This document shows, in pieces, positions 1-64,000 of a stretch of 64,000 nucleotides of DNA. Numbering within the stretch: position 1 is the stretch's first letter; the number at the start of each line of letters is the position of its first letter. Origin of the DNA: Alphaproteobacteria bacterium (lineage in GTDB: Bacteria > Pseudomonadota > Alphaproteobacteria > G963923945); contig OZ000551.1 of the NCBI GenBank assembly GCA_963923945.1, positions 1,752,413 through 1,816,412 on the forward strand, in the 5' to 3' direction. Under the pieces are notes generated by a model. That model did no database searches. It was given only the letters and a program-made list of their open reading frames with translations, and was not told where the DNA came from. The translations under genes and the position numbers were made by a program.

Positions 1-1273
1 GATCATAGCCAATATGCGGGTTGAGGGCGGTCACCAGCATCAAGGAACGATTCATCAAATCATTGATTCGCTCCTCATTGGCAGTGATCCCGGTGATACA
101 GCGATCAACGAAACTGACCGTTGCGTCGGCCAGCAAGCGAATCGATTGCAAGACATTGTGAATGATCAGCGGCTTGAACACGTTGAGTTCAAAATGACCC
201 TGAGAACCGCCAACTGTCACCGCGACATGATTGCCCATGACCTGGGCACAGACTTGGGTCATCGCTTCACATTGGGTCGGGTTGACTTTGCCGGGCATGA
301 TAGAAGAGCCGGGTTCATTGGCTGGCAAAACCAATTCACCCAGACCACTACGTGGCCCGGAGGCCAGAAAGCGGATATCATTGGCGATTTTCATGCAAGA
401 GACCGCTATGCTGTTGAGGGCGGCGGATAGTTCAACCAAGGCATCATGGGCGGCCAAGGCTTCAAATTTATTATCAGCGGTCACGAAGGGCAATCGGGTG
501 ATTGCGGCGACTTGGGCGGCGAAGGCTTCGGCAAAGCCCTTTTTGGCATTGAGGCCGGTCCCCACCGCCGTACCCCCTTGGGCCAATTCCAAGATACGCG
601 GCAGGGTCTGCTCAACCCGTATGCGGCTGTATTCGATCTGTTTGGCGTAGCCGGAAAATTCTTGCCCTAAAGTCAGGGGGGTGGCGTCTTGGGTGTGGGT
701 CCGGCCGATCTTGATGAGGGTGCTGAAATCGCGACTTTTTTCGCTCAGCGCATCATGGAATCGGACCAAAGCCGGGAGCAGACGGTGATGGGTTTCCTCA
801 GCTGCAGCGATATGCATCGCGCTGGGAAATGTATCATTGGAAGATTGGCCACGATTACAATGATCATTGGGATGGACCGGGGTTTTGGAACCGATTGTTC
901 CGCCGAGTCTTTCAATGGCGCGGTTGGCGATGACTTCATTGGCATTCATATTCGATTGGGTGCCGGAGCCGGTCTGCCACACCACCAGAGGGAAATGATC
1001 ATCCCATTTTCCGTCAATGACTTCTTGGGCCGCCTCAATGATGGCTTGGGCGAGCGGTGCCTCCAACTCGCCGAGCATTTGATTGGCAAGAGCTGCCGCC
1101 TTTTTTTGAATCCCTAAAGCCCGAATCAGTGCTTTGGGCATCCGCTCATGACTGATTTTAAAATTTTCCAAGCTGCGCTGAGTTTGAGCACCCCAATACC
1201 GGTCAGCCGGGACCGCAATGTCCCCCATGCTGTCGGTTTCGGTGCGGGTGGGGTGGCTTGGTGTGGCGGTCAT
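1..1273 (-). CDS. fumC: fumarate hydratase class II, 3'-partial at window edge
   Basis: The reverse-strand translation from the ATG at 1273 gives [54 protein letters not shown]..., which matches the class II fumarase N-terminus; the ORF runs off the window, so it is absent from the ORF track. Confidence 0.85.
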
Positions 1274-1337
1274 GATGCGCTCCTCAACAGAGCTGGGAAA
1301 GGGTTGGCCAACTTGACAAAAATAACATGTACGGTGA

Positions 1338-1832
1338 TCAAGCGGTTTCTTTAGGGTTGCGGAAGGCGTCTAAAGAGATCACCTCGGCCTCACCGGTGTT
1401 TTTATCTTGGCTAGAGCCGGATTTAGACGGCGATAGAGCGGGTTTGGTGGTCGCGTTATCAGTATTCTCGCCGGGGGTATGGGGGCCGAATTGAAGATTG
1501 AATTGAGCTGACGGGTCGGCAAATAAGGTGACGCTGCGAAACGGAATCGCCAAAGTTTCGGGGGTTTTATTGAAATTGAGTGTGACTTTGAACCCTTGTT
1601 CTTCGACAATCAAATCCCAAAATTGATGCTGGAGAGCGATGGTCATTTCACGGGTATGGGTTGCCCGTAAATATTCGGGCAAGACAACATCGGGATCGGT
1701 GGTCCGGAAAGTGATATAGAAATAATGCCCCCCTGGAAGCCCGTTTTCGGCAACATGGGCCAAGGCGGCCCGCATGACACCCCGCGAGGCATCCTCAATC
1801 AGCACATCATAATCCAACCCGTCATCCGCCAC
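1338..1832 (-). CDS. SspB-like ClpXP adaptor (stringent starvation protein B family), tentative
   Basis: 164-aa ORF; N-terminal ~110 aa ([10 protein letters not shown]...[14 protein letters not shown]...) resembles alphaproteobacterial SspB, followed by a disordered Ser/Thr-rich tail. Confidence 0.45.
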
Positions 1833-2569
1833 CTGAATGATCCTCTTTTTTGGTTTTATTTGGCTTTGTCTCGTTTGGTCTTGTCTCGTTTGGTCTTGTC
1901 TTCATCAACATTGATCTTATGGGGTGGGTGCATCCGGTTGATCCGGTTGGCAACCCGGTTGGGGTGGGGGGCTTCTGTTGCCCGGCGCCCCCCGAGCCGC
2001 GCTTGCTTTAAGTCACCAAAGGACTAAGCAGCGAGAGCCAATTCATTATCGTTGGCATCTATAAAGATGAGCCGTTAACGGCGGCATCCCACCGGGTGAA
2101 AGTCAAGCCCTTTCCACATGCGTCGATCCTGTTTCGCCCCCATTCTTACAATAAATAACCCCAAATAACTCCGAAATAATCCCGCTTATGATTGAGGCAT
2201 CGCTGTCATCATTGAAAGATATTGCAGTCGATATCGTTCATAAAGAGACATCCCGTATCAATGGTGGAGGCGCCGGGTACTGCCCCCGGGTCCGCCACGG
2301 GTCTTGACATGACGTTTATCACCATAGTCGGAAAACCATTGCTGACTAACCGACTCTATGAATATAAACTTTTAAACTTGAGCTTGCAAAGGGCATATGA
2401 CATGACGGCTTAACCCATTGGCGATGGCTGTGGCAATCGGGCAAGCTGCGTTTTTATTGCCAAGCCGATGAATAGATGGGTGAATTGATGAAAGAAAATA
2501 GATCAAAAAATATGACAGTCCGTGTTGTTATTCCTGTTTCATTGATCTGTGAACTGAGTCGAGGACCCT

Positions 2570-3697
2570 TTGGCTGAGACTTTTCATTCCCCCATCGCTG
2601 GCCACCAGTCTGACCAGGAAGAGAGCAAGCCGACCCAACATGGTGTCGGCTCCCATGCACCATCCCGGCGGCTCTCGGCGCAGCAAGAGGTCGAGATTGC
2701 AGACCAAAGAAAGGAAAAAAATCAGACATTGCGCGACTGCGCACCGGATATAGAAGAGCGGCTTTATCATCATATCCCGGTTTTGGATCATGGTTTTGTC
2801 CGGGTGATTGATTATATGGGCACCGATGCTGCCATCGTCCAGGCGGCCCGGGTCTCCTATGGCCGGGGCACCAAAACCCCCAGTCAGGATGGTCGATTGA
2901 TTGATTATTTGATGCGTCACCAGCATTCGACTCCTTTTGAGATGTGCGAGATCAAACTGCATGTCAAATTGCCGATTTTTGTGGCCCGCCAATGGGTGCG
3001 CCACCGCACCGCCAGCATCAATGAATATTCGGCCCGCTATTCGATTTTGGATCGGGAATTTTATGTCCCGGATCGCTTCCATAAAGAAGCCTTGAAAGAA
3101 ATGCTGCGGCCAGACCCGGAAGCCTCAGCCAGTCCGCACCTGGATGTTTTCCACGAGGATTCGAAAAAAACCACCCTGGCCAAGCAATCCTCGACCAATA
3201 AGCAAGGCCGTGGGGATGCGGCTGAGGATGAAACCTTCAATCAGGCTTTGCGGGCCTTGCAGACCGAATCCAACCGGGCCTATACGACCTATGAAAAGCT
3301 TTTGAATGAGCGCGATGGCCAGCCGGTTGATCCCAGCCGTCACGGCTTGGCCCGGGAATTGGCCCGGATGATTTTGCCAACCAATTTTTATACCCAGTGG
3401 TATTGGAAAACCAATCTCCATAACCTGATGCATTTTCTGACCTTGCGGGCTGATCCCCATGCCCAATATGAAATTCGGGTTTATGCCGAGGCGATCATGG
3501 AGATTTTTCGCTGTTGGACGCCGCTGGCCTATGCTGCTTTTATCCGCCATCGCCGCGGCGGGGCGCGTCTCTCGGCCCCGGCCTTGGATGTGGTCCGGCG
3601 GTTGTTGAATGGCGAAAACGTAAATCTTGAGGAGAGTGGTCTCTCAGCGCGTGAATGGCGGGAATTGATGGTGGTGCTGGACCGGCCGGAGGCGTGA
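2570..3697 (+). CDS. thyX: flavin-dependent thymidylate synthase ThyX (start codon uncertain; has internal insertion and N-terminal extension)
   Basis: Contains the ThyX signature RHRTASINEYSARYS (RHRxxxxxS) and the N-terminal HGFVRVIDYMGTDAAIVQAARVSYG block. Confidence 0.85.
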   Translation: MAETFHSPIAGHQSDQEESKPTQHGVGSHAPSRRLSAQQEVEIADQRKEKNQTLRDCAPDIEERLYHHIPVLDHGFVRVIDYMGTDAAIVQAARVSYGRGTKTPSQDGRLIDYLMRHQHSTPFEMCEIKLHVKLPIFVARQWVRHRTASINEYSARYSILDREFYVPDRFHKEALKEMLRPDPEASASPHLDVFHEDSKKTTLAKQSSTNKQGRGDAAEDETFNQALRALQTESNRAYTTYEKLLNERDGQPVDPSRHGLARELARMILPTNFYTQWYWKTNLHNLMHFLTLRADPHAQYEIRVYAEAIMEIFRCWTPLAYAAFIRHRRGGARLSAPALDVVRRLLNGENVNLEESGLSAREWRELMVVLDRPEA

Positions 3698-4166
3698 AAA
3701 CAAAAGGCATGGAGACAGCCAGCGTCAAAATAAAAAAGCCGACGATTTTCTTGACCTGATGTGGTTCCCGGCGCCGGAAGCGGTATGTATAGATTGAGAA
3801 TACTTGTGAAGGAGAGTCGTTGATATGACGGCGGGACAATATGATAACGGGACAAGAGCAAGCACAATGGTTTGGGTTGGCGGCGTTGCTGGTGCATGAT
3901 GCGGCTGTTCAGAGCAAACCCCAAGGTCAAGAACAAGACGGAGCACCAACCTTGGGAAGAGATCGGGGATGTTTCGTGCCGCTGAGTGAAAATCGGTTTT
4001 ACCAGATTTTTAAGGTGAGGTGGGAATTGATAAGCCACGGATCTGGTTATAGTAACGGTCTGGAAAGAGTGAATTGCGCTGGCTTCTTTGCGGCGGCATG
4101 ATGGGGCCGGTCATGTGAGTGGCGACAAAAATAATAGAGTGAAAACAAGAGATTGGAGGGATTGAG

Positions 4167-4970
4167 ATGAATCTTTTAGGTAACGCGGTTCAACGGTTCC
4201 GATGGGCCGGGGTGGTGGTTGTATTGGGGATGTTGATATGCCCTCGCCTTGAGGCGGCTCCCCTTTCCTGTTTTGACTGGGATACGGCTGATTTTTTTGA
4301 GCAAGCCCGTTTGCAGGATGTGACGGCCTGCCTGGAAAAAGGATATGATCCCAATGCGCCTGATGAGTATGGATTGACGTCTTTGCATTTTGCGGCTCGG
4401 CACAGCAATCCAGCGGTGATCACCACTTTGCTGGATGCCGGGGCCGATCTTCAGGTTTTCGGTCCGTATATGAAAACGCCCCTCCATTATGCCGCCCATT
4501 ACAGTCAAAATCCGGCGGTGATCACCACCTTGTTGGATGCCGGGGCCGATCTTAAAGCTCTCGGCGGGTTCTATGGGGAAACGCCCCTCCATTATGCGGC
4601 TCGATTCAATAACAATCCGGCGATCCTCACCACCTTGTTGGCTGCCGGGGCGGATATTCAGGCCCCGGATAAAGATGATGAAACGCCTCTGCATGATGCG
4701 GCTGAATATAATCAAACCCCGGCCGTAATCACCGCTCTGCTGAATGCCGGGGCCGATCTTGAGGCGCTGAATAATCGCGGTGAGACTCCTTTGCATGACG
4801 CGGTTCGGGTCAATAAAAATCCGCAGATTGTTGCCACCTTACTGAAAGCCGGGGCCGATCCCAAAGCCCAGACCAAGGAGGGTAAACAGCCTTGGGAATT
4901 GGTCAAGAAAGACTCACCCCTTTATCAGAGTGCGGTTTATGAGGTTTTGCGGCAAGGCGAGACCGAATAA
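4167..4970 (+). CDS. secreted ankyrin-repeat protein (about 6 ANK repeats)
   Basis: N-terminal signal peptide (VVVLGMLICPRLEAAP); repeated TPLHxAA...NPAVITTLLxAGAD 33-aa units; N and C termini are paralogous to the next gene. Confidence 0.85.
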   Translation: MNLLGNAVQRFRWAGVVVVLGMLICPRLEAAPLSCFDWDTADFFEQARLQDVTACLEKGYDPNAPDEYGLTSLHFAARHSNPAVITTLLDAGADLQVFGPYMKTPLHYAAHYSQNPAVITTLLDAGADLKALGGFYGETPLHYAARFNNNPAILTTLLAAGADIQAPDKDDETPLHDAAEYNQTPAVITALLNAGADLEALNNRGETPLHDAVRVNKNPQIVATLLKAGADPKAQTKEGKQPWELVKKDSPLYQSAVYEVLRQGETE

Positions 4971-5093
4971 CCGGGTGGATGGCGGCGGGTCGGTTGATGG
5001 CATCGGTTCCAAGGCCAGATTATGATGGATGCTTCGCGGCGCTATGATGGGGTCGATTGTTCAATAGATTGAAAAGAGACTGAGGGGGTTCGG

Positions 5094-6938
5094 ATGAAGA
5101 CTTTAGATATTGTCGATGCGGCGCGTTTTATATGCCCGATGACCAAACGGTTCGGCTGGGCGGTTGTGTTGGGGCTGTTGATGCTGGTGCCTGCGCGGGC
5201 TGAGGCGACTCTCTCCTGTTCGGACTGGAATACGTATGATTTTTTCAACCAAGCCAGCCCGCAAGATGTGACGGCTTGTCTGGATGCCGGGGCGGATATT
5301 CAGGCCCGCAATAAGGATGGATGGACTCCCTTACATCTTGCGGCGGGACTCAATGAAAACCCGGCGGTGATTACCACCTTGCTGAAAGCCGGAGCGGATA
5401 TTCAGGCCCGCAATAAAGATGGATGGACTCCCCTGCATCAGGCAGCGGGATTCAATGAAAACCCGGCGGTGATTACCACCTTGCTGAAAGCCGGGGCGGA
5501 TATTCAGGTGCGCAATAAGGATGGATTCACTCCCCTGCATCTTGCGGTGGAATTCAATGAAAATCCGGAAATGATTACCACCTTGCTGAAAGCCGGGGCC
5601 GATCTTGAGGCCCAGCACAAGGATGGATGGACTCCCCTGCATTATGCGGCGGAAGACAATGAAAATCCGGAAATGATTACCACCTTGCTGAAAGCCGGAG
5701 CGGATATTCAGGCCCGCAATAAAGATGGATTCACTCCCTTGCATTCTGCGGCGGGATTCAATGAAAACCCGGCGGTGATTACCACCTTGCTGAAAGCCGG
5801 GGCGGATATTCAGGTGCGCAATAAGGATGGATGGACTCCCCTGCATCAGGCAGCGGGATTCAATGAAAACCCGGCGGTGATTACCACCTTGCTGAAAGCC
5901 GGAGCGGATATTCAGGCCCGCAATAAAGATGGATTCACTCCCTTGCATTCTGCGGCGGGATTCAATGAAAACCCGGCGGTGATTACCACCTTGCTGAAAG
6001 CCGGGGCGGATATTCAGGCCCGCGATAAGGATGGGGCGACTCCTCTGCATTATGCGGCGGGAGGCAATGAAAATCCGGAAATGATTACCACCTTGCTGAA
6101 AGCCGGAGCGGATATTCAGGCCCGCAATAAAGATGGATTCACTCCCTTGCATTCTGCGGCGGGATTCAATGAAAACCCGGCGGTGATTACCACCTTGCTG
6201 AAAGCCGGAGCGGATATTCAGGTGCGCAATAAAGATGGATGGACTCCCCTGCATCAGGCAGCGGGATTCAATGAAAACCCGGCGGTGATTACCACCTTGC
6301 TGAAAGCCGGGGCGGATATTCAGGTGCGCAATAAAGATGGATGGACTCCCCTGCATTATGCGGCGGAAGACAATGAAAATCCGGAAATGATTACCACCTT
6401 GCTGAAAGCCGGGGCCGATCTTGAGGCCCAGCACAAGAATGGATGGACTCCCCTGCATCAGGCAGCGGGATTCAATGAAAACCCGGCGGTGATCAGCAGC
6501 CTGCTGGAAGCCGGGGCGGATATTCAGGCCCGCGCTAAGAATGGATTGACTCCCCTACATCTTGCGGCTCGGTATAATGAAACCCCGGCGGTGGTTACCA
6601 CTTTACTGAAAGCTGGGGCTGATTCTAACGCCCGCAATGAGGATAGGGCGACTCCTCTGCATTTTGCGGCGGGAGGCAATGAAAACCCGGAAATGATTAC
6701 CACCTTGCTGAAAGCCGGAGCGGATATTCAGGCCCGCGATAAGGATGGGGCGACTCCTCTGCATTTTGCGGCGGGAGGCAATGAAAACCCGGAAATGATC
6801 ACCACCCTGCTGAAAGCCGGGGCCGATCCCAAAGCTCGGACCAAGGAGGGTAAACAGCCTTGGGAGTGGGTTCCTGAGGATTCTCCCTTGCGTGAAAGTG
6901 CGGTTTACTGGATTTTGCATGAGGCTCAATTTCAATAA
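5094..6938 (+). CDS. secreted ankyrin-repeat protein with about 15 near-identical tandem ANK repeats
   Basis: Signal peptide (AVVLGLLMLVPARAEA); 33-aa units such as AGFNENPAVITTLLKAGADIQARNKDGWTPLHQA, encoded by nearly identical 99-bp DNA repeats. Confidence 0.9.
   Translation: MKTLDIVDAARFICPMTKRFGWAVVLGLLMLVPARAEATLSCSDWNTYDFFNQASPQDVTACLDAGADIQARNKDGWTPLHLAAGLNENPAVITTLLKAGADIQARNKDGWTPLHQAAGFNENPAVITTLLKAGADIQVRNKDGFTPLHLAVEFNENPEMITTLLKAGADLEAQHKDGWTPLHYAAEDNENPEMITTLLKAGADIQARNKDGFTPLHSAAGFNENPAVITTLLKAGADIQVRNKDGWTPLHQAAGFNENPAVITTLLKAGADIQARNKDGFTPLHSAAGFNENPAVITTLLKAGADIQARDKDGATPLHYAAGGNENPEMITTLLKAGADIQARNKDGFTPLHSAAGFNENPAVITTLLKAGADIQVRNKDGWTPLHQAAGFNENPAVITTLLKAGADIQVRNKDGWTPLHYAAEDNENPEMITTLLKAGADLEAQHKNGWTPLHQAAGFNENPAVISSLLEAGADIQARAKNGLTPLHLAARYNETPAVVTTLLKAGADSNARNEDRATPLHFAAGGNENPEMITTLLKAGADIQARDKDGATPLHFAAGGNENPEMITTLLKAGADPKARTKEGKQPWEWVPEDSPLRESAVYWILHEAQFQ
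5290..6830 (+). repeat. coding tandem array of 99-bp units with higher-order near-exact repeats over 200 bp
   Basis: Direct reading shows blocks such as ...caataaagatggattcactcccttgcattctgcggcgggattcaatgaaaacccggcggtgattaccaccttgctgaaagcc... recurring almost verbatim; the antisense ORF 5331-6458 is a repeat artefact. Confidence 0.9.
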
Positions 6939-6996
6939 CTGGCACGGATGGCGTTCGGGTCTCTCGGTGGTGTGCTGATACGGGAGCACTCAATCG

Positions 6997-7530
6997 GTGA
7001 TCGGTGATTCTCGGGTTTCTCATCCCGTTTTCCATCCGGCTTCGGTGATCCGGGTGCTGTTTTTATGTACCGGCAATGCGGCCCGCTCGATTCTCGCTGA
7101 AGCTCTGTTGAACCGTCTGGGTCAAGGCCGCTTTCGGGCCTATTCAGCCGGGGCCAATCCCAAGGGAAAGGTTCATCCGCACGCATTGCGGCTGCTCAGT
7201 GATTTGGGTTTTGCCACCGATGGGATGCGCTCCAAAAGCTGGCAAGAGTTCCAAAACACCGATGCACCCGGCCTGGATGTCGTCATCACGGTCTGTGACG
7301 GGGCGGCTGAACAGTGCCCGGTTTGGACCGGCCAGCCGCTGAGCGCCCATTGGGGGATGCCCGATCCGGCCACAGCCAGCGGCGATGCGATGGCCCCGGC
7401 GTTCCGACAGGCCTATCAGACCCTTGAGAATCGAATCGCTGCATTTCTCGCCTTGCCCTGGTCAGAGAGCGACCGGTCAAGCCTGCAGCAGCAACTCAAC
7501 GCCATTGGCCATGATGATGTGACCGCATGA
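6997..7530 (+). CDS. arsC: arsenate reductase, thioredoxin-coupled LMW-PTPase family
   Basis: CX5R P-loop LFLCTGNAARS and downstream Cys pair VITVCDGAAEQCP, as in Bacillus-type ArsC; the true start is probably downstream of the annotated Met. Confidence 0.65.
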   Translation: MIGDSRVSHPVFHPASVIRVLFLCTGNAARSILAEALLNRLGQGRFRAYSAGANPKGKVHPHALRLLSDLGFATDGMRSKSWQEFQNTDAPGLDVVITVCDGAAEQCPVWTGQPLSAHWGMPDPATASGDAMAPAFRQAYQTLENRIAAFLALPWSESDRSSLQQQLNAIGHDDVTA

Positions 7531-7608
7531 TTGTGCTGAATCAATTTTCGGTCATTTGACCGGTGATTTTTCCTCTGATGGCTGGATTGCAGTATCTTAA
7601 GAGCCGGG

Positions 7609-8715
7609 TCAATTCACCACAATCCGCGGGGCTTTATCGGTCTGGCTTAAAAGAGTGAGTTTCTCCCAGATTTTTTTGCCGATATCGAGATAACGCTTGG
7701 CATGTTCACCATCCGGTTCAGCCATTAGGATCGGCTGCCCGCCATCAGCGTTCTGGCGGATGCGGATATCCAAAGGAATTTCACCCAAAAAATCGGCCCC
7801 GATGCGGGCCGCCTCGGCCCGTGCCCCGCCATGACCAAAAATCTCACTGCGCTCCCCACAATGGGGGCAGGTGAAATAACTCATATTCTCAATCAGACCA
7901 ACCACCGGCACCGCAACCTTGCGGAACATATTCAGCCCCTTGCGGGCATCAATCAGGGCGATATCTTGCGGGGTTGAGACAATGACTGCTCCGGTTAAAG
8001 GAACCCGTTGCGACAAGGTGAGTTGAGCATCCCCGGTGCCCGGCGGCAGATCAATCACCAGGATATCCAGGTGGCCCCACTCCACATCAGCGAGCATTTG
8101 TTCAATCGCCCCCATCACCATCGGGCCGCGCCAGATCATCGGTGTATCTTCGGCCACCAGCATCCCCATCGACATACAGGCCAGGCCATGGGCTTGCATC
8201 GGCAGCAGTTTTTTATCACCCGAAGCGGTTTCTGGCTGGCCGGAAAGGCCCAACATACGCGGAATTGAAGGACCATAAATATCGGCGTCCATGAGACCGG
8301 TCCGCAACCCCATCAAGCAAAAGGCAGCAGCCAGATTGACTGCGGTGGTTGATTTACCGACCCCACCCTTGCCAGAGGCCACCGCGAGAATGGTTTTTAC
8401 TCCATCCAGGACCATCTTACTCTGGTTGCCCCTCGGCGCGGCTTGATTGGCTGGTGCGGGGCGTTCAGCGGTCATGACCGCACTAACCGATAGCACCCCT
8501 TCCAGATCGGCGACCGCCGCTTCGGCGGCTTTGCGGGTGGCTTCAAGACGCTCAGCCCGTTGGGGATCAATCTCCAACGTAAAGCCGACATTGCCATCAC
8601 GGATGACAATCCCGGAGACCATTTTGAGACTAACGATATCATCATTGCGATCCGGGTCGCGCACCCGGCGCAAGGCCTCAAGCACAGCCGATTGATCAAG
8701 AGCGGAAGAAGTCAT
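7609..8715 (-). CDS. apbC: Fe-S cluster carrier ATPase Mrp/ApbC (NBP35 family)
   Basis: Walker A ASGKGGVGKSTTAVNLA, CPHC motif (FTCPHCGERSEIF), N-terminal DUF59-like domain. Confidence 0.85.
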   Translation of the reverse strand: MTSSALDQSAVLEALRRVRDPDRNDDIVSLKMVSGIVIRDGNVGFTLEIDPQRAERLEATRKAAEAAVADLEGVLSVSAVMTAERPAPANQAAPRGNQSKMVLDGVKTILAVASGKGGVGKSTTAVNLAAAFCLMGLRTGLMDADIYGPSIPRMLGLSGQPETASGDKKLLPMQAHGLACMSMGMLVAEDTPMIWRGPMVMGAIEQMLADVEWGHLDILVIDLPPGTGDAQLTLSQRVPLTGAVIVSTPQDIALIDARKGLNMFRKVAVPVVGLIENMSYFTCPHCGERSEIFGHGGARAEAARIGADFLGEIPLDIRIRQNADGGQPILMAEPDGEHAKRYLDIGKKIWEKLTLLSQTDKAPRIVVN

Positions 8716-9115
8716 GATACGGTTTTCATGATGATACGATTTCCATTACTTAAGAGGGTATTTTTAGAAATATTCACGACATGCATATTGTGAATGATTG
8801 CGGTGTTGTGAATGATTGCGGTGTTGGACCTTTTGTCATATAAGGCAAAGTGATTGGAAGTTTATGTTTTTGACATGATTTTGAATGTCTCAATCCTATA
8901 TACTTTATTATGCATTATGAATAATAATTGTATGAATAATAATTGATTGTGGTGCACGGACAATCAATGACGTTCAATAATGATTCATGCAATCATGATT
9001 GATATGAAGATGCGGCCGCAGACAGGTATTTTAATCGGCCCTTCCTTTATATGAGATTTGATTTTGGTGGAACACCACATTTTTGTGGAATCTTCAGTGG
9101 AGAAACAATCGAACA

Positions 9116-10231
9116 ATGCCTTGGTCTAATCGCGGCGGCGGCCCTGCAAATAATCCCGGCCCTTGGGGGAGCGGTGGCGGCGGTATGAACGGTGGTGGTG
9201 GCCAACCACCCGATATTGATGATATCATACGTGACGGTAAGGAGAAATTTCGTTCTCTGTTTTCCGGTGGTGGCCACGGTAAGCTGATTTGGTTGTTGCT
9301 GGTTGTGGCCATAATCTTATGGGGGTTGAGCGGCTTTTACCGGGTCAATACCACCGAGCAAGGGGTGGTTTTGCGTTTTGGGGCCTGGGTCAGAACAACC
9401 CAGCCCGGCCTTCACTATCATATCCCAAGACCGATTGAGACGGTTTTAACCCCCGATGTCACCACAGTGAACCGGGTCGAGGTCGGGTTTCGATCAGCCG
9501 GTAACATCAGGGGTGCTGAATCCTCACGCAATGTCCCCGAAGAGGCATTGATGCTGACCGGGGATGAAAATATTGTTGATATCAGCTTTACGGTTTTTTG
9601 GGTCATCAAAGATGCTGGTGAATATTTGTTCAATGTCCGTAACCCCAAGCAAACGGTCAAAAGCGTTTCTGAAAGCGCCATGCGTGATGTCATTGGTCGC
9701 ACCCCTATCGGACCCATCCTTTCCGAAGGCAAGACGGCGATCACCGATCAAGCCAAAACGCTCATTCAGAATATTCTGGACGGCTACAAAGCCGGGATCA
9801 GCATTCAACAGGTGCGGCTGAATCGAACCGATCCGCCTGAGCAAGTGATTGAGGCTTTTCGCGATGTCCAGCGCGCTAAGACCGATCAAGAACGGTTGCG
9901 TAACCAGGCCGAGGCCTACCGCAATGATATTCTGCCCCGGGCTCGCGGCAATGCGGAAAAAATCATCCAGGCCGGGAAGGCATATAAAGAGAAGGTCATT
10001 GTCACTGCTGAGGGCAACGCCCAGCGGTTTTTATCCATTTATGGTGCCTATAAAACCGATAAAGAGGTCATTAAGAAACGCATTTATCTTGAAACAATGG
10101 AAGAGGTTTTCTCCCAGATTGATAAGGTGATTATTGATGACTCCGCCCAAGGTGATGATGGGGTATTGACCTATCTTCCTCTGCCGGAAATCCGCAAAAG
10201 AGCCGCCGAAACAACAGAGCAGGAGCAATAA
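9116..10231 (+). CDS. hflK: protease modulator HflK
   Basis: MPWSNRGGGP... Gly-rich N-terminus, TM helix and SPFH/band-7 domain; immediately followed by hflC. Confidence 0.85.
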   Translation: MPWSNRGGGPANNPGPWGSGGGGMNGGGGQPPDIDDIIRDGKEKFRSLFSGGGHGKLIWLLLVVAIILWGLSGFYRVNTTEQGVVLRFGAWVRTTQPGLHYHIPRPIETVLTPDVTTVNRVEVGFRSAGNIRGAESSRNVPEEALMLTGDENIVDISFTVFWVIKDAGEYLFNVRNPKQTVKSVSESAMRDVIGRTPIGPILSEGKTAITDQAKTLIQNILDGYKAGISIQQVRLNRTDPPEQVIEAFRDVQRAKTDQERLRNQAEAYRNDILPRARGNAEKIIQAGKAYKEKVIVTAEGNAQRFLSIYGAYKTDKEVIKKRIYLETMEEVFSQIDKVIIDDSAQGDDGVLTYLPLPEIRKRAAETTEQEQ

Positions 10232-10233
10232 TC

Positions 10234-11100
10234 ATGATGAGTCAGGGTAAAATTTTTGGCGTGGTTGTCTTGGCGTTATTGGCACTTGTTGCTTATGGCA
10301 GCTTGTTTACGGTTAGCCAGATTCATCAAGCGATTGTCCTGCAATTTGGTGAGCCTAAGCGGGTTATCCGTGATCCAGGTCTGCATGCCAAGCTGCCTTT
10401 TATTCAGAATGTGGTCGAATATGATAAGCGTATCTTGGATTATGATCATCCGGTGCAAGAAGTGATTGCCCTGGATAAAAAGCGGCTGTTGGTTGATGCT
10501 TTTGCCCGCTATCGCATCGTTAACCCCTTGGAGGTTTATAAACGTGCTTCAACAGAGGGCCAGGTCTTACGCTTGCTGGGACCGATTCTTGATGCTGATT
10601 TACGTAGTGTTGTCGGTTTGGTGCCTTTGAATTCCCTGCTTAGTGATGAGCGTGAGGAAATTATGGCGCGTATCCGCAAGCGGGTAAATACCAAGCTCGA
10701 ACCGATTGGGCTTGAGGTTCTTGATGTGCGTATTCGTCGGGCTGATCTGCCCACTCAGAACAGCCAAGCAATTTATGAACGTATGAAGAGCGAACGCGAA
10801 CGCGAAGCCAAGGATTTACGGGCTAAAGGTGCCGAAGTGGCACAAAAAATCCGCTCTGAGGCGGATCGTGAGCGCACCGTCATCTTGGCACAAGCGGATA
10901 AAGAAGGCGAGATTTTACGCGGTGAAGGCGATGGGAAGGCCAATGATATTTATGCCGATGCTTTTGGTCGTGACCCGGAATTTTTCAAATTTTATCGCTC
11001 AATGCAAGCCTATCGAAAATCCCTGACTTCCCGCGATACATTGGTTCTCAGCCCGGATGGCGATTTTTTTGAATATTTCAATGAGACCAACCAGCCATAG
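10234..11100 (+). CDS. hflC: protease modulator HflC
   Basis: SPFH domain protein 3 nt after hflK; N-terminal TM (IFGVVVLALLALVAYGSLF). Confidence 0.85.
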   Translation: MMSQGKIFGVVVLALLALVAYGSLFTVSQIHQAIVLQFGEPKRVIRDPGLHAKLPFIQNVVEYDKRILDYDHPVQEVIALDKKRLLVDAFARYRIVNPLEVYKRASTEGQVLRLLGPILDADLRSVVGLVPLNSLLSDEREEIMARIRKRVNTKLEPIGLEVLDVRIRRADLPTQNSQAIYERMKSEREREAKDLRAKGAEVAQKIRSEADRERTVILAQADKEGEILRGEGDGKANDIYADAFGRDPEFFKFYRSMQAYRKSLTSRDTLVLSPDGDFFEYFNETNQP

Positions 11101-11203
11101 CGGGTCCATCGCTGATAGGGTGCCGAATTTATGATACCGGGTTGCTCCTTTGGTGGAGGCAATAAACTATATGGTGATGATCCTGTGATGATCCTGTTGC
11201 GCG

Positions 11204-11392
11204 ATGGATGATTTTTTAACCGCCTTGGCGTTGGTCTTGGTCATTGAGGGCAGCGCTTATGCTCTCTTTCCCGTGGCTGTCAAACGGATGGCTGCTTATG
11301 CTGCCAAAATGCCAGATCATTTTTTGCGGATCGGCGGCTTGGGGGCGGCCATTTTAGGGGTGGTGGCGGTTGCCCTCATCCGCGCGGCTTAA
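11204..11392 (+). CDS. DUF2065 small membrane protein
   Basis: 62-aa two-TM protein in the conserved position between hflKC and degP. Confidence 0.5.
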   Translation: MDDFLTALALVLVIEGSAYALFPVAVKRMAAYAAKMPDHFLRIGGLGAAILGVVAVALIRAA

Positions 11393-11415
11393 GGGTACTC
11401 TGATACCCTTTAAGA
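11393..11415 (+). terminator. possible intrinsic terminator after the DUF2065 gene
   Basis: taaGGGTActctgaTACCCttt: a 5-bp stem, 6-nt loop and a short T tract directly after the stop codon. Confidence 0.3.
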
Positions 11416-11762
11416 CCGCCTTTAATGACAGTGTCTTGAGCATATTTATACTCTCAAGCATATTGATATGACTTTAAGTTGCGTTCAATAATCAACGATC
11501 AGTATTGCAGCGTGATGCCATGAGCAAGATTTTAAAGACAAAATTGTAACGACAAGATTTTAAGCAGGGGTTCTGGGAGTCTTTATCGGATACTGTGAAT
11601 ATTTAAGATGCTGAGGTGATTGTCATATTTACACCATATTGGTGTTCCATTTCTGATTGTTGGCGGTATTTTTAGTCATGTATTCTCACTCATCACGTAT
11701 TTGTTTTCATTAAACACATAATTTTAATACTGTCGTATTTTTATATTGGAGGTCGGATCACG

Positions 11763-13331
11763 ATGTCTTTGTCGCATATGATCACGCATATCACTGTTTC
11801 GCGCCTTGTTATCATCCGTCTTGTTATCATCCGTCTTGGGGCCATTTTTTTGGTCCCGCGCGGTGGGTTCAAGAGGCCCCGCTTAGCGGGTGGTTTTCCT
11901 GTTGCATTTGTGGTTGCCCTGGTTTCCTGCCTGTTATGGGTTTCTCCTAGTGCAGCCCGTCCGGCCCCTGATGGTTTTGCTGATCTGGCCGAGAGATTGT
12001 TGCCTGCGGTGGTTAATATCTCGACCACTCAAGAGATGCAGCAAAGTGAGATGGAGCCCAATTTTCCGGTTCCAAAACTGCCACCCGGTTCCCCTTTTGA
12101 AGATTTTTTCCGCGACTTCATGGAACGTGGTCGTCCCAACCCCCACCGCAACAGTCACTCGCTCGGTTCTGGATTCGTCATTGATTCGGGTGGCTATATT
12201 GTCACCAACAACCATGTCATTGCTGAAGCATCTGAGGTGCGGGTAATCTTCCACGATGGGAAACAACTTGAAGCTGAGGTTATTGGTCGTGACGATAAAA
12301 CGGATTTGGCCCTGCTTAAAGTGGAGAGTGACACCCCTTTGGTTGCGGTTCCTTTTGCTGATTCCGATCAGGCCCGGGTCGGTGATTGGGTGGTGGCCAT
12401 CGGCAATCCCTATGGTCTTGGCGGAACGGTGACGGCGGGGATTATTTCGGCCCGGGCTCGGGATATCAATTCCGGTCCTTATGACGATTATATTCAGACC
12501 GATGCCTCAATTAACCGAGGCAATTCCGGGGGGCCTTTGTTCAACCTGCAAGGTGAAGTGGTGGGCGTTAACACGGCGATTTTTTCGCCAACCGGCGGCA
12601 GTATTGGGATCGGTTTTTCGATTCCGGCCAATTTGGCCAAGCCGGTGCTGGCGCAATTACGTGAGTTTGGTCAGACCCGTCGCGGTTGGCTGGGTGTGCG
12701 GATTCAGCAAGTGACCGATGAAATTGCCGATAGCCTGGGGATGAAGGAAGAAACCGGTGCTCTGGTGGCCAAGGTCAATCCCGGCGAACCAGCAGCCAAA
12801 GCCGGTATAAAACCAGGCGATGTCATTATTGAATTTGATGGCAAGCTGGTGCCGGGTGTACGTAAGCTTCAACGTATTGTCGCTGAAACCGATATCAATC
12901 GACCGGTTCGGGTCACAGTGTGGCGCGATGAGGGCGAGAAAGTCCTGACCGTCACCGTGGGGGAGCTTGAATCCTTTGAAAAGGCGGCCCTCTCGAAAAG
13001 CGGTGATGATACAACCCAAACCACCACCCAGTTTGATGGTATGGGGATGACGCTCTCTTCCTTGACCCCTAATCTGCGCCGCCAATTTGATCTCAAAGAT
13101 GTTGATGCCGGTGTGGTGATCACCGATGTCGATAAAGATGGTCAAGCCGCCGAGCGCGGGCTGCGCCAGGGCGATGTGATTGTCGAAGTGGGGCAAGAAG
13201 AGGTCAATTCACCCGATCAGATCAGTCAAAAATTGGAAGAAGCCGCCAAAAAAGATAAAAAATCTGTGTTGTTTCTGGTCGAACGTGAAGGCGATTTACG
13301 CTTTATTCCGATGAAATTACGTTCGGGCTAG
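11763..13331 (+). CDS. degP: periplasmic serine endoprotease DegP/HtrA (start probably downstream, near the signal peptide)
   Basis: Catalytic triad context (GNSGGPL), trypsin-like domain plus two PDZ domains; signal-like segment AFVVALVSCLLWVSPSAA. Confidence 0.85.
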   Translation: MSLSHMITHITVSRLVIIRLVIIRLGAIFLVPRGGFKRPRLAGGFPVAFVVALVSCLLWVSPSAARPAPDGFADLAERLLPAVVNISTTQEMQQSEMEPNFPVPKLPPGSPFEDFFRDFMERGRPNPHRNSHSLGSGFVIDSGGYIVTNNHVIAEASEVRVIFHDGKQLEAEVIGRDDKTDLALLKVESDTPLVAVPFADSDQARVGDWVVAIGNPYGLGGTVTAGIISARARDINSGPYDDYIQTDASINRGNSGGPLFNLQGEVVGVNTAIFSPTGGSIGIGFSIPANLAKPVLAQLREFGQTRRGWLGVRIQQVTDEIADSLGMKEETGALVAKVNPGEPAAKAGIKPGDVIIEFDGKLVPGVRKLQRIVAETDINRPVRVTVWRDEGEKVLTVTVGELESFEKAALSKSGDDTTQTTTQFDGMGMTLSSLTPNLRRQFDLKDVDAGVVITDVDKDGQAAERGLRQGDVIVEVGQEEVNSPDQISQKLEEAAKKDKKSVLFLVEREGDLRFIPMKLRSG

Positions 13332-13460
13332 AATGTATTTTATCCTTGTACAGCCGGGCTGATCCGCGCTTTCTTGCCAGGCGACACCGGGAGAAAATCG
13401 CCAATTTCTGCCTGATAAAGCGCGTAGATGCGCTGAGATTGATGCGGTGAGGATGGGTTT

Positions 13461-14414
13461 ATGACCGGTCCCCTTTTGCTGGTTGCCGGACCAACGGCCA
13501 GCGGTAAATCGGCTTTGGCCAGAGATCTGGCCAAAACAATTGGCGGCGTGGTCATCAATGCTGACAGCATGCAGCTTTATGCTGATTTGCCGATTCTCAC
13601 TGACCAACCGGTTGAAAGGGCTGGGATTCCCCATCGGCTTTACGGAATTCTTGAAGCGTCTGAAACCTGCTCTGCTGGACGTTGGCGGGGCTTGGCCCGC
13701 CATCAGGTTGAAGCGGCTTGGGCCGCCGGGTTGGTCCCTATTTTGACCGGTGGTTCTGGTCTTTATCTACGGAGTTTTTTTGGTGGGTTGGCGGCAATAC
13801 CGCCCATTCCAGAGGTGATCCGTACTCAAGCTGTGGCATTGCGCAATCGTCTCGGTGCGGAGGAATTTCATCGTTGTTTGGCCGCCCGTGATCCGCAATC
13901 AGCAGACCGTCTGCATATCCATGATACCCAAAGGGTCACCCGGGCTTGGGAAGTGTTCGAAACCACCAAAATCCCCCTTTCTCAGTGGCAACGCCAGACA
14001 GAATCCCATCATACCGGCCCGGCTTTGGCCATCCTGCTCACTGTGGAAAAAGCCGCCTTGGATGAGGCGATTGCGGCCCGTTTTTCCTCAATGCTTGCGC
14101 GCGGCGTCTTGGCGGAAGTCGAACAATTTATGAATCGTGATCTTTCAGCATCCTTACCGATTATGAAAGTTCTTGGCTTGCCGCAACTGGCCCGTCATAT
14201 CCGGGGAGAATGCCCTCTTGAGACGGCGGTCGAAGAAGCGATCATCGCCACCCGACGTTATGCCAAACGTCAGAGGACCTGGTTCCGTCATCAGTCTTTT
14301 GGCCTCAATGTAACGATAAAGACGCTTGAAAAAAAATATTATGAACAAGAAAAGGCTAAAATTTATTCTTTCATGATGAAAAAGCTATTGACCCCTCAAC
14401 CTGGTTTTGTTTAG
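13461..14414 (+). CDS. miaA: tRNA dimethylallyltransferase
   Basis: P-loop GPTASGKS and DSMQLY motif. Confidence 0.85.
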   Translation: MTGPLLLVAGPTASGKSALARDLAKTIGGVVINADSMQLYADLPILTDQPVERAGIPHRLYGILEASETCSAGRWRGLARHQVEAAWAAGLVPILTGGSGLYLRSFFGGLAAIPPIPEVIRTQAVALRNRLGAEEFHRCLAARDPQSADRLHIHDTQRVTRAWEVFETTKIPLSQWQRQTESHHTGPALAILLTVEKAALDEAIAARFSSMLARGVLAEVEQFMNRDLSASLPIMKVLGLPQLARHIRGECPLETAVEEAIIATRRYAKRQRTWFRHQSFGLNVTIKTLEKKYYEQEKAKIYSFMMKKLLTPQPGFV

Positions 14415-14762
14415 AGCGGTTTTTTTCCGGTGCTGGCGCTTGGAGCGGTATGATTTTTGCCCTAACTATTTTTGCTTTAAATATAATGATTGATACGGTT
14501 GAATCATCTTCAATCAGGAGTCAAATAATTTCATAGAGCCCAGGTTATTTTAGACTCTTTTAGGAAATGTGATCATTTTATCATCAAAATCAGCTCAATT
14601 TATTGGTTTTGGCATTAGATTGGGTGTTGAATTAACAATTTATAGCTGAAAATATGTGATTGAAGAGTGACGCCATAATGATTCTCAAATAATCACCTCA
14701 GTGATCAAAGCTGTTATCGAAAAAAGTATGAAGATACAGGCATTGATGAATAAATAAAAAAT

Positions 14763-16556
14763 ATGAACAAACAAAAAAATATGACCAAAAAAACTACCGA
14801 CCAGGTGACCATGACCGGCGGCAGAATCGTCTTGGAAGCTCTGCGGGAGCAAGGCGTTGACGTGGTTTTTGGTTATCCGGGCGGGGCGGTGTTGCCGATT
14901 TATGATGAGATGTTCAAGCAAACCGCGGTCCGGCATATTTTGGTGCGTCATGAACAAGGTGCGGTGCATGCCGCCGAAGGGTATGCGCGTTCAAGCGGCA
15001 AGGTGGGATGCGTTCTGGTCACTTCAGGACCCGGGGCGACCAATACCGTCACCGGCCTCACCGATGCGATGATGGACAGCATTCCGCTGGTCTGCCTCAC
15101 CGGTCAGGTGCCCACTCACATGATCGGCAATGATGCGTTTCAGGAAGCCGATACAGTGGGGATTACCCGTTCTTGTACCAAGCATAATTATCTGGTTAAA
15201 GATGTTGGCGATTTGGCGCGGGTTCTTCATGAGGCTTTCCATGTCGCCCGCAGTGGTCGCCCGGGGCCGGTTTTGGTGGATATCCCCAAGGATGTCCAAT
15301 TTGCCAGCGGCCCTTATATTTCTAAATCCAAGGTCTCTCACAAAAGTTATCGTCCGCGTATGCGCCCGGCTCAGGCGGCGGTTGCCCAAGCGGTACGGAT
15401 GATGGCCCAAGCTGAAAGGCCGATTTTTTATGTTGGTGGCGGGGTCATCAATTCCGGGCCGCGGGCGTCGCGCTTGCTGGTTGAATTGGTGCGTGAGACC
15501 GGTTTTCCCTGCTGCCAGACCTTGATGGCTTTGGGGGCCTTTCCGGTTTCCGACCCCTTGGCTTTGGGTATGCTGGGTATGCATGGTTCTTATGAAGCCA
15601 ATTTGGCCATGCATGGCTGTGATTTGATGATCAATATTGGGGCCCGTTTTGATGATCGGGTCACCGGCAATCTGGCCGAATTTTCACCGGGCAGCACAAA
15701 AATTCATGTCGATATTGACCCCTCTTCCTTTAACAAAAGTGTTCGGGTTGATGTGCCGATTCAAGGTGATGCGGCCGCCACTCTGGCTGAGATGCTCAAG
15801 ATATGGCGTCAGGGAAATCACCGGCCCAAGCGAACTGCGTTGAAAAGCTGGTGGAAGCAGATTGAGGCTTGGCGGGCCAAAGAGTGCTTCGCCTATAAAA
15901 ACGATACCGCGACCATCAAGCCGCAATACGCTTTGCAGCGTCTGGATGCTTTAACCCGTGGTCGCCACCCTTTCTTTACCACCGAAGTCGGGCAGCATCA
16001 GATGTGGGCAGCCCAATATTTATCTTTTGAGCGTCCCAATCACTGGATGACATCGGGTGGTTTGGGGACGATGGGATATGGTTTGCCGGCGGCGATGGGG
16101 GTACAGATTGCCCATCCCAAAGGGCTGGTGATTGATGTGGCCGGGGAAGCATCCATCTTGATGAATATTCAAGAATTATCGACCATTATCCAGTACCGCT
16201 TGCCGGTTAAAGTCTTTATCCTCAATAATGAATATATGGGTATGGTGCGCCAATGGCAGGAATTGTTGCATGGCAACCGCCTTTCGGAATCCTATATGGA
16301 TGCATTGCCGGATTTTGTTAAACTCGCTGAGGCGTTTGGCGCGGTCGGTCTGCGGGCCACCAAGCCGGGTCAGCTTGATGATGTTATTGGCGAAATGATC
16401 ACGGTTGATCGTCCGGTGATTGCCGATATTGCGGTTGATAAGATGGAAAATTGTTTTCCGATGATTCCATCTGGATCGGCCCATAATGAGATGTTACTGG
16501 GTCCTGAGGATGAGGCTGAAAAACCGGTGAGCGAAGAGGGAATGGTGCTTGTCTAA
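14763..16556 (+). CDS. ilvI: acetolactate synthase large subunit
   Basis: ThDP-binding fold motifs (GYPGGAVLPIYDE; ...GLGTMGYGLPAAMG), 597 aa. Confidence 0.9.
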   Translation: MNKQKNMTKKTTDQVTMTGGRIVLEALREQGVDVVFGYPGGAVLPIYDEMFKQTAVRHILVRHEQGAVHAAEGYARSSGKVGCVLVTSGPGATNTVTGLTDAMMDSIPLVCLTGQVPTHMIGNDAFQEADTVGITRSCTKHNYLVKDVGDLARVLHEAFHVARSGRPGPVLVDIPKDVQFASGPYISKSKVSHKSYRPRMRPAQAAVAQAVRMMAQAERPIFYVGGGVINSGPRASRLLVELVRETGFPCCQTLMALGAFPVSDPLALGMLGMHGSYEANLAMHGCDLMINIGARFDDRVTGNLAEFSPGSTKIHVDIDPSSFNKSVRVDVPIQGDAAATLAEMLKIWRQGNHRPKRTALKSWWKQIEAWRAKECFAYKNDTATIKPQYALQRLDALTRGRHPFFTTEVGQHQMWAAQYLSFERPNHWMTSGGLGTMGYGLPAAMGVQIAHPKGLVIDVAGEASILMNIQELSTIIQYRLPVKVFILNNEYMGMVRQWQELLHGNRLSESYMDALPDFVKLAEAFGAVGLRATKPGQLDDVIGEMITVDRPVIADIAVDKMENCFPMIPSGSAHNEMLLGPEDEAEKPVSEEGMVLV

Positions 16557-17088
16557 GCGTCAAGCGGCGGTCAACCCGGTTCGGCAAGAACCGGTGAGTC
16601 GGCATATCATCGCGGTTTTGGTGGATAATGAGCCGGGTGTTTTGGCCCGGGTGATTGGCCTATTTTCTGGCCGTGGCTATAATATCGAATGTCTCACCGT
16701 CTCGGAGGTCAATGCCCAGGATGTCTTGTCCCGTATCACCATTGTCACATCGGGAACACCGATGATTATTGACCAGATCAAGGCGCAGCTTAATCGTTTG
16801 GTGCCGGTGCATCGGGTTGCTGATTTGACCGATGAACGGACCAATGTGCGCCGCGAACTTTCCCTGGTCAAATTGCGCGGAAAAGGCGAAAAGCGAGTCG
16901 AAGCCCTGAGAATTGCTGATATTTTTCGGGCACGGGCGGTGGACAGCACCGCGCATTCTTTCGTTTTTGAAATGACTGGCAGCCCGGGAAAAATTGATGC
17001 TTTTATCGAATTGATGCGGCCCTTGGGCTTGGTTGATGCGTGTCGGACGGGTGTGGTTGCCATTGCGCGGGGTCCCAAGCCACTATAG
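16549..17088 (+). CDS. ilvH: acetolactate synthase small (regulatory) subunit
   Basis: ACT domain protein ([33 protein letters not shown]) overlapping the ilvI stop by 8 nt. Confidence 0.85.
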   Translation: [179 protein letters not shown]

Positions 17089-17184
17089 AACCATTTTTGG
17101 GTGTTCACGATCCGGCATTGATGGGGCCATTCATCGAATCGACCCATCAAGCGGTCATCACAGAACGAATTCATCACAATATGA

Positions 17185-18213
<1,029 letters not shown>

Positions 18214-18573
18214 CCGCATCAAATGTCATCGGATGCTTGATTGATCGGTTTTTGATGCTGGGACGGGTTGTGCCGGGCCATTACAGACTGGCGGCCTCTT
18301 GCTCTATGTGAGGGAGACGGGGCTTACCGGACCAATAGCTTGAGCTTTATCTTCGATGGTTTTAACCTGCTGAAAATCGGGTTTAAGGCATGATGTGGCG
18401 GGTGCATATTTGATGATCCAGAGCGTTTTTGACGCGGTGTCTTTTTTCGGATGCTGTTTTTGCGTATTTTGAAAAAAAGGATTGTTTAAACAATATAAAA
18501 TATGGGGCCTTTGAGGGTACAGCCTTTAAGAAATGACCATTTTAGAAAACGATATGTCTTAATGTCTTAAAAA

Positions 18574-20205
18574 ATGATCCAGAGAAATGACCATATGACC
18601 CCGTCCTCACAAAAAAAGAATGATTCTCAGCATGTGAAAAAAGAACCCGCACGCCGCATCACCATCTTTGACACCACCTTGCGCGATGGTGAGCAATCAC
18701 CTGGCGCATCGATGAATCTTGATGAAAAGTTGCGGATTGCTCTGGCGCTTGAAGATATGGGTGTTGACGTTATTGAGGCTGGGTTTCCCATTGCGTCAAA
18801 GGGTGATTTTGATGCGGTACAGCAGATTTGTGAGGCGGTATCTGAGCCGATTGTTTGCGGCTTGGCGCGGGCCAATGCGCGGGACATCGAACAAGCAGCC
18901 AAAGCCCTGGCTCCGGCCCGGCGCAAGCGTCTGCATACGTTCATTTCCACCAGCGCCTTGCATATGCGCCATAAGCTGCGGATGAAACCGGATCAGGTGC
19001 ATCAAGCCATTATTGAGAGTGTCACCCTGGCCCGGCGTTTTACCGATGATGTGGAATGGTCACCAGAAGATGGATCACGCAGCGAACATGATTTTTTATG
19101 CCGCTGTGTTGAAGCAGCGATTGCCAGCGGTGCCCGGACGATTAATATTCCCGATACGGTCGGTTATGCCATGCCAGTGGAATTCTCTGGTTTGATCGCG
19201 ATGTTGCGCAACCGGGTGCCGAATATTGATCAAGCAGTGATCTCGGTCCATTGCCATAATGATCTGGGTCTGGCGGTGGCCAATTCCTTGGCGGCGGTTG
19301 ATGCCGGGGCGGGGCAAATTGAATGCACAATCAACGGAATCGGTGAACGGGCCGGTAACGCGGCCTTGGAAGAGGTGGTCATGGCCTTGCGCACGCGCCA
19401 TGATCTGATGCCCTATGAAACCGGTATCAATACCCGTAAAATTAGTCGATTGTCGCATATGGTCTCGACGATTACCGGTTTTGCGGTGCAACCCAATAAA
19501 GCGATTGTCGGCAAGAATGCTTTTGCTCACGAGTCGGGTATTCATCAAGATGGCATGTTGAAAAATGCCAGCACCTACGAAATCATGACTCCTGAATCCA
19601 TTGGTTTGAGCATGTCGCATATTGTTTTAGGCAAACATTCGGGTCGCCATGCTTTTGGCAGCAAGCTGCAGTCCTTAGGGTATCGCCTGGATGATCAAGC
19701 CTTGAACGATGCATTTAATCGTTTTAAGGATTTGGCGGATCGCAAAAAGGAAATCTTTGAAGAGGATATTGTTGCCTTGGTCGATGATGAGGTTATTCGG
19801 GTGAATGATCGCATTCGCTTTTTATCTTTGCGGGTGGTTTGCGGCTCTCAAGATCCGCATACAGCCGAACTCGAACTGGAGATTGACGGGGTCCGGCAAA
19901 ATGGTCGCGCTGATGGTGATGGTCCGGTCGATGCGGTGTTTAATGCCATTGGTCATTTATTTCCCCATGAGGGGCGGCTTTTGCTCTATCAGGTTAATGC
20001 GATTACTGCAGGGACGGATGCGCAAGCTGAAGTGACGGTCCGTCTGGAAGAAAAAGATCAATCGGTGATTGGTCAAGGAGCGGATATTGATACGATGGTT
20101 GCTTCAGCACGGGCGTATGTGAACGCCCTCAATAAATTGATTGTTAAGCGCCAACACCATGAGCCGACTGCGGTTCTGGTCGGGGCGCAACGTAGCGCTG
20201 TGTGA
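18574..20205 (+). CDS. leuA: 2-isopropylmalate synthase
   Basis: [14 protein letters not shown] and [17 protein letters not shown] motifs; C-terminal LeuA regulatory domain. Confidence 0.9.
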
Positions 20206-20376
20206 TGAATGATTACGTTAGCGCTGATGGGCATGCAGACAGGGTTGCCTGAAAGCTATGATTATGCCCCAATAGATTATGCTCGCATACAAAGAGGGTT
20301 TGAATTTTCAGATTAGTAGGCCCAAGAAAAGAGGCTGTTGATGGTTCGATTTTTTGTTCTTTTTTAACGCTTTTAG

Positions 20377-21432
<1,056 letters not shown>

Positions 21433-21685
21433 CTGTGGTGCTGTATTGATATTATTTGTTGTTTTGTGGTAGGTTAGGAGATTAGTTTTTAGTATTGATT
21501 GATCTATAGTCTGTTATTCATTGATTTCTCTATTATTGATTGATATGTCTGTTGATTGACCTATGGTCTGTTATTCATTAATCCATAATCTATTCAATAA
21601 GTTAATCTATTCAATAAGTTATAATTTATCTTTGAGAATTTCGCTGATTTTTTTGATCTGATTTTAATTTCATGGGGGCCTCGCC

Positions 21686-22543
21686 ATGTATCGCGGGCGA
21701 TTTCGGGCGGTGTTACGGGCTGTACCGGTTCGCGGTTTTTTCGATCATCGCGTTTTTTATATTTTTCTTGCCTTGGCTTCGGTTGGTCTCCTGGTTTTTG
21801 CCAAGATCAACCCCGTCGTTACTGAAAAATTCAATGCGGCGGCGTTGGACGCTGTTGTTCCTATTCTTGATGGGCTTTCACAGCCGGTGGCGACCGCCAC
21901 CAATGTTATTGCTGATATCCGCTCCTACATGCATGTTCATGAAGAGAATGCTCGGTTGCGCCTTGAAAATGCCCGCCTAGAAGGGTGGCGTCAAGCAGCT
22001 CTACGTTATGAAATCGAAAATACGGGGTTGCGGTCTTTGCTCAATGTTCCGTCTCAGGGAGCGGTGAGTTATGTTTCGGCGCGTGTGGTGGCGCATTCAG
22101 GAGGACCGTTTGTCCGGGGTATTGTCGCCAATGTTGGCTATGGTGACGGGATTCGCAAAGGCCAGGTGGCTCTGGTTGCTGATGGTTTGGTCGGACGGGT
22201 GGGTATCGCTGGTGATCGCTCGGCGCGGATTATTCTGCTCACTGATTTGAATTCGCGGGTCCCTGTTTTGGTGGTCGGTACGAACAGCCGGGCTATTTTG
22301 GCCGGCGACAATACGGCACGTCCGAAATTGGTTCACATGCCGGTTGATCATGACATACAAATTGGTCAAGAGGTGGTCACATCGGGACATGGGGGGGGTT
22401 TTCCATCCGGTTTGACGGTTGGTCGAGTGGTCGCTATTGATGAGGAGAGCATTCAGGTTCAAACGGCGGTGGATTTTGACCGATTGGAATTCGTACGGAT
22501 TGCTGAATACGGTTTATCGGGAATTTTGCGGGAGGTCCGATAA
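21686..22543 (+). CDS. mreC: rod-shape determining protein MreC
   Basis: TM helix plus coiled coil (ENARLRLENARLEGW) and C-terminal beta domain; positioned between mreB and mreD. Confidence 0.8.
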   Translation: MYRGRFRAVLRAVPVRGFFDHRVFYIFLALASVGLLVFAKINPVVTEKFNAAALDAVVPILDGLSQPVATATNVIADIRSYMHVHEENARLRLENARLEGWRQAALRYEIENTGLRSLLNVPSQGAVSYVSARVVAHSGGPFVRGIVANVGYGDGIRKGQVALVADGLVGRVGIAGDRSARIILLTDLNSRVPVLVVGTNSRAILAGDNTARPKLVHMPVDHDIQIGQEVVTSGHGGGFPSGLTVGRVVAIDEESIQVQTAVDFDRLEFVRIAEYGLSGILREVR

Positions 22544-22571
22544 GATTGCATAATACGGCCAGGGACAGGTC

Positions 22572-23078
22572 ATGATCAATTTATGGCAACGGCTTGACTC
22601 TATGACGCGTGATATCGTGCCCTTTGCGGTTGCGGTGTTTCTCACTCTTATCAGTTCTCTGCCGTTGCCAATTTCTGGCGGTTCGGCGGTGACGCCCATT
22701 TTATCTTTGATTGCATTTTTTTATTGGTATTTGATCCGTCCTGATCTTATGCCGGTTCTGGCGGGTTTTGTTCTTGGGTTGCTTCAAGATATTCTCAGCG
22801 GTGTGCCTTTGGGTCTCCATGCTCTGGCGTATCTTCTTGTTGCTGAGGTGGTGTCCCGTCGTTGGTTTGGACTATCCCGGGAGAGTTTTCGGTCGATGTG
22901 GTTGGGTTTTGCTCTGACGTCTTACGGTTTGGGGATGATCATGTGGCTGTTTTATAGCTTGTTTCACTTCCATTATATCAGCCCGGACATGTATGCTATG
23001 CGTATGATCATCACACTTTTTGCTTTTCCACCTTCGGTTTGGGCATTTGCCGCGATCCACCGTCATATTCTTCGGTAG
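22572..23078 (+). CDS. mreD: rod-shape determining protein MreD
   Basis: Polytopic 168-aa membrane protein after mreC. Confidence 0.7.
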   Translation: MINLWQRLDSMTRDIVPFAVAVFLTLISSLPLPISGGSAVTPILSLIAFFYWYLIRPDLMPVLAGFVLGLLQDILSGVPLGLHALAYLLVAEVVSRRWFGLSRESFRSMWLGFALTSYGLGMIMWLFYSLFHFHYISPDMYAMRMIITLFAFPPSVWAFAAIHRHILR

Positions 23079-23097
23079 GTCATATTCTTCGGTAGGT
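23064..23097 (+). repeat. 17-bp tandem duplication (catattcttcggtaggt x2) spanning the mreD stop / mrdA start junction
   Basis: The first copy contains the mreD TAG (23076-23078); the second copy ends 1 nt before the mrdA ATG (23099). Confidence 0.9.
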
Positions 23098-23098
23098 C

Positions 23099-24970
23099 AT
23101 GATGCGGCGCGAACATACCCGCCATAAGTTACTCACCCGACGCACCATCTTACTCGGTGGCGGCCAGCTTTTGCTGGCGGCTGGTTTGGTGGGGCGGATG
23201 TATCAATTACAAATTCTACAAGCGGATCGTTACGCAGTTTTATCGGATAAAAATCGGGTGAGCCTGCGCCTCATTCCGCCGTCTCGGGGGCGTATTTTGG
23301 ATCGATACGGCAGTTTGATTGCTGAGAATATCTTTGATTATCAGGTGGTTCTTGTTCCCGAACAGACCCCGGATATTGACGAAACGCTGCATCGGTTGGA
23401 AAAAATTTTATCGCTAAGCGCGCGTGAGCGCCAGCGTATTATGCGCGATATACAGCGTAAGCGTGATTTTGTTCCGGTGGTTTTGAAAGAAAATTTGACT
23501 TGGCAAGAAGTGGCACGTATCGAAGTCAATACCCAGGATCTTCCCGGTATTTCGATTGATGTCGGTCAAAGCCGCCATTATCCGATTGGCAGAGCGCATT
23601 GCCATGTTGTCGGTTATGTGGCCGCGGTTTCCCAGGAAGATTACGAGAAAGAGCCTCTCTTTGAGTTGCCCGGGTTTCGGGTTGGTAAAAGCGGTATTGA
23701 GAAGCGCTATGATTCAAAATTGCGTGGCCAAGCCGGGACAAGACAAATAGAGGTCAATGCTCTCGGGCGGGTTATTCGTGAGCTCAAACGTGATGAAAGC
23801 CGCCCGGGCGAAGATTTGGTTCTGACCATTGATGATCAACTGCAGTCTTTTGTCTATGAGCGGGTCCATGCTTTGAATGCCGCGGTTGTGGTAATGGATG
23901 TGAATGATGGTCAGGTTTTGGCTTTGGTTTCGACCCCTGGCTTTGATCCCAATGAATTCAATCAAGGGCTTGATGTCCAAACATGGTCAAATTTGGCCTC
24001 TGACCCCCGAGCACCTCTGATTAACAAGGTTATTTCCGGTCAATATGCGCCGGGTTCAACCTTCAAGATGATTGTGGCTCTGGCCGCTTTGGAGCGGGGA
24101 ATTATTGATCCCGACCTCAAATTTTTTTGCGACGGTGTTTTACAGCTGGGTGATTCAAAATTTCATTGCTGGCGCGAACATGGTCATGGTGCGGTTGATA
24201 TGGAAGCCGCGTTACGGGAATCTTGTGATGTTTATTTTTATAAGCTGTCTCAGAGGCTGGGGATTGAGCCGATTGCCGATATGGCCCGTCGATTTGGTTT
24301 TGGTGAATCCTCGGGAATTGATCTCCCCGGTGAGCAAGCCGGTTTGGTCCCATCTCCGGAGTGGAAACAAGCGGTTGTTGGTCAGCCTTGGCAAAAAGGT
24401 GAGACTCTTCTGGCATCGATTGGTCAAGGGTATATTTTGGCGACCCCGCTCCAATTAGCGGTTATGACGTCTCGTATGGTGAATGGCGGTCGGCCGGTGG
24501 TTCCTTTCCTTGCTTTTGAACCGGGGAAAAATACAGCACCGACCTCGGTTGATAATCTGAGATCCGTGGGGGTTTCTCAGTCTTCCTTGGATATGATGAA
24601 ACAAGCGATGGATGCGGCGGTCAACCAGCCGACCGGGACCGCCTTTGGGTCACGTATTCATCGCCCCGATTATATGATGGGGGGCAAGACCGGGACATCA
24701 CAAGTCCGTCGGATCAGCGAACGGGAACGCCACCACGGCGTGATTAAAAATGAAAATCTACCATGGATCAAACGTGATCATGCCCTGTTTGTTGGTTATG
24801 CGCCCCTGGATAAGCCGCGTTATGCCTGTGCTGTGATTGTTGAGCATGGCGGGAGCGGGGCCAAGGTAGCCGCACCGATTGCCCGTGATATTTTGACCGA
24901 GGTTCAAAAACGCGCATCAGAGCATCCATCGGTTGGGCGGTCCATAGGGGTGCCTTCGCGTGCTGGATGA
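23099..24970 (+). CDS. mrdA: penicillin-binding protein 2 (peptidoglycan D,D-transpeptidase)
   Basis: STFK active site (GSTFKMIVALAALE), SxN and KTG(T) motifs (GGKTGTSQV). Confidence 0.9.
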   Translation: MMRREHTRHKLLTRRTILLGGGQLLLAAGLVGRMYQLQILQADRYAVLSDKNRVSLRLIPPSRGRILDRYGSLIAENIFDYQVVLVPEQTPDIDETLHRLEKILSLSARERQRIMRDIQRKRDFVPVVLKENLTWQEVARIEVNTQDLPGISIDVGQSRHYPIGRAHCHVVGYVAAVSQEDYEKEPLFELPGFRVGKSGIEKRYDSKLRGQAGTRQIEVNALGRVIRELKRDESRPGEDLVLTIDDQLQSFVYERVHALNAAVVVMDVNDGQVLALVSTPGFDPNEFNQGLDVQTWSNLASDPRAPLINKVISGQYAPGSTFKMIVALAALERGIIDPDLKFFCDGVLQLGDSKFHCWREHGHGAVDMEAALRESCDVYFYKLSQRLGIEPIADMARRFGFGESSGIDLPGEQAGLVPSPEWKQAVVGQPWQKGETLLASIGQGYILATPLQLAVMTSRMVNGGRPVVPFLAFEPGKNTAPTSVDNLRSVGVSQSSLDMMKQAMDAAVNQPTGTAFGSRIHRPDYMMGGKTGTSQVRRISERERHHGVIKNENLPWIKRDHALFVGYAPLDKPRYACAVIVEHGGSGAKVAAPIARDILTEVQKRASEHPSVGRSIGVPSRAG

Positions 24971-26099
24971 TTCTGTTCGTATGAGCCTGCGTGAGAAGCT
25001 CTCCAATTTTAGCTTCTCTATGCTTTTCTTTATGACTTTGGCGGCTTGCTTCGGTTTTTTGATGTTGTATTCAGCTGCTGACGCCAGCCTTGATCCCTGG
25101 GCGTCACGGCAGATCATCCGTTTTATCATTGGTCTGGTTTTTCTGGGTTTTATTGCCTTGATTGATCTGCGGGTATGGCTGCATTACGCCTATATTATTT
25201 ATGGTTTGGTGTTGCTTTTGTTGGTTGCGGTTGAGATTGTCGGTCATGTCGGTATGGGTGCCCAACGCTGGATTGATCTTGGTTTGTTTAATCTCCAGCC
25301 ATCAGAACTGATGAAGGTGGCGCTGGTTTTGGCTTTGGCGCGCTATTTTAATAGTCTGGGTGATGAAGATATATCCTCTTTTTCCAGGCTTTTTATGCCA
25401 ATCATGATGATTATGGCACCGGTTATTTTGGTGCTGCTTCAGCCCGATTTGGGGACCGCTTTACTGATTTTATTTGGTGGGGCAGCGATGTTTTTTATTG
25501 CCGGGGTGCGTGGCTGGGTTTTTGGTGTTGCTGCTGCTGTGGCTTTGGCCATTTTGCCATTGGCGTGGTCTTTTTTGCATGAATATCAAAAACAAAGGGT
25601 TCTGGTTTTTTTCAACCCCGACATTGATCCTTTGGGGGCGGGTTATCATATTACCCAATCAAAGATTGCCTTGGGATCTGGTGGCCTATTTGGCAAAGGA
25701 TTTCTTCAAGGGACCCAATCCCATCTTGATTTTTTACCGGAAAAGCAAACCGACTTTATTTTCACCATGTTGGCTGAGGAGTGGGGGTTTATGGGGGGGG
25801 TTGCTTTGTTGATGGTCTATTTGGTGATCACCGGTTATGGTTTTGCCATTGCTTTGCGCTCGCGCAATGTTTTCGGGCGTTTGTTGGCGATTGGTTTGAC
25901 CACGACATTTTTCTTTTATTACGCTTTTAATATGGCGATGGTCATGGGTTTGGTCCCGGTGGTCGGTTTACCGTTGCCGCTGGTCTCTTATGGCGGCACG
26001 ACAATGATTGTTTTGATGATGTCTTTTGGCTTGATCATGTGTGTTTTTGTGCATCGTGATCTGCGTATTGATCGTCGGGTATTGAATGCCGAAGACTGA
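24960..26099 (+). CDS. rodA: SEDS peptidoglycan glycosyltransferase RodA
   Basis: 10-TM SEDS family; overlaps the mrdA stop. Confidence 0.9.
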   Translation: MLDDSVRMSLREKLSNFSFSMLFFMTLAACFGFLMLYSAADASLDPWASRQIIRFIIGLVFLGFIALIDLRVWLHYAYIIYGLVLLLLVAVEIVGHVGMGAQRWIDLGLFNLQPSELMKVALVLALARYFNSLGDEDISSFSRLFMPIMMIMAPVILVLLQPDLGTALLILFGGAAMFFIAGVRGWVFGVAAAVALAILPLAWSFLHEYQKQRVLVFFNPDIDPLGAGYHITQSKIALGSGGLFGKGFLQGTQSHLDFLPEKQTDFIFTMLAEEWGFMGGVALLMVYLVITGYGFAIALRSRNVFGRLLAIGLTTTFFFYYAFNMAMVMGLVPVVGLPLPLVSYGGTTMIVLMMSFGLIMCVFVHRDLRIDRRVLNAED

Positions 26100-26245
26100 T
26101 GGCGGTTTGGGCTGATTTTGGTTCGGGTTTCTGGTTTAGGTTTCTGATTTAGATTTTTGGTCTAAAAGAAGCCGCGTGTGGCGGTCCTCTCGACAGGGTC
26201 ACCGGCCGATGTTAGAAATACTGTTCCGGCTTGATTATGGTTTAT

Positions 26246-26321
26246 GGGCGCATAGCTCAGTTGGTAGAGCAGCTGACTCTTAATCAGCTTGTCCGGGGTT
26301 CGAGTCCCCGTGCGCCCTCCA
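26246..26321 (+). tRNA. tRNA-Lys (anticodon CTT)
   Basis: GGGCGCATAGCTCAGTTGGTAGAGCAGCTGACTCTTAATCAGCTTGTCCGGGGTTCGAGTCCCCGTGCGCCCTCCA folds as a cloverleaf; anticodon stem GCTGA/TCAGC with loop CTCTTAA; the CCA end is encoded. Confidence 0.9.
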
Positions 26322-26324
26322 TAT
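26311..26324 (+). repeat. att-like direct repeat, left copy (the tRNA-Lys 3' end)
   Basis: tgcgccctccatat. Confidence 0.4.
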
Positions 26325-26519
26325 CGCAAAATTATTGTTATATATCAATAAATTATTTCTTGCAGCATGTATGTATGTAGCGGGCGGGTTCGTTTTGCAT
26401 CGTTTTTTTGTGGATCACGTTTGTCGCCCTATGGGTGGCAAGGGTGTCAAGAGCTTCTGTTGCCAGGCCTTTTCTAAGGCCTTGATGATCGCTTGATTGG
26501 TTATGAAGGAGGTTTTTTC

Positions 26520-26993
26520 ATGAATCTTTACTCCAGCTTAACAAAAGAGGAAAAGAAAGAGGCCTTAAAAAGGCATCGTGCCTGGTTTCAGGAATGGCAT
26601 TCTCTAAATGAAATCGATAATTATTGGGAATCAAATGGCTGCCAATGCTTAATCTTTGAACCCGGCGGGTCTTTACGTGAAGCATGGGGCTTAAAAGAGT
26701 TTATGCATATATCTAAGGCTGGTAAGGGACGGCTGATCAAGGCTGATAGACCCAACTTTGAAACCGACATATCGGAAATTTGGGAGTTTACGGAAGTCCT
26801 GGATGGTGACCGAAAACGCAACGCTGAACACAAGGAAGCATTGGCTTGGTATCAATCTGGAAAAAGGGGGTCATTTATCAAGGAAGATGATCATGAAGAT
26901 CTGGAGCGTTCGGTTCAAAACGTGCCCAAACGTCTCAAAAAATGTGCAGAGAAAAAGTCCAGAAGTCATATCCCGAGGGCACAAAGCTTTTAA
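26520..26993 (+). CDS. hypothetical protein (islet cargo); possibly continues in another frame to 27214
   Basis: ATG at 26520 preceded by AGGAGG (26507-26512); no recognisable domain; the overlapping +1-frame ORF 26942-27214 could join through the A6 run at 26936-26941. Confidence 0.4.
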   Translation: MNLYSSLTKEEKKEALKRHRAWFQEWHSLNEIDNYWESNGCQCLIFEPGGSLREAWGLKEFMHISKAGKGRLIKADRPNFETDISEIWEFTEVLDGDRKRNAEHKEALAWYQSGKRGSFIKEDDHEDLERSVQNVPKRLKKCAEKKSRSHIPRAQSF

Positions 26994-27384
26994 TTTATCT
27001 TGATGTCATTGGCGGATATTCGGACCGCGCGCGAGAAATTCTGCCATGCTTTGTCCCATCCACGCAACCGGCCAAAGATGCGTTTGCAGAAATATGCATC
27101 CTTTGGGGTGAGGATATCTATCCATTATGGAAGGATGGTATGCCTCACCCAGAAAGAGGTAACTGGATTGAGCGCGACAGTGACGATGACTTAAAAAGAG
27201 ATGAATCAGGATAGGACCAACATTCAGTCGGATTGAGGCGAGATATGTAGGGGGTGTCAATGGGGCAAAATGGCCTACAGGTCAGTTATAATGGAATAAA
27301 AACCTCGCCGGGGTTGCGTTCAGTTTGGCGACCGGTGACGCCGGTTCCGGCGTAGGCTTTAAGATTAACGTCAATCAATCTTGT

Positions 27385-27414
27385 TTGCAGGGGTGTTCCG
27401 ATTTGGGTTATACT
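27385..27414 (+). promoter_or_regulatory. sigma70-like promoter candidate (TTGCAG-N17/18-TATACT)
   Basis: ttgcag at 27385-27390 and tatact at 27409-27414, about 15 nt upstream of the GAGGAG RBS and the ATG at 27429. Confidence 0.35.
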
Positions 27415-27428
27415 GGCCCGAAGAGGAG

Positions 27429-27620
27429 ATGGTGATGACCGAACAAGAACAAAAAGAGTGGGATTTGAAGCTGCGCGAGATTGATGCCCAGATCGCCAAT
27501 TTGAATGCCGCAACCGATAAATTGATCACCGAAAATCGTTGGTATGTTCCAGCCGTCAGTGCTGGCATTGCTTCGGGGGCCACCCTGGCGATTGTGGCCA
27601 TCGTCAAGCTGTTTCTCTAA
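27429..27620 (+). CDS. small tail-anchored membrane protein (coiled coil plus C-terminal TM)
   Basis: MVMTEQEQKEWDLKLREIDAQIANLNAATDKL... then AVSAGIASGATLAIVAIVKLFL; RBS and promoter-like hexamers upstream. Confidence 0.4.
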   Translation: MVMTEQEQKEWDLKLREIDAQIANLNAATDKLITENRWYVPAVSAGIASGATLAIVAIVKLFL

Positions 27621-27634
27621 ACCGCCGCCTTTAG

Positions 27635-28030
27635 GTGTCGCTTTACCCATTATTATCTGATCTCCCGGCCATGTTGACTCGGTTTCTGATTGCGGTTTTG
27701 GTCGTTCTGTGTCTGAGCGTGACTCCGGTACGGGCAGATCGGATTGATGGCAACTGGCTCCATCAAGTCTGTCATGATGGAAACGACCCACAGGCTCCTA
27801 CCGCATGCTCATCTTATATTACTGGGCTGTCAGACGCCTCTCATCCGGCAATCGCCACCAACCTGTTGGGTTTAACCGGCTACTGCCGACCAGAAGGGGT
27901 GACCAGGGGACAAATTATGGACATTGTCAAAAAATATCTTGCCGGCCATCCTGAAGAACGCCACCTCCCGGCGGTGGTGCTCTATTATCATGCCATCATT
28001 GAAGCTTTCCCCTGCACCACGGGTAATTGA
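27635..28030 (+). CDS. secreted cysteine-containing protein resembling the Rap1a/Tai4 (T6SS amidase immunity) family (tentative)
   Basis: Signal peptide; the pattern C..Y.TG..D.......GYC.PEGVTRGQ....VKKYL..HPEERH....VV....A....FPC recalls the Rap1a immunity fold; 15 nt downstream of the preceding small gene. Confidence 0.35.
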   Translation: MSLYPLLSDLPAMLTRFLIAVLVVLCLSVTPVRADRIDGNWLHQVCHDGNDPQAPTACSSYITGLSDASHPAIATNLLGLTGYCRPEGVTRGQIMDIVKKYLAGHPEERHLPAVVLYYHAIIEAFPCTTGN

Positions 28031-28314
28031 TAACCGGGTGGGTTGGTCCTGAAGTCGGTCCCACTGTACCCATCAATCGACCATCATTGACTGCATCCTC
28101 GTTGAGTCAACACGCGACCAGCCGCCTTTAATATGGGCAGGCGTGATCTTTGGCTTTGGGGCCAGCGGATCCCGACCAATCATCTGTTTGAACGAGTCTT
28201 CGCCATGCTGGGCTTGCAGAGTTTCGAGAAAATGAACAGCGTCATACGGGAACAATGACGCATAAAGGGAAGTGTATTTTGGTCAATGATTCCGGAAACG
28301 ACCAACTCCCTCAG

Positions 28315-28506
28315 TCAAAAGGATTTTTTAAGGCCAGCTTGTTTCAGTACGGTGTTTGCTAAATGCCGCGATTTGATTGTTGAATCAACAGTAAAGACCA
28401 CCCCCTCTTTGGTGACCTAAATTTCGTGATCCCCGCGCCCTTGACGCTTGCGGTAGCAACCATCTTTTTTGAGCAATCTTTTAAGTTCTCGCGTGTAATC
28501 CGCCAT
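28315..28506 (-). pseudogene. hicA: hicA-family toxin gene inactivated by an in-frame amber codon
   Basis: Reverse-strand reading: ATG at 28506 gives MADYTRELKRLLKKDGCYRKRQGRGDHEI, then TAG at 28417-28419, then VTKEGVVFTVDSTIKSRHLANTVLKQAGLKKSF in the same frame to TGA at 28315. The stop sits where HicA proteins have a conserved aromatic residue (GSHxI[WY]). Confidence 0.6.
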
Positions 28507-28762
28507 TTATTGGTAAAGGAATTGGGCCATTATGAGCAGAGAGTGTCACGACCGGAGATTCGGTCAAGCCTTTCAGCCCGCCATCTTCTATCAAATCTAC
28601 AATAACGATTGGGATTCTTTCAAAGAGCCGATCAAGGCTGGAATCTTCCAAAGCTAAATTGATATCGTTACTGGTCGCAATCCATACTTTTGCTTCTGGG
28701 TCAAAAGAGCAAGAAACAGAAATATCAACTTTTCCATGATTGGGCATCATTTTTCTCCCCAA
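28481..28762 (-). CDS. hicB: HicB-like antitoxin (DUF1902/UPF0150-type)
   Basis: ...VDISVSCSFDPEAKVWIATSNDINLALEDSSLDRLFERIPIVIVDLIE... matches the DUF1902 pattern; its 3' end overlaps the hicA start by 26 nt. Confidence 0.55.
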   Translation of the reverse strand: MGRKMMPNHGKVDISVSCSFDPEAKVWIATSNDINLALEDSSLDRLFERIPIVIVDLIEDGGLKGLTESPVVTLSAHNGPIPLPINGGLHART

Positions 28763-28911
28763 AAAAACACCCCCACATTTACTTTATTGAGCAATTTTAT
28801 CGTAACTTATTAATATTATTAGCGTCAAATTGCGGCCGCATGGAGCAGTTTTTCAGCGGGACATTTTTTCATTGATTGTGTTGAATAAATTGGCTTGTTT
28901 GGCAGGCCCAA

Positions 28912-28925
28912 TGCGCCCGCCATAT
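28912..28925 (+). repeat. att-like direct repeat, right copy (13/14 identical to the tRNA-Lys 3' end)
   Basis: tgcgcccgccatat, about 35 bp before tRNA-Glu. Confidence 0.4.
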
Positions 28926-28959
28926 TTCCACGATCATGGGGAAAATAGAAACAAAAACA

Positions 28960-29037
28960 TGGTGACCCCAGCGGGATTCGAACCCGCGTTGCCAGAATGA
29001 AAATCTGGTGTCCTAGACCTGACTAGACGATGGGGTC
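28960..29037 (-). tRNA. tRNA-Glu (anticodon TTC)
   Basis: The reverse complement GACCCCATCGTCTAGTCAGGTCTAGGACACCAGATTTTCATTCTGGCAACGCGGGTTCGAATCCCGCTGGGGTCACCA has anticodon loop TTTTCAT and is close to E. coli tRNA-Glu. Confidence 0.85.
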
Positions 29038-29457
29038 ATCGGTGTTTTCGCATGTCCATATAACAAAATAAGATCAAACGAAACCATGTGAAGTCTTATT
29101 TCACATTTTTTATGATTTTCACATTTTTTGCGACTCGGTAAAAATCATATGCTCTCTACTGCTGCATCAAATGTTCAATAATACAAGATAAAGCAGGGGA
29201 CAAGTCCCCTCAACTCTGAATCATTTTTCCTGGCATGTGTTGCCTGAAAAGCGGTGCTTTGGGTTCGACCGAAAGGGTCACCCGTCTGGCCACGGCCTCT
29301 TATTTGCGGCACTGTTGGCTGTATTGGTGTCGATTGCTGGGTGTATATACAGATATCGTGAATCATATTAAAACACCTGTACCCAACTTGGTTTATTGTT
29401 TTTATTGCCGTACTCCTGTAGCAAAGAGACAGGTCTTTTGATCCAGGGATTGATGAG

Positions 29458-30954
29458 ATGCGGGAAATTGGACATTTCATCGGCGGTCACCATGTTCCTG
29501 GCAATGGCGCACGCCGGGGTGATGTTTTCCAGCCGATGGATGGGACAATATCCGCCAAGGTCGCTTTTGCTGATTCTGGAGACGTCGATCGGGCGGTTGA
29601 AACGGCCCGCTTGGCCCAGCCTGGTTGGGCGGCGGTCAATCCCCAACGTCGGGCCGAGATATTCATGCGCTTTTTACAACTTGCTGAGCGTGATGATGAG
29701 GAATTATCCCGATTGATTGCCTATGAAAATGGCAAAACCATACCCGATGCCCGGGGTGATCTTCAACGTGGCCTTGACGTGGTCGCGTTCTGTTTGGCGA
29801 CACCGCATATGATGAAGGGGGAATACAGCCAAGGGGCTGGCAAGGGGATTGATGTTTATGCCATGCGTCAGCCGCTGGGTGTCGTGGCGGGTATTACCCC
29901 GTTCAACTTTCCGGCGATGATTCCGTTGTGGAAGATTGCCCCGGCTTTGGCCTGTGGCAATGCCTGCCTCTTAAAACCATCCGAGCGCGCACCTGGCGCG
30001 TCAATGCGTATTGTTGAACTGTTCCATGAAGCGGGTCTGCCAGAAGGTGTTCTCAATCTGGTCAATGGCGATAAGGAAACCGTGGATGCCATTCTTGACC
30101 ATCCCGATATCGCGGCGGTTGGCTTTGTCGGTTCAACAGCGGTCGCTGAATATATTTATGGACGCGGATGCGCCAATGGCAAACGGATGCAATGTTTCGG
30201 TGGGGCCAAAAATCACCTGATTATTATGCCCGATGCCAATATGGATCATTGTGTTGATGGGTTGATCGGGGCTGGATATGGTTCGGCCGGTCAACGTTGT
30301 ATGGCGATTTCGGTGGTTGTCCCGGTTGGTGAGGAGACGGCTAAGGCACTGGTTGAGAAGCTGGTTCCACGGGTCGAAAATCTCAAAATTGGGCCTTCAA
30401 CCGATGAAAACGCCGATTTTGGACCGCTGGTGACCCGAGACCATGTCGAAAAAATACGCGGCTATATCGATCTTGGATTGACCGAGGGAGCCACTTTGGC
30501 GGTGGATGGGCGCGACTTTAGAATGCAAGGTTATGAGGATGGCTTTTATATGGGGGGCTGTCTGTTTGATCATGTGACGCCGGATATGCGGATTTATAAA
30601 GAGGAAATTTTTGGGCCGGTATTATCGGTGGTTCGCGCTGGTTCCTATGAGAATGCCCTGGCTTTGGTTAATGGGCATCAGTATGGAAACGGGGCGGCCA
30701 TTTTCACCCGCAACGGCAATACAGCCCGGGATTTTACCACCCGCGTTCAGGCCGGTATGGTGGGGATCAATGTCCCGATCCCGGTTCCGGTGGCTTATTA
30801 TACATTTGGCGGGTGGAAGGCTTCGGCGTTTGGCGACCTCAACCAATATGGCAGCGATGGATTCCGTTTCTACAGCAAAACCAAGACGGTCACCGCGCGT
30901 TGGAGTGAGGATGTTTTTGACCGAGCGGATTTCACCATGCCAGTGATGGACTGA
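29458..30954 (+). CDS. mmsA: CoA-acylating methylmalonate-semialdehyde dehydrogenase
   Basis: ALDH family with an MmsA-like N-terminus (MREIGHFIGGHHVPG..., ...ITPFNFPAMIPLWKIAPALACGNACLLKPSERAP). Confidence 0.8.
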   Translation: MREIGHFIGGHHVPGNGARRGDVFQPMDGTISAKVAFADSGDVDRAVETARLAQPGWAAVNPQRRAEIFMRFLQLAERDDEELSRLIAYENGKTIPDARGDLQRGLDVVAFCLATPHMMKGEYSQGAGKGIDVYAMRQPLGVVAGITPFNFPAMIPLWKIAPALACGNACLLKPSERAPGASMRIVELFHEAGLPEGVLNLVNGDKETVDAILDHPDIAAVGFVGSTAVAEYIYGRGCANGKRMQCFGGAKNHLIIMPDANMDHCVDGLIGAGYGSAGQRCMAISVVVPVGEETAKALVEKLVPRVENLKIGPSTDENADFGPLVTRDHVEKIRGYIDLGLTEGATLAVDGRDFRMQGYEDGFYMGGCLFDHVTPDMRIYKEEIFGPVLSVVRAGSYENALALVNGHQYGNGAAIFTRNGNTARDFTTRVQAGMVGINVPIPVPVAYYTFGGWKASAFGDLNQYGSDGFRFYSKTKTVTARWSEDVFDRADFTMPVMD

Positions 30955-31006
30955 TGATGGATTGAGAGTCATTGCTGGCGGTGGTCGGCCATTGATGGCT
31001 GGATCG

Positions 31007-32776
31007 TCAGGCTGTGGCGGCGTCTTTGATATGAAATTCGGCATTTTCGCGGCCATTCCAAAAATTTTTGTAGATGACTCCGGCGATATGGAGCGGTTTC
31101 CCGAGACTGGAAAGCAAAAAAGGCCCCAATCTGTTCTCATCCATGGCCCGAAAGGCCATCGCCTTGAGACGTGCGGTTCCCTGCCCGGTCACAATACAGT
31201 GTAGATGACCATGGCCAACCGGCCGGGCATCAACCAGCCGGGCAGCGTTCAGAGCAAAAACTGGCCGCGGATTGCCGATCCCGAATGGCGCGGCCCGCTC
31301 CAGAGCGGTGGCCAGATCCACGGTGACCGATTGGGGAGCCAAAACACCGTCAAGAGTCAAAATATGCGGTGCGTTGTCTATATGCTGGGCCGCCCGATCC
31401 CTCAAGAAGGCGGCAAAATCTTCAAGATGATGGCGATCAATGGTTGCCCCGGCGGCCTCACGATGCCCACCAGCCGATTGCGCAAGACCCGATTGTCGAG
31501 CCGCAATCACCGCCGCACCGATATCGAATCGGTTGGCCGAACGGCCAGAGCCGCGTAAAGTGTCACCAACCCCGGCAAAGACGAAACAAGGGCGATGGTA
31601 TTGTTCGGCCAGACGTCCAGCAACAATGCCAACAATGCCCGGATGCCAGTCGGTTCCAGAGACAATAAGAACGGCTTGATCGGTTTGGGTGGCGGCTTGG
31701 TGGCGGGCTTGGGTCAGAACGGTTTCTTGAGTCTGGCGGCGTTGGCTATTCAGATGGTCGAGTGCGGCCGCCAAATGATTGGCTTGGTCCGGGTCATCGG
31801 TGGTGAGCAGACGCACAGCAAGGCTGGAATCGCCAAGCCGTCCCCCGGCATTGATGCGCGGCCCCAAGCCGAAACCAAGGGCGGCGGCATCATAGTTCTC
31901 AATGGCTGCGTGGGTTGCCAAAGCGGCCAAGCCGGGGTTGCGGTTGGCCCGCATGACCTTGAGACCTTGAGCGACAAAGGTCCGGTTGAGGCCGGTCAGG
32001 GGCACCGCGTCACAGACGGTTCCCAAGGCAACCAGATCAAGCCAATTCATCACATCCGGTTGCGGAACCGCCTCGGTGAAAAAACCCCGCCGTCGTAAGA
32101 TGCGATTGACCGCCACCACAACCAGGAATGTGACCCCAACCGCGGCCAGATGGCTGAGGCGGCCATCTTCATCAAGCCGGTTGGGGTTGACCAAGGCGGT
32201 GGCTGGTGGTGGTGCCGGTTCGGCCTTGTGGTGATCAATCACAATCACCGGCACTTGTGATGATGCCAGGGCATCATGGGCGGTGGTCCCGCAATCAAGG
32301 GTGATGATGAGGGCGGCCCCGCGCCCAGCCAGATCAGCCAAAGCCCCCCGGTTGGGTCCATATCCTTCGGTCATCCGGTCCGGGACATGGAACAGAGTCG
32401 GGCATCCCAAGGCCTGGAGATAGCGGATCATCAAACCGGCCGCGGTTGCCCCATCGACATCGTAATCGGTCAACAGACCAATGGTGGCTTTCTTTTCAAC
32501 CTGATCAGCGATGATGGTGGCGGCGCTCTCCATATCGCATAAACCAAAGGGATCAGGCAGGCTGTTGCGCAGGCGCGGGGTGAGATAATCAGCCGCTTGA
32601 TCAAGGCCGATATGGCGCCCAACCAAGACCTGGGCCAGAAGTTCAGGAATGTTATGGCGTTGGCATAAGGCCAGAACGGCCCGCTCATCCTCCCGGCGCC
32701 CAATCCAGCACCGTCCGGTGGCCGAATCGCCAACCCCTAAAAGGGCGGTTTCCGGCATATCGGCGCATGGCATCAT
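31007..32776 (-). CDS. recJ: single-stranded-DNA-specific exonuclease RecJ
   Basis: DHH motifs (VIVIDHH), DHHA1 domain, 589 aa. Confidence 0.85.
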   Translation of the reverse strand: MMPCADMPETALLGVGDSATGRCWIGRREDERAVLALCQRHNIPELLAQVLVGRHIGLDQAADYLTPRLRNSLPDPFGLCDMESAATIIADQVEKKATIGLLTDYDVDGATAAGLMIRYLQALGCPTLFHVPDRMTEGYGPNRGALADLAGRGAALIITLDCGTTAHDALASSQVPVIVIDHHKAEPAPPPATALVNPNRLDEDGRLSHLAAVGVTFLVVVAVNRILRRRGFFTEAVPQPDVMNWLDLVALGTVCDAVPLTGLNRTFVAQGLKVMRANRNPGLAALATHAAIENYDAAALGFGLGPRINAGGRLGDSSLAVRLLTTDDPDQANHLAAALDHLNSQRRQTQETVLTQARHQAATQTDQAVLIVSGTDWHPGIVGIVAGRLAEQYHRPCFVFAGVGDTLRGSGRSANRFDIGAAVIAARQSGLAQSAGGHREAAGATIDRHHLEDFAAFLRDRAAQHIDNAPHILTLDGVLAPQSVTVDLATALERAAPFGIGNPRPVFALNAARLVDARPVGHGHLHCIVTGQGTARLKAMAFRAMDENRLGPFLLSSLGKPLHIAGVIYKNFWNGRENAEFHIKDAATA

Positions 32777-32825
32777 GGGTTTCGCTTTTGAGCGGTCAAA
32801 GGGGTGCTCTTGAGTTCAACTGAAC

Positions 32826-34067
32826 TCAACCGCTTTGGGGTCCATCAAGGGCCGCCTTCAATTCATGATCAACCGCATCAAGGAACTGCCGGGTGGTCAT
32901 CCAGTCCTGATTGGGGCCGATGAGCAGGGCCAGGTCTTTGGTCATATGGCCGTTTTCGACTGTCGATATGCAGGCTTTTTCCAGGGTCTGGGCGAACTGT
33001 TCAACCACTGGGGTGGCATCAAAGCGGGCCCGATAAGCCAAGGCCCTGGTCCAGGCAAAAATTGAGGCAATCGGGTTGGTTGAGGTTTCGCGTCCTTGTC
33101 GGTGATCATGAAAGTGACGGGTGACGGTGCCGTGCGCGGCTTCGGCTTCCACTGTTTTCCCATCCGGGGTGAGCAGAACCGACGTCATCAAGCCCAAAGA
33201 GCCAAAACCCTGGGCCAGCGAATCCGATTGCACATCGCCATCATAATTCTTACAGGCCCAGATGAAACCGCCATTCCATTTCAGAGCCGAGGCCACCATG
33301 TCATCAATCAAGCGATGCTGATAGAAAATGCCCGCTTTTTTGAAATGATCGGCAAATTCGGTTTGGTAGATTTCGGCAAATAAATCCTTAAACCGCCCGT
33401 CATAGGCTTTAAGAATGGTGTTTTTGGTGGAAAGAAACAGCGGCCAGCCCCGGTCCAAGGCATAGAGAAAGCAAGCCCGGGCAAAGCCACGAATCGACTC
33501 ATCCAAGTTATACATGGCCATCGCCACCCCGCCGGAAGGAAAATCATACACCTGATGGGTTTGCGGTCGGCCATCCTGGGGGGTGTAGGTCAAGGTGAGG
33601 GTGCCGGGTCCTGGGACAACGAAGTCGGTGGCTTTGTATTGATCCCCGAAAGCATGGCGGCCGATGACAATCGGTTGAGTCCAGCCCGGAACCATCCGCG
33701 GGACATTGCGGCAAACAATCGGTTCACGAAAAACCGTCCCACCGAGAATATTGCGAATGGTCCCGTTGGGGGACCGCCACATTTTTTTGAGATTAAACTC
33801 CTCAACCCGTTGTTCATCCGGAGTGATGGTCGCACATTTGACTCCAACCCCATGGGTGGCAATGGCTTTGGCGGCGTCAATCGTGACATGATCATCGGTG
33901 GCATCCCGATTTTCAATCCCCAGATCATAATAAATCAGATCAAGATCGAGATAGGGATGGATGAATTTTTCCTTGATCAACCGCCACATGACCCGAGTCA
34001 TCTCATCGCCATCAATCTCGACAATCGGGTTTTTCACGCTGATTTTATGGATTGAAGTCCGGGTCAT
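32826..34067 (-). CDS. icd: NADP-dependent isocitrate dehydrogenase, eukaryotic (IDH1/2-like) type; start taken at the internal Met (the track ORF extends to 34112)
   Basis: [28 protein letters not shown]... is the typical subfamily II IDH N-terminus; the upstream extension would overlap the LOG gene. Confidence 0.85.
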
Positions 34068-34075
34068 GGGTTCGT

Positions 34076-34657
34076 TTATTCCAAAGGTTTTTTGTTGGCG
34101 GGAGATGGACAAAGATGCTCAATATCCGTCACAACCGCGTCAATATCAGCGCTGATATGGACCAGCTGACCGGGATGCTGATAAAGAAATTCAGCCCGCT
34201 GAAAATGGTCAAGAAGGGCGGTCAAAGGCTGCCAAAACTGATCAATATTGGCAAGAATGATCGGTTTGTTATGACGCCCGAGGGATTTCCAGGTGATGAT
34301 TTCAATCAATTCATCAAGGGTCCCCAAGCCTCCCGGCAAGCCAATACAGACGTCAGCGCATTCATACATGCGTTTTTTGCGTTCATGCATGCTGTCGGTG
34401 AGGATCATGTCGTCAATGCCATCATGGGCCCATTCGCGCTGATTGAGAAATTTCGGCAAGATACCGGTAACCGATGATCCTTGGGCCAAAGCCGCATCAG
34501 CCAGCACCCCCATCAGACCGGTTCTACCACCCCCATAAACCAAGTGATACCCGGCTTGGGCAATGCGCTGACCCAGCGCGGCGGCGGCGGCTTTCCAGCG
34601 TTGATTATGCCCGGGTTGGGAGCCGCAAAAAACACAGATTGTCAAATCATCCGCCAT
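34076..34657 (-). CDS. LOG family cytokinin riboside 5'-monophosphate phosphoribohydrolase (TIGR00730)
   Basis: [10 protein letters not shown]...[15 protein letters not shown]...[16 protein letters not shown] motifs. Confidence 0.7.
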
Positions 34658-34857
34658 GCTGTTTGATAAAGAAGTCTGTAATTGAAAACCCTATGATACC
34701 AATCATTCTTGACCGCCACCATCTGTAAGGTGGTTCTGATGAGGTTCTTTTGGCTTGTACATATTTGGTTGATGGGTCACGATACCGCATAATTTATATC
34801 GCATCATTATGAGATTTCTTTTAAGCTAAAATGCGAAAAACGTCAGGATACAAAATA

Positions 34858-34947
34858 TCGGGACGAAAAGTATCAGGACGAAAAGTATCAGGACGAAAAG
34901 TATCAGGACAAAAAGCATCAGGACAAAAAGCATCAGGACAAAAAGTA
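34858..34947 (+). repeat. 6 tandem copies of a 15-bp unit (tcaggacRaaaagYa), with degenerate copies either side (34843-34962)
   Basis: tcgggacgaaaagta tcaggacgaaaagta tcaggacgaaaagta tcaggacaaaaagca tcaggacaaaaagca tcaggacaaaaagta, ending 17 nt before the LysM-protein ATG at 34964. Confidence 0.9.
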
Positions 34948-34963
34948 TCAAAAAGGTGGCGGT

Positions 34964-36055
34964 ATGACCCGTAACATTGGGATAGGGATTGTTTCACTTC
35001 TGTTTGTGGTTGGCCTGGCTGTGTGGATGCTCGGCAGTGACCCCGAAGATGGCGACCAGGAAAGCGTCAGTCAGAACAATACCGACCAAAAAGATCAGGA
35101 AACGGGGCGGGACCATTCTGGAACCGCTGCCGATGCGGCGATCCAAGAACCCTCAGCTGATTCCGTTGAATCGGCGGCTTCTGAGCCTTCTCAAGATTCG
35201 CCTCCTCAATATTCGATTGCTATGCAGCCACGTTTTGATGTGGTACGTGTGGCTCCAGATGGGGCGGCGGTTTTGGCTGGTCGTGCGCCTCCGGGTACGG
35301 TGGTGCATATCTATAACGGTTCGGATTCCATTGGTCGGGTGGAAGCAGACAAACGGGGTGAATGGGTCTGGATTCCGCAGCGTCCCTTCCCTCCCGGCCA
35401 GCTGGAATTGACATTGCGTTCCTATGGGCCGGGATCAGATGATTTTATCGAATCGTCTGAGGTTGTTTTGATGGTTCTCCCGGAAAGAAAACCGGGAACC
35501 GACCAGGCAGCTTTGATCGTTAAAGTGGATCGAGATGGCGATGCCCCCAGCCAGTTGATTCAACTCCCTTCAGGGCAATCGGCGGCGGTTGATCTGGCTC
35601 TTGATACCGTTGATTACGGAGAAGACGGGGCTTTACGCTTATCTGGACGGGCCGTTCCCGGGTCCCGTCTGCGGCTTCAGCTTGATGGGGTGATGTTGGG
35701 TCAAGTCACTGTTGGCGATGATTCGCGCTGGACTCTTTCCCCTGATCGCACTGTTACAGCTGGTGATTATCTCCTACGGATTGAGCGGCTGGATGAAAAA
35801 AACCGCGTGATGAGTAGTCTTGAATTGCCCTTCCATCGGGCTTCTCGGGAACAAATCGCTCAAGTCGCTGATGATCCGGGGAATTGGGTGGTTCAGCCGG
35901 GAAATAGCCTCTGGCGGATTGCCCGACATCTTTATGGAAAAGGAGTCCATTTCACGGTTATTTATGAGGCCAACCGTTCCAAAATCAGTCATCCGGACCT
36001 TATTTATCCAGGTCAGATTTTCACAACCCCATCCGGGGACAATAGGCAACCCTAA
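34964..36055 (+). CDS. LysM-domain peptidoglycan-binding protein
   Basis: N-terminal TM, acidic Ser/Asp-rich linker, C-terminal LysM (VVQPGNSLWRIARHLYGKGVHFTVIYEANRSKISHPDLIYPGQIF). Confidence 0.7.
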   Translation: MTRNIGIGIVSLLFVVGLAVWMLGSDPEDGDQESVSQNNTDQKDQETGRDHSGTAADAAIQEPSADSVESAASEPSQDSPPQYSIAMQPRFDVVRVAPDGAAVLAGRAPPGTVVHIYNGSDSIGRVEADKRGEWVWIPQRPFPPGQLELTLRSYGPGSDDFIESSEVVLMVLPERKPGTDQAALIVKVDRDGDAPSQLIQLPSGQSAAVDLALDTVDYGEDGALRLSGRAVPGSRLRLQLDGVMLGQVTVGDDSRWTLSPDRTVTAGDYLLRIERLDEKNRVMSSLELPFHRASREQIAQVADDPGNWVVQPGNSLWRIARHLYGKGVHFTVIYEANRSKISHPDLIYPGQIFTTPSGDNRQP

Positions 36056-36076
36056 CCCCAAATATCGCGGCGGCGC

Positions 36077-36634
36077 TCATTCCGGTCGTATGTTGGTTGG
36101 TTTCTGGTTCACCAGCCCGGGCAGAAAGTCGAGATATTCTCGAAATAAAGAAAGATGCGGCCGACAATCAATCAGCAAGCGTAACAAAGCGGTGATGATG
36201 GACTGGCTTTGGGTTCCCTTAAACGGCATGCCACCGGCAACAATGACATGATTTTTTTTCCGAATCTGCAAACGGCAGTGACGCATGAGTCTTTCCTGCC
36301 GAATCACAGTGAATAAACAGCGGCGCAGTACCGGTGATTGTGCGGAATAAGGCACTGCCCCCAAATCCCCAGTGATGCGGAGAAAGCCACCATGAGTCTG
36401 GAGATCGGCCCGGCCCGCGAAAATAAAACCCATGGCCATGAAATGAAATCGTAAAGGGCCTGCCTTAATCTCGAGGAGTTTCTCTTCGCTCACTTTGAAT
36501 AAAGCACGGGCTGGGATGCCTTCGCTTTCCAAGAGCTCAGAAAGCATCGCAACCGTCTTGTTGAGAGATGGTTTCTGAACAGGTTTCTGAGGGCTTTCTA
36601 GGTTCGACATGGTCACTGAAATGGGGTCACTCAA
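36077..36634 (-). CDS. hypothetical protein
   Basis: 185-aa ORF with no confidently recognised motif. Confidence 0.3.
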   Translation of the reverse strand: MSDPISVTMSNLESPQKPVQKPSLNKTVAMLSELLESEGIPARALFKVSEEKLLEIKAGPLRFHFMAMGFIFAGRADLQTHGGFLRITGDLGAVPYSAQSPVLRRCLFTVIRQERLMRHCRLQIRKKNHVIVAGGMPFKGTQSQSIITALLRLLIDCRPHLSLFREYLDFLPGLVNQKPTNIRPE

Positions 36635-36974
36635 CTAAGGGCAATACAACAAAAAAATAACGAAATGAATACATGGCATATTACCCAACACATTAAAGAG
36701 CAATAATTTTAACCTTTTTATGGCCAGTATTGACAACCAATTTTTATCGTCAACTTTATGATCGCTTTTTGGCAAAAACCAATTTTTCATAATCAATATT
36801 CAATGCATCATCGGCATTGTTTATCTCTAGACAGGTGATATTCCTGCTCTATCATAGAAGGATATATGTTCTTGGTGGCCATCCTTGGATTGGGTAATGG
36901 ATAAATATTTTTGTTATCATTTTGGCATGATTTTCAGCATTGGCCTCTGTCATCGCACATCTTGACCACATATT

Positions 36975-37763
36975 GTGACCAAACGTCCTGATCATTTCTC
37001 TCTGCCCAGAGCGATTCCGGCAATCCATGCGGCTGGCTGGCCGTTTGTGGTGATTTTTGCCGTGGTATCGGTTGCTCTGGGATTGTGGTTTGAGCCATTT
37101 TTTTATATCGGCCTCATTCTCACGTTATGGTGTGCGGCTTTTTTCCGTGATCCAGAACGGGTATCACCAAAGGGGGAGGGCTTGGTCCTTAGTCCAGCCG
37201 ATGGGGTGATTTTGCCATTGGTGGACACGCCCTCACCGATCGATGATCACGATGGTCCTATGCGCCGGATCAGCGTGTTTATGAATGTCTTTGATGTTCA
37301 TGTGAATCGGGTTCCTTGTGACGGCCGGATTGAGGAATTGGTGTATCGGCCGGGGGCTTATGTGAACGCATCCCTTGATAAATCGAGCCAAGATAATGAA
37401 CGAATGCTTATCCGTATGATAACCAAGAATGGCCGTACGGTGATTTTTGCTCAGATTGCCGGTTTGATTGCGCGGCGTATCTTGTGCCACCTTGAGCATC
37501 AGCAAAATGTGCGCGCTGGTGAGCGTTTTGGGATGATTCGTTTTGGCAGCCGGGTTGATATTTATGTGCCAGCAGATGCCCAGATCCAGGTCCAACCCGG
37601 CCAAAGGGCGGTTGCTGGTGAGACGGTTCTGGCTGTGATGACACCACCTGCGCGCCGTATTGCTACCGGCAGCCGCGCCAAGAATAAAATCGAGAATAAA
37701 AAAGCACCTTCTGCCAAAAAGCGCATCTCGAGGAAAAAATCCCCAACCAAGAGTTCGCAATGA
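36975..37763 (+). CDS. psd: phosphatidylserine decarboxylase proenzyme (short form) with a Lys-rich C-terminal tail
   Basis: FGMIRFGSRVDIYVP (the G-S self-cleavage region); followed and overlapped by pssA. Confidence 0.8.
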   Translation: MTKRPDHFSLPRAIPAIHAAGWPFVVIFAVVSVALGLWFEPFFYIGLILTLWCAAFFRDPERVSPKGEGLVLSPADGVILPLVDTPSPIDDHDGPMRRISVFMNVFDVHVNRVPCDGRIEELVYRPGAYVNASLDKSSQDNERMLIRMITKNGRTVIFAQIAGLIARRILCHLEHQQNVRAGERFGMIRFGSRVDIYVPADAQIQVQPGQRAVAGETVLAVMTPPARRIATGSRAKNKIENKKAPSAKKRISRKKSPTKSSQ

Positions 37764-38542
37764 AACCGATACGATCTATCAGCCATGCGCGCGGTCTTAA
37801 AGTCCGGTCTTTGAGTCGGATTTTGCCCAATATGGTTACATTATTGGCTTTATGCGCTGGATTAAGCAGCATTCGGTTTGCTTTGATGGATAACTTTTCT
37901 TGGGCGGCCGCCGCGATTGTATTGGCGGCTTTATTGGATAATCTTGATGGCCGGGTTGCCCGTTTGTTGTCTGGGGATAGCCGCTTTGGGGTTGAGCTTG
38001 ACTCTTTGAGTGATTTTGTCAGCTTTGGGGTGGCGCCGGTCTTGGTTCTTTATCTGTGGTCTTGGGACGGGCGGACCGAATGGGCCTGGGCCTTGGTCAC
38101 ATTTTATGTGATTTGTGCTTCTTTACGTTTGGCTCGCTTCAATACCCGGACCCAGGAAGATATCCCGGCTTGGCCACGGACATATTTTATGGGTTTATCC
38201 TCTCCGGCGGCGGCTGGTGTGGTTCTTTTGCCTTTGATGATTGATATCGAATTTAGTCTGGCTCTTTCAGAGTTCCCAGTCATCTCGGGTGCGGCCGCAT
38301 TGTTTGCGGCAATCATGATGATCACCCGCGTGCCGACATATTCTCTCAAGGGGATTAAAGTGCCGCCAAAAATGGTCTTGCTGATTTTTTTGGTGATGAG
38401 TCTTTTCGCCGTAATGTTGGTTACCCAATTTTGGCTAGCGATGATGCTGCTGGTTATCTCTTATATTATCAGCATTCCGGTAGCGGTTTGGTCCCAGCAT
38501 CGTTTGAGCCGGGTTTTTCCATCTGCTGACCATCAAGACTGA
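37760..38542 (+). CDS. pssA: CDP-diacylglycerol--serine O-phosphatidyltransferase
   Basis: CDP-alcohol phosphatidyltransferase motif DNLDGRVARLLSGDSRFGVELDSLSD. Confidence 0.85.
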   Translation: MKPIRSISHARGLKVRSLSRILPNMVTLLALCAGLSSIRFALMDNFSWAAAAIVLAALLDNLDGRVARLLSGDSRFGVELDSLSDFVSFGVAPVLVLYLWSWDGRTEWAWALVTFYVICASLRLARFNTRTQEDIPAWPRTYFMGLSSPAAAGVVLLPLMIDIEFSLALSEFPVISGAAALFAAIMMITRVPTYSLKGIKVPPKMVLLIFLVMSLFAVMLVTQFWLAMMLLVISYIISIPVAVWSQHRLSRVFPSADHQD

Positions 38543-38576
38543 TCTCTAAGACCGGCCATCAATCCGGAGGGTTAAT

Positions 38577-41500
38577 TTAGGTTCTCGGTGGTTTGATTTT
38601 ACGCCAACTGAAATGTTCTCTTAGCTTGAGCGCGCAAGGTGTGACCACCAAAGTGAGAACAGTCGAAAACAGCAAGCCAAAAACGATGGCGGTGGCCAAT
38701 TGTGTCCACCATTGGGCCGATGGGGCACCCACTGTTACTTCACGGGTCCAAAAATCGATATTCACCTGGGTCACCATAGGCAACAGGCCGAAGGTGCTGG
38801 TTATGGTTGTGAGCAAAACTGGCCGCAATCTTTGGGCGCCGGTCCGGATGATGGCATCAAGAAAATCATTACTTGTTGCTTTCAGGCGGTCAAAAGTATC
38901 AATCAGGATAATATTATTATTCACCACAATACCGGCCAGAGCGATGATCCCAATGCCACACATGACAATGCCGAAAGGTTGACCAGTTAACAACAGACCG
39001 ATCATAACCCCGGTGGTCGACATGATGACCGCCGAAAGGATTAAAAAGGCACTATAAAAACTGTTAAACTGGGTAACCAGGATGATCATGATCAGAAACA
39101 AGGCGACTATGAAAGCCTTGCCGAGGAAGTCCTTGGCCTCATTTTGCTCCTCATCTTCCCCTTTGAATTTTATGTTGACCTCTGGTGGTATGGGTTGCTC
39201 AGCCAACCAAGACTTGATTTCGGCAACCTGATTATCGGCTAAAACACCCTCAACAACGTCAGCTTGTATGGTGATGCTGCGCCGTCCATCGGTGCGGCGC
39301 AGGGCGCTCACTTTGGGTTGAGCGACTCGCTCAACAAAGTTAGAAATCGGCACTGAACCGGCGGTTGTTTCCACACGGATTCGATCCAATGAGTCCAAGT
39401 TACGGAAAGACTTTGGAAAACGGGCAACGATATCCACCTCATCATCATGGTCTTCGGGTCGATAATCATTGAATTTGAGGCCATGCGTAGCCAGCTTAAT
39501 CGAATCACCGATGAGCCGGTTATCAGCGCTAAATTTCGCCGCTTGCGCACGGTCAATATCAATCTGCCACTCAATACCCGGTGAGTCCAAACCGTCTTCC
39601 AGATTGATCAATTCCGGCATTGAGGTTAATTTTTCATGAATACGCTTGGCGGTTGTTTTGATCTTCTCAACCGCGCGTGAGGAGATCTGAATTTGGATGG
39701 CTTTGCCGACCGGCGGTCCGGCTTTTTCTTTACGGATATCAATGATGATTCCAGGGATATCTTTCACCCGCTGTGCAACATCGGCCAGAATCAGGCTGGC
39801 TGGGCGGCGACGGCGCCAATCAATCAATTCAAGCTGGATAACCCCGATCAAACTCTCGGGTTCTTCTTGTTGGGTGCGGCCGATATTGGTCCGGGCATAG
39901 ACTGTGCGCATTTCCGGCATTGTAAGGATGTGCTCTTCAACTTGGCGTGTGAGTGTATCGGCCTCATAGGCCGATAAATTCCCCTGGGCCCGGATTTGAA
40001 CCAGTGCGCGCTCGGGCTCAACATCAGGAAAAAAATTCACTCCCTGTCCGGCAACACCATAGATGATCTGAACCGCGACCAAGCAGAGAGCAGCCCCACC
40101 CAAAACCAATGCCGGGCGCTCCAAGGCACGACGTAACAGCGTGACATACCAGCCGGTGAAGCCGCTTAGTTGAGCAAGATCACCGCTTTCCAAAATCTGA
40201 GCGGTCTCGGCCTTATTATTCAAGCCAGGCTTGCCAATCCAGGCGCCAATAACCGGAATGAAGAGCAACGCCATCGCCAGCGAAGCACTCAAGGTGGCCA
40301 TCAAAGTCAGCGGCAGGTAACGCATAAATTCGCCAACCGTTCCGGGCCAAAACAACAAAGGCAAAAAGGCGGCCAGCGTGGTGAGGGTTGAGGCGATAAT
40401 CGGCCAGCCCATCTTTTTTGAGGCTTCGCGATAAGCGGTTGTGCGATCTTTTCCTTCCATCATTTTGCGATCAGCATACTCAGCGACAACGATGGCCCCA
40501 TCAATCAAGATGCCCACGGCTAAAATCAGGCTGAACAAAACCACAATATTGATGGTCAGCCCCATGACCTCTAAAACCAAAATACCGGTCAAGAAAGAGC
40601 CAGGAATTGCAAGACTCACCAGAAACGCCGAACGTATCCCTAAAATCGCCACAATCAAAACCACCACCAGCACAACCGCCAACAGGACACTGTTTTGTAG
40701 ATCATTAAGCATCCGCTTGATATCAAGGGATTTATCCTGGGTATAGGCCACTTCGATCATCGGCGGCCAGCCTGATTGCTCTTCTTTGACCGCCAATCGC
40801 ACCTGATCAATGGTTTCGATGATATTGCTGCCGGTGCGTTTGGAGACCTCAATCGCGATGGCTGGTTGTCCGCCGATTCGGGCAAACCCTTGGGCATCTT
40901 TGAAGCCTTTGCGGATTGTTGCGACATCACCGAGTGTGACCACAGCATCACCCATAGAGCTGATGGGTAGAGAGAGAATATCGGGCAGAGACTCGAAAAG
41001 ACTGGGAACCTTGATTGTGAAACGGCCAAGACCAGAATCCATCGCACCGGCCGCCACCAATGTATTGCTGGCGCGAATGGCTTGTATGACTTGGGAATTG
41101 GCCAAGCCAAAGCTTTCGACCGCTGAGGGATCAATAATAATTTCAACTTGTTCCTCACGATCACCGGCAATTTCTGCTTTCAGAACGCTGGAGATATTCT
41201 CGATCCGATCTTTCAAACGGCGGGCCAGCTTGATCAAGCTGCGCTCAGGTACCGGCCCGGATATGGTTACCACCAGGATCGGGAAGAGGCTGAGATTGAT
41301 TTCTCGGACCCGTGGTTCATCGGCATCAGCGGGCAATTCATTTTTGGCACTATCCACCTTGGCTCTGACATCGGCCAGAGCGGTTTCAGGATCAAAACCA
41401 GCATCAAATTCAAGGATAATCGACGCACCGCTCTGATAAGCATTGGACCGTATTTCATCAACCCCGGCGATGGTTTTCAGCTCCTGTTCCATCGGCCGTA

Positions 41501-41693
41501 CAAGCATGCGTTCGGCATCTTTGGGCGAGATGCCCTCATGATGGATGGAAACATAAATGGTTGGAATATCAATATCCGGCTCTGCTTCTTTGGGGATGGT
41601 CTGATAGACCGATGCCCCGCTGATCAACAGAAAAATCAAAATCAGGATAACCGTTCGCGACCGATTCATCGCCGCATTGATGAGGCCAGACAC
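38577..41693 (-). CDS. RND multidrug efflux permease (AcrB/HAE1 family); start set near GTG/Met at MNRSRTVILIL... (the track ORF extends to 41810)
   Basis: 12-TM RND architecture; the extended ORF would overlap the upstream MFP gene by more than 100 nt. Confidence 0.85.
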   Translation of the reverse strand: MSGLINAAMNRSRTVILILIFLLISGASVYQTIPKEAEPDIDIPTIYVSIHHEGISPKDAERMLVRPMEQELKTIAGVDEIRSNAYQSGASIILEFDAGFDPETALADVRAKVDSAKNELPADADEPRVREINLSLFPILVVTISGPVPERSLIKLARRLKDRIENISSVLKAEIAGDREEQVEIIIDPSAVESFGLANSQVIQAIRASNTLVAAGAMDSGLGRFTIKVPSLFESLPDILSLPISSMGDAVVTLGDVATIRKGFKDAQGFARIGGQPAIAIEVSKRTGSNIIETIDQVRLAVKEEQSGWPPMIEVAYTQDKSLDIKRMLNDLQNSVLLAVVLVVVLIVAILGIRSAFLVSLAIPGSFLTGILVLEVMGLTINIVVLFSLILAVGILIDGAIVVAEYADRKMMEGKDRTTAYREASKKMGWPIIASTLTTLAAFLPLLFWPGTVGEFMRYLPLTLMATLSASLAMALLFIPVIGAWIGKPGLNNKAETAQILESGDLAQLSGFTGWYVTLLRRALERPALVLGGAALCLVAVQIIYGVAGQGVNFFPDVEPERALVQIRAQGNLSAYEADTLTRQVEEHILTMPEMRTVYARTNIGRTQQEEPESLIGVIQLELIDWRRRRPASLILADVAQRVKDIPGIIIDIRKEKAGPPVGKAIQIQISSRAVEKIKTTAKRIHEKLTSMPELINLEDGLDSPGIEWQIDIDRAQAAKFSADNRLIGDSIKLATHGLKFNDYRPEDHDDEVDIVARFPKSFRNLDSLDRIRVETTAGSVPISNFVERVAQPKVSALRRTDGRRSITIQADVVEGVLADNQVAEIKSWLAEQPIPPEVNIKFKGEDEEQNEAKDFLGKAFIVALFLIMIILVTQFNSFYSAFLILSAVIMSTTGVMIGLLLTGQPFGIVMCGIGIIALAGIVVNNNIILIDTFDRLKATSNDFLDAIIRTGAQRLRPVLLTTITSTFGLLPMVTQVNIDFWTREVTVGAPSAQWWTQLATAIVFGLLFSTVLTLVVTPCALKLREHFSWRKIKPPRT

Positions 41694-41695
41694 AT

Positions 41696-42775
41696 CTACC
41701 CCTCTTTTCCGGTGGCCTTCTCCTCGACCGGTGTGACGGTTTGTCCATTGATGACAAATTCTTGACCAATCGTGATCAGACGCGATGTCCGGGGAAGACC
41801 GGTCAACCACATACCATTTTCCGCCGAACCGACAATTGTAACCGGATAAAATTGCACCTTATGATCATTCCCGACCGTTTTTACACCGATAATCCCTGAA
41901 TCGTCCAAGGTAAGAATGGCCGGTGATATATGATGGGCGGTTATATAATCAGATGGAATATGAATCTTGGCGGTGACTCCTTCAGCAATCCGATTATCCG
42001 GGTTGGGGGCTTCTATTTCAATGCGAAACGTCCGGGTCGTTGGGTGAGCGATACTAGAAATATAGCTGATAACACCTTGTAGATGCTCCCCGGTTGTCAA
42101 TGTGGCTGTGGCCATCATACCGATTCGCAAAGAGCGAATTTCATTTTCTGGGACTTCCGCAACGATCACGATGGGGTCAAGATCAATGATCACGCCAATG
42201 ATATCACCGTTACGCAGATAGTCGCCCAATTCAACCCGCCGATCATCAAGAATACCATCAAATGGTGCTTTGATTGTGGTAAAAGAGAGATCCGCTTGAT
42301 GCCGCGCCAATTCGGCTTGAGCCAATGCATAATCGGCCTGGGCAGCCGCCAATGTGTTTTCGGCCCGGTGACCTTTATCGGCCAGTTTGCGGGCTGCTTC
42401 ATATTCCAGCCGACGCTGACCAAGCAGGGCCTGAGATTTGGCAACTTGCGCCGCCCGATCCTCAATATCCAAAGAGATAATCGGAGCATCTCTGGGCAGA
42501 AGAGCCCCTTTTTCAGAATGAATCGCATCGACTTGCGCTTCCAACTGGCTGCGCAATTCCACCCGCCGCGATGCTTCTGTGCGTCCGGTTAAAATAATCG
42601 AACGCTGAAAAGGTTCAGCGGTCTGGGTTTTCACCTGCACCCGTGGGGGTTGGATGGCGGTTTCTTGATTGGGTAATGTCCCATCAGCATCGCCGATTAA
42701 GCCGGAAGCAATCCATAAACCAGCCAAAACAGCAATGCTGAGAGCAATAATTGGCGGCGACAATGAAGGCATCAC
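41696..42775 (-). CDS. RND efflux membrane fusion protein (periplasmic adaptor)
   Basis: HlyD/AcrA-like: signal-anchor, coiled-coil hairpin (AQADYALAQAELARHQADL), beta-barrel/MP domains. Confidence 0.85.
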   Translation of the reverse strand: MMPSLSPPIIALSIAVLAGLWIASGLIGDADGTLPNQETAIQPPRVQVKTQTAEPFQRSIILTGRTEASRRVELRSQLEAQVDAIHSEKGALLPRDAPIISLDIEDRAAQVAKSQALLGQRRLEYEAARKLADKGHRAENTLAAAQADYALAQAELARHQADLSFTTIKAPFDGILDDRRVELGDYLRNGDIIGVIIDLDPIVIVAEVPENEIRSLRIGMMATATLTTGEHLQGVISYISSIAHPTTRTFRIEIEAPNPDNRIAEGVTAKIHIPSDYITAHHISPAILTLDDSGIIGVKTVGNDHKVQFYPVTIVGSAENGMWLTGLPRTSRLITIGQEFVINGQTVTPVEEKATGKEG

Positions 42776-43072
42776 AAACTTTATTCTGGCTTTGCTTCAA
42801 CCATAAAAATGGCAATGATGGTACAAAATAATGTCAAAAGAGTGCCCATGTCTCAAGAATGCCAGCCGATATTCTGGTCGCGATCAGAAATTGATGGTCA
42901 TTGTACAGCGCCCGCATCAATAAACATGATCAATGCTGAGATGGCTTTTTGCCTTCATAATTGTCGGATACAAAAAATACCAATAGCAAGAGCGTTTGTT
43001 CCAAGCCATCATGTGGCTGTGGGTTATCTTTCACAACGATCATCGGAATTCTTACCACATACAATCTTGGTT

Positions 43073-44149
43073 TTATGCACCGGTATTCAAGGACCAACGC
43101 ATTTCCGTTTTGATATTATTGGCCCTATTTTCATGAATTTTAGACAGTAAAATCCATTCATCTTCCGGCATAAAGCGCGGTGCCAGAAAGCTGTATGTAT
43201 CGCGTAGGAGGTTTTCATTATCACGGTGTCGCTGTGCTTGGACCGGTTCCCAACGGGAAAGCATGGTTTCCCAGGCGGTCAAACGGCAATAAAGATAATC
43301 ACGGGTATAGCGGATATAGTCGGTATGACGCTCAATATTGCGCATAACCGAGACAATTTCACCGATATTGGCATCCAGTTCATCGAAAACTTTTTTATAT
43401 TCTTTTATCGCTGTGCTGAGCAGGCGTATAACCGGGCTGATCTGTTCTGATATGCTCAATTCATTGGTGTAGCATTTCAGCAGACCCTCTGCTTTTTGGC
43501 GCATCTTGACGATTTTTTCGAACTCTTGGCGCAGGGCCTCAATATGCGCCAATTCATCGGCCAAACTTTCCACCAGCTCCAGAACCCGTTCACGATTTTG
43601 GTTCTCACCACCCAGGCGGGCGGCCGCTTCATCAAGGGCTTGATTGATCTTATTTTGAATTTTGGGGTCGTCGATTATCTTGCGCAATTTTTCCAGATCA
43701 TTGATGATTTTTTCTTCACCGCTGATCCAGGTAATCAGCTGCACCGTCAGGCGATTACGGGCAATCATGACATGATGTGGCTGGGTTTCCCAGGAGGCTT
43801 CACGTGTGCTCAATTCCGCCGGTAATTTATCACCAATCCGCATGATTTTGACGAATTTGAGGGCCTCTTCAATAAAATCAAGCATACGGCCATCAGCGGA
43901 ATCTTTGAGACCAAACTCCCGCTTGATGCCATTAAAACTGAGGACAATTTGTTGATTTTCTCCGGTGATCTGGAAGGCAAAAACCGGTGAGTCTCCTTGC
44001 TCAGACATACGGAAACAGCCACCATCAGCTGATTGAAAAAATTTGTGGTCAAAGGCGATATGTTCAGGAACCGTGTCGGCGTTTTTAGTCATGATAATCA
44101 GACAAATTCCCAATCTACAAACAGCAACGTCAAAATTACAGAAAAACAA
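43073..44149 (-). CDS. hypothetical protein, coiled-coil rich (start probably at MTKNAD near 44092)
   Basis: About 340 aa; no known domain recognised; AT-rich flanks. Confidence 0.4.
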   Translation of the reverse strand: MFFCNFDVAVCRLGICLIIMTKNADTVPEHIAFDHKFFQSADGGCFRMSEQGDSPVFAFQITGENQQIVLSFNGIKREFGLKDSADGRMLDFIEEALKFVKIMRIGDKLPAELSTREASWETQPHHVMIARNRLTVQLITWISGEEKIINDLEKLRKIIDDPKIQNKINQALDEAAARLGGENQNRERVLELVESLADELAHIEALRQEFEKIVKMRQKAEGLLKCYTNELSISEQISPVIRLLSTAIKEYKKVFDELDANIGEIVSVMRNIERHTDYIRYTRDYLYCRLTAWETMLSRWEPVQAQRHRDNENLLRDTYSFLAPRFMPEDEWILLSKIHENRANNIKTEMRWSLNTGA

Positions 44150-44510
44150 CAGTATTTTCAGTGATGATTTTTCTCATTACGTTATTTTTACACGTTATTT
44201 TTACCGGTGATCATTTTGATGCGATGACCGTTTTCATCTGTGATATCTTTTCGGTATTTGTTTGAGATTTTTTCTCAAAAACCAGTACCAGGGTATTTTC
44301 AATCAATCAGCCTTTAGACATAGATTAAAGGCATACAAAATTAAAGGCATAAAAATACCCATGCATCAGTTAATATATATTGGGCTTGAACGACCATCAA
44401 TCGACTTGGAATTTTTTTCGAGCTCTGGTCGGTGTTGTTCATCTTTAAGCGGCCGCAGCACTCAGACATTTTTTCAGTTGGTTTAAAGAATTGACCGATT
44501 TCAAGCGCGG

Positions 44511-44783
44511 TCAGGGGTTGCCGATTCTGGGTTTTCCGCCTTCAGGGTTGGCACGGGGACCGAAGGCCTTATTGAGCGTTTTGGTCGAATCTTCGGCAAT
44601 CGCGATGGCTTCGGTGATCATATTGAGGATCCGAATATTATTGCTGAGAACGCGTTCGGCTTCGGGTCGTTTGTCGCCAGCAATTTTCTGGGTCCGGGCC
44701 ACAATATCTTTACGGATGGTCCGTAAAATTTCTTCAAGAGTATAGCCGTCCGGATTGGCTTCAGAAGCCAGAAAATGGGTCAT
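44511..44783 (-). CDS. hypothetical small protein (90 aa)
   Basis: MTHFLASEANPDGYTLEEILRTIRKDIVARTQKIAGDKRPEAERVLSNNIRILNMITEAIAIAEDSTKTL...; helical; same strand as the gene below. Confidence 0.35.
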   Translation of the reverse strand: MTHFLASEANPDGYTLEEILRTIRKDIVARTQKIAGDKRPEAERVLSNNIRILNMITEAIAIAEDSTKTLNKAFGPRANPEGGKPRIGNP

Positions 44784-44992
44784 AATTTTCAGTTTCCCCT
44801 ATTTGAGAACACGGATCGTTTAAGAATTACGTATTGTTGAGGATGATCTCTTTGCTTTGATGTTTTTTCGTGATGGCCTTTTGATTGATCATAATGCAAA
44901 GAAACCAATGAATATTTAAAATATTCACACATAATATTCATAGAAAATCATTCATGAAAAATCTGAAAAGATGCGGTTATCAGAAGAGGCAA

Positions 44993-45889
44993 TCAGTCAC
45001 CTCTTTCCAGGGGAACGTCCGGAATCAAGCCGCCGACCAAGCTTATTCCGGGTATTTCGATACGCGCATCCGGGACCAGGAGGCGCAGATCATGATGGAT
45101 CGGAATCACCCGCGATAAGTGATTTTTGCCGTAAGTTTGATCACCCATGAGGCGCGCTCCGGCATGCTGTTTGAGCAGGGCGGCCAAAACCTCAGCACTG
45201 CTGGCTGTTTTTGGACCGACCAAAATATCCAGCGGGATATAGAGAGGGATATAAGGTCTCTGAGAGGTATTGGCCGGAATATCCACTTTGGTGACTTGGT
45301 GCGGTCTAACCAGATTGACCGCTCCCCGGACAGGCCCAGTAAACAGAGAGGCCACCTGGAGCATGTGCTTAAAATGACCACCACTATTCTCGCGCAGATC
45401 AATCGAAAGACGCCGTAAAGAGGATGGTAATGCATGTGGTTTTGTCAATATGATTTGTTTGATCTCATCAACGGCCCGCCGACCAAAATGGCTTAAATTG
45501 ATGGTCAAAACATCGCCGTCACTCAACCGGTATTCGGTGATTGACGGCGCTGATTTGACCCATCTTATGGTATCTGTGGAAGGGTGCTGAACCGGTTCCA
45601 ACCGGGCTGCCGGACCGATGATCCCAGCCAATATTCTGGCCGCGCATAGAGTGTCTTGTGCGCATTGCTGCTGGATCACAGAAAGCGGTGGGAGCTCCGT
45701 ATCGCAGGATTTTTGCACCATTCTAAACACCCGCTCGACACCAGAATCATGACGGTCGTCAGCCTTGGCCGGATCTGCTGCCAGCAGGGTGATCATGAAA
45801 AGACCCTTTACGATCAAGACGCATCTTAAAAAGCACAGCCACAAAAAGCCACCAATGGGGATTATTCTAGCTTGGCCATGACCACACAT
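44993..45889 (-). CDS. S41-family (C-terminal processing) peptidase; start set at the signal-peptide Met
   Basis: VGPKTASSAEVLAALLKQHAGARLMGDQTYGK matches the S41 catalytic-Ser region; signal peptide FLWLCFLRCVLIVKGLFMITLLAADPAKA. Confidence 0.65.
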   Translation of the reverse strand: MCGHGQARIIPIGGFLWLCFLRCVLIVKGLFMITLLAADPAKADDRHDSGVERVFRMVQKSCDTELPPLSVIQQQCAQDTLCAARILAGIIGPAARLEPVQHPSTDTIRWVKSAPSITEYRLSDGDVLTINLSHFGRRAVDEIKQIILTKPHALPSSLRRLSIDLRENSGGHFKHMLQVASLFTGPVRGAVNLVRPHQVTKVDIPANTSQRPYIPLYIPLDILVGPKTASSAEVLAALLKQHAGARLMGDQTYGKNHLSRVIPIHHDLRLLVPDARIEIPGISLVGGLIPDVPLERGD

Positions 45890-45915
45890 AGTGAAATCCC
45901 ATGCAGAATCAGAGG

Positions 45916-47136
45916 TTAGTGACAGTAGTTCAAGGCTCCAACCCGATGGGCTCCCCAAGGGTCGGTTCCCACATCTTGGATGCGGGTGATAATAGATCCA
46001 GTGCGGGTATCAATGACCGCGACTTCATTGGTTCCGCTCAGAGCAACATATAATTTACGACCATCGGCTGTGGTCACACCGGTTTCTGGAGACCCGCCGG
46101 GTATAGATATGCTGCCGATCCGGCGCATGGCGGCCAGATCAATCATGACAATTTCATCACTGCCCCGACCGATGACAAAAGCCATACTCTCAAACCAGCC
46201 GGTATTGACTCCGGTCATGCCTTGGGTTCCTTCAAGGCGGGCGATTTCTTCAAACGGGGCTTGGGTTGAGAAAATTGAGACCGTCCGATCGCCGTTGTTG
46301 GGGACCAGCATATAGCGACCGTCAGCGGTGGAATAGGCCCGCCAGGGCGTATCACCCAAAGACAGGGTCGCAACTTTTTCCTGAGTTTCTAGGTTCAGAA
46401 CCGCCATTCTATCACCATCCCCGAAGGCGGCAAAACCAATCCGACCATCAGAGGTGGGGGTGATATTGATGATTCCTTGGCTTTCCGAATGATCATGCTG
46501 GGCGGCCAAAGCCTGGCTATCCCCGATGATGATTTCGCTGATCACTGCGGCTTTTTTCACATCAATAACACTGACAAAATTGGCCCCCAAATTGCCGACA
46601 TAGATCAAGGAACCATCGGGGCTGAATGTCATGTTATGGGGTTCAAACAGGCCGGTGATGCGATCCAGCTCCCGATCTTCATCCAGAGAAACCAGTGAAA
46701 CCGTCCCCTCACCGATATTGCCAACCGCCAGCAGATCACCGCCGGGGCTGAGTTCCATATGTTCCGGCTCATGGCCGAGAGGAATACGGGCCATCGGTTG
46801 GAGTGTTGCCAAATCAATCACCGAAAGGGTGTTATCGGCCATATTGCTGGTGATCAATTTATTGTACTCAGCCGAGACCGCAACCTGGTGCGGCATGGCA
46901 CCCACAGCCACCTTCTCCACAACGCGATCAATCCTCGTATCAATGATGGCCACATCATCTGATAGCCGGTTGGGAACGAAAACATAATGATCAAGATCAT
47001 CCTTGAGAATAGCGGCCAAGGCCGGAGAAAAAAGGCTCGAAAACAGTAAGGCAGCCAGAACAGCGATTCCGAGAACAGCGATACCAGGAATACGGGTCCA
47101 GCAGGTGAAGGGGGCAAAAAATTGTGACAAAAACAT
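45916..47136 (-). CDS. YVTN-family beta-propeller repeat protein, secreted
   Basis: Signal peptide; repeated about 40-aa blades (...LSVIDLAT..., ...VSLVSLDED..., ...VSVIDVKKA..., ...VAVIDTRTG...). Confidence 0.6.
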   Translation of the reverse strand: MFLSQFFAPFTCWTRIPGIAVLGIAVLAALLFSSLFSPALAAILKDDLDHYVFVPNRLSDDVAIIDTRIDRVVEKVAVGAMPHQVAVSAEYNKLITSNMADNTLSVIDLATLQPMARIPLGHEPEHMELSPGGDLLAVGNIGEGTVSLVSLDEDRELDRITGLFEPHNMTFSPDGSLIYVGNLGANFVSVIDVKKAAVISEIIIGDSQALAAQHDHSESQGIINITPTSDGRIGFAAFGDGDRMAVLNLETQEKVATLSLGDTPWRAYSTADGRYMLVPNNGDRTVSIFSTQAPFEEIARLEGTQGMTGVNTGWFESMAFVIGRGSDEIVMIDLAAMRRIGSISIPGGSPETGVTTADGRKLYVALSGTNEVAVIDTRTGSIITRIQDVGTDPWGAHRVGALNYCH

Positions 47137-47317
47137 ATAAAGTCTCTTTCTCTAGAACGGCGATTTTAGAAAAATTTCCTTAAAAAAAGGTCGCCAGATA
47201 TTTGACCATCTCAGGGACCAGCGTCAAGCATGGGGTTGCCTATAATTGTCAATCCAATGAGAGACTTTGTTGGCGCAATGTTATATCCTCAAATTTCATA
47301 TTGTAGAAAGACCGGAA

Positions 47318-48118
47318 ATGGGCCGATTATTCAAGAGATATATCGGTATTGATTATTCCGGGGCCAAAACACCGGTTGACGGTCTCGGGGGTCTGCGGGT
47401 TTATCGGGCCGCCGGTGATGATCATCCCACCGAGGTGAAGCCATCGTCAGATCAACCCACAGATTGGACCCGTAAGGGGCTTGCCCATTGGCTGGTGGAC
47501 CAGTTGGCCCAAGATGAGCCGACACTGGTCGGGATTGATCACGGCTTTTCATTTCCACAACAGTATTTTGAAAAATACCGCCTAAAACCCGATTGGCCAA
47601 CCTTTCTGGACGACTTCCAATATCACTGGCCCACCGACCGGGATGATCTTTCCGTTCATCGCTTGCGTAAAGGTTCAGACCCTGATGCCGCTCATGCGGC
47701 CAAACGCTCCGGCGAGACGGGCTGGCGGCGTCTGACCGAACAACGGTCTAGTGGGGCCAAATCGGTCTTTCATTTTGATGTACCGGGCCAAGTTGCCTCT
47801 TCGACTCATGCCGGGATTCCCTGGTTGCGTTTCATGCGCCGAGAATTGGGCAAGCGGGTGCATTTCTGGCCCTTTGATGGTTGGGACATTCCTCAGGGCG
47901 TTGCGGCGATTGCCGAGGTTTATCCGGCCCTCTGGTCCCATTGTTTTACCCGTGAAGACCGGACATCAGACCAGCATGACGCTTATTGCGTGACCGTTTG
48001 GTTGTCCCAAGCCGATAGAGATGGCCGTCTGGCCGCCTTTCTGGCACCGAATCTAACCGAGGCTGCGCGCCATGTAGCCCCATTCGAGGGCTGGATATTG
48101 GGTGTATCTGTGTGCTGA
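47318..48118 (+). CDS. hypothetical protein, possibly RNase-H-like/ASKHA fold (DUF429-like)
   Basis: N-terminal YIGIDYSGAK motif is reminiscent of RNase-H-fold nucleases/kinases; otherwise unrecognised. Confidence 0.35.
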   Translation: MGRLFKRYIGIDYSGAKTPVDGLGGLRVYRAAGDDHPTEVKPSSDQPTDWTRKGLAHWLVDQLAQDEPTLVGIDHGFSFPQQYFEKYRLKPDWPTFLDDFQYHWPTDRDDLSVHRLRKGSDPDAAHAAKRSGETGWRRLTEQRSSGAKSVFHFDVPGQVASSTHAGIPWLRFMRRELGKRVHFWPFDGWDIPQGVAAIAEVYPALWSHCFTREDRTSDQHDAYCVTVWLSQADRDGRLAAFLAPNLTEAARHVAPFEGWILGVSVC

Positions 48119-48190
48119 TTGGTGTTTTGGTCCTGACGCGTTTGATTGCTCAAAACATTGCTTATGGGTTTGAAAAATCAAGAGCGCTCT

Positions 48191-48583
48191 CTAAAAAAAT
48201 CTGCTGAAAGTGACAACCATATCATTCAATTCCTCTGCCCTTTTTTTGCCGTAGGCATCATTGTAGGCGTGAAAGAGCGTTTCTCATCCCGCTTGAATAT
48301 CAGGGATGAGTGCATGACCTTTCTTGGCGATGGAGACGCCGGACATACGCCTTTCTGTTATGCGCTTGCACAAGCCTTGCCGTTCCAATTTATCAATAAA
48401 GCGGGTCATGGTTGATGGGGTCAACCCCAACAATTCGGATAAATCGCTGGCCCTGCATTTCCCATTTTCGTGCGGGGATATCAATAGAAAGGCATGGCTG
48501 GGCGCCAACCCAATATCGGAAAAAGCCTTTTCTGCAAGTTTATTGATATGTCGTTGCAGGCGTGAGAGCGAGAAATATAGACA
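48191..48583 (-). pseudogene. MarR-family transcriptional regulator remnant (internal TGA, no start codon)
   Basis: A single frame gives ...RLQRHINKLAEKAFSDIGLAPSHAFLLISPHENGKCRASDLSELLGLTPSTMTRFIDKLERQGLCKRITERRMSGVSIAKKGHALIPDIQAG-TGA(48284-48286)-ETLFHAYNDAYGKKRAEELNDMVVTFSRFF. This is a winged-HTH MarR fold split by an opal codon, and there is no ATG after the upstream TAA. Confidence 0.45.
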
Positions 48584-48631
48584 TTAAACGGGTATTGAAT
48601 GATGATGCGATCAATAGCGATTTTCCCCTCA

Positions 48632-49544
48632 TCATAAATGATGATCAAAATGCTTGGAGACCGCCTCCACGGCCTGCGACACATAAGGGTCCATATCATA
48701 AAAATCGAATTGTTCGGCTTCATTGAGCCATAAAGAATCGCTTTTATGCCCGAGGATTTTTAGATACCGCCGGGCGCCAGCCGGGATGGCGGCCTTTTCG
48801 GAATGCACAATTAAAGACCGGTTTATCAATTTGTTTTGCGGTGGCCACCGAGTCAAATGTCAGCCAGTTTTCCCATGATGCGACATTGAACCGGTTGTCA
48901 TATTGAAGGATCAGGCCGCGATCAGGCTCAGTATAATAGGGCTGTTGATACATCAGCGCATGGTCATTGCTGGTGCTGGCCGCTTCGATGATCACAGCAT
49001 GATCAGCCTGTTGGGCCGCGCGGCTGGCTTCGATCAGTTGGTTGATGGTTTCCTGGCCACCAAAGGCCTCGGCGATGATTTCAGAATCATGCAACCATGG
49101 GGCGACCAGGGCCAGAAATTTTACATTGTCGTTCTTTGAGACGGCCTGGGACATATAGCCCGCGGATGCACAAATACCCAAGCCCCCGACACGATTTTCA
49201 TCCAGTTCCGGCATCTCTTTAATCGCATCAAAGGCCGCTTGAGTATCAGCAATTTTACGATAAGGATCTTCAAGATAGCGCTGTTGCTCATCTTCCGGCG
49301 CCACCGACTCCCCCCAACCGCGAAAATCAAAAGTCAAGGCCGCCAAGCCGCGTTGTGCAAGCCTGGCTGCATAGGTATCGGGCATCTGTTCCTTTACGGT
49401 TGTCCAGGCGCCGGTTACAACAACCGCGCGGAATGGAGTCGGCTTATTTTCTGGTAAGAATAAATGACCAGCCATATTTCCAGAAGCAGTGGGGATAGCA
49501 ATTTTTTCATGATCAGCACCCGAATGTCTAGATTGTCCATACAA
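48632..49544 (-). pseudogene. alpha/beta hydrolase with a 1-nt frameshift near 48813-48815
   Basis: Frame 1 ends ...AKQIDKPVF. Frame 2 continues LIVHSEKAAIPAGARRYLKILGHKSD..., which is the expected ...k.i.kPvl.ihGekD..vP... alpha/beta-hydrolase C-terminus. Deleting one T from GTCTT[T]AATTGTG restores K-P-V-L-I-V-H-S. Confidence 0.55.
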
Positions 49545-49697
49545 ATAATTCTATTTACATAGACAAGTTTTATGAGAGATTCTCCTCAAAACGAGTCTCT
49601 TCTTGAGAGCAGGCAGGTGTTTCTCACCAAGACCTCCTCATCGAAACCCAGTGAATGATTCATGAATATGGGGAGTGGTGCAGGAATTTTTAAACAA

Positions 49698-49771
49698 TGG
49701 CTGGGGGACCTGGATTCGAACCAGGGCTGCTCGGGTCAGAGCCGAGAGTTCTGCCGCTAAACTATCCCCCA
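49698..49771 (-). tRNA. tRNA-Gln (anticodon CTG)
   Basis: The reverse complement TGGGGGATAGTTTAGCGGCAGAACTCTCGGCTCTGACCCGAGCAGCCCTGGTTCGAATCCAGGTCCCCCAGCCA has anticodon loop CTCTGAC and resembles E. coli tRNA-Gln. Confidence 0.85.
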
Positions 49772-50066
49772 AACAGAAAGTGACTCCTTGCGGTAATTTC
49801 CTAGCATAAAATATGCTGGTCAATCGACCCTGATAGAGGCTGAACACCGACCGGACTCACCTGACCGGATGATTCTATACATTCATTTGTGACTGCGGCG
49901 GCTTATTTGCAAGGGTCGGCGTATTGAGGGTCTGGGCATTGATTGATTCCGTAAATATATTGAGAGATAAATAATCACCCGAACAATACATATGATGATT
50001 ATATATGCTGGTGATGGATTGACTGGCCGGGGCTGGATAACCGGGACTGGATAACCGGGACTATGC

Positions 50067-50834
50067 GTGCCAAAATCGAAGGGTTATAATGCGATGAGTC
50101 GCCGCTCCCGCCGCTTTGCTGCGGCCAAGACGCGGGTCAAGACGGCACGTGGCCGTAAACCCTCTTCGACCCGTTGGTTGCAACGTCAGTTGAATGATCC
50201 TTATGTTGTTGCGGCCAGAAAGCGCGGCTACCGGACTCGGGCGGCATTTAAGTTGATTGAAATTGATGATCATTTCAGTCTCTTGGCCCCCGGTATGCGG
50301 GTTGTTGATTTGGGGGCGGCCCCAGGCGGTTGGACTCAAGTGGTGGTCGAACGGGTAAAGTCGGCTGGGTATGACTCAACCGAAGCATCACCCCTGGTGA
50401 TTGCCGTTGACCGTGAGCAGATGGAACCCTTGGCCGGGGCGATGGTCTTGGCTTGTGATATAACCACTTCCGATGCGCCAACTGTTTTGCGTCGCTTTTT
50501 TGATTCTCACTCATCATGTGATCAATCGGAGTCTGGCTGGGTTGATCTGGTGTTGAGCGATCTCTCTCCGGCGACGACGGGTCATGCGGCAACCGACCAT
50601 CTGCGGATTGTTGCGCTGGCTGAGTCGGCTTATCAATGCGCGCGCGCATTATTGGTATCAGGCGGTGGTTGTGTCATGAAGCTGTTTCAGGGTGGTTCCC
50701 CGGACCCTCTGCTCCAGATGCTCAAGACTGATTTTTCTTCGGTGCGGCATTTCAAACCACCTGCCAGCCGCAAGGAGTCACCGGAAACCTATGTCATCGC
50801 GCGCGGATTTCGGGGGCGCAATATAAGAGAATAA
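50067..50834 (+). CDS. rlmE: 23S rRNA (uridine2552-2'-O)-methyltransferase RlmE/FtsJ
   Basis: WLQRQLNDPYV...RAAFKLIEID...VVDLGAAPGGWTQV motifs. Confidence 0.8.
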   Translation: MPKSKGYNAMSRRSRRFAAAKTRVKTARGRKPSSTRWLQRQLNDPYVVAARKRGYRTRAAFKLIEIDDHFSLLAPGMRVVDLGAAPGGWTQVVVERVKSAGYDSTEASPLVIAVDREQMEPLAGAMVLACDITTSDAPTVLRRFFDSHSSCDQSESGWVDLVLSDLSPATTGHAATDHLRIVALAESAYQCARALLVSGGGCVMKLFQGGSPDPLLQMLKTDFSSVRHFKPPASRKESPETYVIARGFRGRNIRE

Positions 50835-50897
50835 CCATCTCTATACTTGGCATTTTTAAACAATTCTTTATGATATGTCTTTTGCTATGGAGGTGAT

Positions 50898-52361
50898 ATG
50901 AAGATCAAGGAAGCGCTGACTTTTGATGATGTTTTGCTGGTCCCAGCGGCTTCCTCGATTGTGCCTGGGCAAACCGATGTATCGACCCGTCTCACCCGGG
51001 ATATTCGTCTTGCCATTCCGATTATTTCGGCGGCGATGGATACGGTGACCGAAAGCGCTATGGCCATTGTCATGGCCCAGGTCGGTGGGATTGGGGTTAT
51101 TCATAAGAATATGGATATTGATGACCAGGCGGCCGCCTTACGTATGGTCAAGAAATTTGAGTCCGGGATTGTGGTTGATCCAATTACCATCCATCCGGAT
51201 CAAAGCTTGGCTGAGGCCTTGGCGATTATGGATAATTACCAGATCTCTGGTATTCCAGTTGTTGAGCGCAGCAGCGGTAAATTGGTCGGGGTTTTGACCA
51301 ACCGTGATGTGCGCTTTGCTTCCAATACCCGCCAACCGGTGAGTGAATTGATGACCCAGGATAATCTGGTCACCGTCACGGCGGATGTTGATCGTGAAGA
51401 TGCCAAGCAGTTGTTGCACAAACATCGGATTGAGAAACTCCTGGTGGTCAACGATGATTATCGTTGTGTTGGCCTGATTACGGTCAAGGATATTGAGAAA
51501 GCCCAACAGCATCCCGATGCGTGTAAGGATGATCAGGAAAGATTGCGGGTGGCCGCGGCGGTTGGTGTCGGTGCAGAAGGATTATCGCGGTCCGAAGCGG
51601 TCATTGAAGCCGGAGCCGATATCGTGGTGGTGGATACGGCCCACGGCCATTCACAGGCTGTTGCCGAGGCGGTTAAAGAGATTAAAAAACGAGCCAATGA
51701 GGTCCAAGTCATTGCCGGGAACATTGCCACCCCGGAAGCGGCTCAGCATCTCATCACCGCTGGGGCGGACGCGGTCAAAGTTGGCATCGGGCCGGGTTCA
51801 ATTTGTACAACCCGCATCGTTGCCGGGGTTGGGGTCCCACAGTTGGCGGCCATCATGGAGGTTGCCGAGATTTGTCGCAAACATGATGTCCCGGTGATTG
51901 CTGACGGCGGGATCAAATATTCCGGTGATCTGGCCAAAGCGATTGCTGCTGGTGGTGATTGCGCGATGGTTGGCTCTCTGCTGGCTGGAACCGATGAAAG
52001 CCCGGGAGAAACGTTTCTCTATCAGGGGCGAGCCTATAAATCTTATCGGGGAATGGGATCAGTTGAGGCGATGGCACGGGGGTCAGCAGATCGCTATTTT
52101 CAAGATGAAATTCGTGATAGCCTGAAGCTGGTTCCCGAAGGTGTTGAGGGGCGTGTCCCTCATAAGGGGGCCGCGCAAGCGGTTTTGTATCAACTGGTTG
52201 GCGGATTACGGGCGGCGATGGGTTATGTCGGTGCAGCAACCATTCATGACTTTCATACCCGGGCAACCTTTAGACGAATCAGCGGTGCGGGATTGCGTGA
52301 AAGCCATGTTCATGGTGTTGCTATTACCCGTGAATCCCCGAATTATCGCCCCGAACGTTAG
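50898..52361 (+). CDS. guaB: IMP dehydrogenase
   Basis: [17 protein letters not shown]..., tandem CBS domains, catalytic loop [11 protein letters not shown]. Confidence 0.95.
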
Positions 52362-52555
52362 CTGTTCAGCCGGTTTTTATTCATTGGTTATCCATTGATG
52401 ATTATGAGGCGTGGTTTTGGGTTTTTGCGGCAGGATACCCCTTTACAGAAGGGTCCCTTTTACCAATATTTAAGTGAAATGAATAAGATATATGCTTGAG
52501 CACATGCTAAAATGAAAAATGCCACTATCCAAAATGCCGATAAAGGGGAAAGGCG

Positions 52556-53020
52556 ATGTTTGCTGAATTGATGGCCAGTTTGGCGGTTTGGATCAGTCTC
52601 AATACCCATTATCCGCCTCTTGAGCGATTGCCCGATGTGCAATCCCTGCCACGCCTTGAATTGCAAGAGCGTTACTGTGATGGTGATTGCCCGATTCGGG
52701 CCTATTATATCTGGGGCGGTGACATTCATATAGCTGATGACCTCGACCCGGAAAATAATGTCTGTGACCGTTCAATCTTGCTCCATGAACTGGTCCATTA
52801 TTTCCAGTATACCGGAGGTCGGTTCGGTGAATTTGGCTCCTATACCCGTCAGGAATTCATTGATGGGGAGGCCTTTGATGTGCAGAATTACTATCTGGTT
52901 TCTGAGGCGGTTTATGAAGGGCTGAGCGGTGAAGCCATGATGACTCGCTGTCATCTCGAACTGGATCAATCCTTATCTCTGTCAGCAACCGGGGGGCGCG
53001 GGACAAGGGTTCATCCGTAG
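52556..53020 (+). CDS. hypothetical protein with an HExxH motif (possible small metallohydrolase)
   Basis: LLHELVHYFQ plus Cys cluster CDGDCP; lies between guaB and guaA. Confidence 0.3.
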   Translation: MFAELMASLAVWISLNTHYPPLERLPDVQSLPRLELQERYCDGDCPIRAYYIWGGDIHIADDLDPENNVCDRSILLHELVHYFQYTGGRFGEFGSYTRQEFIDGEAFDVQNYYLVSEAVYEGLSGEAMMTRCHLELDQSLSLSATGGRGTRVHP

Positions 53021-53210
53021 CCATTGCCTCAGCAACCATAGCTTGTTTATCAGCCTCGGTCTTCGGCTTGATCATTGGATCATTGTTCCGGAATTGATTG
53101 ACCTGTGTCCGGTTTAGGGCCAGTTTATCGGCTTCTTGGGGTGCGGCCCCTTCCCTTTGTGTTGATGATATGATGCCCTCCCATTTGTTTGATGGCGATG
53201 ATCGGGTGGT

Positions 53211-54785
53211 TTGGCTCCGGCCCGTGCGACCACAATGACCGAATCTGTCTTGATCCTTGATTTCGGGTCGCAGGTGACCCAGCTGATTGCCCGCCGTGTG
53301 CGTGAAAGCGGGGTTTATTGTGAGATTCACCCCTTTAACGCCTTGGATGATCAAGCAATCAAGGATTATGCGGCCAAGGCCGTCATCCTCTCAGGCGGCC
53401 CGGCGTCGTTCGGTTTTCATGAAGCGCCCCGGGTGCCGACGGCGGTTTTCACCCTCGGGGTGCCGGTTTTAGGGATTTGCTACGGCCAACAAGCGCTTTG
53501 TGCGCAGTTGGGTGGTGTTGTTGAATCCAACCGGTCGCGTGAATTCGGGCGGGCGGTTCTGGAGATTCAAGCACCATGCCGTCTGTTTGATTCGGTCTGG
53601 AAACCGGGGGATACACCGCAAGTATGGATGAGCCATGGCGACCGGATTACCCGCTTGCCGGAAGGATTCAAAGCGGTTGCGGCCAGCCAGGGTGCACCTT
53701 ATGCGATTATTGCTGATGAGGCCCGGCATTTTTACGGTGTGCAATTCCATCCCGAAGTGATTCATACTCCGGATGGAGCGGCTGTGCTGAATCATTTTGT
53801 CCGTGATATTGCTGGCTGTCGGGGTGATTGGTCGATGCAAGCGTTTCGCGCCCGGGCCGTTGAAGATATCCGGTCCAAGGTCGGGGATGGTCGGGTCATT
53901 TGCGGTCTCTCAGGGGGGGTTGATTCCTCGGTTGCCGCCGTCCTGATCCATCAAGCGATTGGTCAACAACTGACCTGTGTATTTGTCGATACCGGCTTGT
54001 TGCGCCAGGGTGAGGCCAAAGATGTGGTCGCTTTGTTTGGTGATCATTTCAAGATTCGTCTGATCCATAGGGAGGCCGGGGCGGTGTTTCTCTCCGGCCT
54101 CAAAGATGTCACCGACCCGGAGCGCAAGCGCAAGATTATTGGGGGTCTTTTCGTTGAGCTGTTTGAGCAAGAGGCAACCGCCATCGGTGGGGCGGATTTC
54201 CTGGCTCAAGGCACCTTATATCCAGATGTCATTGAATCGGTTTCGGTTGCTGGGGGTCCTTCAGCGACCATTAAATCGCATCATAATGTGGGGGGGTTGC
54301 CCGAACACATGCAAATGACTTTGGTTGAACCCTTGCGGGATTTATTCAAGGATGAGGTGCGTATTCTGGGTCGGGAATTGGGTCTCCCTGCGGACATGCT
54401 GGGCCGCCATCCTTTCCCAGGCCCGGGATTGGCCATTCGTATCCCCGGCGTGGTGACACAGGAAAAACTGGCTATTTTACGCCAAGCCGATGCGATTTAT
54501 CTGGATGAAATTCGCCGGGCCGGGTTGTATGATCAGATATGGCAGGCTTTTGCCGTGCTTTTGCCGGTCAAGACGGTCGGTGTGATGGGGGATGCGCGCT
54601 CTTATGATTATGTCTGTGGGTTACGGGCGGTGCGAGCAACCGATGGTATGACCGCCGAAAGTTATCCTTTCTCCCATGAATTTCTCACCCATACCGCCAC
54701 CCGAATCATCAATGAGGTGAGTGGGATCAATCGGGTGGTGTATGATGTGACCTCCAAACCCCCCGGCACCATTGAGTGGGAGTGA
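53211..54785 (+). CDS. guaA: GMP synthase (glutamine-hydrolysing)
   Basis: GATase1 domain ([18 protein letters not shown]...GICYGQQ), ATP-PPase SGGVDSSV motif, C-terminal dimerisation domain. Confidence 0.95.
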
Positions 54786-54889
54786 TTTTTCTCTGAAAAA
54801 CAACTCTTGCCAGGGGTTTGAATTGACACTCAATGGACTCAAAAATGGATGAGCCTGAAGCAAGAAAGAACAAATAAAGCGATAACACG

Positions 54890-55672
54890 ATGTCCAGAAA
54901 CCCGTTACGGAAACTTCGTTTTCTTATCAGAACGAACGCGCCAATTTGGGCGATCACTACGTATTTTTGTCTCCATTATCGTCATCGTTTGTCGCATAAA
55001 AGAGGTGAATTTAAGAAACTGCAAAAAGATTTTAGAGAAAAATCAAAAAACCTAAAGATTGATAATGATTGGTTTACAGAAAATATCCCGACTTGGTTGA
55101 GAGCATTTCAAGAGGCTCAACTCGACTCTGATCAAGCATTAAAATGTTTAGAGATTGGGAGCTGGCAAGGCTTATCAGCTTTTTTTGTTCTTGATGTTTT
55201 TCCTCATGCACAGATCACATGCGTCGATACATGGGAGGGTGGTGATGAACATAAATCATTTAATGCCTCGACGCCGCAAATACTTGGCGGCATAGAGATG
55301 TGTTTTGATCTGAATCTGAAACAGTTTTCCGATAGAACCAAAAAATATAAAGGGACCTCTCGTTCCTATTTTAATGATCAAATTACCTCTGATGGGTTCG
55401 ATTTGATCTATGTTGATGGTTCCCATCACTGTGATGATATTATGGTGGATGCTGTTCAATCATTTGAAATCCTTAAAGTCGGAGGTCTGCTCATATTCGA
55501 CGATTATTTTTGGGAATATTATGACAATGAAATTGATAATCCCGCTGGAGCGATCAACGCATTTTTACGCTTGAAACGCCATCAGCTTGAAATTATTTGC
55601 TTTGACTATCAGCTCATCATCAGAAAATTGCGCCGCTCAATGAGGATTGAGGGTCCCCATGAGACCAGGTGA
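54890..55672 (+). CDS. class I SAM-dependent methyltransferase (Methyltransf_24/TylF-like O-methyltransferase family)
   Basis: LEIGSWQGLSAFF...VDTWEGGDEH...FDLIYVDGSHHCDDIMVDAVQSFEILKVGGLLIFDDY. Confidence 0.55.
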   Translation: MSRNPLRKLRFLIRTNAPIWAITTYFCLHYRHRLSHKRGEFKKLQKDFREKSKNLKIDNDWFTENIPTWLRAFQEAQLDSDQALKCLEIGSWQGLSAFFVLDVFPHAQITCVDTWEGGDEHKSFNASTPQILGGIEMCFDLNLKQFSDRTKKYKGTSRSYFNDQITSDGFDLIYVDGSHHCDDIMVDAVQSFEILKVGGLLIFDDYFWEYYDNEIDNPAGAINAFLRLKRHQLEIICFDYQLIIRKLRRSMRIEGPHETR

Positions 55673-55991
55673 ATTTGGTGGTTTTTAGAAGGATCTGCGC
55701 AAAATATTTTCCCGCATAATACGCATATGTTTCATACGCATATGTTTCTAGGTGCGATGGCGTTTGAGCACCGCAAAAGGCGTTGATACTGTTAGGGGTC
55801 TGCGTATAGTGCAGAACTTTGATTGCTTCTGGGCGACAAGACCGCTCAAGCCGTTTTTATGAAGGGAATTGACCTCAGCAGTGGAAACCGGATTATTGGC
55901 GTATGACCAGTCTCTGCCTGATTGTCGGGATGTTTCATTTGTCGGCTTTTTTAGACGATACCACCTTTTTTATGATACCGCCATGGATTCA

Positions 55992-56765
55992 TCAATCGGG
56001 TAAAACATACCAGTCATCAAACTGCGAATGAGAAGTTAATATTCTTGTGTAGCCTTGTTTGGTCAGCAATGCATAAATTTTTTCTCGGTTCGATGTGTTG
56101 TTATGCTCACAAGTGATGATTTTGAATCGATATCTTTGGAAGTTCAGAGATTGCAGGATATCCAATTCGCTTCCTTCGGTGTCAATTGATAGATAATCCA
56201 TCATATGTGGAGCGTTATATTTTTCCAACATATCACTGAGGGAGATGGTCAATACCTCATATAAACTGCCATTTTTGCGTGATTTCTTATGCTTATCGCT
56301 GTTAGAAAATTGATCCAAAGTCGATAACCCAATCTGTTTTGTTTCATTGAAAGTCAATGTCGTACCTGTCGTTTTCCATACACAATTCGTTTCAATGTTT
56401 GCCGTCCTATTTTTCTTCAGACAAGCATGGAATTTCTGATCTGGTTCGGCCAAGATACCACTCCATCCGAACCGTTTCTCCAATAAATGGCTGTTGGAAA
56501 AAAGAACACCATCACATGCGCCGAATTCAACAAAATATCCATCACGTTTGAAGCCCGATTTACCCAGCACCAGTAAATCTTGCCCCAGCTGCGATGTGGC
56601 ATAGTCTATATTCTCAAAACAGCGTGCCCAATATTTTTCTTCGATCTGTCGACTGACTTCATAAAGTTGGTATTTTCTCGAATTCTCCAGCTGCTTTTCA
56701 AGAGATGATTTTCGAACAAGTTGACAATCGAATACCCCAAGAATTTTATTGATATAATGTTTCAT
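55992..56765 (-). CDS. FkbM-family methyltransferase
   Basis: FVEFGACDGVLFSNSHLLEKRFGWSGILAEPDQKFHACLKKN and ...LSIDTEGSELDIL are characteristic of Methyltransf_21/FkbM. Confidence 0.6.
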   Translation of the reverse strand: MKHYINKILGVFDCQLVRKSSLEKQLENSRKYQLYEVSRQIEEKYWARCFENIDYATSQLGQDLLVLGKSGFKRDGYFVEFGACDGVLFSNSHLLEKRFGWSGILAEPDQKFHACLKKNRTANIETNCVWKTTGTTLTFNETKQIGLSTLDQFSNSDKHKKSRKNGSLYEVLTISLSDMLEKYNAPHMMDYLSIDTEGSELDILQSLNFQRYRFKIITCEHNNTSNREKIYALLTKQGYTRILTSHSQFDDWYVLPD

Positions 56766-57073
56766 GTTCTTTTTTTATTCTCAGCTGATGCGATTTTTGA
56801 AATGAAAATCCTGTTCATAGGAAATCCTGTTCATAAAGATGTATTTTCAGCAAAACCTTTTTGATATTCTCCTCAACATTAAGGGCGTTACTTGCGCTCA
56901 ATATGCATCTGAGAGACACTCTTTTATGTTTTTTACGGCATGCTCATATGATTTTTTGATCAATGTTTTTGTAAAGGCATTGACGTCTTTTCGTTTCCCG
57001 GTATAGTCCTGTCCCCTTGGCTTCAAGGGGTTGATGCGGCATAAAACAAAATCTATAAAATAACAAAATTTAT

Positions 57074-57161
57074 GAAATAAACAGACAGAATAATTGAAAT
57101 AAACAGACAGAATAATTGAAATAAACAGACAGAATAATTGAAATAAACAGACAGAATAATT
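57074..57161 (+). repeat. 4 perfect tandem copies of a 22-bp unit (gaaataaacagacagaataatt)
   Basis: Read directly from the sequence; about 200 bp upstream of rplU at the edge of the low-GC insertion; no unique spacers, so not CRISPR. Confidence 0.9.
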
Positions 57162-57357
57162 GGCGTCAATTTTCAAGATTATCTGAAATCAGCGCTGTTA
57201 TGAATGTGAGATTCATATAAGATTCATATAAATGTAAAATAAATGTAAGGGTGTGTTGGGTTGGTGATCACTCCTTAATGATTGGGGTCTTTTCTTGGTC
57301 GTTATCCCTGAGTTTTTATGCATATTTTTAAGGGACTGTTTTTTTAAGGATTGTTTG

Positions 57358-57912
57358 ATGTATGCCATTATCCGCACCGGTGGGAAGCAATATAAAGTTG
57401 CCAAAGATGATGTGATCGCGGTTGAAAAAATCGCCGCTGATCCCGGTCAATCCATCACATTAAATGATGTGTTGGCTCTTGGTGATGCGGGATCGATAAC
57501 CCTGGGTTCGCCCATAGTTGCCGGGGCGGAGGTCAAAGCCGAAGTGGCCGAACAAACAAGGGGTGACAAGATCATTGTCTTTAAGAAGAAGCGGCGTAAA
57601 AATTATCGCCGTAAATACGGCCATCGTCAGTGCCTCACCATGCTGAAGATTGTTGATATCAAGGCGGCAGGTAAAGCGGTTGTTAAAAAGACTGCCAGCG
57701 AGTCATCGGAACACTCATCATCCAAAAAACCAGCGCAAGCAAAATCCAACAAGAATACAACAGATATAAAAAATCCGACAAAAAAGAAAACCGCTGCCAA
57801 AAAAGCAGTCCAACAATCATCACCCTCTGTTCAGCCAGGTGATGATGCTGAAAAAACGGCGACAGTAAAAAAGCAAACTTCGGGTAAGGCGGCTCAAAAA
57901 ACCCAATCTTAA
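57358..57912 (+). CDS. rplU: 50S ribosomal protein L21 with a Lys/Ala-rich C-terminal extension
   Basis: [25 protein letters not shown]...; start taken at the internal Met of the track ORF. Confidence 0.85.
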
Positions 57913-57972
57913 GAAAATTTGAGTTTTAAGGAAATTAGGCCTTAAGCAAGCTTCAAGAAGGAGTGATCCGGC

Positions 57973-58233
57973 ATGGCGCATAAGAAATCGGGTGGCAGTT
58001 CACAAAATGGCCGCGATACCATCGGTCGCCGCCTTGGGGTCAAAAAATTTGGCGGTGAGCGGGTGGTTCCGGGAAATATTTTGGTCCGTCAGCGTGGGTG
58101 TCGATTCCACCCCGGGGACAATGTCGGTATGGGGCGTGATCATACCCTCTTTGCTCTCAAAGAAGGACATGTTACCTTCCCGCGTAAGTCTGGAGGACGG
58201 GTTTTGGTGGCGGTGCAGCCCTTGGCTGACTGA
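57973..58233 (+). CDS. rpmA: 50S ribosomal protein L27
   Basis: [31 protein letters not shown]... Confidence 0.95.
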
Positions 58234-58267
58234 ATTCCCCGTCCTGGCGGCGGCTTTTGGTTTTGGC

Positions 58268-58318
58268 CGCTACCAAGTGGCGGCTTTCAGTCAGTCGCTA
58301 CCAAGTGGCGGCTTTTAA
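58268..58318 (+). terminator. paired terminator-like hairpins formed by a duplicated 20-bp unit after rpmA
   Basis: cgctaccaagtggcggcttt occurs twice (58268-58287 and 58296-58315); each copy can form a GC-rich stem, (G[CT]CGC)-taccaagtg-GCGGC, followed by a T tract. Confidence 0.35.
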
Positions 58319-60681
<2,363 letters not shown>

Positions 60682-60731
60682 GTGTTGTGGACGTGGTCTG
60701 TGTCGTCAGCACTATTGATTGATTTTACTGA

Positions 60732-62063
60732 TTGAGAGGGGTTCTTTTTATGCCTTCTGAAGCTGCTCATTCTCTTGCTGAGGCTTCTTCTGAATATGGG
60801 TCGCTTGACCATGAAGTGCTGCGGGCGATGGCAGCGATGGGACAACGTGCCCGCGCGGCGGCTCGTATTGTGGCAGCGGCTGAGACGGTGCACAAAAATG
60901 ATGCTTTACATAAAGCGGCGCAATCATTGCGTGATCAATCATCGGCCATCCTAGAAGCCAATGCCGCCGATATGACCGCAGCCCAACAGCGGGATTTATC
61001 TAAGGCCATGCTGGATCGGTTGTTGCTGGATTCGGGGCGTATTGAGGCTATGGCGTGCGGACTGGAAGATGTGGCGGCCCTTGATGATCCGGTCGGGGCG
61101 GTGATGGCGGAATGGACGAGGCCCAATGGTCTGCGCATCGCCCGGGTACGTGTCCCTCTTGGGGTTATTGGGATCATTTATGAGTCGCGTCCCAACGTCA
61201 CCGCTGACGCTGGTGGGTTATGCTTGAAATCGGGAAATGCGGCGATTTTACGCGGCGGCAGTGAGAGTTTTCACTCCTCGGCCATCATCACCCAATGCCT
61301 GCAATCGGGCTTGGTGGCGGCCGGTTTGCCGGGTGATGCGGTTCAAGCGATTCCAACCCGTGAGCGGGCCGCGGTTGGTTTGATGCTCTCAATGTCTGAT
61401 TGTATTGATGTTCTGGTTCCGCGTGGTGGACGTTCTTTGATTGAGCGGGTTTCTCGCGAGAGTCGTATTCCGGTTTTGAAGCATCTTGACGGGATTTGTC
61501 ATATTTATGTTCACGAACGGGCTGACCCTGAGATTGCCCGCAAGGTGACGGTCAATGCTAAGATGCGCCGTCCAGGAATTTGTGGCGCGGCGGAAACGTT
61601 ATTGATTGACCGGGCAGCTTTATCCCTGTTGCCGCCGATTATTGACGATTTGATAGAGGCTGGCTGCAGCATCCGCGGTGATTCTGAGGCTCTTGAGGTT
61701 GACTCCCGTCTCATTCCGGCTACCCCAGAAGATTGGGATACCGAGTATTTAGATGCCATTTTATCGGTGCGTGTGGTTGAGGATCTGGAGGAAGCGATTG
61801 CCCATATCAATGAGCATGGATCCCAGCATACTGATTCCATTTTGACCGAAGATGATGCGGCGGCAGAGATCTTTTTGGCTGCAGTGGATAGCGCAATTGT
61901 CATGCACAACACATCGACGCAATTTGCCGATGGGGGTGAATTCGGTATGGGGGCGGAAATTGGTATTTCGACTGGACGTATCCATGCCCGTGGTCCGGTT
62001 GGGGCCGAACAGTTGACCAGCTATAAATATCGCGTATCGGGTCAGGGTCAGATCCGCCCTTGA
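60732..62063 (+). CDS. proA: gamma-glutamyl phosphate reductase (start likely near 60810)
   Basis: ALDH-like ProA; catalytic Cys region RRPGICGAAETLLIDRAA. Confidence 0.85.
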   Translation: MRGVLFMPSEAAHSLAEASSEYGSLDHEVLRAMAAMGQRARAAARIVAAAETVHKNDALHKAAQSLRDQSSAILEANAADMTAAQQRDLSKAMLDRLLLDSGRIEAMACGLEDVAALDDPVGAVMAEWTRPNGLRIARVRVPLGVIGIIYESRPNVTADAGGLCLKSGNAAILRGGSESFHSSAIITQCLQSGLVAAGLPGDAVQAIPTRERAAVGLMLSMSDCIDVLVPRGGRSLIERVSRESRIPVLKHLDGICHIYVHERADPEIARKVTVNAKMRRPGICGAAETLLIDRAALSLLPPIIDDLIEAGCSIRGDSEALEVDSRLIPATPEDWDTEYLDAILSVRVVEDLEEAIAHINEHGSQHTDSILTEDDAAAEIFLAAVDSAIVMHNTSTQFADGGEFGMGAEIGISTGRIHARGPVGAEQLTSYKYRVSGQGQIRP

Positions 62064-62106
62064 GATTTTTGATTGTTTCATGTCTTTTGATTATGTGTGT
62101 CGGTGA

Positions 62107-62730
62107 ATGGTCGCCTTCTTGAGGTCGGTGCGGGTGAGTGCCGCGTCAGCCACATTAGGACGGCGGGTCGGTGTGCTGGGGGGATCATTCAACCCGGCCC
62201 ATGCTGGCCATGTTCGGATCAGCCTTTTGGCCTTATCGCGTCTGGGCCTTGATGAGTTGTGGTGGTTGGTTTCACCCCATAACCCACTCAAAGAGAAAGA
62301 TGATCTGGCCGATTTTGCCGTTCGCTTTGCCACGGCCAAACAGTGGGCACGTCATCCAAGGCTATATGTGAGTGATCTGGAGTATCACAGCGGCAGTTCT
62401 TTTACCGCCGATACCTTGACAATGATGCGGCAACGTTACCCACGGGCCCGCTTTGTCTGGATTATGGGGGCGGATAATTTGGTTCAGATTCCCCATTGGC
62501 GCGGCTGGAACCATATCTTTCAATCTGTACCGATTGCGGTTTTTGATCGGCCTGCTTATTCTCTTGCCGCCTTATGTGGCCAAGCCGCCATCCGCTATCG
62601 CCGCTGGCGTTTGCCGACTCGCCAGGCGGGTGTTTTAGCAACAATGAAACCACCGGCATGGGTTTTTTTGCATGATTGGTTGCATCCGGCTTCGGCTTCG
62701 TCTATTCGGGTGGACAGCATAAATGATTGA
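62107..62730 (+). CDS. nadD: nicotinate-nucleotide adenylyltransferase
   Basis: GVLGGSFNPAHAGH (H/T-x-G-H motif) and ...SSTAIR-like C-terminus (SIRVDSI). Confidence 0.8.
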   Translation: MVAFLRSVRVSAASATLGRRVGVLGGSFNPAHAGHVRISLLALSRLGLDELWWLVSPHNPLKEKDDLADFAVRFATAKQWARHPRLYVSDLEYHSGSSFTADTLTMMRQRYPRARFVWIMGADNLVQIPHWRGWNHIFQSVPIAVFDRPAYSLAALCGQAAIRYRRWRLPTRQAGVLATMKPPAWVFLHDWLHPASASSIRVDSIND

Positions 62731-62878
62731 CGATCATGTCAAAACACGCCACCATCGAAAAAAGTGGTGACATGCCAATAAAGCCGTTGGTCGACATATC
62801 ATATCACTCAAGTCGTATCACGAAAACCATTCATATTTGATGATGAAAAAGGCAATCATAAAAATAATAACCACCGAT

Positions 62879-64000
62879 ATGACCCTCCACGCGCACGGCT
62901 CGACTTTACGGGGCCTTAAGCGGTGGTCGCTGATCGTCTGGCATGGTTTTCTGGTTGTGCTGATGGCGGTGGTCTTGCCTTTTTCCTCGGCGTGGTCTCA
63001 GGTGGTGAATGATCGAAACCGCACCAGCACGGTGAATGTCAATGTGGGGGAGCGGTTCATCAATCCCAGGGAATTTTCCATCATCACCGATGGTGTTGGT
63101 GAACACGGCATTCTCGGCGGTGACAATGTTGAGGTGATCAATAACGGCACCATCATTACCCGCGGTGCCGGTGCCGATGGTATTCGGGTTGGTGCCGGTG
63201 GTCGGGTGACCAATAACGGGGTGTTGAGAGCTCCCAATGGGGCGGCGGTTCGCTATACCGTGCCCAATGGGTTGTTCAGAGTGGGTCCCCAGTCGTTTCT
63301 TCAGGGCACGCTGGCTCTGAACACCACTTCAGTCATTGTTGAGTTGAGCACGCGGGGGGGGTTGTCCGTCATGGGCCGGGGAACCGGACCCCTTGATCCG
63401 TTGATTGGGTTGCGCCTTGCTGTCCGCAATAACCGTGGCCAAGCGGCCTATAATCCAGGCATGCGTCTTTTTACAACCACCGATCCGACAATTTTTACCC
63501 TGCAATGGGATCAACTGGCTTTGACCAGTCAATTGGTGGCCGACACCGTGGTTGGGGCCGACCGGTCATCGGTTGCTCTGGGGGGGTCGCAAAGCCCGTG
63601 GCGGGCCTGGGCCAGCGCCATGGGGCAGGGCCGCTCGCTTGATGAGGGGTTTGGGTTCAACAAAACCTCCCATGAGATGATTGGCGGTTTGTTTGGTTTG
63701 GATTATCGCCCTGCGCATGATCACCTGACCGGGGGTGTCTTTATCGGCTATGGCCATGGCCAGCAACAATCAACCGCCTTCATGGGGGTTCTGGGTGATC
63801 TGCGCTCCTTTGAGAGCGACAGCAACAGCGTGATCGGTGGTGTTTATGGTCGGGGTCGGCATGGGGCTTGGTTTGCCGATGCAGCTCTGAGCCTTGGCGG
63901 CACCAATTATGATCATCGTCGTTCCATCAACAGCAATGAAGAGGTTGAGGGGAATGGTTTGCTGACCGCCCGCGGTTCTCATGGCAGTTTTTGGTTGAGT
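62879..64000 (+). CDS. autotransporter-like secreted protein, 3'-partial (the ORF runs off the window)
   Basis: ATG at 62879 with no stop for 374 codons; signal peptide (WSLIVWHGFLVVLMAVVLPFSSAWSQ), Gly/Asn-rich beta-helix-like passenger (GDNVEVINNGTIITRGAGADGIRVGAGGRVTNNG), then ...GGVYGRGRHGAWFADAALSLGGTNYDHRRS, which is typical of the start of an autotransporter beta-barrel. Confidence 0.55.
   Translation, partial: MTLHAHGSTLRGLKRWSLIVWHGFLVVLMAVVLPFSSAWSQVVNDRNRTSTVNVNVGERFINPREFSIITDGVGEHGILGGDNVEVINNGTIITRGAGADGIRVGAGGRVTNNGVLRAPNGAAVRYTVPNGLFRVGPQSFLQGTLALNTTSVIVELSTRGGLSVMGRGTGPLDPLIGLRLAVRNNRGQAAYNPGMRLFTTTDPTIFTLQWDQLALTSQLVADTVVGADRSSVALGGSQSPWRAWASAMGQGRSLDEGFGFNKTSHEMIGGLFGLDYRPAHDHLTGGVFIGYGHGQQQSTAFMGVLGDLRSFESDSNSVIGGVYGRGRHGAWFADAALSLGGTNYDHRRSINSNEEVEGNGLLTARGSHGSFWLS

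Follow-up and report, generated by a model that had tools for sequence, protein, structure and literature searches.

Recurrent short tandem duplications in the non-coding DNA of a small-genome alphaproteobacterial clade

Are the short head-to-tail duplications found in a 64-kb stretch of alphaproteobacterial DNA (hereafter the window) isolated accidents, or do they reflect a habit of the lineage? Tandem duplications (TDs) were detected in the window with TRF, an exact-period scan and direct reading of the items already listed, and all were recorded without strand ("."). The eleven duplications of the original prediction were all recovered in this way, with slight corrections to their coordinates. 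Five perfect TDs were absent from that list (11174-11197, 21586-21621, 44179-44204, 50033-50062 and 57209-57231), as were several further near-perfect ones.

A 15-bp unit, TTGTCTCGTTTGGTC, is repeated 2.4 times without mismatch at 1866-1901 (TRF and exact-period scan), in the stretch that separates the start of the minus-strand sspB (1832) from the tmRNA gene's 3' end; a degenerate copy lies immediately upstream at 1851-1865. A distinct 9-bp x2 duplication was also noted at 1932-1949. The divergent apbC/mrp-hflK spacer carries two perfect TDs, one of 18 bp (TTGTGAATGATTGCGGTG x2.2, 8788-8826) and one of 15 bp (TATGAATAATAATTG x2.0, 8916-8945). A perfect 11-bp TD (GTGATGATCCT x2.2, 11174-11197) follows hflC at a distance of 74 bp. 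Within a doubtful N-terminal extension of the degP open reading frame (ORF), upstream of where degP/htrA probably starts, a perfect 15-bp TD (CTTGTTATCATCCGT x2.3) is located at 11805-11838; it had been placed at 11797-11822, and the duplication itself stood while these coordinates did not. The mreB-mreC spacer contains a perfect 17-bp TD (TAATCTATTCAATAAGT x2.1, 21586-21621) next to an older, diverged duplication (21495-21525 vs 21552-21582, 90% identical, 57 bp apart). Another perfect 17-bp TD (GTCATATTCTTCGGTAG x2.3, 23062-23100) copies the junction of the mreD stop and the mrdA start, and both reading frames are intact.

The rodA/tRNA-Lys spacer holds an older event, a 13-bp unit x2.8 with 82% matches (26126-26161). 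An array of a 15-bp unit x7.2 with 90% matches at 34843-34950 lies 5' of a LysM-domain gene, where it is inserted after conserved upstream sequence and ahead of the ribosome-binding site and the start codon, and comprises two perfect sub-arrays (34861-34909 and 34902-34945). A perfect 13-bp TD (ACGTTATTTTTAC x2.0, 44179-44204) precedes the minus-strand gene at 43073-44149 by 30 bp, near a 16-bp x2.1 duplication with 94% matches (44324-44356). Directly upstream of an ftsJ/rlmE-like gene, a 14-bp unit x2.6 occupies 50027-50062, the perfect part being 50033-50062 (14 bp x2.1). Two convergent methyltransferase genes are separated by a spacer with a perfect 15-bp TD (ATACGCATATGTTTC x2.0, 55719-55748). 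At 56806-56835, a slightly decayed duplication consists of two copies of AAATCCTGTTCATA (14 nt) with a 2-nt spacer (period 16). Upstream of rplU, the region 57045-57162 combines a 17-bp x2.1 duplication (89% matches) with a perfect array of the 22-bp unit TGAAATAAACAGACAGAATAAT (x4.1, 57073-57162). Adjoining 11-bp duplications, AGATTCATATA x2.1 and ATAAATGTAAA x1.9, were detected at 57209-57248 by TRF and the exact-period scan. Finally, a terminator-like hairpin and its T-run are doubled downstream of rpmA (58268-58315; CGCTACCAAGTGGCGGCTTT, 20 nt, x2 with an 8-nt spacer, period 28), and a third copy, 70% identical, is found at 58238-58257.

The surplus of TDs in the window is genuine and far beyond chance. 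Fourteen perfect TDs with units of 11-22 bp were counted, versus 0.09 expected (100 order-3 Markov simulations, units of at least 11 bp; mean 0.09, maximum 1). By period, the surplus is restricted to about 9-22 bp, with a median unit of 15 bp; units shorter than 9 bp show little surplus, and perfect TDs of 23-80 bp are absent. The surplus also extends to the classes with one and two mismatches. This decay series indicates that many TDs last long enough to gather substitutions. Arrays of 3-8 copies occur as well, and their copy numbers differ among relatives. At periods of 2-5 bp, the window showed no surplus (observed vs expected 1783/1780, 1017/958, 214/245 and 50/59), hence the signal is not of the microsatellite or mismatch-repair type, and a mismatch-repair-deficiency signature was rejected. 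Loops of 11-22 nt lie outside the range of MutS. For both reasons, the earlier link to mismatch-repair lesions is weakened.

The comparison with relatives established that the habit belongs to the lineage. The clade sample comprised the window and about 64 kb of two relatives, A (L006) and B, which share 80-89% protein identity and come from independent assemblies, i.e., 127.6 kb out of genomes of about 2.1 Mb. This sample contained 27 perfect TDs vs about 0.1 expected. No perfect TD with an 11-22 bp unit was found in 236.8 kb of outgroups, which comprised E. coli, Sinorhizobium, a 67-79% relative and other bacteria: there were none in 186.8 kb (P = 2.7e-11) and none in 50 kb of Sinorhizobium pSymB added to it. 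The density of TRF arrays (period 9-30, score at least 40), given per 10 kb, was 4.7 in the window, 7.3-8.8 in relative A and 6.0 in relative B. It was 1.2-3.6 in the 67-79% relative, 1.8 in the next alphaproteobacterial relative (L001), 0-2.6 in four unrelated bacteria (L002-L005) and 0.1 in E. coli. Relatives A and B thus carry a load like that of the window at different sites, and the distant relative and the unrelated bacteria lack it, which bears out the earlier proposal of a lineage-specific signature rather than isolated events. The TD habit is a property of the window organism and its two closest relatives.

Individual TDs are recent gains, as they are single-copy in sister genomes. 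The 17-bp TD at the mreD/mrdA junction is present in one copy in relative A and was therefore gained in the lineage of the window. Conversely, a 15-bp array in the ftsJ-like gene of relative A is single-copy in the window and in relative B. In the LysM-gene spacer, relative A has no array at the spot used in the window and an unrelated 14-bp array elsewhere; in the spacer of the 44179-44204 TD, it carries a different, 21-bp TD. The 50027-50062 TD is missing from both relatives, and relative A has a 15-bp array of its own in the same spacer.

The TDs have also passed through a filter of selection. Eleven of the 13 TD loci of the window are fully intergenic, although intergenic DNA makes up only 16.7% of it (binomial P = 1.6e-7). 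The earlier description of the TDs as intergenic was correct, the borderline cases being the mreD/mrdA junction and 11805-11838 in the degP ORF extension. The density is about 1.6 TDs per kb between genes vs 0.12 per kb inside genes. Moreover, the unit length is divisible by three in 11/12 TDs inside genes vs 13/38 between genes (Fisher P = 6e-4). The units are AT-rich (GC 0.36 vs 0.425 in intergenic and 0.52 in coding DNA).

This reading-frame pattern counts against assembly artefacts. The contig naming of the relatives resembles that of long-read metagenome assemblies; nevertheless, the signal matches in three independent assemblies, and decayed copies are present. Some mobile elements generate long target duplications, and TDs could in principle be footprints left by the insertion and excision of such elements. 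However, the unit lengths form a continuous range from 11 to 22 bp instead of a fixed size, decayed copies again do not fit, and no transposase was found among the scanned window proteins or the precomputed Pfam hits of the relatives (5 window ORFs and many genes of the relatives are without a Pfam hit). An origin as long-read artefacts or leftover target-site duplications is hardly credible.

Could the TDs be functional repeats kept by selection, such as reiterated protein-binding sites, iterons or phase-variable switches? Many are located upstream of genes, including the multi-copy cases before rplU (22 bp x4) and the LysM gene (15 bp x7). A consensus promoter scan gave nothing usable; one weak promoter-like match overlaps 57212-57240, which could be taken in favor of function. 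On the other hand, TDs are also found after stop codons and between convergent genes, no motif is common to the units, and the adjoining genes are housekeeping genes rather than surface or restriction genes. The functional reading is largely refuted by the sister genomes, where neither position nor sequence is conserved, and is considered very improbable. That TDs retune the expression of neighboring genes is speculative.

Phase-variable contingency loci, as known in Neisseria and Haemophilus, are built from many copies of a 1-8 bp unit, lie in the promoter or 5' coding region of particular surface, restriction or virulence genes, and are conserved as loci. The TDs share with them the location near promoters and gene starts, where copy number could alter expression. 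Their units of 11-22 bp, mostly in two copies, their housekeeping neighbors and their non-conserved sites set them apart.

The evidence is best read as follows: throughout the clade, short duplications linked to replication are either formed or retained at a raised rate in AT-rich non-coding DNA, where they seed small repeat arrays. We consider it probable that 11-22 bp TDs are made continually de novo by replication-associated misalignment and that the harmless ones survive. TDs would form constantly in this clade, which is Rhodospirillales-like and has small genomes, and most of those present are very young. The nascent strand would slip back by one or two helical turns, re-pair with almost no homology or none, and copy the stretch a second time. 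From two copies onward, ordinary slipped-strand mispairing could grow some TDs into arrays of 3-8 copies, which point mutation would later erode. TDs would survive where they are harmless, i.e., in AT-rich non-coding stretches, where genes adjoin, and within genes only if the frame is kept. The net result would be a rapid turnover of intergenic DNA rather than functional elements.

The junctions raise reservations about slippage as the probable mechanism. In 19 two-copy TDs, the mean junction microhomology was 1.47 bp vs 0.85 bp by chance (P about 0.04); it reached at least 3 bp in 4/19 and was nil in 8/19 (42%). Microhomology of 4-6 bp is found in a few window TDs, and the relatives show practically none. 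Under classical slippage, which pairs short repeats that are not contiguous, microhomology is expected at the junctions, yet it is only weakly above chance here, and simple slippage does not predict the narrow band of unit lengths. Of the two mechanisms originally proposed, slippage stays plausible, and there is no sign of template switching at quasi-palindromes; TDs showed no association with hairpin-forming sequence.

Alternatively, the TDs may originate independently of homology, either from unprocessed 5' flaps ligated during Okazaki-fragment maturation, e.g., with a putatively weakened Pol I 5'-nuclease, FEN or RNase H, or from breaks at staggered nicks 11-22 nt apart that are filled in and rejoined. 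Both routes would give TDs a characteristic length. Indeed, most junctions have 0-1 bp of microhomology, and the length band is narrow (11-22 bp, median 15) and near the length of bacterial RNA primers, which are about 10-12 nt long. Against this origin, recJ, the sole gene of this kind in the window (polA, xni and rnh lie outside it), is intact, and the few window TDs with 4-6 bp of microhomology do not fit. Flap-endonuclease deficiency (yeast rad27; bacterial Pol I 5'-nuclease) also yields short duplications of tens of bases from lagging-strand maturation. Duplications of the rad27 type are described as bounded by short direct repeats, and most TDs here lack them. In yeast, the loss of RAD27/FEN1 causes chiefly repeat-related expansions of 5-108 bases ascribed to flap ligation (PMC5490271), a range that overlaps the much narrower band of the TDs. 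A homology-independent origin is judged unlikely. Its extension to a distinct process of this clade that would itself set a length of about 11-22 nt, by primer-length flap ligation or by staggered-nick fill-in and rejoining, is a somewhat fainter prospect. If true, the short TD would be the dominant insertion type, at about one per 30 spacer substitutions, and intergenic DNA would be rebuilt continually.

The cause is probably a raised input of TDs rather than better survival alone. TDs might also pile up under ordinary mutation input if purifying selection and deletion bias act only weakly on the non-coding DNA of a lineage that has a small population and probably lives with a host. With about 2.1 Mb, the genome is small, and its ankyrin-repeat proteins and autotransporters hint at association with a host. 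Furthermore, TDs are decayed by point mutation instead of vanishing, and spacers are somewhat longer than in the 67-79% relative (mreB-mreC 253 vs 163 bp; apbC-hflK about 400 vs 220 bp). However, as long as changes are neutral, population size does not affect how many young TDs there are per substitution. With neutrality assumed, the 10.7 kb of spacer and its roughly 12 perfect TD loci give an estimate of about one TD per 30 point substitutions, which looks too high for an ordinary input. In 150 kb of E. coli and Sinorhizobium there are no TDs at all, and a coding density of 83% is unremarkable. Weak purging under ordinary input is quite improbable.

The TD insertion habit belongs to a broadly known kind. 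Bacterial VNTRs or minisatellites are likewise head-to-tail units of at least about 9 bp beyond chance, mostly non-coding or in frame, and copy number differs between the window and relatives A and B as it does between related genomes in VNTRs. The repeat units of Ehrlichia ruminantium are often much longer than the 11-22 bp units of this clade, which are mostly bare two-copy duplications. Otherwise, according to PMC10710844, which cites Collins 2005 and Frutos 2006, E. ruminantium is similar: it is an alphaproteobacterium with a small genome and head-to-tail repeats concentrated in non-coding DNA, and copy numbers differ among relatives through ongoing expansion and contraction. The same source gives a coding ratio of about 64% due to long intergenic regions (PMC10710844), and such a very low ratio does not apply to the window (83% coding, median spacer 174 bp).

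Microhomology-mediated tandem duplications (MTDs; Dan et al. 2021, PMC8639346) are also de novo short duplications, with insertions of at least 10 bp, and the events observed in coding sequence keep the frame (PMC8639346). By definition, an exact microhomology pair of at least 3 bp bounds their unit, and a slipped-strand model of minisatellite birth explains them (PMC8639346); the corresponding 3 bp is reached by only the four two-copy TDs mentioned above. MTDs revert to single copy at a high rate (PMC8639346); the decay series suggests that many TDs persist here. In the spacers of chloroplasts, many indels are likewise tandem copies of adjacent sequence. Many AT-rich non-coding insertions in plant mitochondria are such copies of about 5-30 bp, with rapid spacer turnover as in this clade (PMC8639346). 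Microhomology length correlates there with duplication length (PMC8639346). Organelles differ from this clade in their type of genome and in how their DNA is replicated and repaired.

Should the pattern extend across the genome, non-coding evolution in this clade would be a natural example of dominance by one insertion class, TDs of 11-22 bp with little microhomology. It would account for the unalignable spacers between genomes with about 80% identical genes and provide ready strain-typing markers for an uncultured organism. Set beside the repair genes found in the complete genomes, it would serve as a natural experiment to learn which step of replication or repair normally suppresses such duplications in bacteria.

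The recurrent short head-to-tail tandem duplications (TDs) of the original prediction are confirmed. All eleven items were recovered when Tandem Repeats Finder (TRF) and an exact-period scan were applied to the whole window, together with direct reading and a repeat search. The latter two confirmed the items missed by TRF, 56806-56835 (14-nt copies separated by 2 nt, period 16) and 58268-58315 (20-nt copies separated by 8 nt, period 28). The duplication assigned to 11797-11822 is present, its true position being 11805-11838. Five perfect duplications, in which both copies are identical, had been overlooked (11174, 21586, 44179, 50033 and 57209). Altogether, the window carries 14 perfect TDs with a unit of at least 11 bp, whereas 100 order-3 Markov simulations yielded 0.09 on average and at most one. 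Counted by period, the excess in the window spans only about 9-22 bp and peaks at 15. Repeats with periods of 2-5 bp are as frequent as expected, and perfect TDs of 23-60 bp are absent from the window. The item at 58268-58315 is a duplicated terminator-like hairpin and T-run downstream of rpmA. At 58238-58315, this GC-rich element is found in three copies, two of them identical, and the terminator appears to have been multiplied by the same process as the other TDs.

Syntenic DNA of three relatives was gathered through three protein searches and contig look-ups. The contig of the window itself measures 2,099,932 bp in the protein index, in which window proteins P0001, P0121 and P0241 are matched at 100% identity. 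Relative A (L006 and L008, from the circular 2.07-Mb contig ERZ25067576 ctg10958) shows 85-86% protein identity. Relative B (L009) is represented by a contig of 71 kb and its GuaA is 89% identical, while a more distant organism (L007 and L010) shows 67-79% identity. Among GTDB species representatives, the closest one in a genome scan (L001) reached only 55% identity in PBP2; named protein matches would make the window organism "Rhodospirillales-like". Perfect TDs with units of at least 11 bp number 14 in the 64 kb of the window, 11 in 43.4 kb of relative A and 2 in 20.2 kb of relative B, i.e., 27 in 127.6 kb for the clade versus about 0.1 expected. None was found in the distant relative (28.2 kb), L001 (21.9 kb), E. 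coli K-12 (100 kb) or Sinorhizobium pSymB (50 kb), and four unrelated bacteria (L002-L005, 36.7 kb) gave a single one, with a 30-bp unit. Apart from pSymB, the outgroups hold zero perfect TDs with 11-22 bp units in 186.8 kb (clade vs outgroup P = 2.7e-11). A more tolerant count of TRF arrays (period 9-30, score at least 40) gave densities per 10 kb of 4.7 in the window, 7.3-8.8 in relative A and 6.0 in relative B, compared to 1.2-3.6 in the distant relative, 1.8 in L001, 0-2.6 in L002-L005 and 0.1 in E. coli. Judging from these densities, the property is that of a narrow clade, and the next relative may show it in weaker form. The comparison supports the lineage-specific mutational habit that had been proposed.

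The window covers a housekeeping region of an alphaproteobacterial genome. Its genes include a permuted tmRNA with sspB, thyX and two ankyrin-repeat proteins; apbC, hflKC, degP, ilvIHC and leuA; mreBCD-mrdA-rodA, recJ and an AcrB-type pump; and guaB, guaA, rplU-rpmA-obg-proB and an autotransporter. According to our own gene map, intergenic DNA makes up 16.7% of the window (10.7 kb), with a GC content of 0.425 versus 0.521 in genes. Nevertheless, 11 of the 13 TD loci lie entirely within intergenic DNA (binomial P = 1.6e-7). One TD duplicates the mreD stop/mrdA start junction and alters neither protein, and another lies in an N-terminal extension of the degP ORF that is probably spurious. TDs are not tied to promoters, since they are found behind stop codons and in the spacers of convergent gene pairs as well as upstream of genes. 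Scanning 55.6-58.4 kb for promoter and terminator consensus sequences gave no usable sign of TDs duplicating promoter elements.

The tmRNA gene (1963-2393, minus strand) is of the two-piece alphaproteobacterial type (Rfam RF01849, 217 bits). It directly adjoins sspB (1338-1832), and the 130-bp gap between them holds TDs at 1866-1901 and 1932-1949. ThyX (2570-3697, Pfam Thy1) is flavin-dependent and, going by this gene, appears to provide thymidylate synthesis. The two neighbouring ankyrin-repeat proteins lie at 4167-4970 and 5094-6938, the second with about 15 near-identical 102-bp (34-residue) repeats (TRF 5286-6827, 84% matches). The autotransporter gene at 62874-64000 is cut by the window end. 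Relative B has two tandem autotransporter paralogues (L009 16522-17841 and 18395-20140), both matching one window sequence, with 83% and 77% nucleotide identity. The ankyrin-repeat proteins, the autotransporter genes and a genome size of about 2.1 Mb suggest a host-associated lifestyle.

Where TDs do fall within genes, the reading frame is respected. Among TDs with at most one mismatch, the unit is divisible by three in 11 of 12 inside called genes and in 13 of 38 between genes, the latter being the random third (Fisher P = 6e-4). The lone exception inside genes sits in a 102-codon ORF without a domain match. Such TDs number about 1.6 per kb between genes and 0.12 per kb inside. The signal is alike in three independent assemblies, and this agreement, together with the respect for reading frames, argues that the TDs are real biology and not a sequencing or assembly artefact. 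Separately, leuA, mreC and obg were each called as two fragments in L007 ("2x coverage" assemblies) and L009 (L007 981-2565 and 3931-4789; L009 11472-12642). These splits are probably frameshift errors or pseudogenes and call for caution with both contigs in indel analyses.

The TDs are recent, independent gains. Their sites differ among the window and relatives A and B. The 17-bp mreD/mrdA duplication of the window is single-copy in relative A. The ftsJ-like gene of relative A has an internal 15-bp array of about 5 copies, single-copy in the window and B, and its S41 peptidase gene a 12-bp TD absent from both. Clean cross-genome alignment was limited to these three sites, divergence being too great in the remaining spacers. 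The spacer preceding the ftsJ-like gene holds a 14-bp TD in the window and a 15-bp array in A; in the one preceding gene 43073-44149, the units are 13 bp and 21 bp, respectively. Upstream of the LysM gene, a 15-bp x7 array adjoins the start codon in the window, and the array of relative A (14 bp x8) lies about 300 bp farther upstream. Judging from these sequences, single spacers have been struck independently in different genomes. BLAST gaps of at least 6 bp among the three genomes were tandem in 7 of 88 cases, a count for which placement is too ambiguous at about 80% identity.

Partly decayed, older duplications are also present in the spacers that carry TDs. TDs with 0, 1 and 2 mismatches number 15, 6 and 17 in the window (expected 0, 0.9 and 10.2) and 14, 14 and 36 in A and B together (expected 0, 1.1 and 11.1). 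Weak selection alone seems insufficient to account for the TDs: with about 12 perfect loci across the 10.7 kb of spacer, there would be roughly one TD for every 30 point substitutions. This figure is our own estimate, which assumes neutrality and no reversion and takes a 15-bp pair to lose its perfect match about 30 times as fast as a single site changes.

The guaA-rplU interval, which also holds the densest duplication cluster of the window, is variable (window 54786-57294, L008 11552-14208, L009 10166-10552). It holds two methyltransferase genes in the window (Methyltransf_24 and FkbM-type Methyltransf_21), 2.6 kb including an inverted partial rplU copy (L008 13619-14077) in relative A, and a bare 388-bp spacer in B. 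Synteny with relative A is broken between tRNA-Lys and recJ (window 26350-31000; L006 13230-15460), where an FkbM-type methyltransferase replaces the window's Rap1a-type immunity protein (27635-28030), DUF1902 protein (28481-28762), tRNA-Glu and aldehyde dehydrogenase.

As for the mechanism, a mismatch-repair lesion, suggested earlier for checking, is an unlikely cause. MutS does not recognise loops of 11-22 nt, and the 2-5 bp repeat spectrum is flat, which together argue against it. The only relevant repair or replication gene in the window, recJ, is intact. Hairpin-induced stalling was rejected: with the TDs collapsed, the surrounding 50-nt segments are less stably folded than neighbouring segments (mean z = +0.8), in a test biased in this direction by GC-richer coding DNA among the neighbours. 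The units are AT-rich (GC 0.36), and a junction and nicking-site motif search of units and flanks gave no obvious common motif. GATGAT/ATCATC and TGATTG words recur in several units (window 8788, 11174 and 11805; L008 2770, 9144 and 17561; L009 18214).

Microhomology, i.e., the extra periodic bases that bounded the unit before duplication, was scored in 19 clean two-copy TDs. It averages 1.47 bp versus 0.85 bp in duplications simulated at nearby positions (P about 0.04), a signal stemming only from window TDs and not from A or B; 8 of the 19 have none and 3 have 4-6 bp. From these clues, a replication-associated misalignment needing little homology probably creates the TDs, and ordinary slipped-strand expansion would afterwards yield the 3-8-copy arrays. 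The weak microhomology and the narrow unit-length band make a homology-independent route a serious rival. In such a route, flaps about as long as a primer could be ligated without having been processed, a mechanism put forward for rad27 mutants (PMC5490271), or staggered nicks could be filled in and rejoined, which has been proposed for rice (PMC8639346).

Several known systems can be compared. Contingency loci are ruled out by unit size, copy number, neighbouring genes and non-conservation. Microhomology-mediated tandem duplications (PMC8639346) are similar in outcome and in their in-frame bias within genes; however, the TDs here fall short of, or barely reach, the microhomology that defines that class. 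Ehrlichia ruminantium, as presented in PMC10710844, is the textbook alphaproteobacterial case of non-coding repeat turnover. In contrast to that species, coding density is ordinary here (83% vs about 64% as given there), and the TDs are mostly bare two-copy. The pattern belongs with bacterial VNTR/minisatellite formation and active repeat turnover in non-coding DNA; its notable features are how strongly the TDs are enriched, how tightly their units keep to 11-22 bp and how nearly absent microhomology is.

What the first reader, a model, noticed from the sequence alone, without database searches (positions are those of the whole stretch)
4167..6938. Tandem pair of secreted ankyrin-repeat paralogs; the second carries about 15 near-identical 99-bp repeats with higher-order exact repeats over 200 bp
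Ankyrin-repeat proteins with Sec signal peptides are uncommon in free-living bacteria and typical of host-associated or intracellular lineages, where they act on eukaryotic targets. The two genes share N-terminal (LSC[SF]DW[ND]T.DFF.QA..QDVTACL) and C-terminal (GADPKA.TKEGKQPWE...SAVY) caps but differ roughly 2.5-fold in repeat number. This suggests expansion or contraction by unequal recombination. The repeats alternate between a few unit types (…IQARNKDGFTPLHSA / …LEAQHKDGWTPLHYAAED…), and stretches of 200-400 bp recur verbatim. The locus is therefore probably copy-number unstable and liable to short-read assembly collapse.
Basis: partly seen in the sequence, partly recalled or inferred. Interest (0 to 1): 0.7.

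Follow-up and report, generated by a model that had tools for sequence, protein, structure and literature searches.

The report
Two exported, capped ankyrin-repeat genes
Two neighbouring genes in a small-genome alphaproteobacterium encode exported ankyrin-repeat binding proteins of a widespread but unnamed family, whose named members all come from metagenome-assembled genomes, several labelled like marine-sponge symbionts; one gene has a very regular 15-repeat array, so this is a good example of a known kind, not a new one.

Summary
ORFs 4167-4970 (267 aa) and 5094-6938 (614 aa) are ankyrin-repeat (ANK) proteins with signal-peptide-like N-termini and shared caps.

- **Repeat unit:** it is 102 bp (34 aa), not 99 bp.
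- **Array:** there are 15 units, and three of them are identical.
- **Exact repeats:** the longest is 144 bp (246 bp with 2 mismatches), not 200-400 bp.

Both genes belong to a large unnamed family. Its members have a signal peptide or lipobox, then an N-cap C-x2-W-N-T-x2-FF…C-L with two cysteines 20 residues apart, then 34-residue ANK units with an NxNP motif, then a degenerate C-cap GK(T/Q)PW(D/E). A profile of the N-cap finds 2,140 cluster representatives.

In homologs the capped module always lies outside the cytoplasm, for example after a kinase transmembrane helix or after Ig-like surface repeats. Every homolog that carries a name is a MAG, several with sponge-style labels.

The pair, together with an arsC-like gene, is a lineage-specific insert in a conserved thyX|mrp junction. 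Its base composition matches the surrounding genes.

The most likely function is an envelope or extracellular binding scaffold, possibly directed at a host. The ank2 array was enlarged and homogenised by in-register recombination. I could not test habitat, target or copy-number instability. Verdict: new member of a known kind, modest interest.

The parts
4155..4159 (+). Shine-Dalgarno-like GGAGG, 7 nt upstream of the ank1 ATG
   Evidence: Read directly from the sequence.
4167..4970 (+). ank1: 267-aa exported ankyrin-repeat protein with one module: signal peptide, N-cap, 5 repeats, C-cap
   Evidence: ORF. Pfam Ank_2 8.6e-38. AlphaFold2 pLDDT 93, pTM 0.85, with 5 regular helix pairs plus cap helices. 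Foldseek best matches are ANK/DARPin structures at E about 1e-13.
4167..4256 (+). ank1 signal-peptide-like segment (residues 1-30: MNLLGNAVQRFRWAGVVVVLGMLICPRLEA)
   Evidence: It has basic residues (R10, R12), a 13-residue hydrophobic core and an L-E-A|A end. AlphaFold2 confidence is low (56-68) for residues 1-30 and high afterwards. In 80 homologs the cap starts within 5 residues of an AxA-type site. No predictor was run.
4260..4340 (+). ank1 N-cap (residues 32-58) with C35, W38 and C55
   Evidence: C35, W38 and C55 are invariant in a 32-sequence alignment. The Cys-Cys spacing is 20 residues in 243 of 248 homolog caps. The model shows helices 41-46 and 49-57.
4341..4853 (+). ank1 repeat array: 5 units spaced 33, 35, 34 and 34 aa apart
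   Evidence: TSLH/TPLH anchors at 4377, 4476, 4581, 4683 and 4785. TRF period 105 for 4406-4655.
4854..4967 (+). ank1 C-cap (GADPKAQTKEGKQPWELVKKDSPLYQSAVYEVLRQGETE), a degenerate final ANK unit
   Evidence: It aligns with the family C-cap GK(T/Q)PW(D/E)…Y..L. The DNA is nearly identical to the ank2 C-cap.
4971..5093 (+). 123-bp spacer between the genes, with a promoter-like site at 4997-5026 and GAGGGGG at 5082-5088 ahead of the ank2 ATG
   Evidence: Consensus scan, which is not above the shuffle expectation. Sequence read directly. Part of it is alignable with the ank1 upstream region.
5094..6938 (+). ank2: 614-aa exported ankyrin-repeat protein with one module: signal peptide, N-cap, 15 repeats, C-cap
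   Evidence: ORF. Pfam Ank_2 1.4e-133 with 15 Ank stretches. AlphaFold2 single-sequence pLDDT 82, pTM 0.74, with 15 helix pairs at 34-residue spacing.
5094..5201 (+). ank2 signal-peptide-like segment (residues 1-36). An alternative start at M16 (5139) gives MTKRFGWAVVLGLLMLVPARA|EA
   Evidence: The sequence shows basic residues, a hydrophobic core and A-R-A|E. The better ribosome-binding site precedes 5094. AlphaFold2 confidence is low for residues 1-40.
5208..5285 (+). ank2 N-cap (TLSCSDWNTYDFFNQASPQDVTACLD), cysteines C42 and C62
   Evidence: A degenerate DNA pattern for C-x2-WNT-x2-FF-x2-A-x7-C hits only 5217-5279 in the window, with 0 expected by chance. The same pattern hits 14 caps in three homolog loci.
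5286..6815 (+). 15 head-to-tail 102-bp units (34 aa each), in frame. Units 5, 7 and 9 are identical. In-register exact segments reach 144 bp
   Evidence: TRF. Unit table and identity matrix. Exact and near-exact repeats. Six of 34 codons carry 392 of 734 non-synonymous pairwise differences and no synonymous ones.
6816..6935 (+). ank2 C-cap (AGADPKARTKEGKQPWEWVPEDSPLRESAVYWILHEAQFQ)
   Evidence: It closely resembles the C-cap of homolog P0224.
6997..7530 (+). arsC-like low-molecular-weight phosphatase gene, possibly co-transcribed, and part of the same variable insert
   Evidence: Pfam LMWPc 4e-18. NCBIfam arsC_pI258_fam scores 66 bits, below its 174-bit cut-off. It is absent from all 80 related thyX loci.
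7548..7563 (+). Terminator-like hairpin followed by a T-run, the first on the + strand after ank1-ank2-arsC
   Evidence: Consensus scan only.

Best explanation
ank1 and ank2 are two single-module members of a large, unnamed family of exported ankyrin-repeat binding proteins.

**Shown**
- Each protein starts with a Sec-type signal sequence.
- An N-terminal capping hairpin follows (C-x2-W-N/D-T-x2-FF-x2-A…V-x2-C-L), with two cysteines 20 residues apart.
- A run of 34-residue ankyrin units follows. These are the classical 33 residues plus one extra in an NxNP turn.
- The protein ends in a degenerate capping unit, GK(Q/T)PW(E/D)…Y..L.

**Inferred**
- The proteins cross the inner membrane through Sec and fold outside the cytoplasm.
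- The two cysteines form a disulfide that staples the N-cap.
- The concave face of the solenoid binds a macromolecule at the cell envelope, at the cell surface or in the surroundings.
- The most likely partner is a component of an animal host, probably a sponge, as proposed for sponge-symbiont and Ankyphage ankyrin proteins that lower phagocytosis.

**History of the locus (inferred from the sequence)**
- A whole gene unit was duplicated in tandem.
- The downstream copy then grew to 15 units, and is kept homogeneous, by in-register unequal recombination or gene conversion.
- Amino-acid differences are retained almost only at the binding-face positions.
For: **Fold and identity**
- Pfam hits for both proteins.
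- AlphaFold2 models of ank1 (pLDDT 93) and ank2 (pLDDT 82, 15 regular helix pairs).
- Foldseek matches to ANK and DARPin structures.

**Family**
- 139 of 244 homologs have the cap within the first 80 residues and 194 have it somewhere.
- C35, W38 and C55 are invariant.
- The Cys-Cys spacing is 20 residues in 243 of 248 caps.
- The cap profile finds 2,140 representatives at E<=1e-3 and 810 at E<=1e-10 among 1.84 billion.
- No Pfam model covers the cap residues.

**Location outside the cytoplasm**
- The cap follows an AxA-type site in 80 homologs and a lipobox in 25.
- In P0006 it follows a Ser/Thr kinase and a transmembrane helix. In P0072 it follows a lipobox and four Ig-like repeats.

**Host link**
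- Named homologs are MAGs of Gemmatimonadota, Cyanobacteria (IRC3_bin), Synechococcus (SB0670_bin), Truepera, Rhodobacteraceae and Spirochaetia.
- Ankyrin proteins are enriched in sponge-associated Gemmatimonadota and Deinococcota (PMC8163846).
- Sponge-symbiont ankyrin proteins and the signal-bearing phage ANKp reduce phagocytosis (PMC4850255; 10.1101/608950).
- An identical RecJ sits on a 2.10-Mb contig, and an 80%-identical one sits on a circular 2.07-Mb genome.

**Recombination and selection**
- In-register exact segments at offsets of 2, 4 and 8 units.
- Duplicated flanks.
- Six codons hold 53% of the non-synonymous differences and no synonymous ones. Three of them (unit positions 13, 21, 22) correspond, by my own alignment to the DARPin consensus as I recall it, to its randomised binding positions 5, 13 and 14.
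- ank2 is the longest and most homogeneous array among 244 homologs. It is longer than any of 318 modules in further representatives.
Against: - The habitat of the window organism is unknown. The sponge link rests on a few named MAGs and on my recollection of naming conventions.
- Sec export reaches only the periplasm. No route across the outer membrane is visible in the window, and sponge MAGs mostly lack secretion systems (PMC8163846).
- Lipoprotein and kinase-fused relatives suit an envelope or sensor role as well as a host-directed one.
- Free-living Desulfomonile tiedjei has 19 signal-bearing ankyrin proteins (PMC3932732).
- The disulfide is inferred only. 54 caps lack the first cysteine.
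- No signal-peptide predictor was run, and the ank1 cleavage site (L-E-A|A) is not canonical.
- No target is known.
- The concentration of differences on binding-face positions could reflect relaxed constraint rather than selection.
Confidence: 0.6

Rival explanations
1. These are periplasmic or envelope proteins that work on the bacterium's own molecules, for example as a chaperone, an inhibitor or immunity protein, or a sensor or adhesin domain. In that case they have nothing to do with a eukaryotic host.
For: - Only a Sec signal is present, with no secretion system nearby.
- Relatives are anchored as lipoproteins or fused to a transmembrane Ser/Thr kinase.
- The genes sit in a core housekeeping block with host-like GC and GC3.
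- Signal-bearing ankyrin proteins exist in free-living bacteria (PMC3932732).
- From memory, not tested here: Pseudomonas aeruginosa AnkB and Bdellovibrio Bd3460 are periplasmic ankyrin proteins.
Against: - No conserved partner gene exists. The neighbours differ in the window and in four homolog loci.
- Module number, repeat number and surface residues are highly variable, and arrays have expanded recently. This is more typical of interaction with a changing external partner.
- Named relatives are MAGs, several with sponge-style labels.
- None of 80 related alphaproteobacterial loci carries such genes at this junction, so the function is not a conserved housekeeping one.
Confidence: 0.27
2. 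These are effectors injected into eukaryotic cells by a type IV or type III system, like the Legionella, Coxiella, Rickettsia or Wolbachia ankyrin proteins.
For: Generic ankyrin similarity to the NCBIfam Dot/Icm families AnkY, AnkH, AnkG and AnkX and to Wolbachia phage WO ankyrin genes at no more than 34% identity.
Against: - All NCBIfam scores are far below the cut-offs, for example 284 against 600 bits for AnkY. The matches are repeat-to-repeat only.
- An N-terminal Sec signal and a conserved cysteine pair are not expected for injected effectors.
- Relatives place the module outside the membrane.
- The window shows a metabolically complete, walled, rod-shaped bacterium.
Confidence: 0.04
3. 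The long regular array is an assembly artefact (mis-joined or collapsed repeats), or the gene came in on a phage or another mobile element.
For: - Units 5, 7 and 9 are identical, and near-exact segments reach 246 bp.
- Signal-bearing ankyrin genes occur on sponge phages (10.1101/608950).
Against: - The reading frame stays open through all 15 units, and the units form an ordered mosaic rather than one collapsed copy.
- Exact repeats are at most 144 bp.
- An identical RecJ lies on a 2.10-Mb contig, and a relative is a circular 2.07-Mb contig, which suggests long-read assemblies.
- There are no phage, integrase or transposase genes next to the pair.
- No viral contig matches the protein or the cap pattern.
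- GC and GC3 match the neighbours.
Confidence: 0.06

Closest known systems
Ankyrin-repeat 'eukaryote-like proteins' of marine sponge symbionts (Nguyen, Liu & Thomas 2014, as summarised in PMC4850255; enrichment data in PMC8163846)
   Same: - Bacterial multi-repeat ankyrin proteins that are chromosomally encoded and often present in several copies.
- The nearest named homologs of ank1 and ank2 are MAGs from phyla reported as ankyrin-enriched in sponges.
- The proposed role, binding host components outside the bacterium, fits Sec export.
   Different: - The origin of the window is unknown.
- No functional test was possible.
- The conserved cysteine-pair N-cap, the 34-residue unit and the C-cap are not mentioned in the passages I read of the five papers opened.
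- I could not compare with the tested proteins, because their sequences are not held here.
Ankyphage ANKp (Jahn et al., bioRxiv 10.1101/608950)
   Same: An ankyrin protein with an N-terminal signal peptide and no transmembrane domain. It is predicted to be secreted and was shown to lower phagocytosis and inflammatory signalling.
   Different: - ANKp is phage-encoded and short (a 568-nt gene).
- Here there is no phage context.
- No match was found in IMG/VR for the protein or for the cap pattern.
- GenBank phages give only generic ankyrin matches at no more than 34-40% identity.
Designed ankyrin repeat proteins (DARPins) and other consensus ankyrin proteins (PDB 4o60, 6mol and others)
   Same: - Near-identical consensus-like repeats between dedicated N- and C-capping units.
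- Variation is concentrated at a few positions on the concave face.
- They are the best structural matches (E about 1e-13, TM up to 0.82) and sequence matches.
   Different: - This is a natural protein with 34-residue rather than 33-residue units.
- It is exported.
- Its caps are unrelated in sequence to DARPin caps and carry a cysteine pair.
Legionella/Coxiella Dot/Icm ankyrin effectors (NCBIfam NF0430xx)
   Same: Bacterial ankyrin proteins thought to act on eukaryotic targets.
   Different: - All family scores are far below the cut-offs.
- Those effectors have no Sec signal and are delivered by a T4SS.
- They have few, divergent repeats plus other domains.
Eukaryotic ankyrin-R/B membrane-binding domain (PDB 4rlv, 24 repeats)
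   Same: A long uninterrupted ankyrin solenoid. It is the best sequence match in the PDB (E=4.4e-94). From established knowledge, its inner groove binds extended peptides.
   Different: It is a cytoplasmic eukaryotic protein with divergent 33-residue repeats and no signal peptide or cysteine cap.

Membership tests
Ankyrin repeat superfamily (Pfam Ank, Ank_2, Ank_3, Ank_4, Ank_5) | Score above the Pfam gathering thresholds, and a helix-turn-helix repeat solenoid | tested here: met
   - Ank_2 scores 129 and 436 bits against a cut-off of 27.3.
- The AlphaFold2 models show regular helix pairs.
- Foldseek matches ANK structures at E about 1e-13.
Capped, exported 34-residue ankyrin family (unnamed; defined here from homologs) | N-cap C-x2-W…C-[LIVM] with the cysteines 20 residues apart, directly after an export signal | tested here: met
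   - ank1 has C35, W38 and C55. ank2 has C42, W45 and C62.
- The spacing is 20 residues in 243 of 248 homolog caps.
- These positions are invariant in alignments A3 and A4.
- The cap profile finds 2,140 representatives.
Capped, exported 34-residue ankyrin family (unnamed; defined here from homologs) | 34-residue units with an NxNP turn, and a C-cap G-K-(T/Q)-P-W-(D/E)…Y..L | tested here: met
   - All 14 anchor spacings in ank2 are 34 residues.
- In the homologs, 671 spacings are 34 and 302 are 33.
- The C-cap motif is present in both window proteins and in 44 of 244 homologs under a strict pattern.
Capped, exported 34-residue ankyrin family (unnamed; defined here from homologs) | Actual export and a disulfide in the cap | not testable with these tools
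   This is inferred from the signal-like N-termini, the lipobox variants and the kinase-TM fusions. It needs experiments.
Sponge-symbiont ankyrin 'eukaryote-like proteins' | Encoded by a bacterium that lives in a sponge | tested here: inconclusive
An identical RecJ lies on an unnamed 2.10-Mb contig, which could not be retrieved from the contig index.
- Only the names of some homolog MAGs point to sponges.
Sponge-symbiont ankyrin 'eukaryote-like proteins' | Alters phagocytosis or another host process | not testable with these tools
   Literature only.
Dot/Icm type IV ankyrin effectors (NCBIfam equivalogs AnkY, AnkH, AnkG, AnkX, AnkC, AnkQ, AnkI) | Score above the curated equivalog cut-off | tested here: not met
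   The best score is 284 bits against a cut-off of 600 (AnkY). All others are lower relative to their cut-offs.
Phage-encoded ankyrin (Ankyphage ANKp type) | The gene lies in a phage genome or prophage | tested here: not met
   - The neighbours are thyX and an arsC-like gene within a conserved chromosomal block.
- No IMG/VR match.
- PHROG hits are generic ankyrin families of unknown function.
Ankyrin-type immunity proteins of polymorphic toxin systems | Located immediately next to a toxin gene | tested here: not met
   - No toxin domain flanks the pair.
- No toxin domain is adjacent to the homologs in L081-L084.
- One weak phage hit is annotated as an immunity protein, at 33% identity over 42% of the query.
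Anti-phage defence systems with ankyrin components (PADLOC) | A specific model hit together with the system's partner genes | tested here: not met
   There are only repeat-level hits to PDC-M72A, Ankyrin and MzaA. No partner genes lie nearby.

The most novel reading that the evidence does not exclude
The cysteine-stapled 'C-x2-WNT…C-L' cap together with its 34-residue ankyrin units may be a distinct, so far undescribed extracytoplasmic binding domain. Bacteria deploy it as free exported proteins, as lipoproteins, as surface-adhesin tips and as the sensor part of transmembrane kinases. Long, homogeneous, aromatic-lined arrays such as ank2 may then bind a periodic extracellular polymer, for example a host matrix protein or a glycan. 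Repeat number would be tuned by recombination, as in a length-variable contingency locus.
Probability: 0.2. Interest if true: 0.55.

Novelty: new member of a known kind. Interest (0 to 1): 0.35.

Why it matters
Exported ankyrin proteins are among the leading candidates for how extracellular symbionts of sponges and other filter feeders avoid being eaten. Their targets and their route out of the cell are unknown.

This locus is a clean example. One species carries a short and a long version side by side, with intact caps and an unusually regular array.

The family-level features found here offer handles for sorting the thousands of metagenomic 'ankyrin repeat proteins' into a testable class. 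These features are the invariant cysteine pair 20 residues apart, the strict placement outside the cytoplasm, and the modules that occur either as separate genes or fused together.

None of this changes current understanding. It refines an existing picture.

Tried and rejected
- **Exact look-ups.** Look-ups of ank1, ank2 (two alternative starts) and HflC found nothing. An identical RecJ (P0245) exists on a 2.10-Mb contig, but it could not be retrieved from the contig index. Strain comparison was therefore impossible.
- **Genome scan.** I spent the genome-contig scan on ThyX. It was useful for synteny but did not identify the organism.
- **Metagenome scan.** The scan with ank1 gave two 32%-identity hits only.
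- **Viral scans.** Three approaches found nothing usable. A single protein gave no hits. A degenerate DNA pattern for the cap gave no hits, although it worked as a positive control on the window and on homolog loci.
- **Cluster look-up.** A look-up of ten NCBI-sourced homologs returned no names.
- **Phage and plasmid tblastn.** These gave only generic ankyrin similarity.
- **NCBIfam, PADLOC and PHROGs.** There were only repeat-level hits.
- **Promoter and terminator scan.** Promoter-like sites were not above chance. The seven minus-strand 'terminators' inside ank2 are the repeated AVITT-coding palindrome, not signals.
- **Antisense ORFs.** The long antisense ORFs at 4176-4796 and 5331-6458 are repeat shadows.
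- **Recent horizontal transfer.** I considered and rejected it on composition grounds.
- **tmRNA island.** I also rejected insertion at the tmRNA gene. Its 3' end points away from the pair, and thyX lies between them.

Full report
**1. What is in the sequence**

Two ORFs on the + strand occupy exactly the reported coordinates: 4167-4970 (267 aa, here ank1) and 5094-6938 (614 aa, here ank2). Both are ankyrin-repeat proteins. Pfam Ank_2 gives E=8.6e-38 and 1.4e-133, and the Ank model finds 15 stretches in ank2.

Tandem Repeats Finder reports one array at 5286-6827 with period 102, 15.1 copies, 84% matches and score 2030. The repeat finder gives the same 102-bp spacing throughout.

Cutting the array in register gives 15 units followed by a divergent C-terminal cap. 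Units 5, 7 and 9 are identical at the DNA level. Units 2, 6 and 10 differ from one another by 2-4 bases. Units 12-15 are the most divergent.

The longest exact repeats are 144, 141, 127 and 110 bp, all at offsets that are whole multiples of 102 bp. With two mismatches, one 246-bp segment recurs four units downstream. The claim of exact repeats over 200 bp, or 200-400 bp verbatim, is therefore overstated. The picture of a mosaic of a few unit types is correct.

No other ankyrin motif occurs anywhere else in the 64-kb window.

**2. Anatomy of the two proteins**

They are 54% identical and share the same architecture.

- *N-terminus.* Both have a signal-peptide-like start: basic residues, a hydrophobic core, then L-E-A|A in ank1 and the canonical A-R-A|E in ank2. 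This is read from the sequence, because no predictor was available. AlphaFold2 gives low confidence to residues 1-30 of ank1 and 1-40 of ank2, and high confidence afterwards.
- *Start codons.* The ATG at 4167 is preceded by GGAGG. The ATG at 5094 is preceded by GAGGGGG.
- *N-cap.* The mature proteins begin with LSC(F/S)DW(D/N)T.DFF.QA..QDVTACL, which the model folds as a helix pair.
- *Repeats and C-cap.* Five (ank1) or fifteen (ank2) regular helix pairs follow. A final degenerate unit, GKQPWE…SAVY, closes the protein.
- *Models.* ank1 scores pLDDT 93 and pTM 0.85. ank2 scores pLDDT 82 and pTM 0.74 from a single sequence. The ank1 model matches consensus ankyrin and DARPin structures (Foldseek E about 1e-13). 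The best sequence match in the PDB is the 24-repeat ankyrin-R/B domain.

**3. Variation within the ank2 array**

Six codons of the 34 (positions 13, 18, 21, 22, 27 and 28 of the unit as cut) carry 392 of the 734 non-synonymous pairwise differences. They carry none of the synonymous ones. The other 28 codons carry 443 synonymous and 342 non-synonymous differences.

I aligned the unit to the DARPin consensus as I recall it, anchoring on the TPLH motif. Under that alignment, positions 13, 21 and 22 correspond to the randomised binding positions 5, 13 and 14. Position 18 lies on the same helix face. The framework is therefore being homogenised, while differences persist mainly on the concave binding face. 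The residues there are largely aromatic (W, F, Y).

**4. The tandem duplication**

The similarity between the two genes extends into the flanks.

- A block about 25 nt upstream, GCGGCG..ATGATGGGG.CG, is shared.
- The C-cap DNA is almost identical.
- The first roughly 30 bases after the stop codon are also shared.

A whole gene unit was therefore duplicated, and the C-cap region may since have been converted between copies. The in-register offsets of 2, 4 and 8 units within ank2 are what unequal crossing-over or gene conversion produces. This mechanism is an inference from the pattern.

**5. Genomic setting**

The window is alphaproteobacterial. It carries a two-piece tmRNA (ARAGORN; Rfam alpha_tmRNA at 217 bits) and has 50.5% GC.

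Its other genes are ordinary housekeeping genes: sspB, thyX, mrp/apbC, hflKC, degP, miaA, ilvB, ilvC, leuA, mreBC, pbp2, rodA, recJ, psd, pssA, acrAB, guaB and guaA.

A scan of species-representative genomes with ThyX returned 80 loci at 55-62% identity. In these, the order SspB(-), ThyX(+), Mrp(-), HflK, HflC, DegP is conserved from Rhodospirillales to Pelagibacterales. thyX and mrp are often only tens of bases apart.

None of the 80 loci has ankyrin motifs within 10 kb, and none has the arsC-like gene. The 3.9 kb between thyX and mrp in the window (ank1, ank2 and arsC-like) is therefore a lineage-specific insert in a variable junction of a conserved block.

GC (54%) and GC3 (0.56-0.57) match the neighbouring genes. 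There is no integrase, transposase or phage gene beside the pair. A recent transfer is therefore not indicated.

A RecJ search found three things.

- An identical protein lies on a 2,099,932-bp contig, presumably the source genome.
- An 80%-identical protein lies on a circular 2,069,867-bp contig with the same local gene order.
- Otherwise nothing exceeds 53% identity apart from two short-contig relatives at 85% and 78%.

The organism thus belongs to a small, deep-branching clade with genomes of about 2.1 Mb. It is clearly not a reduced intracellular bacterium.

**6. The family**

The search with ank2 returned 7,501 proteins at E<=1e-10, the best at 45-62% identity. The search with ank1 returned 1,622 at E<=1e-5. 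I inspected the 244 listed sequences.

- *Position of the cap.* 139 sequences have the motif C-x2-W…C-[LIVM] within the first 80 residues, and 194 have it somewhere. It lies within 5 residues of an AxA-type site in 80 sequences and after a lipobox plus linker in 25.
- *Cysteine spacing.* The two cysteines are 20 residues apart in 243 of 248 instances.
- *Invariant residues.* In a 32-sequence alignment, C35, W38 and C55 of ank1 are invariant.
- *Modular build.* Many homologs of about 1,000 aa contain several such caps, up to five or six, each followed by a few ankyrin units. The family is built from modules that occur either fused or as separate genes. Locus L081 carries a tandem pair plus a third gene.
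- *Size of the family.* A 35-position profile of the cap alone finds 2,140 cluster representatives at E<=1e-3 and 810 at E<=1e-10 among 1.84 billion.
- *No existing model.* No Pfam model covers the cap residues.

**7. Topology clues from relatives**

- P0006 is a Ser/Thr kinase followed by a transmembrane helix, a proline-rich linker, the cap, 13 near-identical 34-residue units and the C-cap.
- P0072 has a lipobox, four Ig-like repeats, the cap and 12 units.

Together with the signal-peptide and lipoprotein variants, this places the capped module consistently outside the cytoplasm. The conserved cysteine pair fits an oxidising compartment. A disulfide is inferred and not shown, and 54 caps lack the first cysteine.

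**8. How unusual is ank2?**

- Among the 244 homologs, the longest regular run is 13 units and the highest mean identity between units is 0.74. ank2 has 15 units and 0.79.
- Among 318 modules in 130 further representatives, the maximum is 12 anchors.
- Bacterial ankyrin proteins average 4.3-6.1 repeats (PMC3932732).

ank2 is thus an extreme of its family. Similar recently expanded arrays (P0006, P0072) show that the process recurs.

**9. Habitat and function**

Few homologs carry names. Those that do are all MAGs.

- Gemmatimonadota with locus tags F4123, F4139 and F4Z85.
- 'Cyanobacteria bacterium MAG IRC3_bin_20…' (GCA_026702625.1).
- 'Synechococcus sp. SB0670_bin_20'.
- Truepera, Rhodobacteraceae and Spirochaetia.

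I recognise several of these labels, from memory, as sponge-microbiome MAG sets. I did not confirm this: SB0670 does not occur in the main text of PMC8163846.

The literature that I did read gives the following.

- Ankyrin proteins are enriched in sponge-associated MAGs relative to seawater MAGs, notably in Gemmatimonadota and Deinococcota. Most such MAGs lack classical secretion systems (PMC8163846).
- Sponge-symbiont ankyrin proteins expressed in E. coli modulate amoebal phagocytosis (PMC4850255 summarising Nguyen et al. 2014).
- A sponge-phage ankyrin protein with a signal peptide lowers phagocytosis and inflammatory signalling (10.1101/608950).

The most likely function is therefore an exported binding scaffold that acts on host components. 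This step is inferred. The habitat of the window organism is unknown. Sec export reaches only the periplasm. Free-living Desulfomonile tiedjei has 19 signal-bearing ankyrin proteins. A role at the bacterium's own envelope remains a serious rival.

**10. Rivals tested**

- *Legionella-type injected effectors.* All NCBIfam equivalogs score far below their cut-offs.
- *Phage origin.* There is no viral match for the protein or the cap pattern, and GenBank phages give only generic similarity.
- *Defence systems and toxin immunity.* There are only repeat-level hits and no partner genes.
- *Plasmids.* Only generic similarity.
- *Assembly artefact.* This is unlikely, given the open frame, the ordered mosaic, exact repeats of at most 144 bp and the megabase-scale contigs. 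It was not directly testable.

**11. Verdict**

Tandem paralogy and recombinational expansion are supported. Host association is plausible but unproven. An intracellular lifestyle is not supported, and instability could not be tested.

The locus is a new member of a known kind, namely exported bacterial ankyrin 'eukaryote-like' proteins. The added value lies at the family level: a conserved cysteine-pair cap, strict placement outside the cytoplasm and a modular build. As far as the libraries and papers consulted here show, these features have not been named.

Noticed in passing
window 1338-2393 (- strand): sspB lies directly beside the two-piece (permuted) alphaproteobacterial tmRNA gene, whose tag peptide is ANDNELALAA. 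From memory, SspB is the adaptor that hands ssrA-tagged proteins to ClpXP. The SspB-ThyX adjacency recurs in most of the 80 related loci.
   Followed up: partly
window 1-13331 and loci L001-L080: The block SspB(-), ThyX(+), Mrp(-), HflK, HflC, DegP is conserved from Rhodospirillales to Pelagibacterales. The thyX|mrp junction is a variable slot holding 0 to about 10 kb of different cargo in different genomes.
   Followed up: partly
window 2570-3697: The ThyX ORF has a long N-terminal extension. It also has an insertion of about 50 residues inside the Thy1 domain: Pfam covers residues 78-318 with a 191-position profile. Two Dongiaceae MAGs share the longer form (918-nt match against about 822 nt elsewhere).
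   Followed up: no
window 3698-4166: A 470-bp stretch between thyX and ank1 has no convincing gene and no Rfam match. It has the strongest GC skew in the first 14 kb (+0.34). Only an 86-aa ORF (3841-4101) lies there.
   Followed up: no
window 6997-7530: An arsC-like low-molecular-weight phosphatase gene (CTGNxxRS motif; NCBIfam arsenate reductase models all below cut-off) sits 58 bp after ank2. Like the ankyrin pair, it is absent from all 80 related loci.
   Followed up: partly
window 4176-4796 and 5331-6458 (- strand): Long antisense ORFs of 206 and 375 aa run through the ankyrin genes. They are by-products of the repeat, because the repeated unit has no stop codon in that frame. The seven 'terminator-like' hairpins on the minus strand are the same repeated palindrome GGTGGTAATCACCGCC.
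   Followed up: yes
homologs P0006 and P0072: - P0006 fuses a Ser/Thr protein kinase and a transmembrane helix to a capped 13-unit ankyrin array, which looks like a receptor kinase with an ankyrin ectodomain.
- P0072 puts the capped array after four near-identical Ig-like repeats on a lipoprotein.
   Followed up: partly
loci L082, L083, L081: Single ORFs contain up to five capped modules: cap pattern at 10091, 10766, 11219, 11645 and 12029 in L082. L082 also carries IS66 and IS110 transposases. L083 carries two toxin-antitoxin pairs near the ankyrin gene.
   Followed up: partly
L087 (ena:ERZ25067576:ctg10958_20x_c, 169078-190847): A circular 2.07-Mb relative (RecJ 80% identical) keeps the window's gene order from leuA to acrB. 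It differs between rodA and recJ: the window has tRNA-Lys, tRNA-Glu and an aldehyde dehydrogenase there, and the relative has a methyltransferase and a small ORF.
   Followed up: no
window 43073-44149, 47267-48118 and 34964-36055: Two ORFs of 358 and 283 aa have no Pfam match at E<=1e-5. A 363-aa protein combines weak bacterial Ig-like hits with a C-terminal LysM domain.
   Followed up: no

Follow-up and report, generated by a model that had tools for sequence, protein, structure and literature searches.

The 2,638-bp interval between the tRNA-Lys(CTT) and tRNA-Glu(TTC) genes is best understood, with a probability of roughly 0.6, as a small hypervariable accessory locus composed of at least three blocks of different history and not as one att-bounded insertion. 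The interval lies within the 64,000-nt stretch of alphaproteobacterial DNA that we analysed and refer to as the window. A preliminary description had taken it for an old insertion that kept its cargo after losing its mobility genes and that is bounded by an att-like copy of the tRNA-Lys 3' end. What survives of this description is that the interval is non-core, variable and in part pseudogenised. The single att-bounded insertion is not supported, given that a sister genome lacks two separate blocks and keeps the central one, that a better match to the tRNA end lies in recJ, and that the composition of the interval is not deviant.

Sister genomes and the block structure of the interval

The tRNA-Lys gene terminates a conserved synteny block, mreBCD-PBP2-rodA-tRNA-Lys. 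The rodA-tRNA-Lys arrangement is present in most Rhodospirillales relatives, and synteny breaks at the tRNA. The source genome has about 2.1 Mb, encodes ankyrin-repeat proteins, belongs to a little-sampled lineage and looks host-associated. Our close-relative comparison comprised two genomes, L174 and L175, which were reached via 90% clusters, exact matching with the window's RodA and ORF1 having yielded no contig; the available L175 locus covers 1.9 kb past tRNA-Lys. L174 is the sister genome, being 85.1% identical to the window as compared to 81-82% for L175, with a dS of 0.50-0.66 between the window and L174. All features discussed below are listed in Table 1.

Table 1. Features of the inter-tRNA interval and its surroundings (positions in the window).
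Feature	Position	Strand	Basis or remark
tRNA-Lys(CTT), CCA encoded	26246-26321	+	ARAGORN; Rfam 72 bits
'attL-like' 14-mer TGCGCCCTCCATAT	26311-26324	+	acceptor-stem 3' strand, discriminator, CCA, then TAT
AT-rich 3' flank of tRNA-Lys	26322-26398	none	alignment, blastn, three-way flank comparison
Block A, absent from L174	26399-27362	+	indel limits from blastn and alignments with L174
ORF1	26520-26993	+	block A, first part of split gene
ORF2	26942-27214	+	block A, second part of split gene
Central block	27363-28062		holds the two genes listed next
61-aa tail-anchored protein gene	27435-27620	+	N-terminal coiled coil, C-terminal hydrophobic anchor
Secreted Rap1a/Tai4-family protein gene, 119 aa, intact	27671-28030	+	PF18602, phrog_3870
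Block B, absent from L174	28063-28959	none	blastn and MAFFT against L174
Unsupported 60-aa ORF	28073-28255		in block B
hicA toxin pseudogene	28315-28506	-	in-frame TAG at 28417-28419
DUF1902 (HicB-like) antitoxin gene, intact, 89 aa	28481-28750	-	PF08972
'attR-like' 14-mer TGCGCCCGCCATAT	28912-28925	+	intergenic, inside block B
tRNA-Glu(TTC), convergent with tRNA-Lys	28960-29037	-	ARAGORN; Rfam
Control match to tRNA-Lys 3' end and flank, 18/20, direct	32523-32542	+	in recJ codons (CDMESA)

Synteny in L174 is the same as in the window on both sides of the interval, and tRNA-Glu is 98.9% identical (blastn), but the two tRNA genes are 742 bp apart. Missing from L174 are two separate segments, blocks A and B, the latter of which holds the 'attR' copy; at the second junction the 3' flank of the Rap1a-like gene meets the CCA 3' end of tRNA-Glu with no spacer. 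The central block is retained with both of its genes at 74% nucleotide identity and, as far as the alignment can tell, was already in place here before the window genome and L174 diverged. The AT-rich flank directly behind tRNA-Lys is common to L174 over its entire length, and its first ~29 nt are also found in L175; this conserved flank falls within what had been described as the islet. In L175, homology ends ~29 nt past tRNA-Lys and is followed by an FkbM methyltransferase gene and a 137-aa ORF. Neither has a counterpart among the window genes with which we compared them: the methyltransferase showed no similarity to the window's FkbM gene, and the 137-aa ORF none to the 61-aa protein. A true empty site would consist of the tRNA-Lys end ...CCATAT directly followed by TTCCACGATCATGG... 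and then tRNA-Glu. The preliminary description had suggested looking for such a site in related genomes; L174 has none, its tRNAs flanking the gene for the 61-aa protein and a pseudogene of the Rap1a family, and L175 carries other genes. Pseudogenes are frequent in these genomes, and the PBP2 gene is split in L174.

In more distant relatives, this tRNA-Lys gene does serve as an integration site. Exact repeats of the tRNA-Lys 3' part are present in two genomes, L137 (44 nt) and L148 (43 nt), and integrases lie within 4 kb downstream of tRNA-Lys in 2 of 48 relatives. Content downstream of tRNA-Lys is heterogeneous in the distant relatives, with 105 Pfam families in 78 ORFs, and none of the islet genes was found downstream of tRNA-Lys in 160 of them. 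RodA-based scans of genome and metagenome contigs yielded, among the matches listed, relatives with up to 62% amino acid identity. Like the window, L137 and L148 carry small accessory inserts (2.8-3.9 kb) directly 3' of the orthologous tRNA-Lys(CTT), at the same rodA-tRNA-Lys site in other Rhodospirillales and with no integrase between the repeats. They differ in that their exact repeats of 43-44 nt start near the anticodon loop, whereas the window has nothing comparable.

Gene content of the three blocks

In block A, ORF1 and ORF2 represent a single gene of ~230 aa that is broken by a frameshift, one nucleotide being missing from the A-run at 26952-26956; joined into one product, they match their remote homologues over the entire length. 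The genes downstream of tRNA-Lys had been described as small and unrecognised; the first of these are one larger gene, which has no Pfam, PHROG, PADLOC or PDB assignment. Its family is uncharacterised and very rare, with members of ~205-223 aa; in 1.84 billion representatives we found 7 homologues, all remote and full length, on contigs too short for informative gene context. An AlphaFold2 model of the product reached a pLDDT of 81 and a pTM of 0.79.

The central block holds the tail-anchored membrane protein and the Rap1a-like protein of the preliminary description, both of which we can confirm. The gene for the 61-aa protein has a GAGGAG ribosome-binding site directly upstream and is kept in L174 (62 aa, 56% identity, dN/dS 0.18); its product gave weak matches only, to the C-terminus of PF07798 (E=0.056) and to phrog_6330 (E=6e-4). 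The neighbouring protein matches PF18602 over 89 of 90 profile positions (70.3 bits, cut-off 27.7, E=2e-19) and phrog_3870 with E=6e-17, and its N-terminus is a hydrophobic signal-like segment ending VRA|D. Its nearest homologues are at most 41% identical. One Rap1a homologue, in L164, adjoins an integrase and tRNA-Arg, and four lie on viral contigs. In L174 the gene is a frameshifted pseudogene with a 13-nt deletion. Rap1a/Tai4 proteins are periplasmic immunity proteins against the Ssp1/Tae4 type VI amidase effectors of Serratia marcescens (PMC3533786, PMC3852654). The window protein resembles them in its small size, full-length Rap1a domain, putative N-terminal export signal and conserved Cys residues, but it gave no direct sequence match to any solved Rap1a/Tai4 chain, is paired with the 61-aa tail-anchored protein and has homologues in phages as well. 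It also differs in having no adjacent effector, and neither a Tae4/Ssp1 effector nor T6SS genes were found among the ~45 ORFs scanned in the 64-kb window. The protein would most likely be a periplasmic inhibitor of the immunity type, an orphan directed against peptidoglycan hydrolase effectors of the Tae4/Ssp1 class.

Block B contains the 60-aa ORF, a toxin-antitoxin (TA) pair and the attR-like 14-mer. The pair had been reported as a hicBA module; it is present, but its toxin gene is not intact. The in-frame TAG in hicA occupies the position of the family's aromatic residue and is one point change from TGG. Read through the stop, the product scores 24.3 bits against PF07927, and the Pfam cut-off of 27 is reached only after repair (35.1 bits; phrog_353 toxin, 2e-14). 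The antitoxin gene has GGGGAG as its ribosome-binding site and shares 26 nt with the start of hicA, which lies on the same strand. Its product scores 44 bits against PF08972 (cut-off 22) and matches TTHA1013 (PDB 1wv8) with E=2e-5; no close homologue besides the protein itself was found in 5.8 billion proteins. The arrangement is that of a HicAB type II TA system, with two small overlapping same-strand genes for HicA (PF07927) and a DUF1902/HicB-like partner of the TTHA1013 kind, but it differs in that the toxin ORF is cut by an amber codon, that the antitoxin comes first and that the 89-aa antitoxin has no DNA-binding domain by Pfam. The cassette would now be antitoxin-only and inert.

The tRNA-end repeat, composition and mobility genes

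The repeat of the tRNA-Lys end exists as described. TGCGCCCTCCATAT and TGCGCCCGCCATAT agree at 13 of 14 positions in direct orientation, the discriminator base being the sole mismatch, and the span between the copies is 2,587 bp. The identity block begins exactly at the T-stem/acceptor-stem junction, which is one of three crossover subsites listed by Islander (PMC4383910). The attR-like copy lies 34 nt from the tRNA-Glu 3' end in a 209-bp spacer (28751-28959). For a fixed 14-mer, 0.04 occurrences are expected per 64 kb on both strands, and an equally good local alignment anywhere in 2.7 kb has P=0.0165. Measured empirically in this window, chance yields about one match in 128 kb for each t(m)RNA end, or ~0.02 per 2.6 kb; this P of ~0.02 is the value before position is counted, and with position included chance becomes improbable. 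On the other hand, the 18/20 match in recJ, a gene carrying DHH, DHHA1 and RecJ_OB domains, beats the 13/14 repeat, which is therefore not the window's best match. In 396 kb downstream of the same tRNA-Lys in 52 relatives, no chance matches of such kind were found.

Rfam recognised no tRNA fragment at the attR site at E<=1. We also considered an extended, gapped tRNA fragment there, but its best local alignment (18/22) ranked third in the window, and integration at tRNA-Glu was rejected in view of the lack of any repeat of the tRNA-Glu 3' end in the islet (local alignment P=0.5). The attR-like 14-mer is missing from L174 and L175. The A at 26323, which is part of the 13/14 match, is a T in both of these genomes; with L175 as outgroup, the flank inferred for the ancestor thus matches at 12/14. 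Chance similarity is the most likely origin of the repeat.

A drop in GC content downstream of tRNA-Lys had also been noted, but it is marginal. The islet has 46.5% GC as compared to a window mean of 50.5%, which is 1.2 SD below it (SD 3.1%, windows of the same size), and the RodA gene upstream has 46.0%. Within the interval, the middle has 49-53% and blocks A and B are lowest (42-46%). Distances for 3-mers and 4-mers lie at the 78th and 84th percentile, respectively, other parts of the window deviating more, so that neither GC nor k-mer profiles revealed an anomaly. Shared ancestral content with no shift in composition, and failure of the match to stand out, were outcomes that the preliminary description had named as contrary to its own reading, and in part they are what we found. 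Its statement that mobility genes are lacking holds: a six-frame Pfam scan of 26322-28959 returned Rap1a, HicA_toxin and DUF1902 only, with no relics of an integrase, excisionase or transposase, and the ~45 ORFs scanned across the window likewise included no integrase.

Origin and decay of the locus

Under the preferred reading of several blocks with different histories, blocks A and B would stem from separate insertion/deletion events flanking the central block, and for each the event may have been a loss in L174 or a gain in the window lineage. The locus is decaying, as expected for a genome of this size and apparent lifestyle; the hicA TAG, the ORF1/2 frameshift and the frameshifted Rap1a gene of L174 show such decay. 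We infer that the blocks plausibly originated, ultimately, in mobile elements for which this tRNA is a hot spot. Several observations count against the preferred reading. Two deletions in L174 could convert a once-single element into the present pattern; the 13/14 direct repeat starts at a crossover subsite listed by Islander, lies in the terminal intergenic spacer and is improbable by chance once its position is counted; the 396 kb examined downstream of tRNA-Lys in relatives yielded no chance match of this kind; and Rap1a homologues ride on mobile elements (L164, viral contigs, phrog_3870).

The alternative that survives best, although unlikely, is that the ancestor was L174-like and that the window lineage made two recent independent gains, a TA cassette at the tRNA-Glu 3' end (block B) and a single-gene cassette 77 nt past tRNA-Lys (block A), the 14-mer being due to chance or having come with block B. 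TA cassettes are well known for their mobility, the L174 junction places block B exactly at the tRNA-Glu 3' end, and the low GC of both blocks fits this account. However, terminal repeats and target duplications are absent from both blocks, no copy of the tRNA-Glu 3' end occurs in the islet, and the genes of both blocks have no close homologue in 5.8 billion proteins and hence no candidate donor. Both blocks already contain inactivating mutations, which fits old decaying DNA whose deletion was finished in L174, and the outgroup L175 is uninformative.

It is likewise unlikely, and ranks behind two gains, that 26325-28911 is a single old tRNA-Lys-targeting element that entered by crossover at the T/acceptor junction and lost its integrase, with L174 having deleted both ends and L175 having replaced the content. 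In its favour, the direct repeat has the correct orientation and configuration, the same tRNA-Lys hosts the integrase-less islets of L148 and L137, and a TA pair with a member of the phage-associated Rap1a family is typical mobile-element cargo. Compared with the tDNA-integrated genomic islands of the Islander definition (Hudson, Lau and Williams 2015, PMC4383910), the window likewise has an intact tRNA, a putative short same-orientation copy of its 3' end 2.6 kb downstream and accessory cargo in between; the span falls within the length limits of 2-200 kb, the putative fragment lies outside coding sequence, and the pair, if taken as such, passes the orientation and configuration filters. In contrast to such islands, the window has no tyrosine integrase or relic, so that the Islander integrase filter excludes it; the fragment is only 14 nt long at 13/14; and there is no empty site in a sister, the content is mosaic between sisters and the composition is unremarkable. 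Integration would also have to predate the split of the window lineage from L174 (dS ~0.6), across which neutral retention of 13/14 on one lineage has a probability of ~0.1 as calculated from dS, and a parallel T-to-A change would be needed at both 14-mer copies. L174 would require two independent, neatly placed deletions, and ~77 nt of supposed element DNA beside attL are conserved there like native flank. The chance match in recJ and the lack of a composition shift count against this account as well.

Rather improbable in our view is a variant in which the 14-mer does mark an ancient integration of the junction type at tRNA-Lys and the three sister genomes show one element decaying step by step: in the window almost all of the cargo would persist together with attR, in L174 only the core pair, and in L175 the content would have been replaced. 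On this variant, the 61-aa and Rap1a-like proteins would be a surviving orphan immunity module that protects an apparently host-associated alphaproteobacterium with a reduced genome from attack by type VI amidases. Least probable of all, and very unlikely, is that nothing here is foreign and that lineage-specific, fast-evolving native genes underwent only deletional decay during genome reduction: this agrees with the vertical inheritance of the central block, the frequent pseudogenes such as the split PBP2 gene, and the lack of compositional deviation and mobility genes, but not with the patchy, mobile-element-associated distribution of TA modules and Rap1a-family genes, with three sister genomes having three different contents right after tRNA-Lys, or with this site being an established hot spot of integration within the order.

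Taken as an accessory locus of at least three blocks, the interval is an ordinary finding that matters little beyond annotation. Accessory genes next to a short repeat of a tRNA end are insufficient grounds for calling an integrated element, and here one sister genome was enough to divide the 'islet' into three blocks that differ in history. The locus provides a small, dated example of accessory-gene decay, in which hicA has been killed by an amber codon, an orphan gene is frameshifted and a Rap1a-like gene is intact in one species and broken in the next.

Gene content and base composition of the interval

The tRNA-Lys(CTT) and tRNA-Glu(TTC) genes are convergent, and the 3' ends of both face into an interval of 2,638 bp that the preliminary description had taken for one att-bounded insertion. 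Scanned against Pfam in all six frames, the interval returned nothing beyond Rap1a, HicA and DUF1902, bearing out the claimed absence of integrase, excisionase and transposase genes, none of which was found by Pfam among the approximately 45 window ORFs scanned either. The proposed gene annotations were otherwise largely right. In the supposed hicBA module the antitoxin gene is intact, whereas the toxin frame is dead, being interrupted by an in-frame TAG (28417-28419); with this stop read as Trp, the frame rises above the HicA_toxin cut-off (35.1 bits) and matches a PHROG toxin family (2e-14). We infer that the cassette can no longer kill.

The small unrecognised genes said to follow tRNA-Lys are in fact a single frameshifted gene, ORF1/2. 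Among 1.84 billion representatives, exhaustive HMMER searching recovered only seven remote homologues (160-223 aa), so the family is extremely rare, and the fused product aligns end to end with the six full-length ones (203-223 aa). Adding a single A back to the A-run (26952-26956) yields ...EKKVQKSYP..., in agreement with the family consensus, whose conserved motifs include RLV..(4)PDFE and E.WE.TEA. AlphaFold2 predicts a confident fold for the fused product (pLDDT 81, pTM 0.79), for which Pfam, PHROGs, PADLOC, PDB and BFVD held no match. Barring an assembly error behind the frameshift in the A-run, the gene would be inactive. The islet genes have no close homologue anywhere searched: no Rap1a homologue exceeds 41% identity to the window protein, and ORF1 and DUF1902 gave self-matches only in a word-indexed protein search.

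Rap1a and Tai4 neutralise the peptidoglycan hydrolase effectors Ssp1 and Tae4 (PMC3533786, PMC3852654). By analogy, export to the periplasm and the same mode of action are probable for the Rap1a-like protein; since no effector or T6SS gene is present in the 64-kb window, its gene would be an orphan of the immunity type. Locus L164 gives an example of such proteins as element cargo: a distant homologue of Rap1a (34% identity) is encoded there two genes upstream of the tyrosine integrase, which abuts tRNA-Arg(TCG), at the integrase end of an element integrated at a tRNA gene. Other homologues occur on four viral contigs and in a few phage genomes, and because of these associations a mobile origin stays plausible for the parts of the interval.

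The GC drop previously seen here is not a convincing shift. Interval GC is 46.5% against a window mean of 50.5% (SD 3.1% for equal-size windows; 8th percentile), but RodA just upstream is equally low at 46.0%, the interval centre reaches 49-53%, and strand-symmetric 3-mer and 4-mer distances fall at the 78th and 84th percentiles within the window. Two other stretches deviate far more (3.8-5.6 kb and 54.4-57 kb). The first and most deviant holds two ankyrin-repeat genes that come after a permuted tmRNA and thyX, and is possibly an island close to the tmRNA gene, though on its 5' side; together with a genome of ~2.1 Mb, ankyrin-repeat proteins suggest a host-associated lifestyle. The second, 54400-57000, carries two methyltransferase genes between guaA and rplU and is possibly an acquired surface-modification cassette.

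Coordinates of features in the window and in related loci
Feature	Locus	Position	Strand	Remarks
tmRNA, permuted	window	1963-2393	-	
thyX	window	2570-3697		
Ankyrin-repeat protein	window	4167-4970	+	267 aa
Ankyrin-repeat protein	window	5094-6938	+	614 aa; at least 11 Ank repeats
tRNA-Lys(CTT)	window	26246-26321	+	ARAGORN, Rfam
'attL' 14-mer	window	26311-26324		TGCGCCCTCCATAT; acceptor-stem 3' strand, discriminator, CCA and three flank bases
Imperfect 16-nt direct repeat	window	26321-26357		ATATCGCAAAATTATT and ATATCAATAAATTATT, 21 nt apart
Block A	window	26399-27362		no L174 counterpart
ORF1/2	window	26520-26993 + 26942-27214		one gene, split
61-aa ORF	window	27435-27620		good ribosome-binding site; C-terminal hydrophobic anchor; weak family matches only
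Rap1a-family protein	window	27671-28030		PF18602, 70.3 bits, E=2e-19; N-terminal signal-like segment
Block B	window	28063-28959		no L174 counterpart
hicA reading frame	window	28315-28506	-	directly downstream of DUF1902 gene, 26-nt overlap
DUF1902 (HicB-like) protein	window	28481-28750	-	Pfam 44 bits; matches PDB 1wv8/TTHA1013
'attR' 14-mer	window	28912-28925		TGCGCCCGCCATAT; direct relative to 'attL'; terminal intergenic spacer
tRNA-Glu(TTC)	window	28960-29037	-	ARAGORN, Rfam
13-nt direct repeat	window	29099-29129		TTTCACATTTTTT, two copies
recJ	window	31007-32776	-	intact; DHH, DHHA1, RecJ_OB domains
18/20 match to tRNA-Lys end	window	32523-32542		direct
Methyltransf_24 gene	window	54890-55672		
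FkbM/Methyltransf_21 gene	window	55992-56765	-	
PBP2, two overlapping ORFs	L174	8165-10038		possible frameshift or assembly error
Rap1a-like gene	L174	11700-12053		13-nt deletion, ATG lost
Tandem 14-nt units	L174	12550-12625		CGTCCCAATTCAAC, about five
tRNA-Lys islet	L137	9295-13264		44-nt exact repeat, 3.9 kb downstream; cargo includes HTH protein, DUF2971 protein
tRNA-Lys islet	L148	5152-8067		43-nt exact repeat, 2.8 kb downstream; cargo includes OpgC acyltransferase
Duplicated tRNA-Lys(CTT)	L012	11288-11701		copies 338 nt apart
Rap1a homologue and integrase	L164	545-2860		

The 14-nt repeat and its chance level

The reported repeat of the tRNA-Lys 3' end is present: the 14-mers agree at 13 of 14 positions, the sole mismatch being the discriminator base. 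The identity block starts exactly where the T stem meets the acceptor stem, a junction that Islander counts among its three crossover subsites (PMC4383910), and this start, together with the position in the terminal intergenic spacer, counts in favour of an att reading. Rfam detected no tRNA fragment at the 'attR' site. An imperfect 16-nt direct repeat also begins at the final tRNA-Lys base and runs into an AT-rich flank that both close relatives conserve in part.

For the fixed 14-mer, 0.04 occurrences with no more than one mismatch are expected per 64 kb on both strands, and the observed local alignment (score 24, 18/22) was equalled in 1.65% of Markov shuffles of the 2.7 kb. As a control we took the other t(m)RNA 3' ends of the window and counted every 14-mer that overlapped the end and had no more than one mismatch. 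This gave three chance matches, to which tRNA-Lys itself adds a fourth; the resulting rate, about one per 128 kb per t(m)RNA end, corresponds to ~0.02 for 2.6 kb. No chance match was found in 396 kb downstream of orthologous tRNA-Lys genes in 52 relatives, and a repeat search found an unrelated, equally good 13/14 pair within the same 3.2 kb. The tRNA-Lys end with its flank, GCGCCCTCCATATCGCAAAA, has a better partner than 'attR' in GCGCTCTCCATATCGCATAA (18/20, expected 0.01), which cannot be an att site because it falls inside intact recJ, in codons for CDMESA. The repeat is thus real but statistically modest; it is suggestive, but the best match to the tRNA end lies elsewhere; such a match within an intact housekeeping gene is a warning for att-hunting by eye.

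Among the matches listed, the mreB-mreC-mreD-PBP2-rodA-tRNA-Lys(CTT) block is conserved in Rhodospirillales (RodA 55-62% identity), and synteny stops at tRNA-Lys in all Rhodospirillales loci. Exact direct repeats of the tRNA-Lys 3' part occur in two of the 55 loci listed, L137 and L148 of distant Rhodospirillales; they start near the anticodon loop and bound small islets, with no integrase evident between the repeats. In two of 48 loci a Phage_integrase gene follows tRNA-Lys within 4 kb; downstream content is otherwise completely heterogeneous. These repeats and integrase loci mark the site as a true integration hot spot, but its genuine att scars are exact and three times longer than the window 14-mer. 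In Nitrospirillum iridis (L012), the tRNA-Lys(CTT) gene is tandemly duplicated after rodA.

Comparison with close relatives

Two close relatives were reached through 90%-identity clusters of window proteins: L174 (ENA ERZ22157276, 64.3-kb contig), with 85.1% identity over 9 kb of the window and dS 0.50-0.66 across eight core genes, and L175 (2,069,867-bp contig), 81-82% identical; they are the sister genome and the outgroup, respectively. L174 shares the window's gene order, ilvBHC-leuA-mreBCD-PBP2-rodA-tRNA-Lys ... tRNA-Glu-mmsA-recJ-icd, and its PBP2 was called as two ORFs. Its non-homologous spacer between tRNA-Glu and mmsA holds tandem 14-nt units; the window counterpart holds a 13-nt repeat.

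The close relatives did not provide an empty site, as the two tRNA genes of L174 stand only 742 bp apart with the 61/62-aa and Rap1a genes between them. Homology spans tRNA-Lys and 77 nt further, ending at window 26398, restarts at ~27363 and runs to ~28062 across these two genes (74% nucleotide identity), and then jumps directly to the CCA end of tRNA-Glu, leaving block A with ORF1/2 and block B with the TA pair and 'attR' unmatched. The small gene is intact in L174 and under purifying selection (dN/dS 0.18), and the Rap1a-like gene is broken. L175 shares ~29 nt past tRNA-Lys, followed by an FkbM methyltransferase and a 137-aa ORF, and its locus ends short of tRNA-Glu. The interval therefore does not behave as a single unit, and the att-bounded islet described before is not supported: L174 retains the central pair without the two separate flanking blocks. 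The central pair was in place before the window and L174 split, and blocks A and B are best read as independent indels flanking it.

If the whole interval were nevertheless one integrated element, integration would predate that split, and a non-functional 14-mer would retain 13/14 on one lineage by neutral drift with a probability of only ~0.1 (dS/2 ~0.3, Jukes-Cantor). An 'attR'-like 14-mer is absent from L174 and from the L175 locus as far as it extends. The window sequence CCATAT corresponds to CCATTT in both relatives, which makes A the derived base at 26323 and lowers the agreement with the inferred ancestral flank to 12/14; on the one-element reading, position 26323 and its 'attR' counterpart would, in addition, have had to change in parallel. 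Gain of both blocks in the window lineage fits the data, as the two are lower in GC and TA cassettes are mobile; were the blocks recent gains, the 14-mers could not bracket one element, the middle being ancestral. Loss in L174 fits as well, with both blocks pseudogenised and a zero-spacer junction at tRNA-Glu. By old integration or recent gains alike, the att reading loses most of its force. The comparison points to a mosaic, decaying, tRNA-flanked accessory locus, of a kind that is ordinary in bacterial genomes.

What the first reader, a model, noticed from the sequence alone, without database searches (positions are those of the whole stretch)
28315..28762. hicB(DUF1902)-hicA module with the toxin killed by a single amber codon
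Reading the minus strand from the ATG at 28506 gives a 63-codon HicA/YcfA-like reading frame (…GDHEI*VTKEGVVFTV…VLKQAGL). It is interrupted only by TAG at 28417-28419, exactly where HicA proteins carry a conserved aromatic residue; TGG or TAY to TAG is one substitution. The antitoxin-like DUF1902 gene is intact and overlaps the toxin start by 26 nt, so the order is antitoxin first. An orphaned antitoxin with a freshly dead toxin suggests recent toxin loss, possibly retained as anti-addiction. If the genome has an amber suppressor the toxin could instead be conditionally expressed.
Basis: seen in the sequence. Interest (0 to 1): 0.6.

Follow-up and report, generated by a model that had tools for sequence, protein, structure and literature searches.

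The report
Toxin-antitoxin pair with dead toxin
This is an ordinary two-gene bacterial toxin-antitoxin module (DUF1902/HicB-like antitoxin, then HicA toxin) in which one G-to-A change has turned an invariant tryptophan codon of the toxin into a stop; I found similar decay in about a quarter of related loci.

Summary
On the minus strand, an intact DUF1902 gene (28747..28481) overlaps by 26 nt a 63-codon hicA frame (28506..28315). That frame is broken only by TAG at 28419-28417.

With Trp restored, the frame passes Pfam HicA_toxin (35.1 bits, cut-off 27). The TAG column is Trp in 89 of 89 database homologues and in 66 of 67 metagenomic copies. The nearest homologous locus (L005) reads TGG there, so the lesion is TGG>TAG.

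TAG is a normal stop in this window (7 of 46 long ORFs). None of the window's three tRNAs is a suppressor.

The DUF1902-then-HicA order is conserved in relatives, annotated on Thermus and Klebsiella plasmids, and experimentally validated in Klebsiella (Horesh 2020).

In 80 metagenomic DUF1902 loci, 18 carry a disrupted hicA and 4 have none. Dereplicated, 14 of 54 assessable clusters are disrupted and 3 more lack hicA.

The finding is therefore a real but commonplace toxin pseudogene beside a kept antitoxin. Sequencing error cannot be excluded without reads. The anti-addiction and amber-suppression ideas remain untested speculation. Interest is low.

The parts
28481..28747 (-). DUF1902 (HicB N-domain-like, no DNA-binding domain) antitoxin gene, 88 aa plus TAA. 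Alternative in-frame starts are ATG 28750 and TTG 28762.
   Evidence: Pfam PF08972 at 43.9 bits against a cut-off of 22. Identical to public gene call P0093. PDB sequence hit to TTHA1013/1wv8, E 2.3e-5. AF2 model has pLDDT 81.6 and strand-strand-strand-helix-strand topology. Best Foldseek match is 1wv8 (TM 0.77), followed by the HicB-like entries 2yzt and 3k6q.
28315..28506 (-). hicA toxin pseudogene: 63 sense codons, one in-frame amber codon, natural stop TGA at 28317-28315.
   Evidence: Sequence read. Pfam PF07927 at 35.1 bits with Trp restored. 89 homologues of 63-65 aa at up to 69% identity. Subfamily HMM scores 98.5 bits across the stop.
28417..28419 (-). Amber codon TAG at codon 30, in place of the invariant Trp of the GDHEIW motif (TGG>TAG, a G>A transition).
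   Evidence: The alignment column is W in 30 of 30, 89 of 89 database homologues and 66 of 67 metagenomic copies. The DNA alignment to L005 puts TGG opposite TAG. In the model of a 69%-identical homologue, W30 lies in strand 2 (residues 27-31).
28481..28506 (-). 26-nt overlap of the antitoxin's 3' end with the toxin's 5' end. There is no Shine-Dalgarno sequence upstream of hicA, so translational coupling is implied (inferred).
   Evidence: L005 has the same 26-nt overlap geometry and near-identical junction DNA.
28799..28828 (-). Promoter-like site TTGACG-18-TACGAT upstream of the DUF1902 gene. This is a consensus match only.
   Evidence: 9 of 12 matches. Function not shown.
28755..28758 (-). 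GGAG Shine-Dalgarno sequence, 7 nt before ATG 28747 (4 nt before ATG 28750).
   Evidence: Read directly from the sequence.

Best explanation
This is a chromosomal type II toxin-antitoxin module of the DUF1902-HicA kind. The upstream gene encodes a small, single-domain HicB-like protein with a partial RNase H-like fold and no DNA-binding domain. [quoted passage not shown]

Here a single G>A transition changed the invariant Trp30 codon (TGG) to TAG, three codons after the catalytic His27. Translation therefore ends after 29 residues. The product keeps helix 1, strand 1 and part of strand 2, but lacks strand 3 and the C-terminal helix. It cannot form the fold, so the toxin is dead.

Everything else in hicA is still family-like, so the lesion is recent. 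The antitoxin gene with its promoter-like site is still intact, either because there has been no time for decay or because it retains some use.

Shown here: the sequence, both family memberships, the stop at an invariant Trp, the conserved gene order, and the commonness of hicA decay. Inferred: loss of toxicity, recency, and neutralisation by DUF1902 (by analogy with the Klebsiella 52P/31H experiments).
For: - Coordinates and frames.
- Pfam HicA 35.1 bits and DUF1902 43.9 bits.
- W is invariant at the TAG column. L005 reads TGG at the aligned codon.
- All 10 invariant columns of the subfamily (G16 C17 R21 G23 G25 D26 H27 E28 I29 F38) and all nearly invariant ones except W30 and P33 are kept in the window.
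- TAG ends 7 of 46 long ORFs in the window. The only tRNAs are Lys-CTT, Glu-TTC and Gln-CTG.
- The order DUF1902 then HicA recurs in L001-L004, in 54 of 80 metagenomic loci and on a Thermus plasmid annotated by RefSeq.
- Folds: the homologue model matches HicA structures 6g26_E, 1whz and 4p78_C. The window's DUF1902 model matches TTHA1013.
- hicA is disrupted in 18 of 80 related loci, by nonsense, frameshift, deletion or truncation. Dereplicated, that is 14 of 54 assessable clusters. One cluster of at least 93% DNA identity holds full, deleted and replaced hicA versions.
- Ten housekeeping ORFs in the window are full-length against Pfam with no split genes, so the assembly is not error-ridden.
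- Literature: a DUF1902 antitoxin upstream of HicA neutralises it in E. coli, and orphan or degraded antitoxin loci are abundant (PMC7192599). Many DUF1902 genes sit beside hicA (PMC10865869).
Against: - No reads and no second assembly of this genome could be reached, so the TAG rests on one consensus base.
- No orthologous locus exists in the collections. The antitoxin has no relative above about 52% identity, and mmsA-anchored synteny failed. Recency is therefore judged only from retained conserved residues, not from a sister genome.
- The window's HicA also has Lys where a nearly invariant Pro33 sits, plus a 1-aa deletion in the strand 2-strand 3 loop. The deletion is shared with intact P0011. 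Some functional drift before the stop cannot be excluded.
- The rest of the genome was not available to scan for a suppressor tRNA.
Confidence: 0.8

Rival explanations
1. Sequencing or assembly error. The organism really has TGG at codon 30, and the module is an intact, functional DUF1902-HicA toxin-antitoxin pair.
For: - The lesion is one base at an invariant codon, and everything else in hicA is family-like.
- The source is a single 2.10-Mb contig with no independent assembly reachable.
- Some related long-contig assemblies visibly carry split genes, for example L001.
Against: - Ten neighbouring and distant housekeeping ORFs in this window are full-length with no split genes, and all 46 long ORFs look normal.
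- Consensus errors in long-read assemblies are mostly indels in homopolymers rather than a G>A substitution in ATTTGGGTC (general knowledge).
- Genuine hicA lesions are common in this family, so a real one is not surprising.
Confidence: 0.1
2. Conditionally or weakly expressed toxin. The amber codon is read through, either by a suppressor tRNA elsewhere in the genome or by near-cognate decoding. A small or regulated amount of full-length HicA is made.
For: - Nothing positive was found.
- The frame downstream of the TAG is undamaged.
- The nearest relative, L005, also appears set up for very weak translation: ACG sits where the ATG should be, and no canonical start lies in frame. This could hint at selection for low toxin dosage in this sub-clade.
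Against: - TAG is an ordinary stop for 7 of 46 long ORFs, including conserved genes.
- There is no CUA-anticodon tRNA among the three in the window, and tRNA-Gln is the wild-type CTG.
- No read-through context or structure is evident. The hairpin flagged at 28418-28395 is a weak consensus hit.
- An undamaged downstream frame is equally expected from a recent nonsense mutation.
Confidence: 0.03
3. The orphaned DUF1902 antitoxin is kept by selection as stand-alone immunity against related HicA toxins arriving on plasmids or phages (anti-addiction or anti-abortive-infection). The locus would then be a functional one-gene system rather than mere debris. This is compatible with the toxin being a true pseudogene.
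For: - The antitoxin ORF, its Shine-Dalgarno sequence and a promoter-like site are intact, and it folds confidently.
- HicA of this subfamily occurs on Thermus and Klebsiella plasmids and on three phages, so incoming toxins exist in nature.
- DUF1902 genes without any hicA exist (L006-L008; L146, L154 and L166).
- An orphan Rap1a immunity gene lies 450 nt away in the same islet.
- The concept is established for CcdA and discussed for orphan antitoxins (PMC7354431).
Against: - If the nonsense mutation is recent, an intact antitoxin needs no selective explanation.
- The antitoxin is only 27-52% identical to any other DUF1902 protein, so cross-neutralisation of foreign HicAs is doubtful.
- No close relatives exist from which to measure purifying selection.
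- My survey picked loci through the antitoxin, so it cannot show that antitoxins outlive toxins.
Confidence: 0.12

Closest known systems
Klebsiella pneumoniae complex HicA toxin group 31H with DUF1902 antitoxin group 52P (Horesh et al. 2020, NAR, PMC7192599)
   Same: - The antitoxin is a small DUF1902 protein encoded upstream of a roughly 60-aa HicA.
- The toxin was shown to be toxic and the DUF1902 protein to neutralise it in E. coli.
- Klebsiella plasmid HicAs are 48-53% identical to the window's frame. Whether those plasmid HicAs belong to group 31H was not checked.
- The same paper documents abundant orphan or degraded antitoxin loci.
   Different: - In the window the toxin carries a nonsense codon.
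- The host is a small-genome alphaproteobacterium, and the locus is chromosomal between two tRNA genes.
- The antitoxin sequence is very divergent.
Thermus thermophilus DUF1902 protein TTHA1013 (PDB 1wv8) and the plasmid-borne DUF1902/HicA pairs annotated by RefSeq (e.g. WP_096410628.1 / WP_126213131.1 on NZ_AP025615.1)
   Same: - The gene order is the same and the proteins are of similar size: DUF1902 is 73 aa there and 88 aa here, HicA 64 aa there and 63 codons here.
- The HicA is 64% identical.
- The window's DUF1902 model superposes on 1wv8 with TM 0.77.
   Different: - The Thermus genes overlap by 1 nt, whereas here the overlap is 26 nt.
- The Thermus hicA is intact.
- The Thermus module sits on plasmids among IS elements.
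Canonical HicAB (E. coli K-12; Burkholderia pseudomallei 6g26; Yersinia pestis HicA3B3 4p78; Streptococcus pneumoniae 5yrz)
   Same: - The HicA has the dsRBD-like fold with a catalytic His. The homologue model's top structural hits are 6g26_E, 1whz and 4p78_C.
- The antitoxin uses a partial RNase H-like domain.
   Different: - The canonical order is toxin first.
- Canonical HicB carries a C-terminal RHH or HTH DNA-binding domain for autoregulation, which the DUF1902 protein lacks.
- Sequence similarity to solved HicAs is marginal (E 0.43).
Degraded toxin-antitoxin loci that leave orphan antitoxins (e.g. the Caulobacter parDE locus with a parE pseudogene, and the Shigella YacB frameshift; reviewed in PMC7354431)
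   Same: The toxin is inactivated by a point lesion while the antitoxin stays intact. Anti-addiction is proposed as a possible residual role.
   Different: The toxin family is different. No experimental data exist for this locus.

Membership tests
HicA toxin (Pfam PF07927) | Profile match above the curated gathering score | tested here: met
   35.1 bits against a cut-off of 27 with Trp placed at codon 30, covering model positions 2-58 of 58. The 29-aa fragment that would actually be translated scores 25.0, below the cut-off.
HicA toxin (Pfam PF07927) | [quoted passage not shown] | tested here: met
The 69%-identical homologue P0003 models at pLDDT 92.5 with H5-14, E18-22, E27-31, E38-42 and H48-57. 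Its top PDB matches are the HicA structures 6g26_E (TM 0.72), 1whz and 4p78_C.
HicA toxin (Pfam PF07927) | Conserved catalytic His in the Gly-x-His motif before strand 2 | tested here: met
   G25-D26-H27 is present and invariant in the subfamily. It aligns with the GSH motif of S. pneumoniae HicA 5yrz.
HicA toxin (Pfam PF07927) | Uninterrupted ORF encoding the whole domain (a functional gene) | tested here: not met
   TAG at 28419-28417 ends translation after residue 29. TAG is a normal stop in this window. The locus is therefore a hicA pseudogene, not a functional member.
HicA toxin (Pfam PF07927) | RNase activity or growth inhibition | not testable with these tools
   Needs expression of the TAG version and of a TGG-restored version.
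DUF1902 / HicB-like antitoxin (Pfam PF08972) | Profile match above the gathering score | tested here: met
   43.9 bits against a cut-off of 22. The conserved core residues D16, A19, V21, W22, E34 and L41 are present.
DUF1902 / HicB-like antitoxin (Pfam PF08972) | TTHA1013-type fold (three strands, a helix, a strand; partial RNase H-like) | tested here: met
   AF2 model has pLDDT 81.6 with E8-16, E21-26, E31-35, H38-56 and E66-71. The best Foldseek hit is 1wv8 (TM 0.77, E 3.5e-4), followed by 2yzt and the antitoxin 3k6q, then integrase and RNase H-like cores.
DUF1902 / HicB-like antitoxin (Pfam PF08972) | Encoded immediately upstream of hicA on the same strand | tested here: met
   This holds in the window, in L001-L005, in 72 of 80 metagenomic loci where hicA is full or disrupted, and on a Thermus plasmid.
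DUF1902 / HicB-like antitoxin (Pfam PF08972) | Neutralises the cognate HicA | not testable with these tools
   Shown only for Klebsiella 52P/31H (PMC7192599).
Canonical two-domain HicB (HicB N-domain plus RHH/HTH DNA-binding domain) | C-terminal (or N-terminal) DNA-binding domain for autoregulation | tested here: not met
   The protein is only 88 aa. Pfam finds DUF1902 alone, and the model shows no extra domain: residues 72-88 have low confidence and are coil. It is a HicB-like protein without a DNA-binding domain, not a canonical HicB.
Functional type II toxin-antitoxin module | Both partners intact | tested here: not met
   The antitoxin is intact, but the toxin is truncated at codon 30.

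The most novel reading that the evidence does not exclude
The intact DUF1902 gene is not debris but a selected, free-standing immunity gene. It sits in a 2.6-kb tRNA-flanked islet that also carries an orphan Rap1a (T6SS amidase-effector immunity) gene. On this reading the islet is a small collection of 'antidote-only' genes that protects the cell against incoming HicA toxins from plasmids or phages and against neighbours' T6SS effectors.
Probability: 0.1. Interest if true: 0.45.

Novelty: new member of a known kind. Interest (0 to 1): 0.15.

Why it matters
It matters little beyond correct annotation. The locus should be labelled as a hicA pseudogene plus a DUF1902-family (HicB-like) antitoxin, not as an active toxin-antitoxin system.

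The survey made here has modest general value. In this DUF1902-HicA family, roughly a quarter of environmental loci show independent toxin lesions beside a recognisable antitoxin. One set of near-identical sequences holds intact, deleted and replaced toxin versions. This fits the known picture of chromosomal toxin-antitoxin modules as rapidly decaying elements that leave orphan antitoxins.

If the antitoxin were shown to be retained as cross-protecting immunity, it would add a HicA/DUF1902 example to the thin experimental record for anti-addiction.

Tried and rejected
- **Independent copies of the source genome.** Exact-protein look-ups of the DUF1902 product in three start variants, of P0093 and of the neighbouring mmsA all returned nothing on record. 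The cluster look-up shows the source to be a 2,099,932-bp contig whose proteins are singletons at 90% identity. The TAG could not be checked in a second assembly.
- **Orthologous loci.** A genome-contig scan with DUF1902 found no relative. A scan anchored on the adjacent mmsA gave 80 Hyphomicrobiales-type loci at 74% identity or less. None carries hicA, DUF1902, rodA or recJ nearby, so there is no synteny.
- **NCBIfam.** No hit for either protein.
- **Broad DUF1902 alignment.** Alignment A3 was too diverse for the metagenome scan. A narrower one, A5, worked.
- **Strongest non-self DUF1902 hit.** P0094 (1897 aa, E 1.6e-19) is a repeat protein matching through a short recurring motif. I rejected it as spurious.
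- **Mobile-element signatures.** There is no att-like repeat of the tRNA-Glu 3' end and no convincing direct or inverted repeats. The islet DNA has no match in plasmids, and no integrase was seen.
- **Genetic-code reassignment of TAG.** Rejected, because 7 of 46 long ORFs end in TAG.
- **Internal restart.** The GTG at 28401 has GGGGG directly abutting it, with no proper spacing. The 28-aa product has no Pfam match. I did not consider it functional.

Full report
**1. What is in the sequence**

On the minus strand, an ORF ends with TAA at 28483-28481. It can start at TTG 28762, ATG 28750 or ATG 28747. The public gene call for this exact protein (P0093, 88 aa) uses ATG 28747, which sits 7 nt after a GGAG.

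A second frame starts at ATG 28506, 26 nt before that stop. It reads MADYTRELKRLLKKDGCYRKRQGRGDHEI, then TAG (28419-28417), then VTKEGVVFTVDSTIKSRHLANTVLKQAGLKKSF, then TGA (28317-28315).

**2. Family assignment**

- With Trp at codon 30, the second frame matches Pfam HicA_toxin over the whole model (35.1 bits, cut-off 27).
- The 29-residue product that would actually be made scores 25.0 bits, below the cut-off.
- The upstream protein matches DUF1902 at 43.9 bits (cut-off 22). NCBIfam has no model that hits either protein.
- A search of 5.8 billion proteins found 89 HicA homologues of 63-65 aa, up to 69% identical. An HMM built from 31 of these scores the interrupted window frame at 98.5 bits straight across the stop. 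This is a genuine hicA frame, not a chance ORF.
- A structure model of the 69%-identical homologue P0003 (pLDDT 92.5) has the helix, three strands and helix expected of HicA. Its three best PDB matches are HicA structures from Burkholderia, Thermus and Yersinia.
- The window's DUF1902 protein models at pLDDT 81.6 as strand-strand-strand-helix-strand. It superposes best on TTHA1013 (1wv8, TM 0.77), then on other HicB-like antitoxin structures and RNase H-like cores. By sequence it also hits 1wv8 (E 2.3e-5). It has no DNA-binding domain.

**3. The stop codon**

- The TAG column is Trp in all 30 aligned homologues, in all 89 database homologues and in 66 of 67 metagenomic copies that cover it.
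- It is the W of an invariant G-D-H-E-I-W motif and lies in strand 2, three residues after the presumed catalytic His27.
- The nearest homologous locus, L005, aligns at the DNA level and reads TGG opposite the TAG. The lesion is therefore TGG>TAG, a single G>A transition.
- All ten invariant columns and all nearly invariant ones are retained in the window, except W30 itself and P33 (Lys here, next to a 1-aa loop deletion that intact P0011 also has). This argues that the stop is young.
- TAG is used as an ordinary stop by 7 of 46 long ORFs in the window.
- The only tRNAs present are Lys-CTT, Glu-TTC and Gln-CTG, plus a permuted alphaproteobacterial tmRNA. Nothing supports suppression or reassignment, although the rest of the genome could not be scanned.

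**4. Related loci**

- The order DUF1902 then HicA recurs next to the closest HicA homologues (L001-L004). It also occurs on a Thermus thermophilus plasmid, where RefSeq annotates exactly this pair.
- HicAs of this subfamily also occur on Klebsiella and Enterobacter plasmids and in three phages.
- The window's antitoxin is unusually divergent. An exhaustive HMMER search found nothing closer than about 52% identity over the core.
- The closest such locus, L005 (from a 2.07-Mb contig), shares the 26-nt overlap and near-identical junction DNA. There the hicA start codon position reads ACG, and there is no canonical start in frame. The next closest loci, L006-L008, have no hicA at all.

I then fetched 80 metagenomic DUF1902 loci and scored their six-frame translations with the HicA HMM:

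| hicA state downstream of DUF1902 | Loci (of 80) |
|---|---|
| Full-length | 54 |
| Disrupted | 18 |
| Absent despite enough flank | 4 |
| Not assessable (contig end) | 4 |

The disruptions include nonsense codons (L148, L121/L122), frameshifts (L117, L145, L135), 5' deletions (L120, L127/L129, L150, L123, L158) and 3' truncations or replacements (L098, L112/L116, L124, L136/L138).

After dereplication at 95% DNA identity there are 56 clusters, of which 54 are assessable. Of these, 14 contain a disrupted hicA and 3 lack it. In one cluster, L134 is intact, L150 has a 91-nt internal deletion, and L166 loses homology after about codon 10.

Two caveats apply. The loci were ascertained through the antitoxin, so this says nothing about relative decay rates. 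Some metagenomic lesions may also be assembly artefacts.

**5. Context**

The module lies in a 2.6-kb stretch between tRNA-Lys (26246-26321, plus strand) and tRNA-Glu (28960-29037, minus strand). This stretch is flanked by core genes: mreB…PBP2-rodA on one side and mmsA and recJ on the other.

G+C falls to 0.41-0.46 at both ends of the stretch, against about 0.50 for the window. Most of its small ORFs have no Pfam match. One (27635-28030) is a Rap1a-family T6SS immunity protein with no effector beside it.

No integrase, att repeat or plasmid similarity was found. The host is an alphaproteobacterium whose mmsA is at most 74% identical to Hyphomicrobiales genes.

**6. Mechanism**

In intact members the DUF1902 protein is made first and HicA is translated from the overlapping frame. 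Coupling is inferred from the overlap and the lack of a Shine-Dalgarno sequence. DUF1902 then binds HicA and blocks its RNase activity. This has been shown experimentally for the Klebsiella DUF1902 antitoxin 52P and HicA 31H (PMC7192599) and is noted bioinformatically by Gerdes (PMC10865869).

In the window, translation stops after residue 29. Half of strand 2, strand 3 and the C-terminal helix are missing, so no folded toxin can form (inferred from the model). What remains is an antitoxin gene with an apparently intact ribosome-binding site and a promoter-like site.

**7. Rivals**

- **Sequencing error (about 0.1).** This cannot be excluded without reads. However, ten other ORFs are full-length against Pfam and none is split.
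- **Read-through or suppression (about 0.03).** There is no positive evidence.
- **Selected retention of the antitoxin as anti-addiction immunity (about 0.12).** This is compatible with the pseudogene reading. It is plausible in principle (PMC7354431) and is hinted at by the neighbouring orphan Rap1a gene. It is untested, and a recent lesion makes it unnecessary as an explanation.

**8. Verdict**

Both the module type (DUF1902-HicA) and the phenomenon (a toxin pseudogene beside an orphaned antitoxin) are already described, and my survey shows the phenomenon is frequent in this very family. It is a new member of a known kind and of low interest.

Noticed in passing
window 27635-28030 (+): A 131-aa ORF with an N-terminal signal-like hydrophobic stretch matches Rap1a, a T6SS amidase-effector immunity protein (PF18602, 69.9 bits). 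No effector-like gene lies beside it. It is therefore an orphan immunity gene only about 450 nt from the orphaned antitoxin.
   Followed up: partly
window 26322-28959: A 2.6-kb islet lies between tRNA-Lys (26246-26321, +) and tRNA-Glu (28960-29037, -), inside a core-gene neighbourhood (mreB…PBP2-rodA on one side, mmsA-recJ on the other). G+C falls to 0.41-0.46 at its two ends. Most of its small ORFs have no Pfam match. No integrase, att repeat or plasmid match was found. ORFs 26493-26993 and 26942-27214 overlap by 52 nt in different frames and could be one frameshifted gene.
   Followed up: partly
L005 2320-2538 (contig ERZ25067576:ctg10958_20x_c, 2.07 Mb): This is the closest homologous module. 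Its hicA was not called as a gene. The frame is open with TGG intact, but ACG sits where the window has ATG, and there is no ATG, GTG or TTG in frame after the upstream TAG. It also has Tyr in place of the otherwise invariant Cys17. This may be a second, independent way of silencing or attenuating the toxin.
   Followed up: partly
L134 / L150 / L166 (metagenomic contigs): DUF1902 regions at least 93-96% identical carry three hicA states: intact (L134), a 91-nt internal deletion (L150), and a replaced 3' part after about codon 10 (L166). This looks like toxin loss caught in near-identical backgrounds.
   Followed up: yes
L120, L127/L129, L150: Several metagenomic loci have deletions that join the DUF1902 C-terminal region (…ELLEANG…) directly to the 3' half of hicA. 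This suggests recurrent deletions across the gene junction.
   Followed up: no
window 1933-2393 (-): A permuted (two-piece) alphaproteobacterial tmRNA (Rfam alpha_tmRNA, 216.9 bits) with tag peptide ANDNELALAA.
   Followed up: no
window 29099-29149: An exact 13-nt direct repeat TTTCACATTTTTT occurs twice, 18 nt apart (29099-29111 and 29117-29129). It overlaps a 12-nt inverted repeat (29111-29122 / 29138-29149). The region lies in the AT-rich spacer between tRNA-Glu and mmsA and may be a regulatory site for mmsA.
   Followed up: no
window 28395-28418 (-): A terminator-like hairpin flagged by the consensus scan begins exactly at the amber codon (AGGTCACCAAAGAGGGGGTGGTCT followed by TTACTGTTGA). 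The T-tail is weak, so this is probably chance.
   Followed up: no
whole window / source contig: Three window proteins are singleton clusters at 90% identity on a 2,099,932-bp contig. The best mmsA relatives reach only 74% identity (Hyphomicrobiales). The host appears to be a small-genome alphaproteobacterial lineage without close sequenced relatives.
   Followed up: partly
L001 713-2390 and 5061-5830: The contig carrying the intact homologue P0011 has a GMC oxidoreductase split into three adjacent genes and a CT_C_D gene split into two. This suggests frameshift errors in that assembly and is a reminder that single-assembly pseudogene calls need read support.
   Followed up: no
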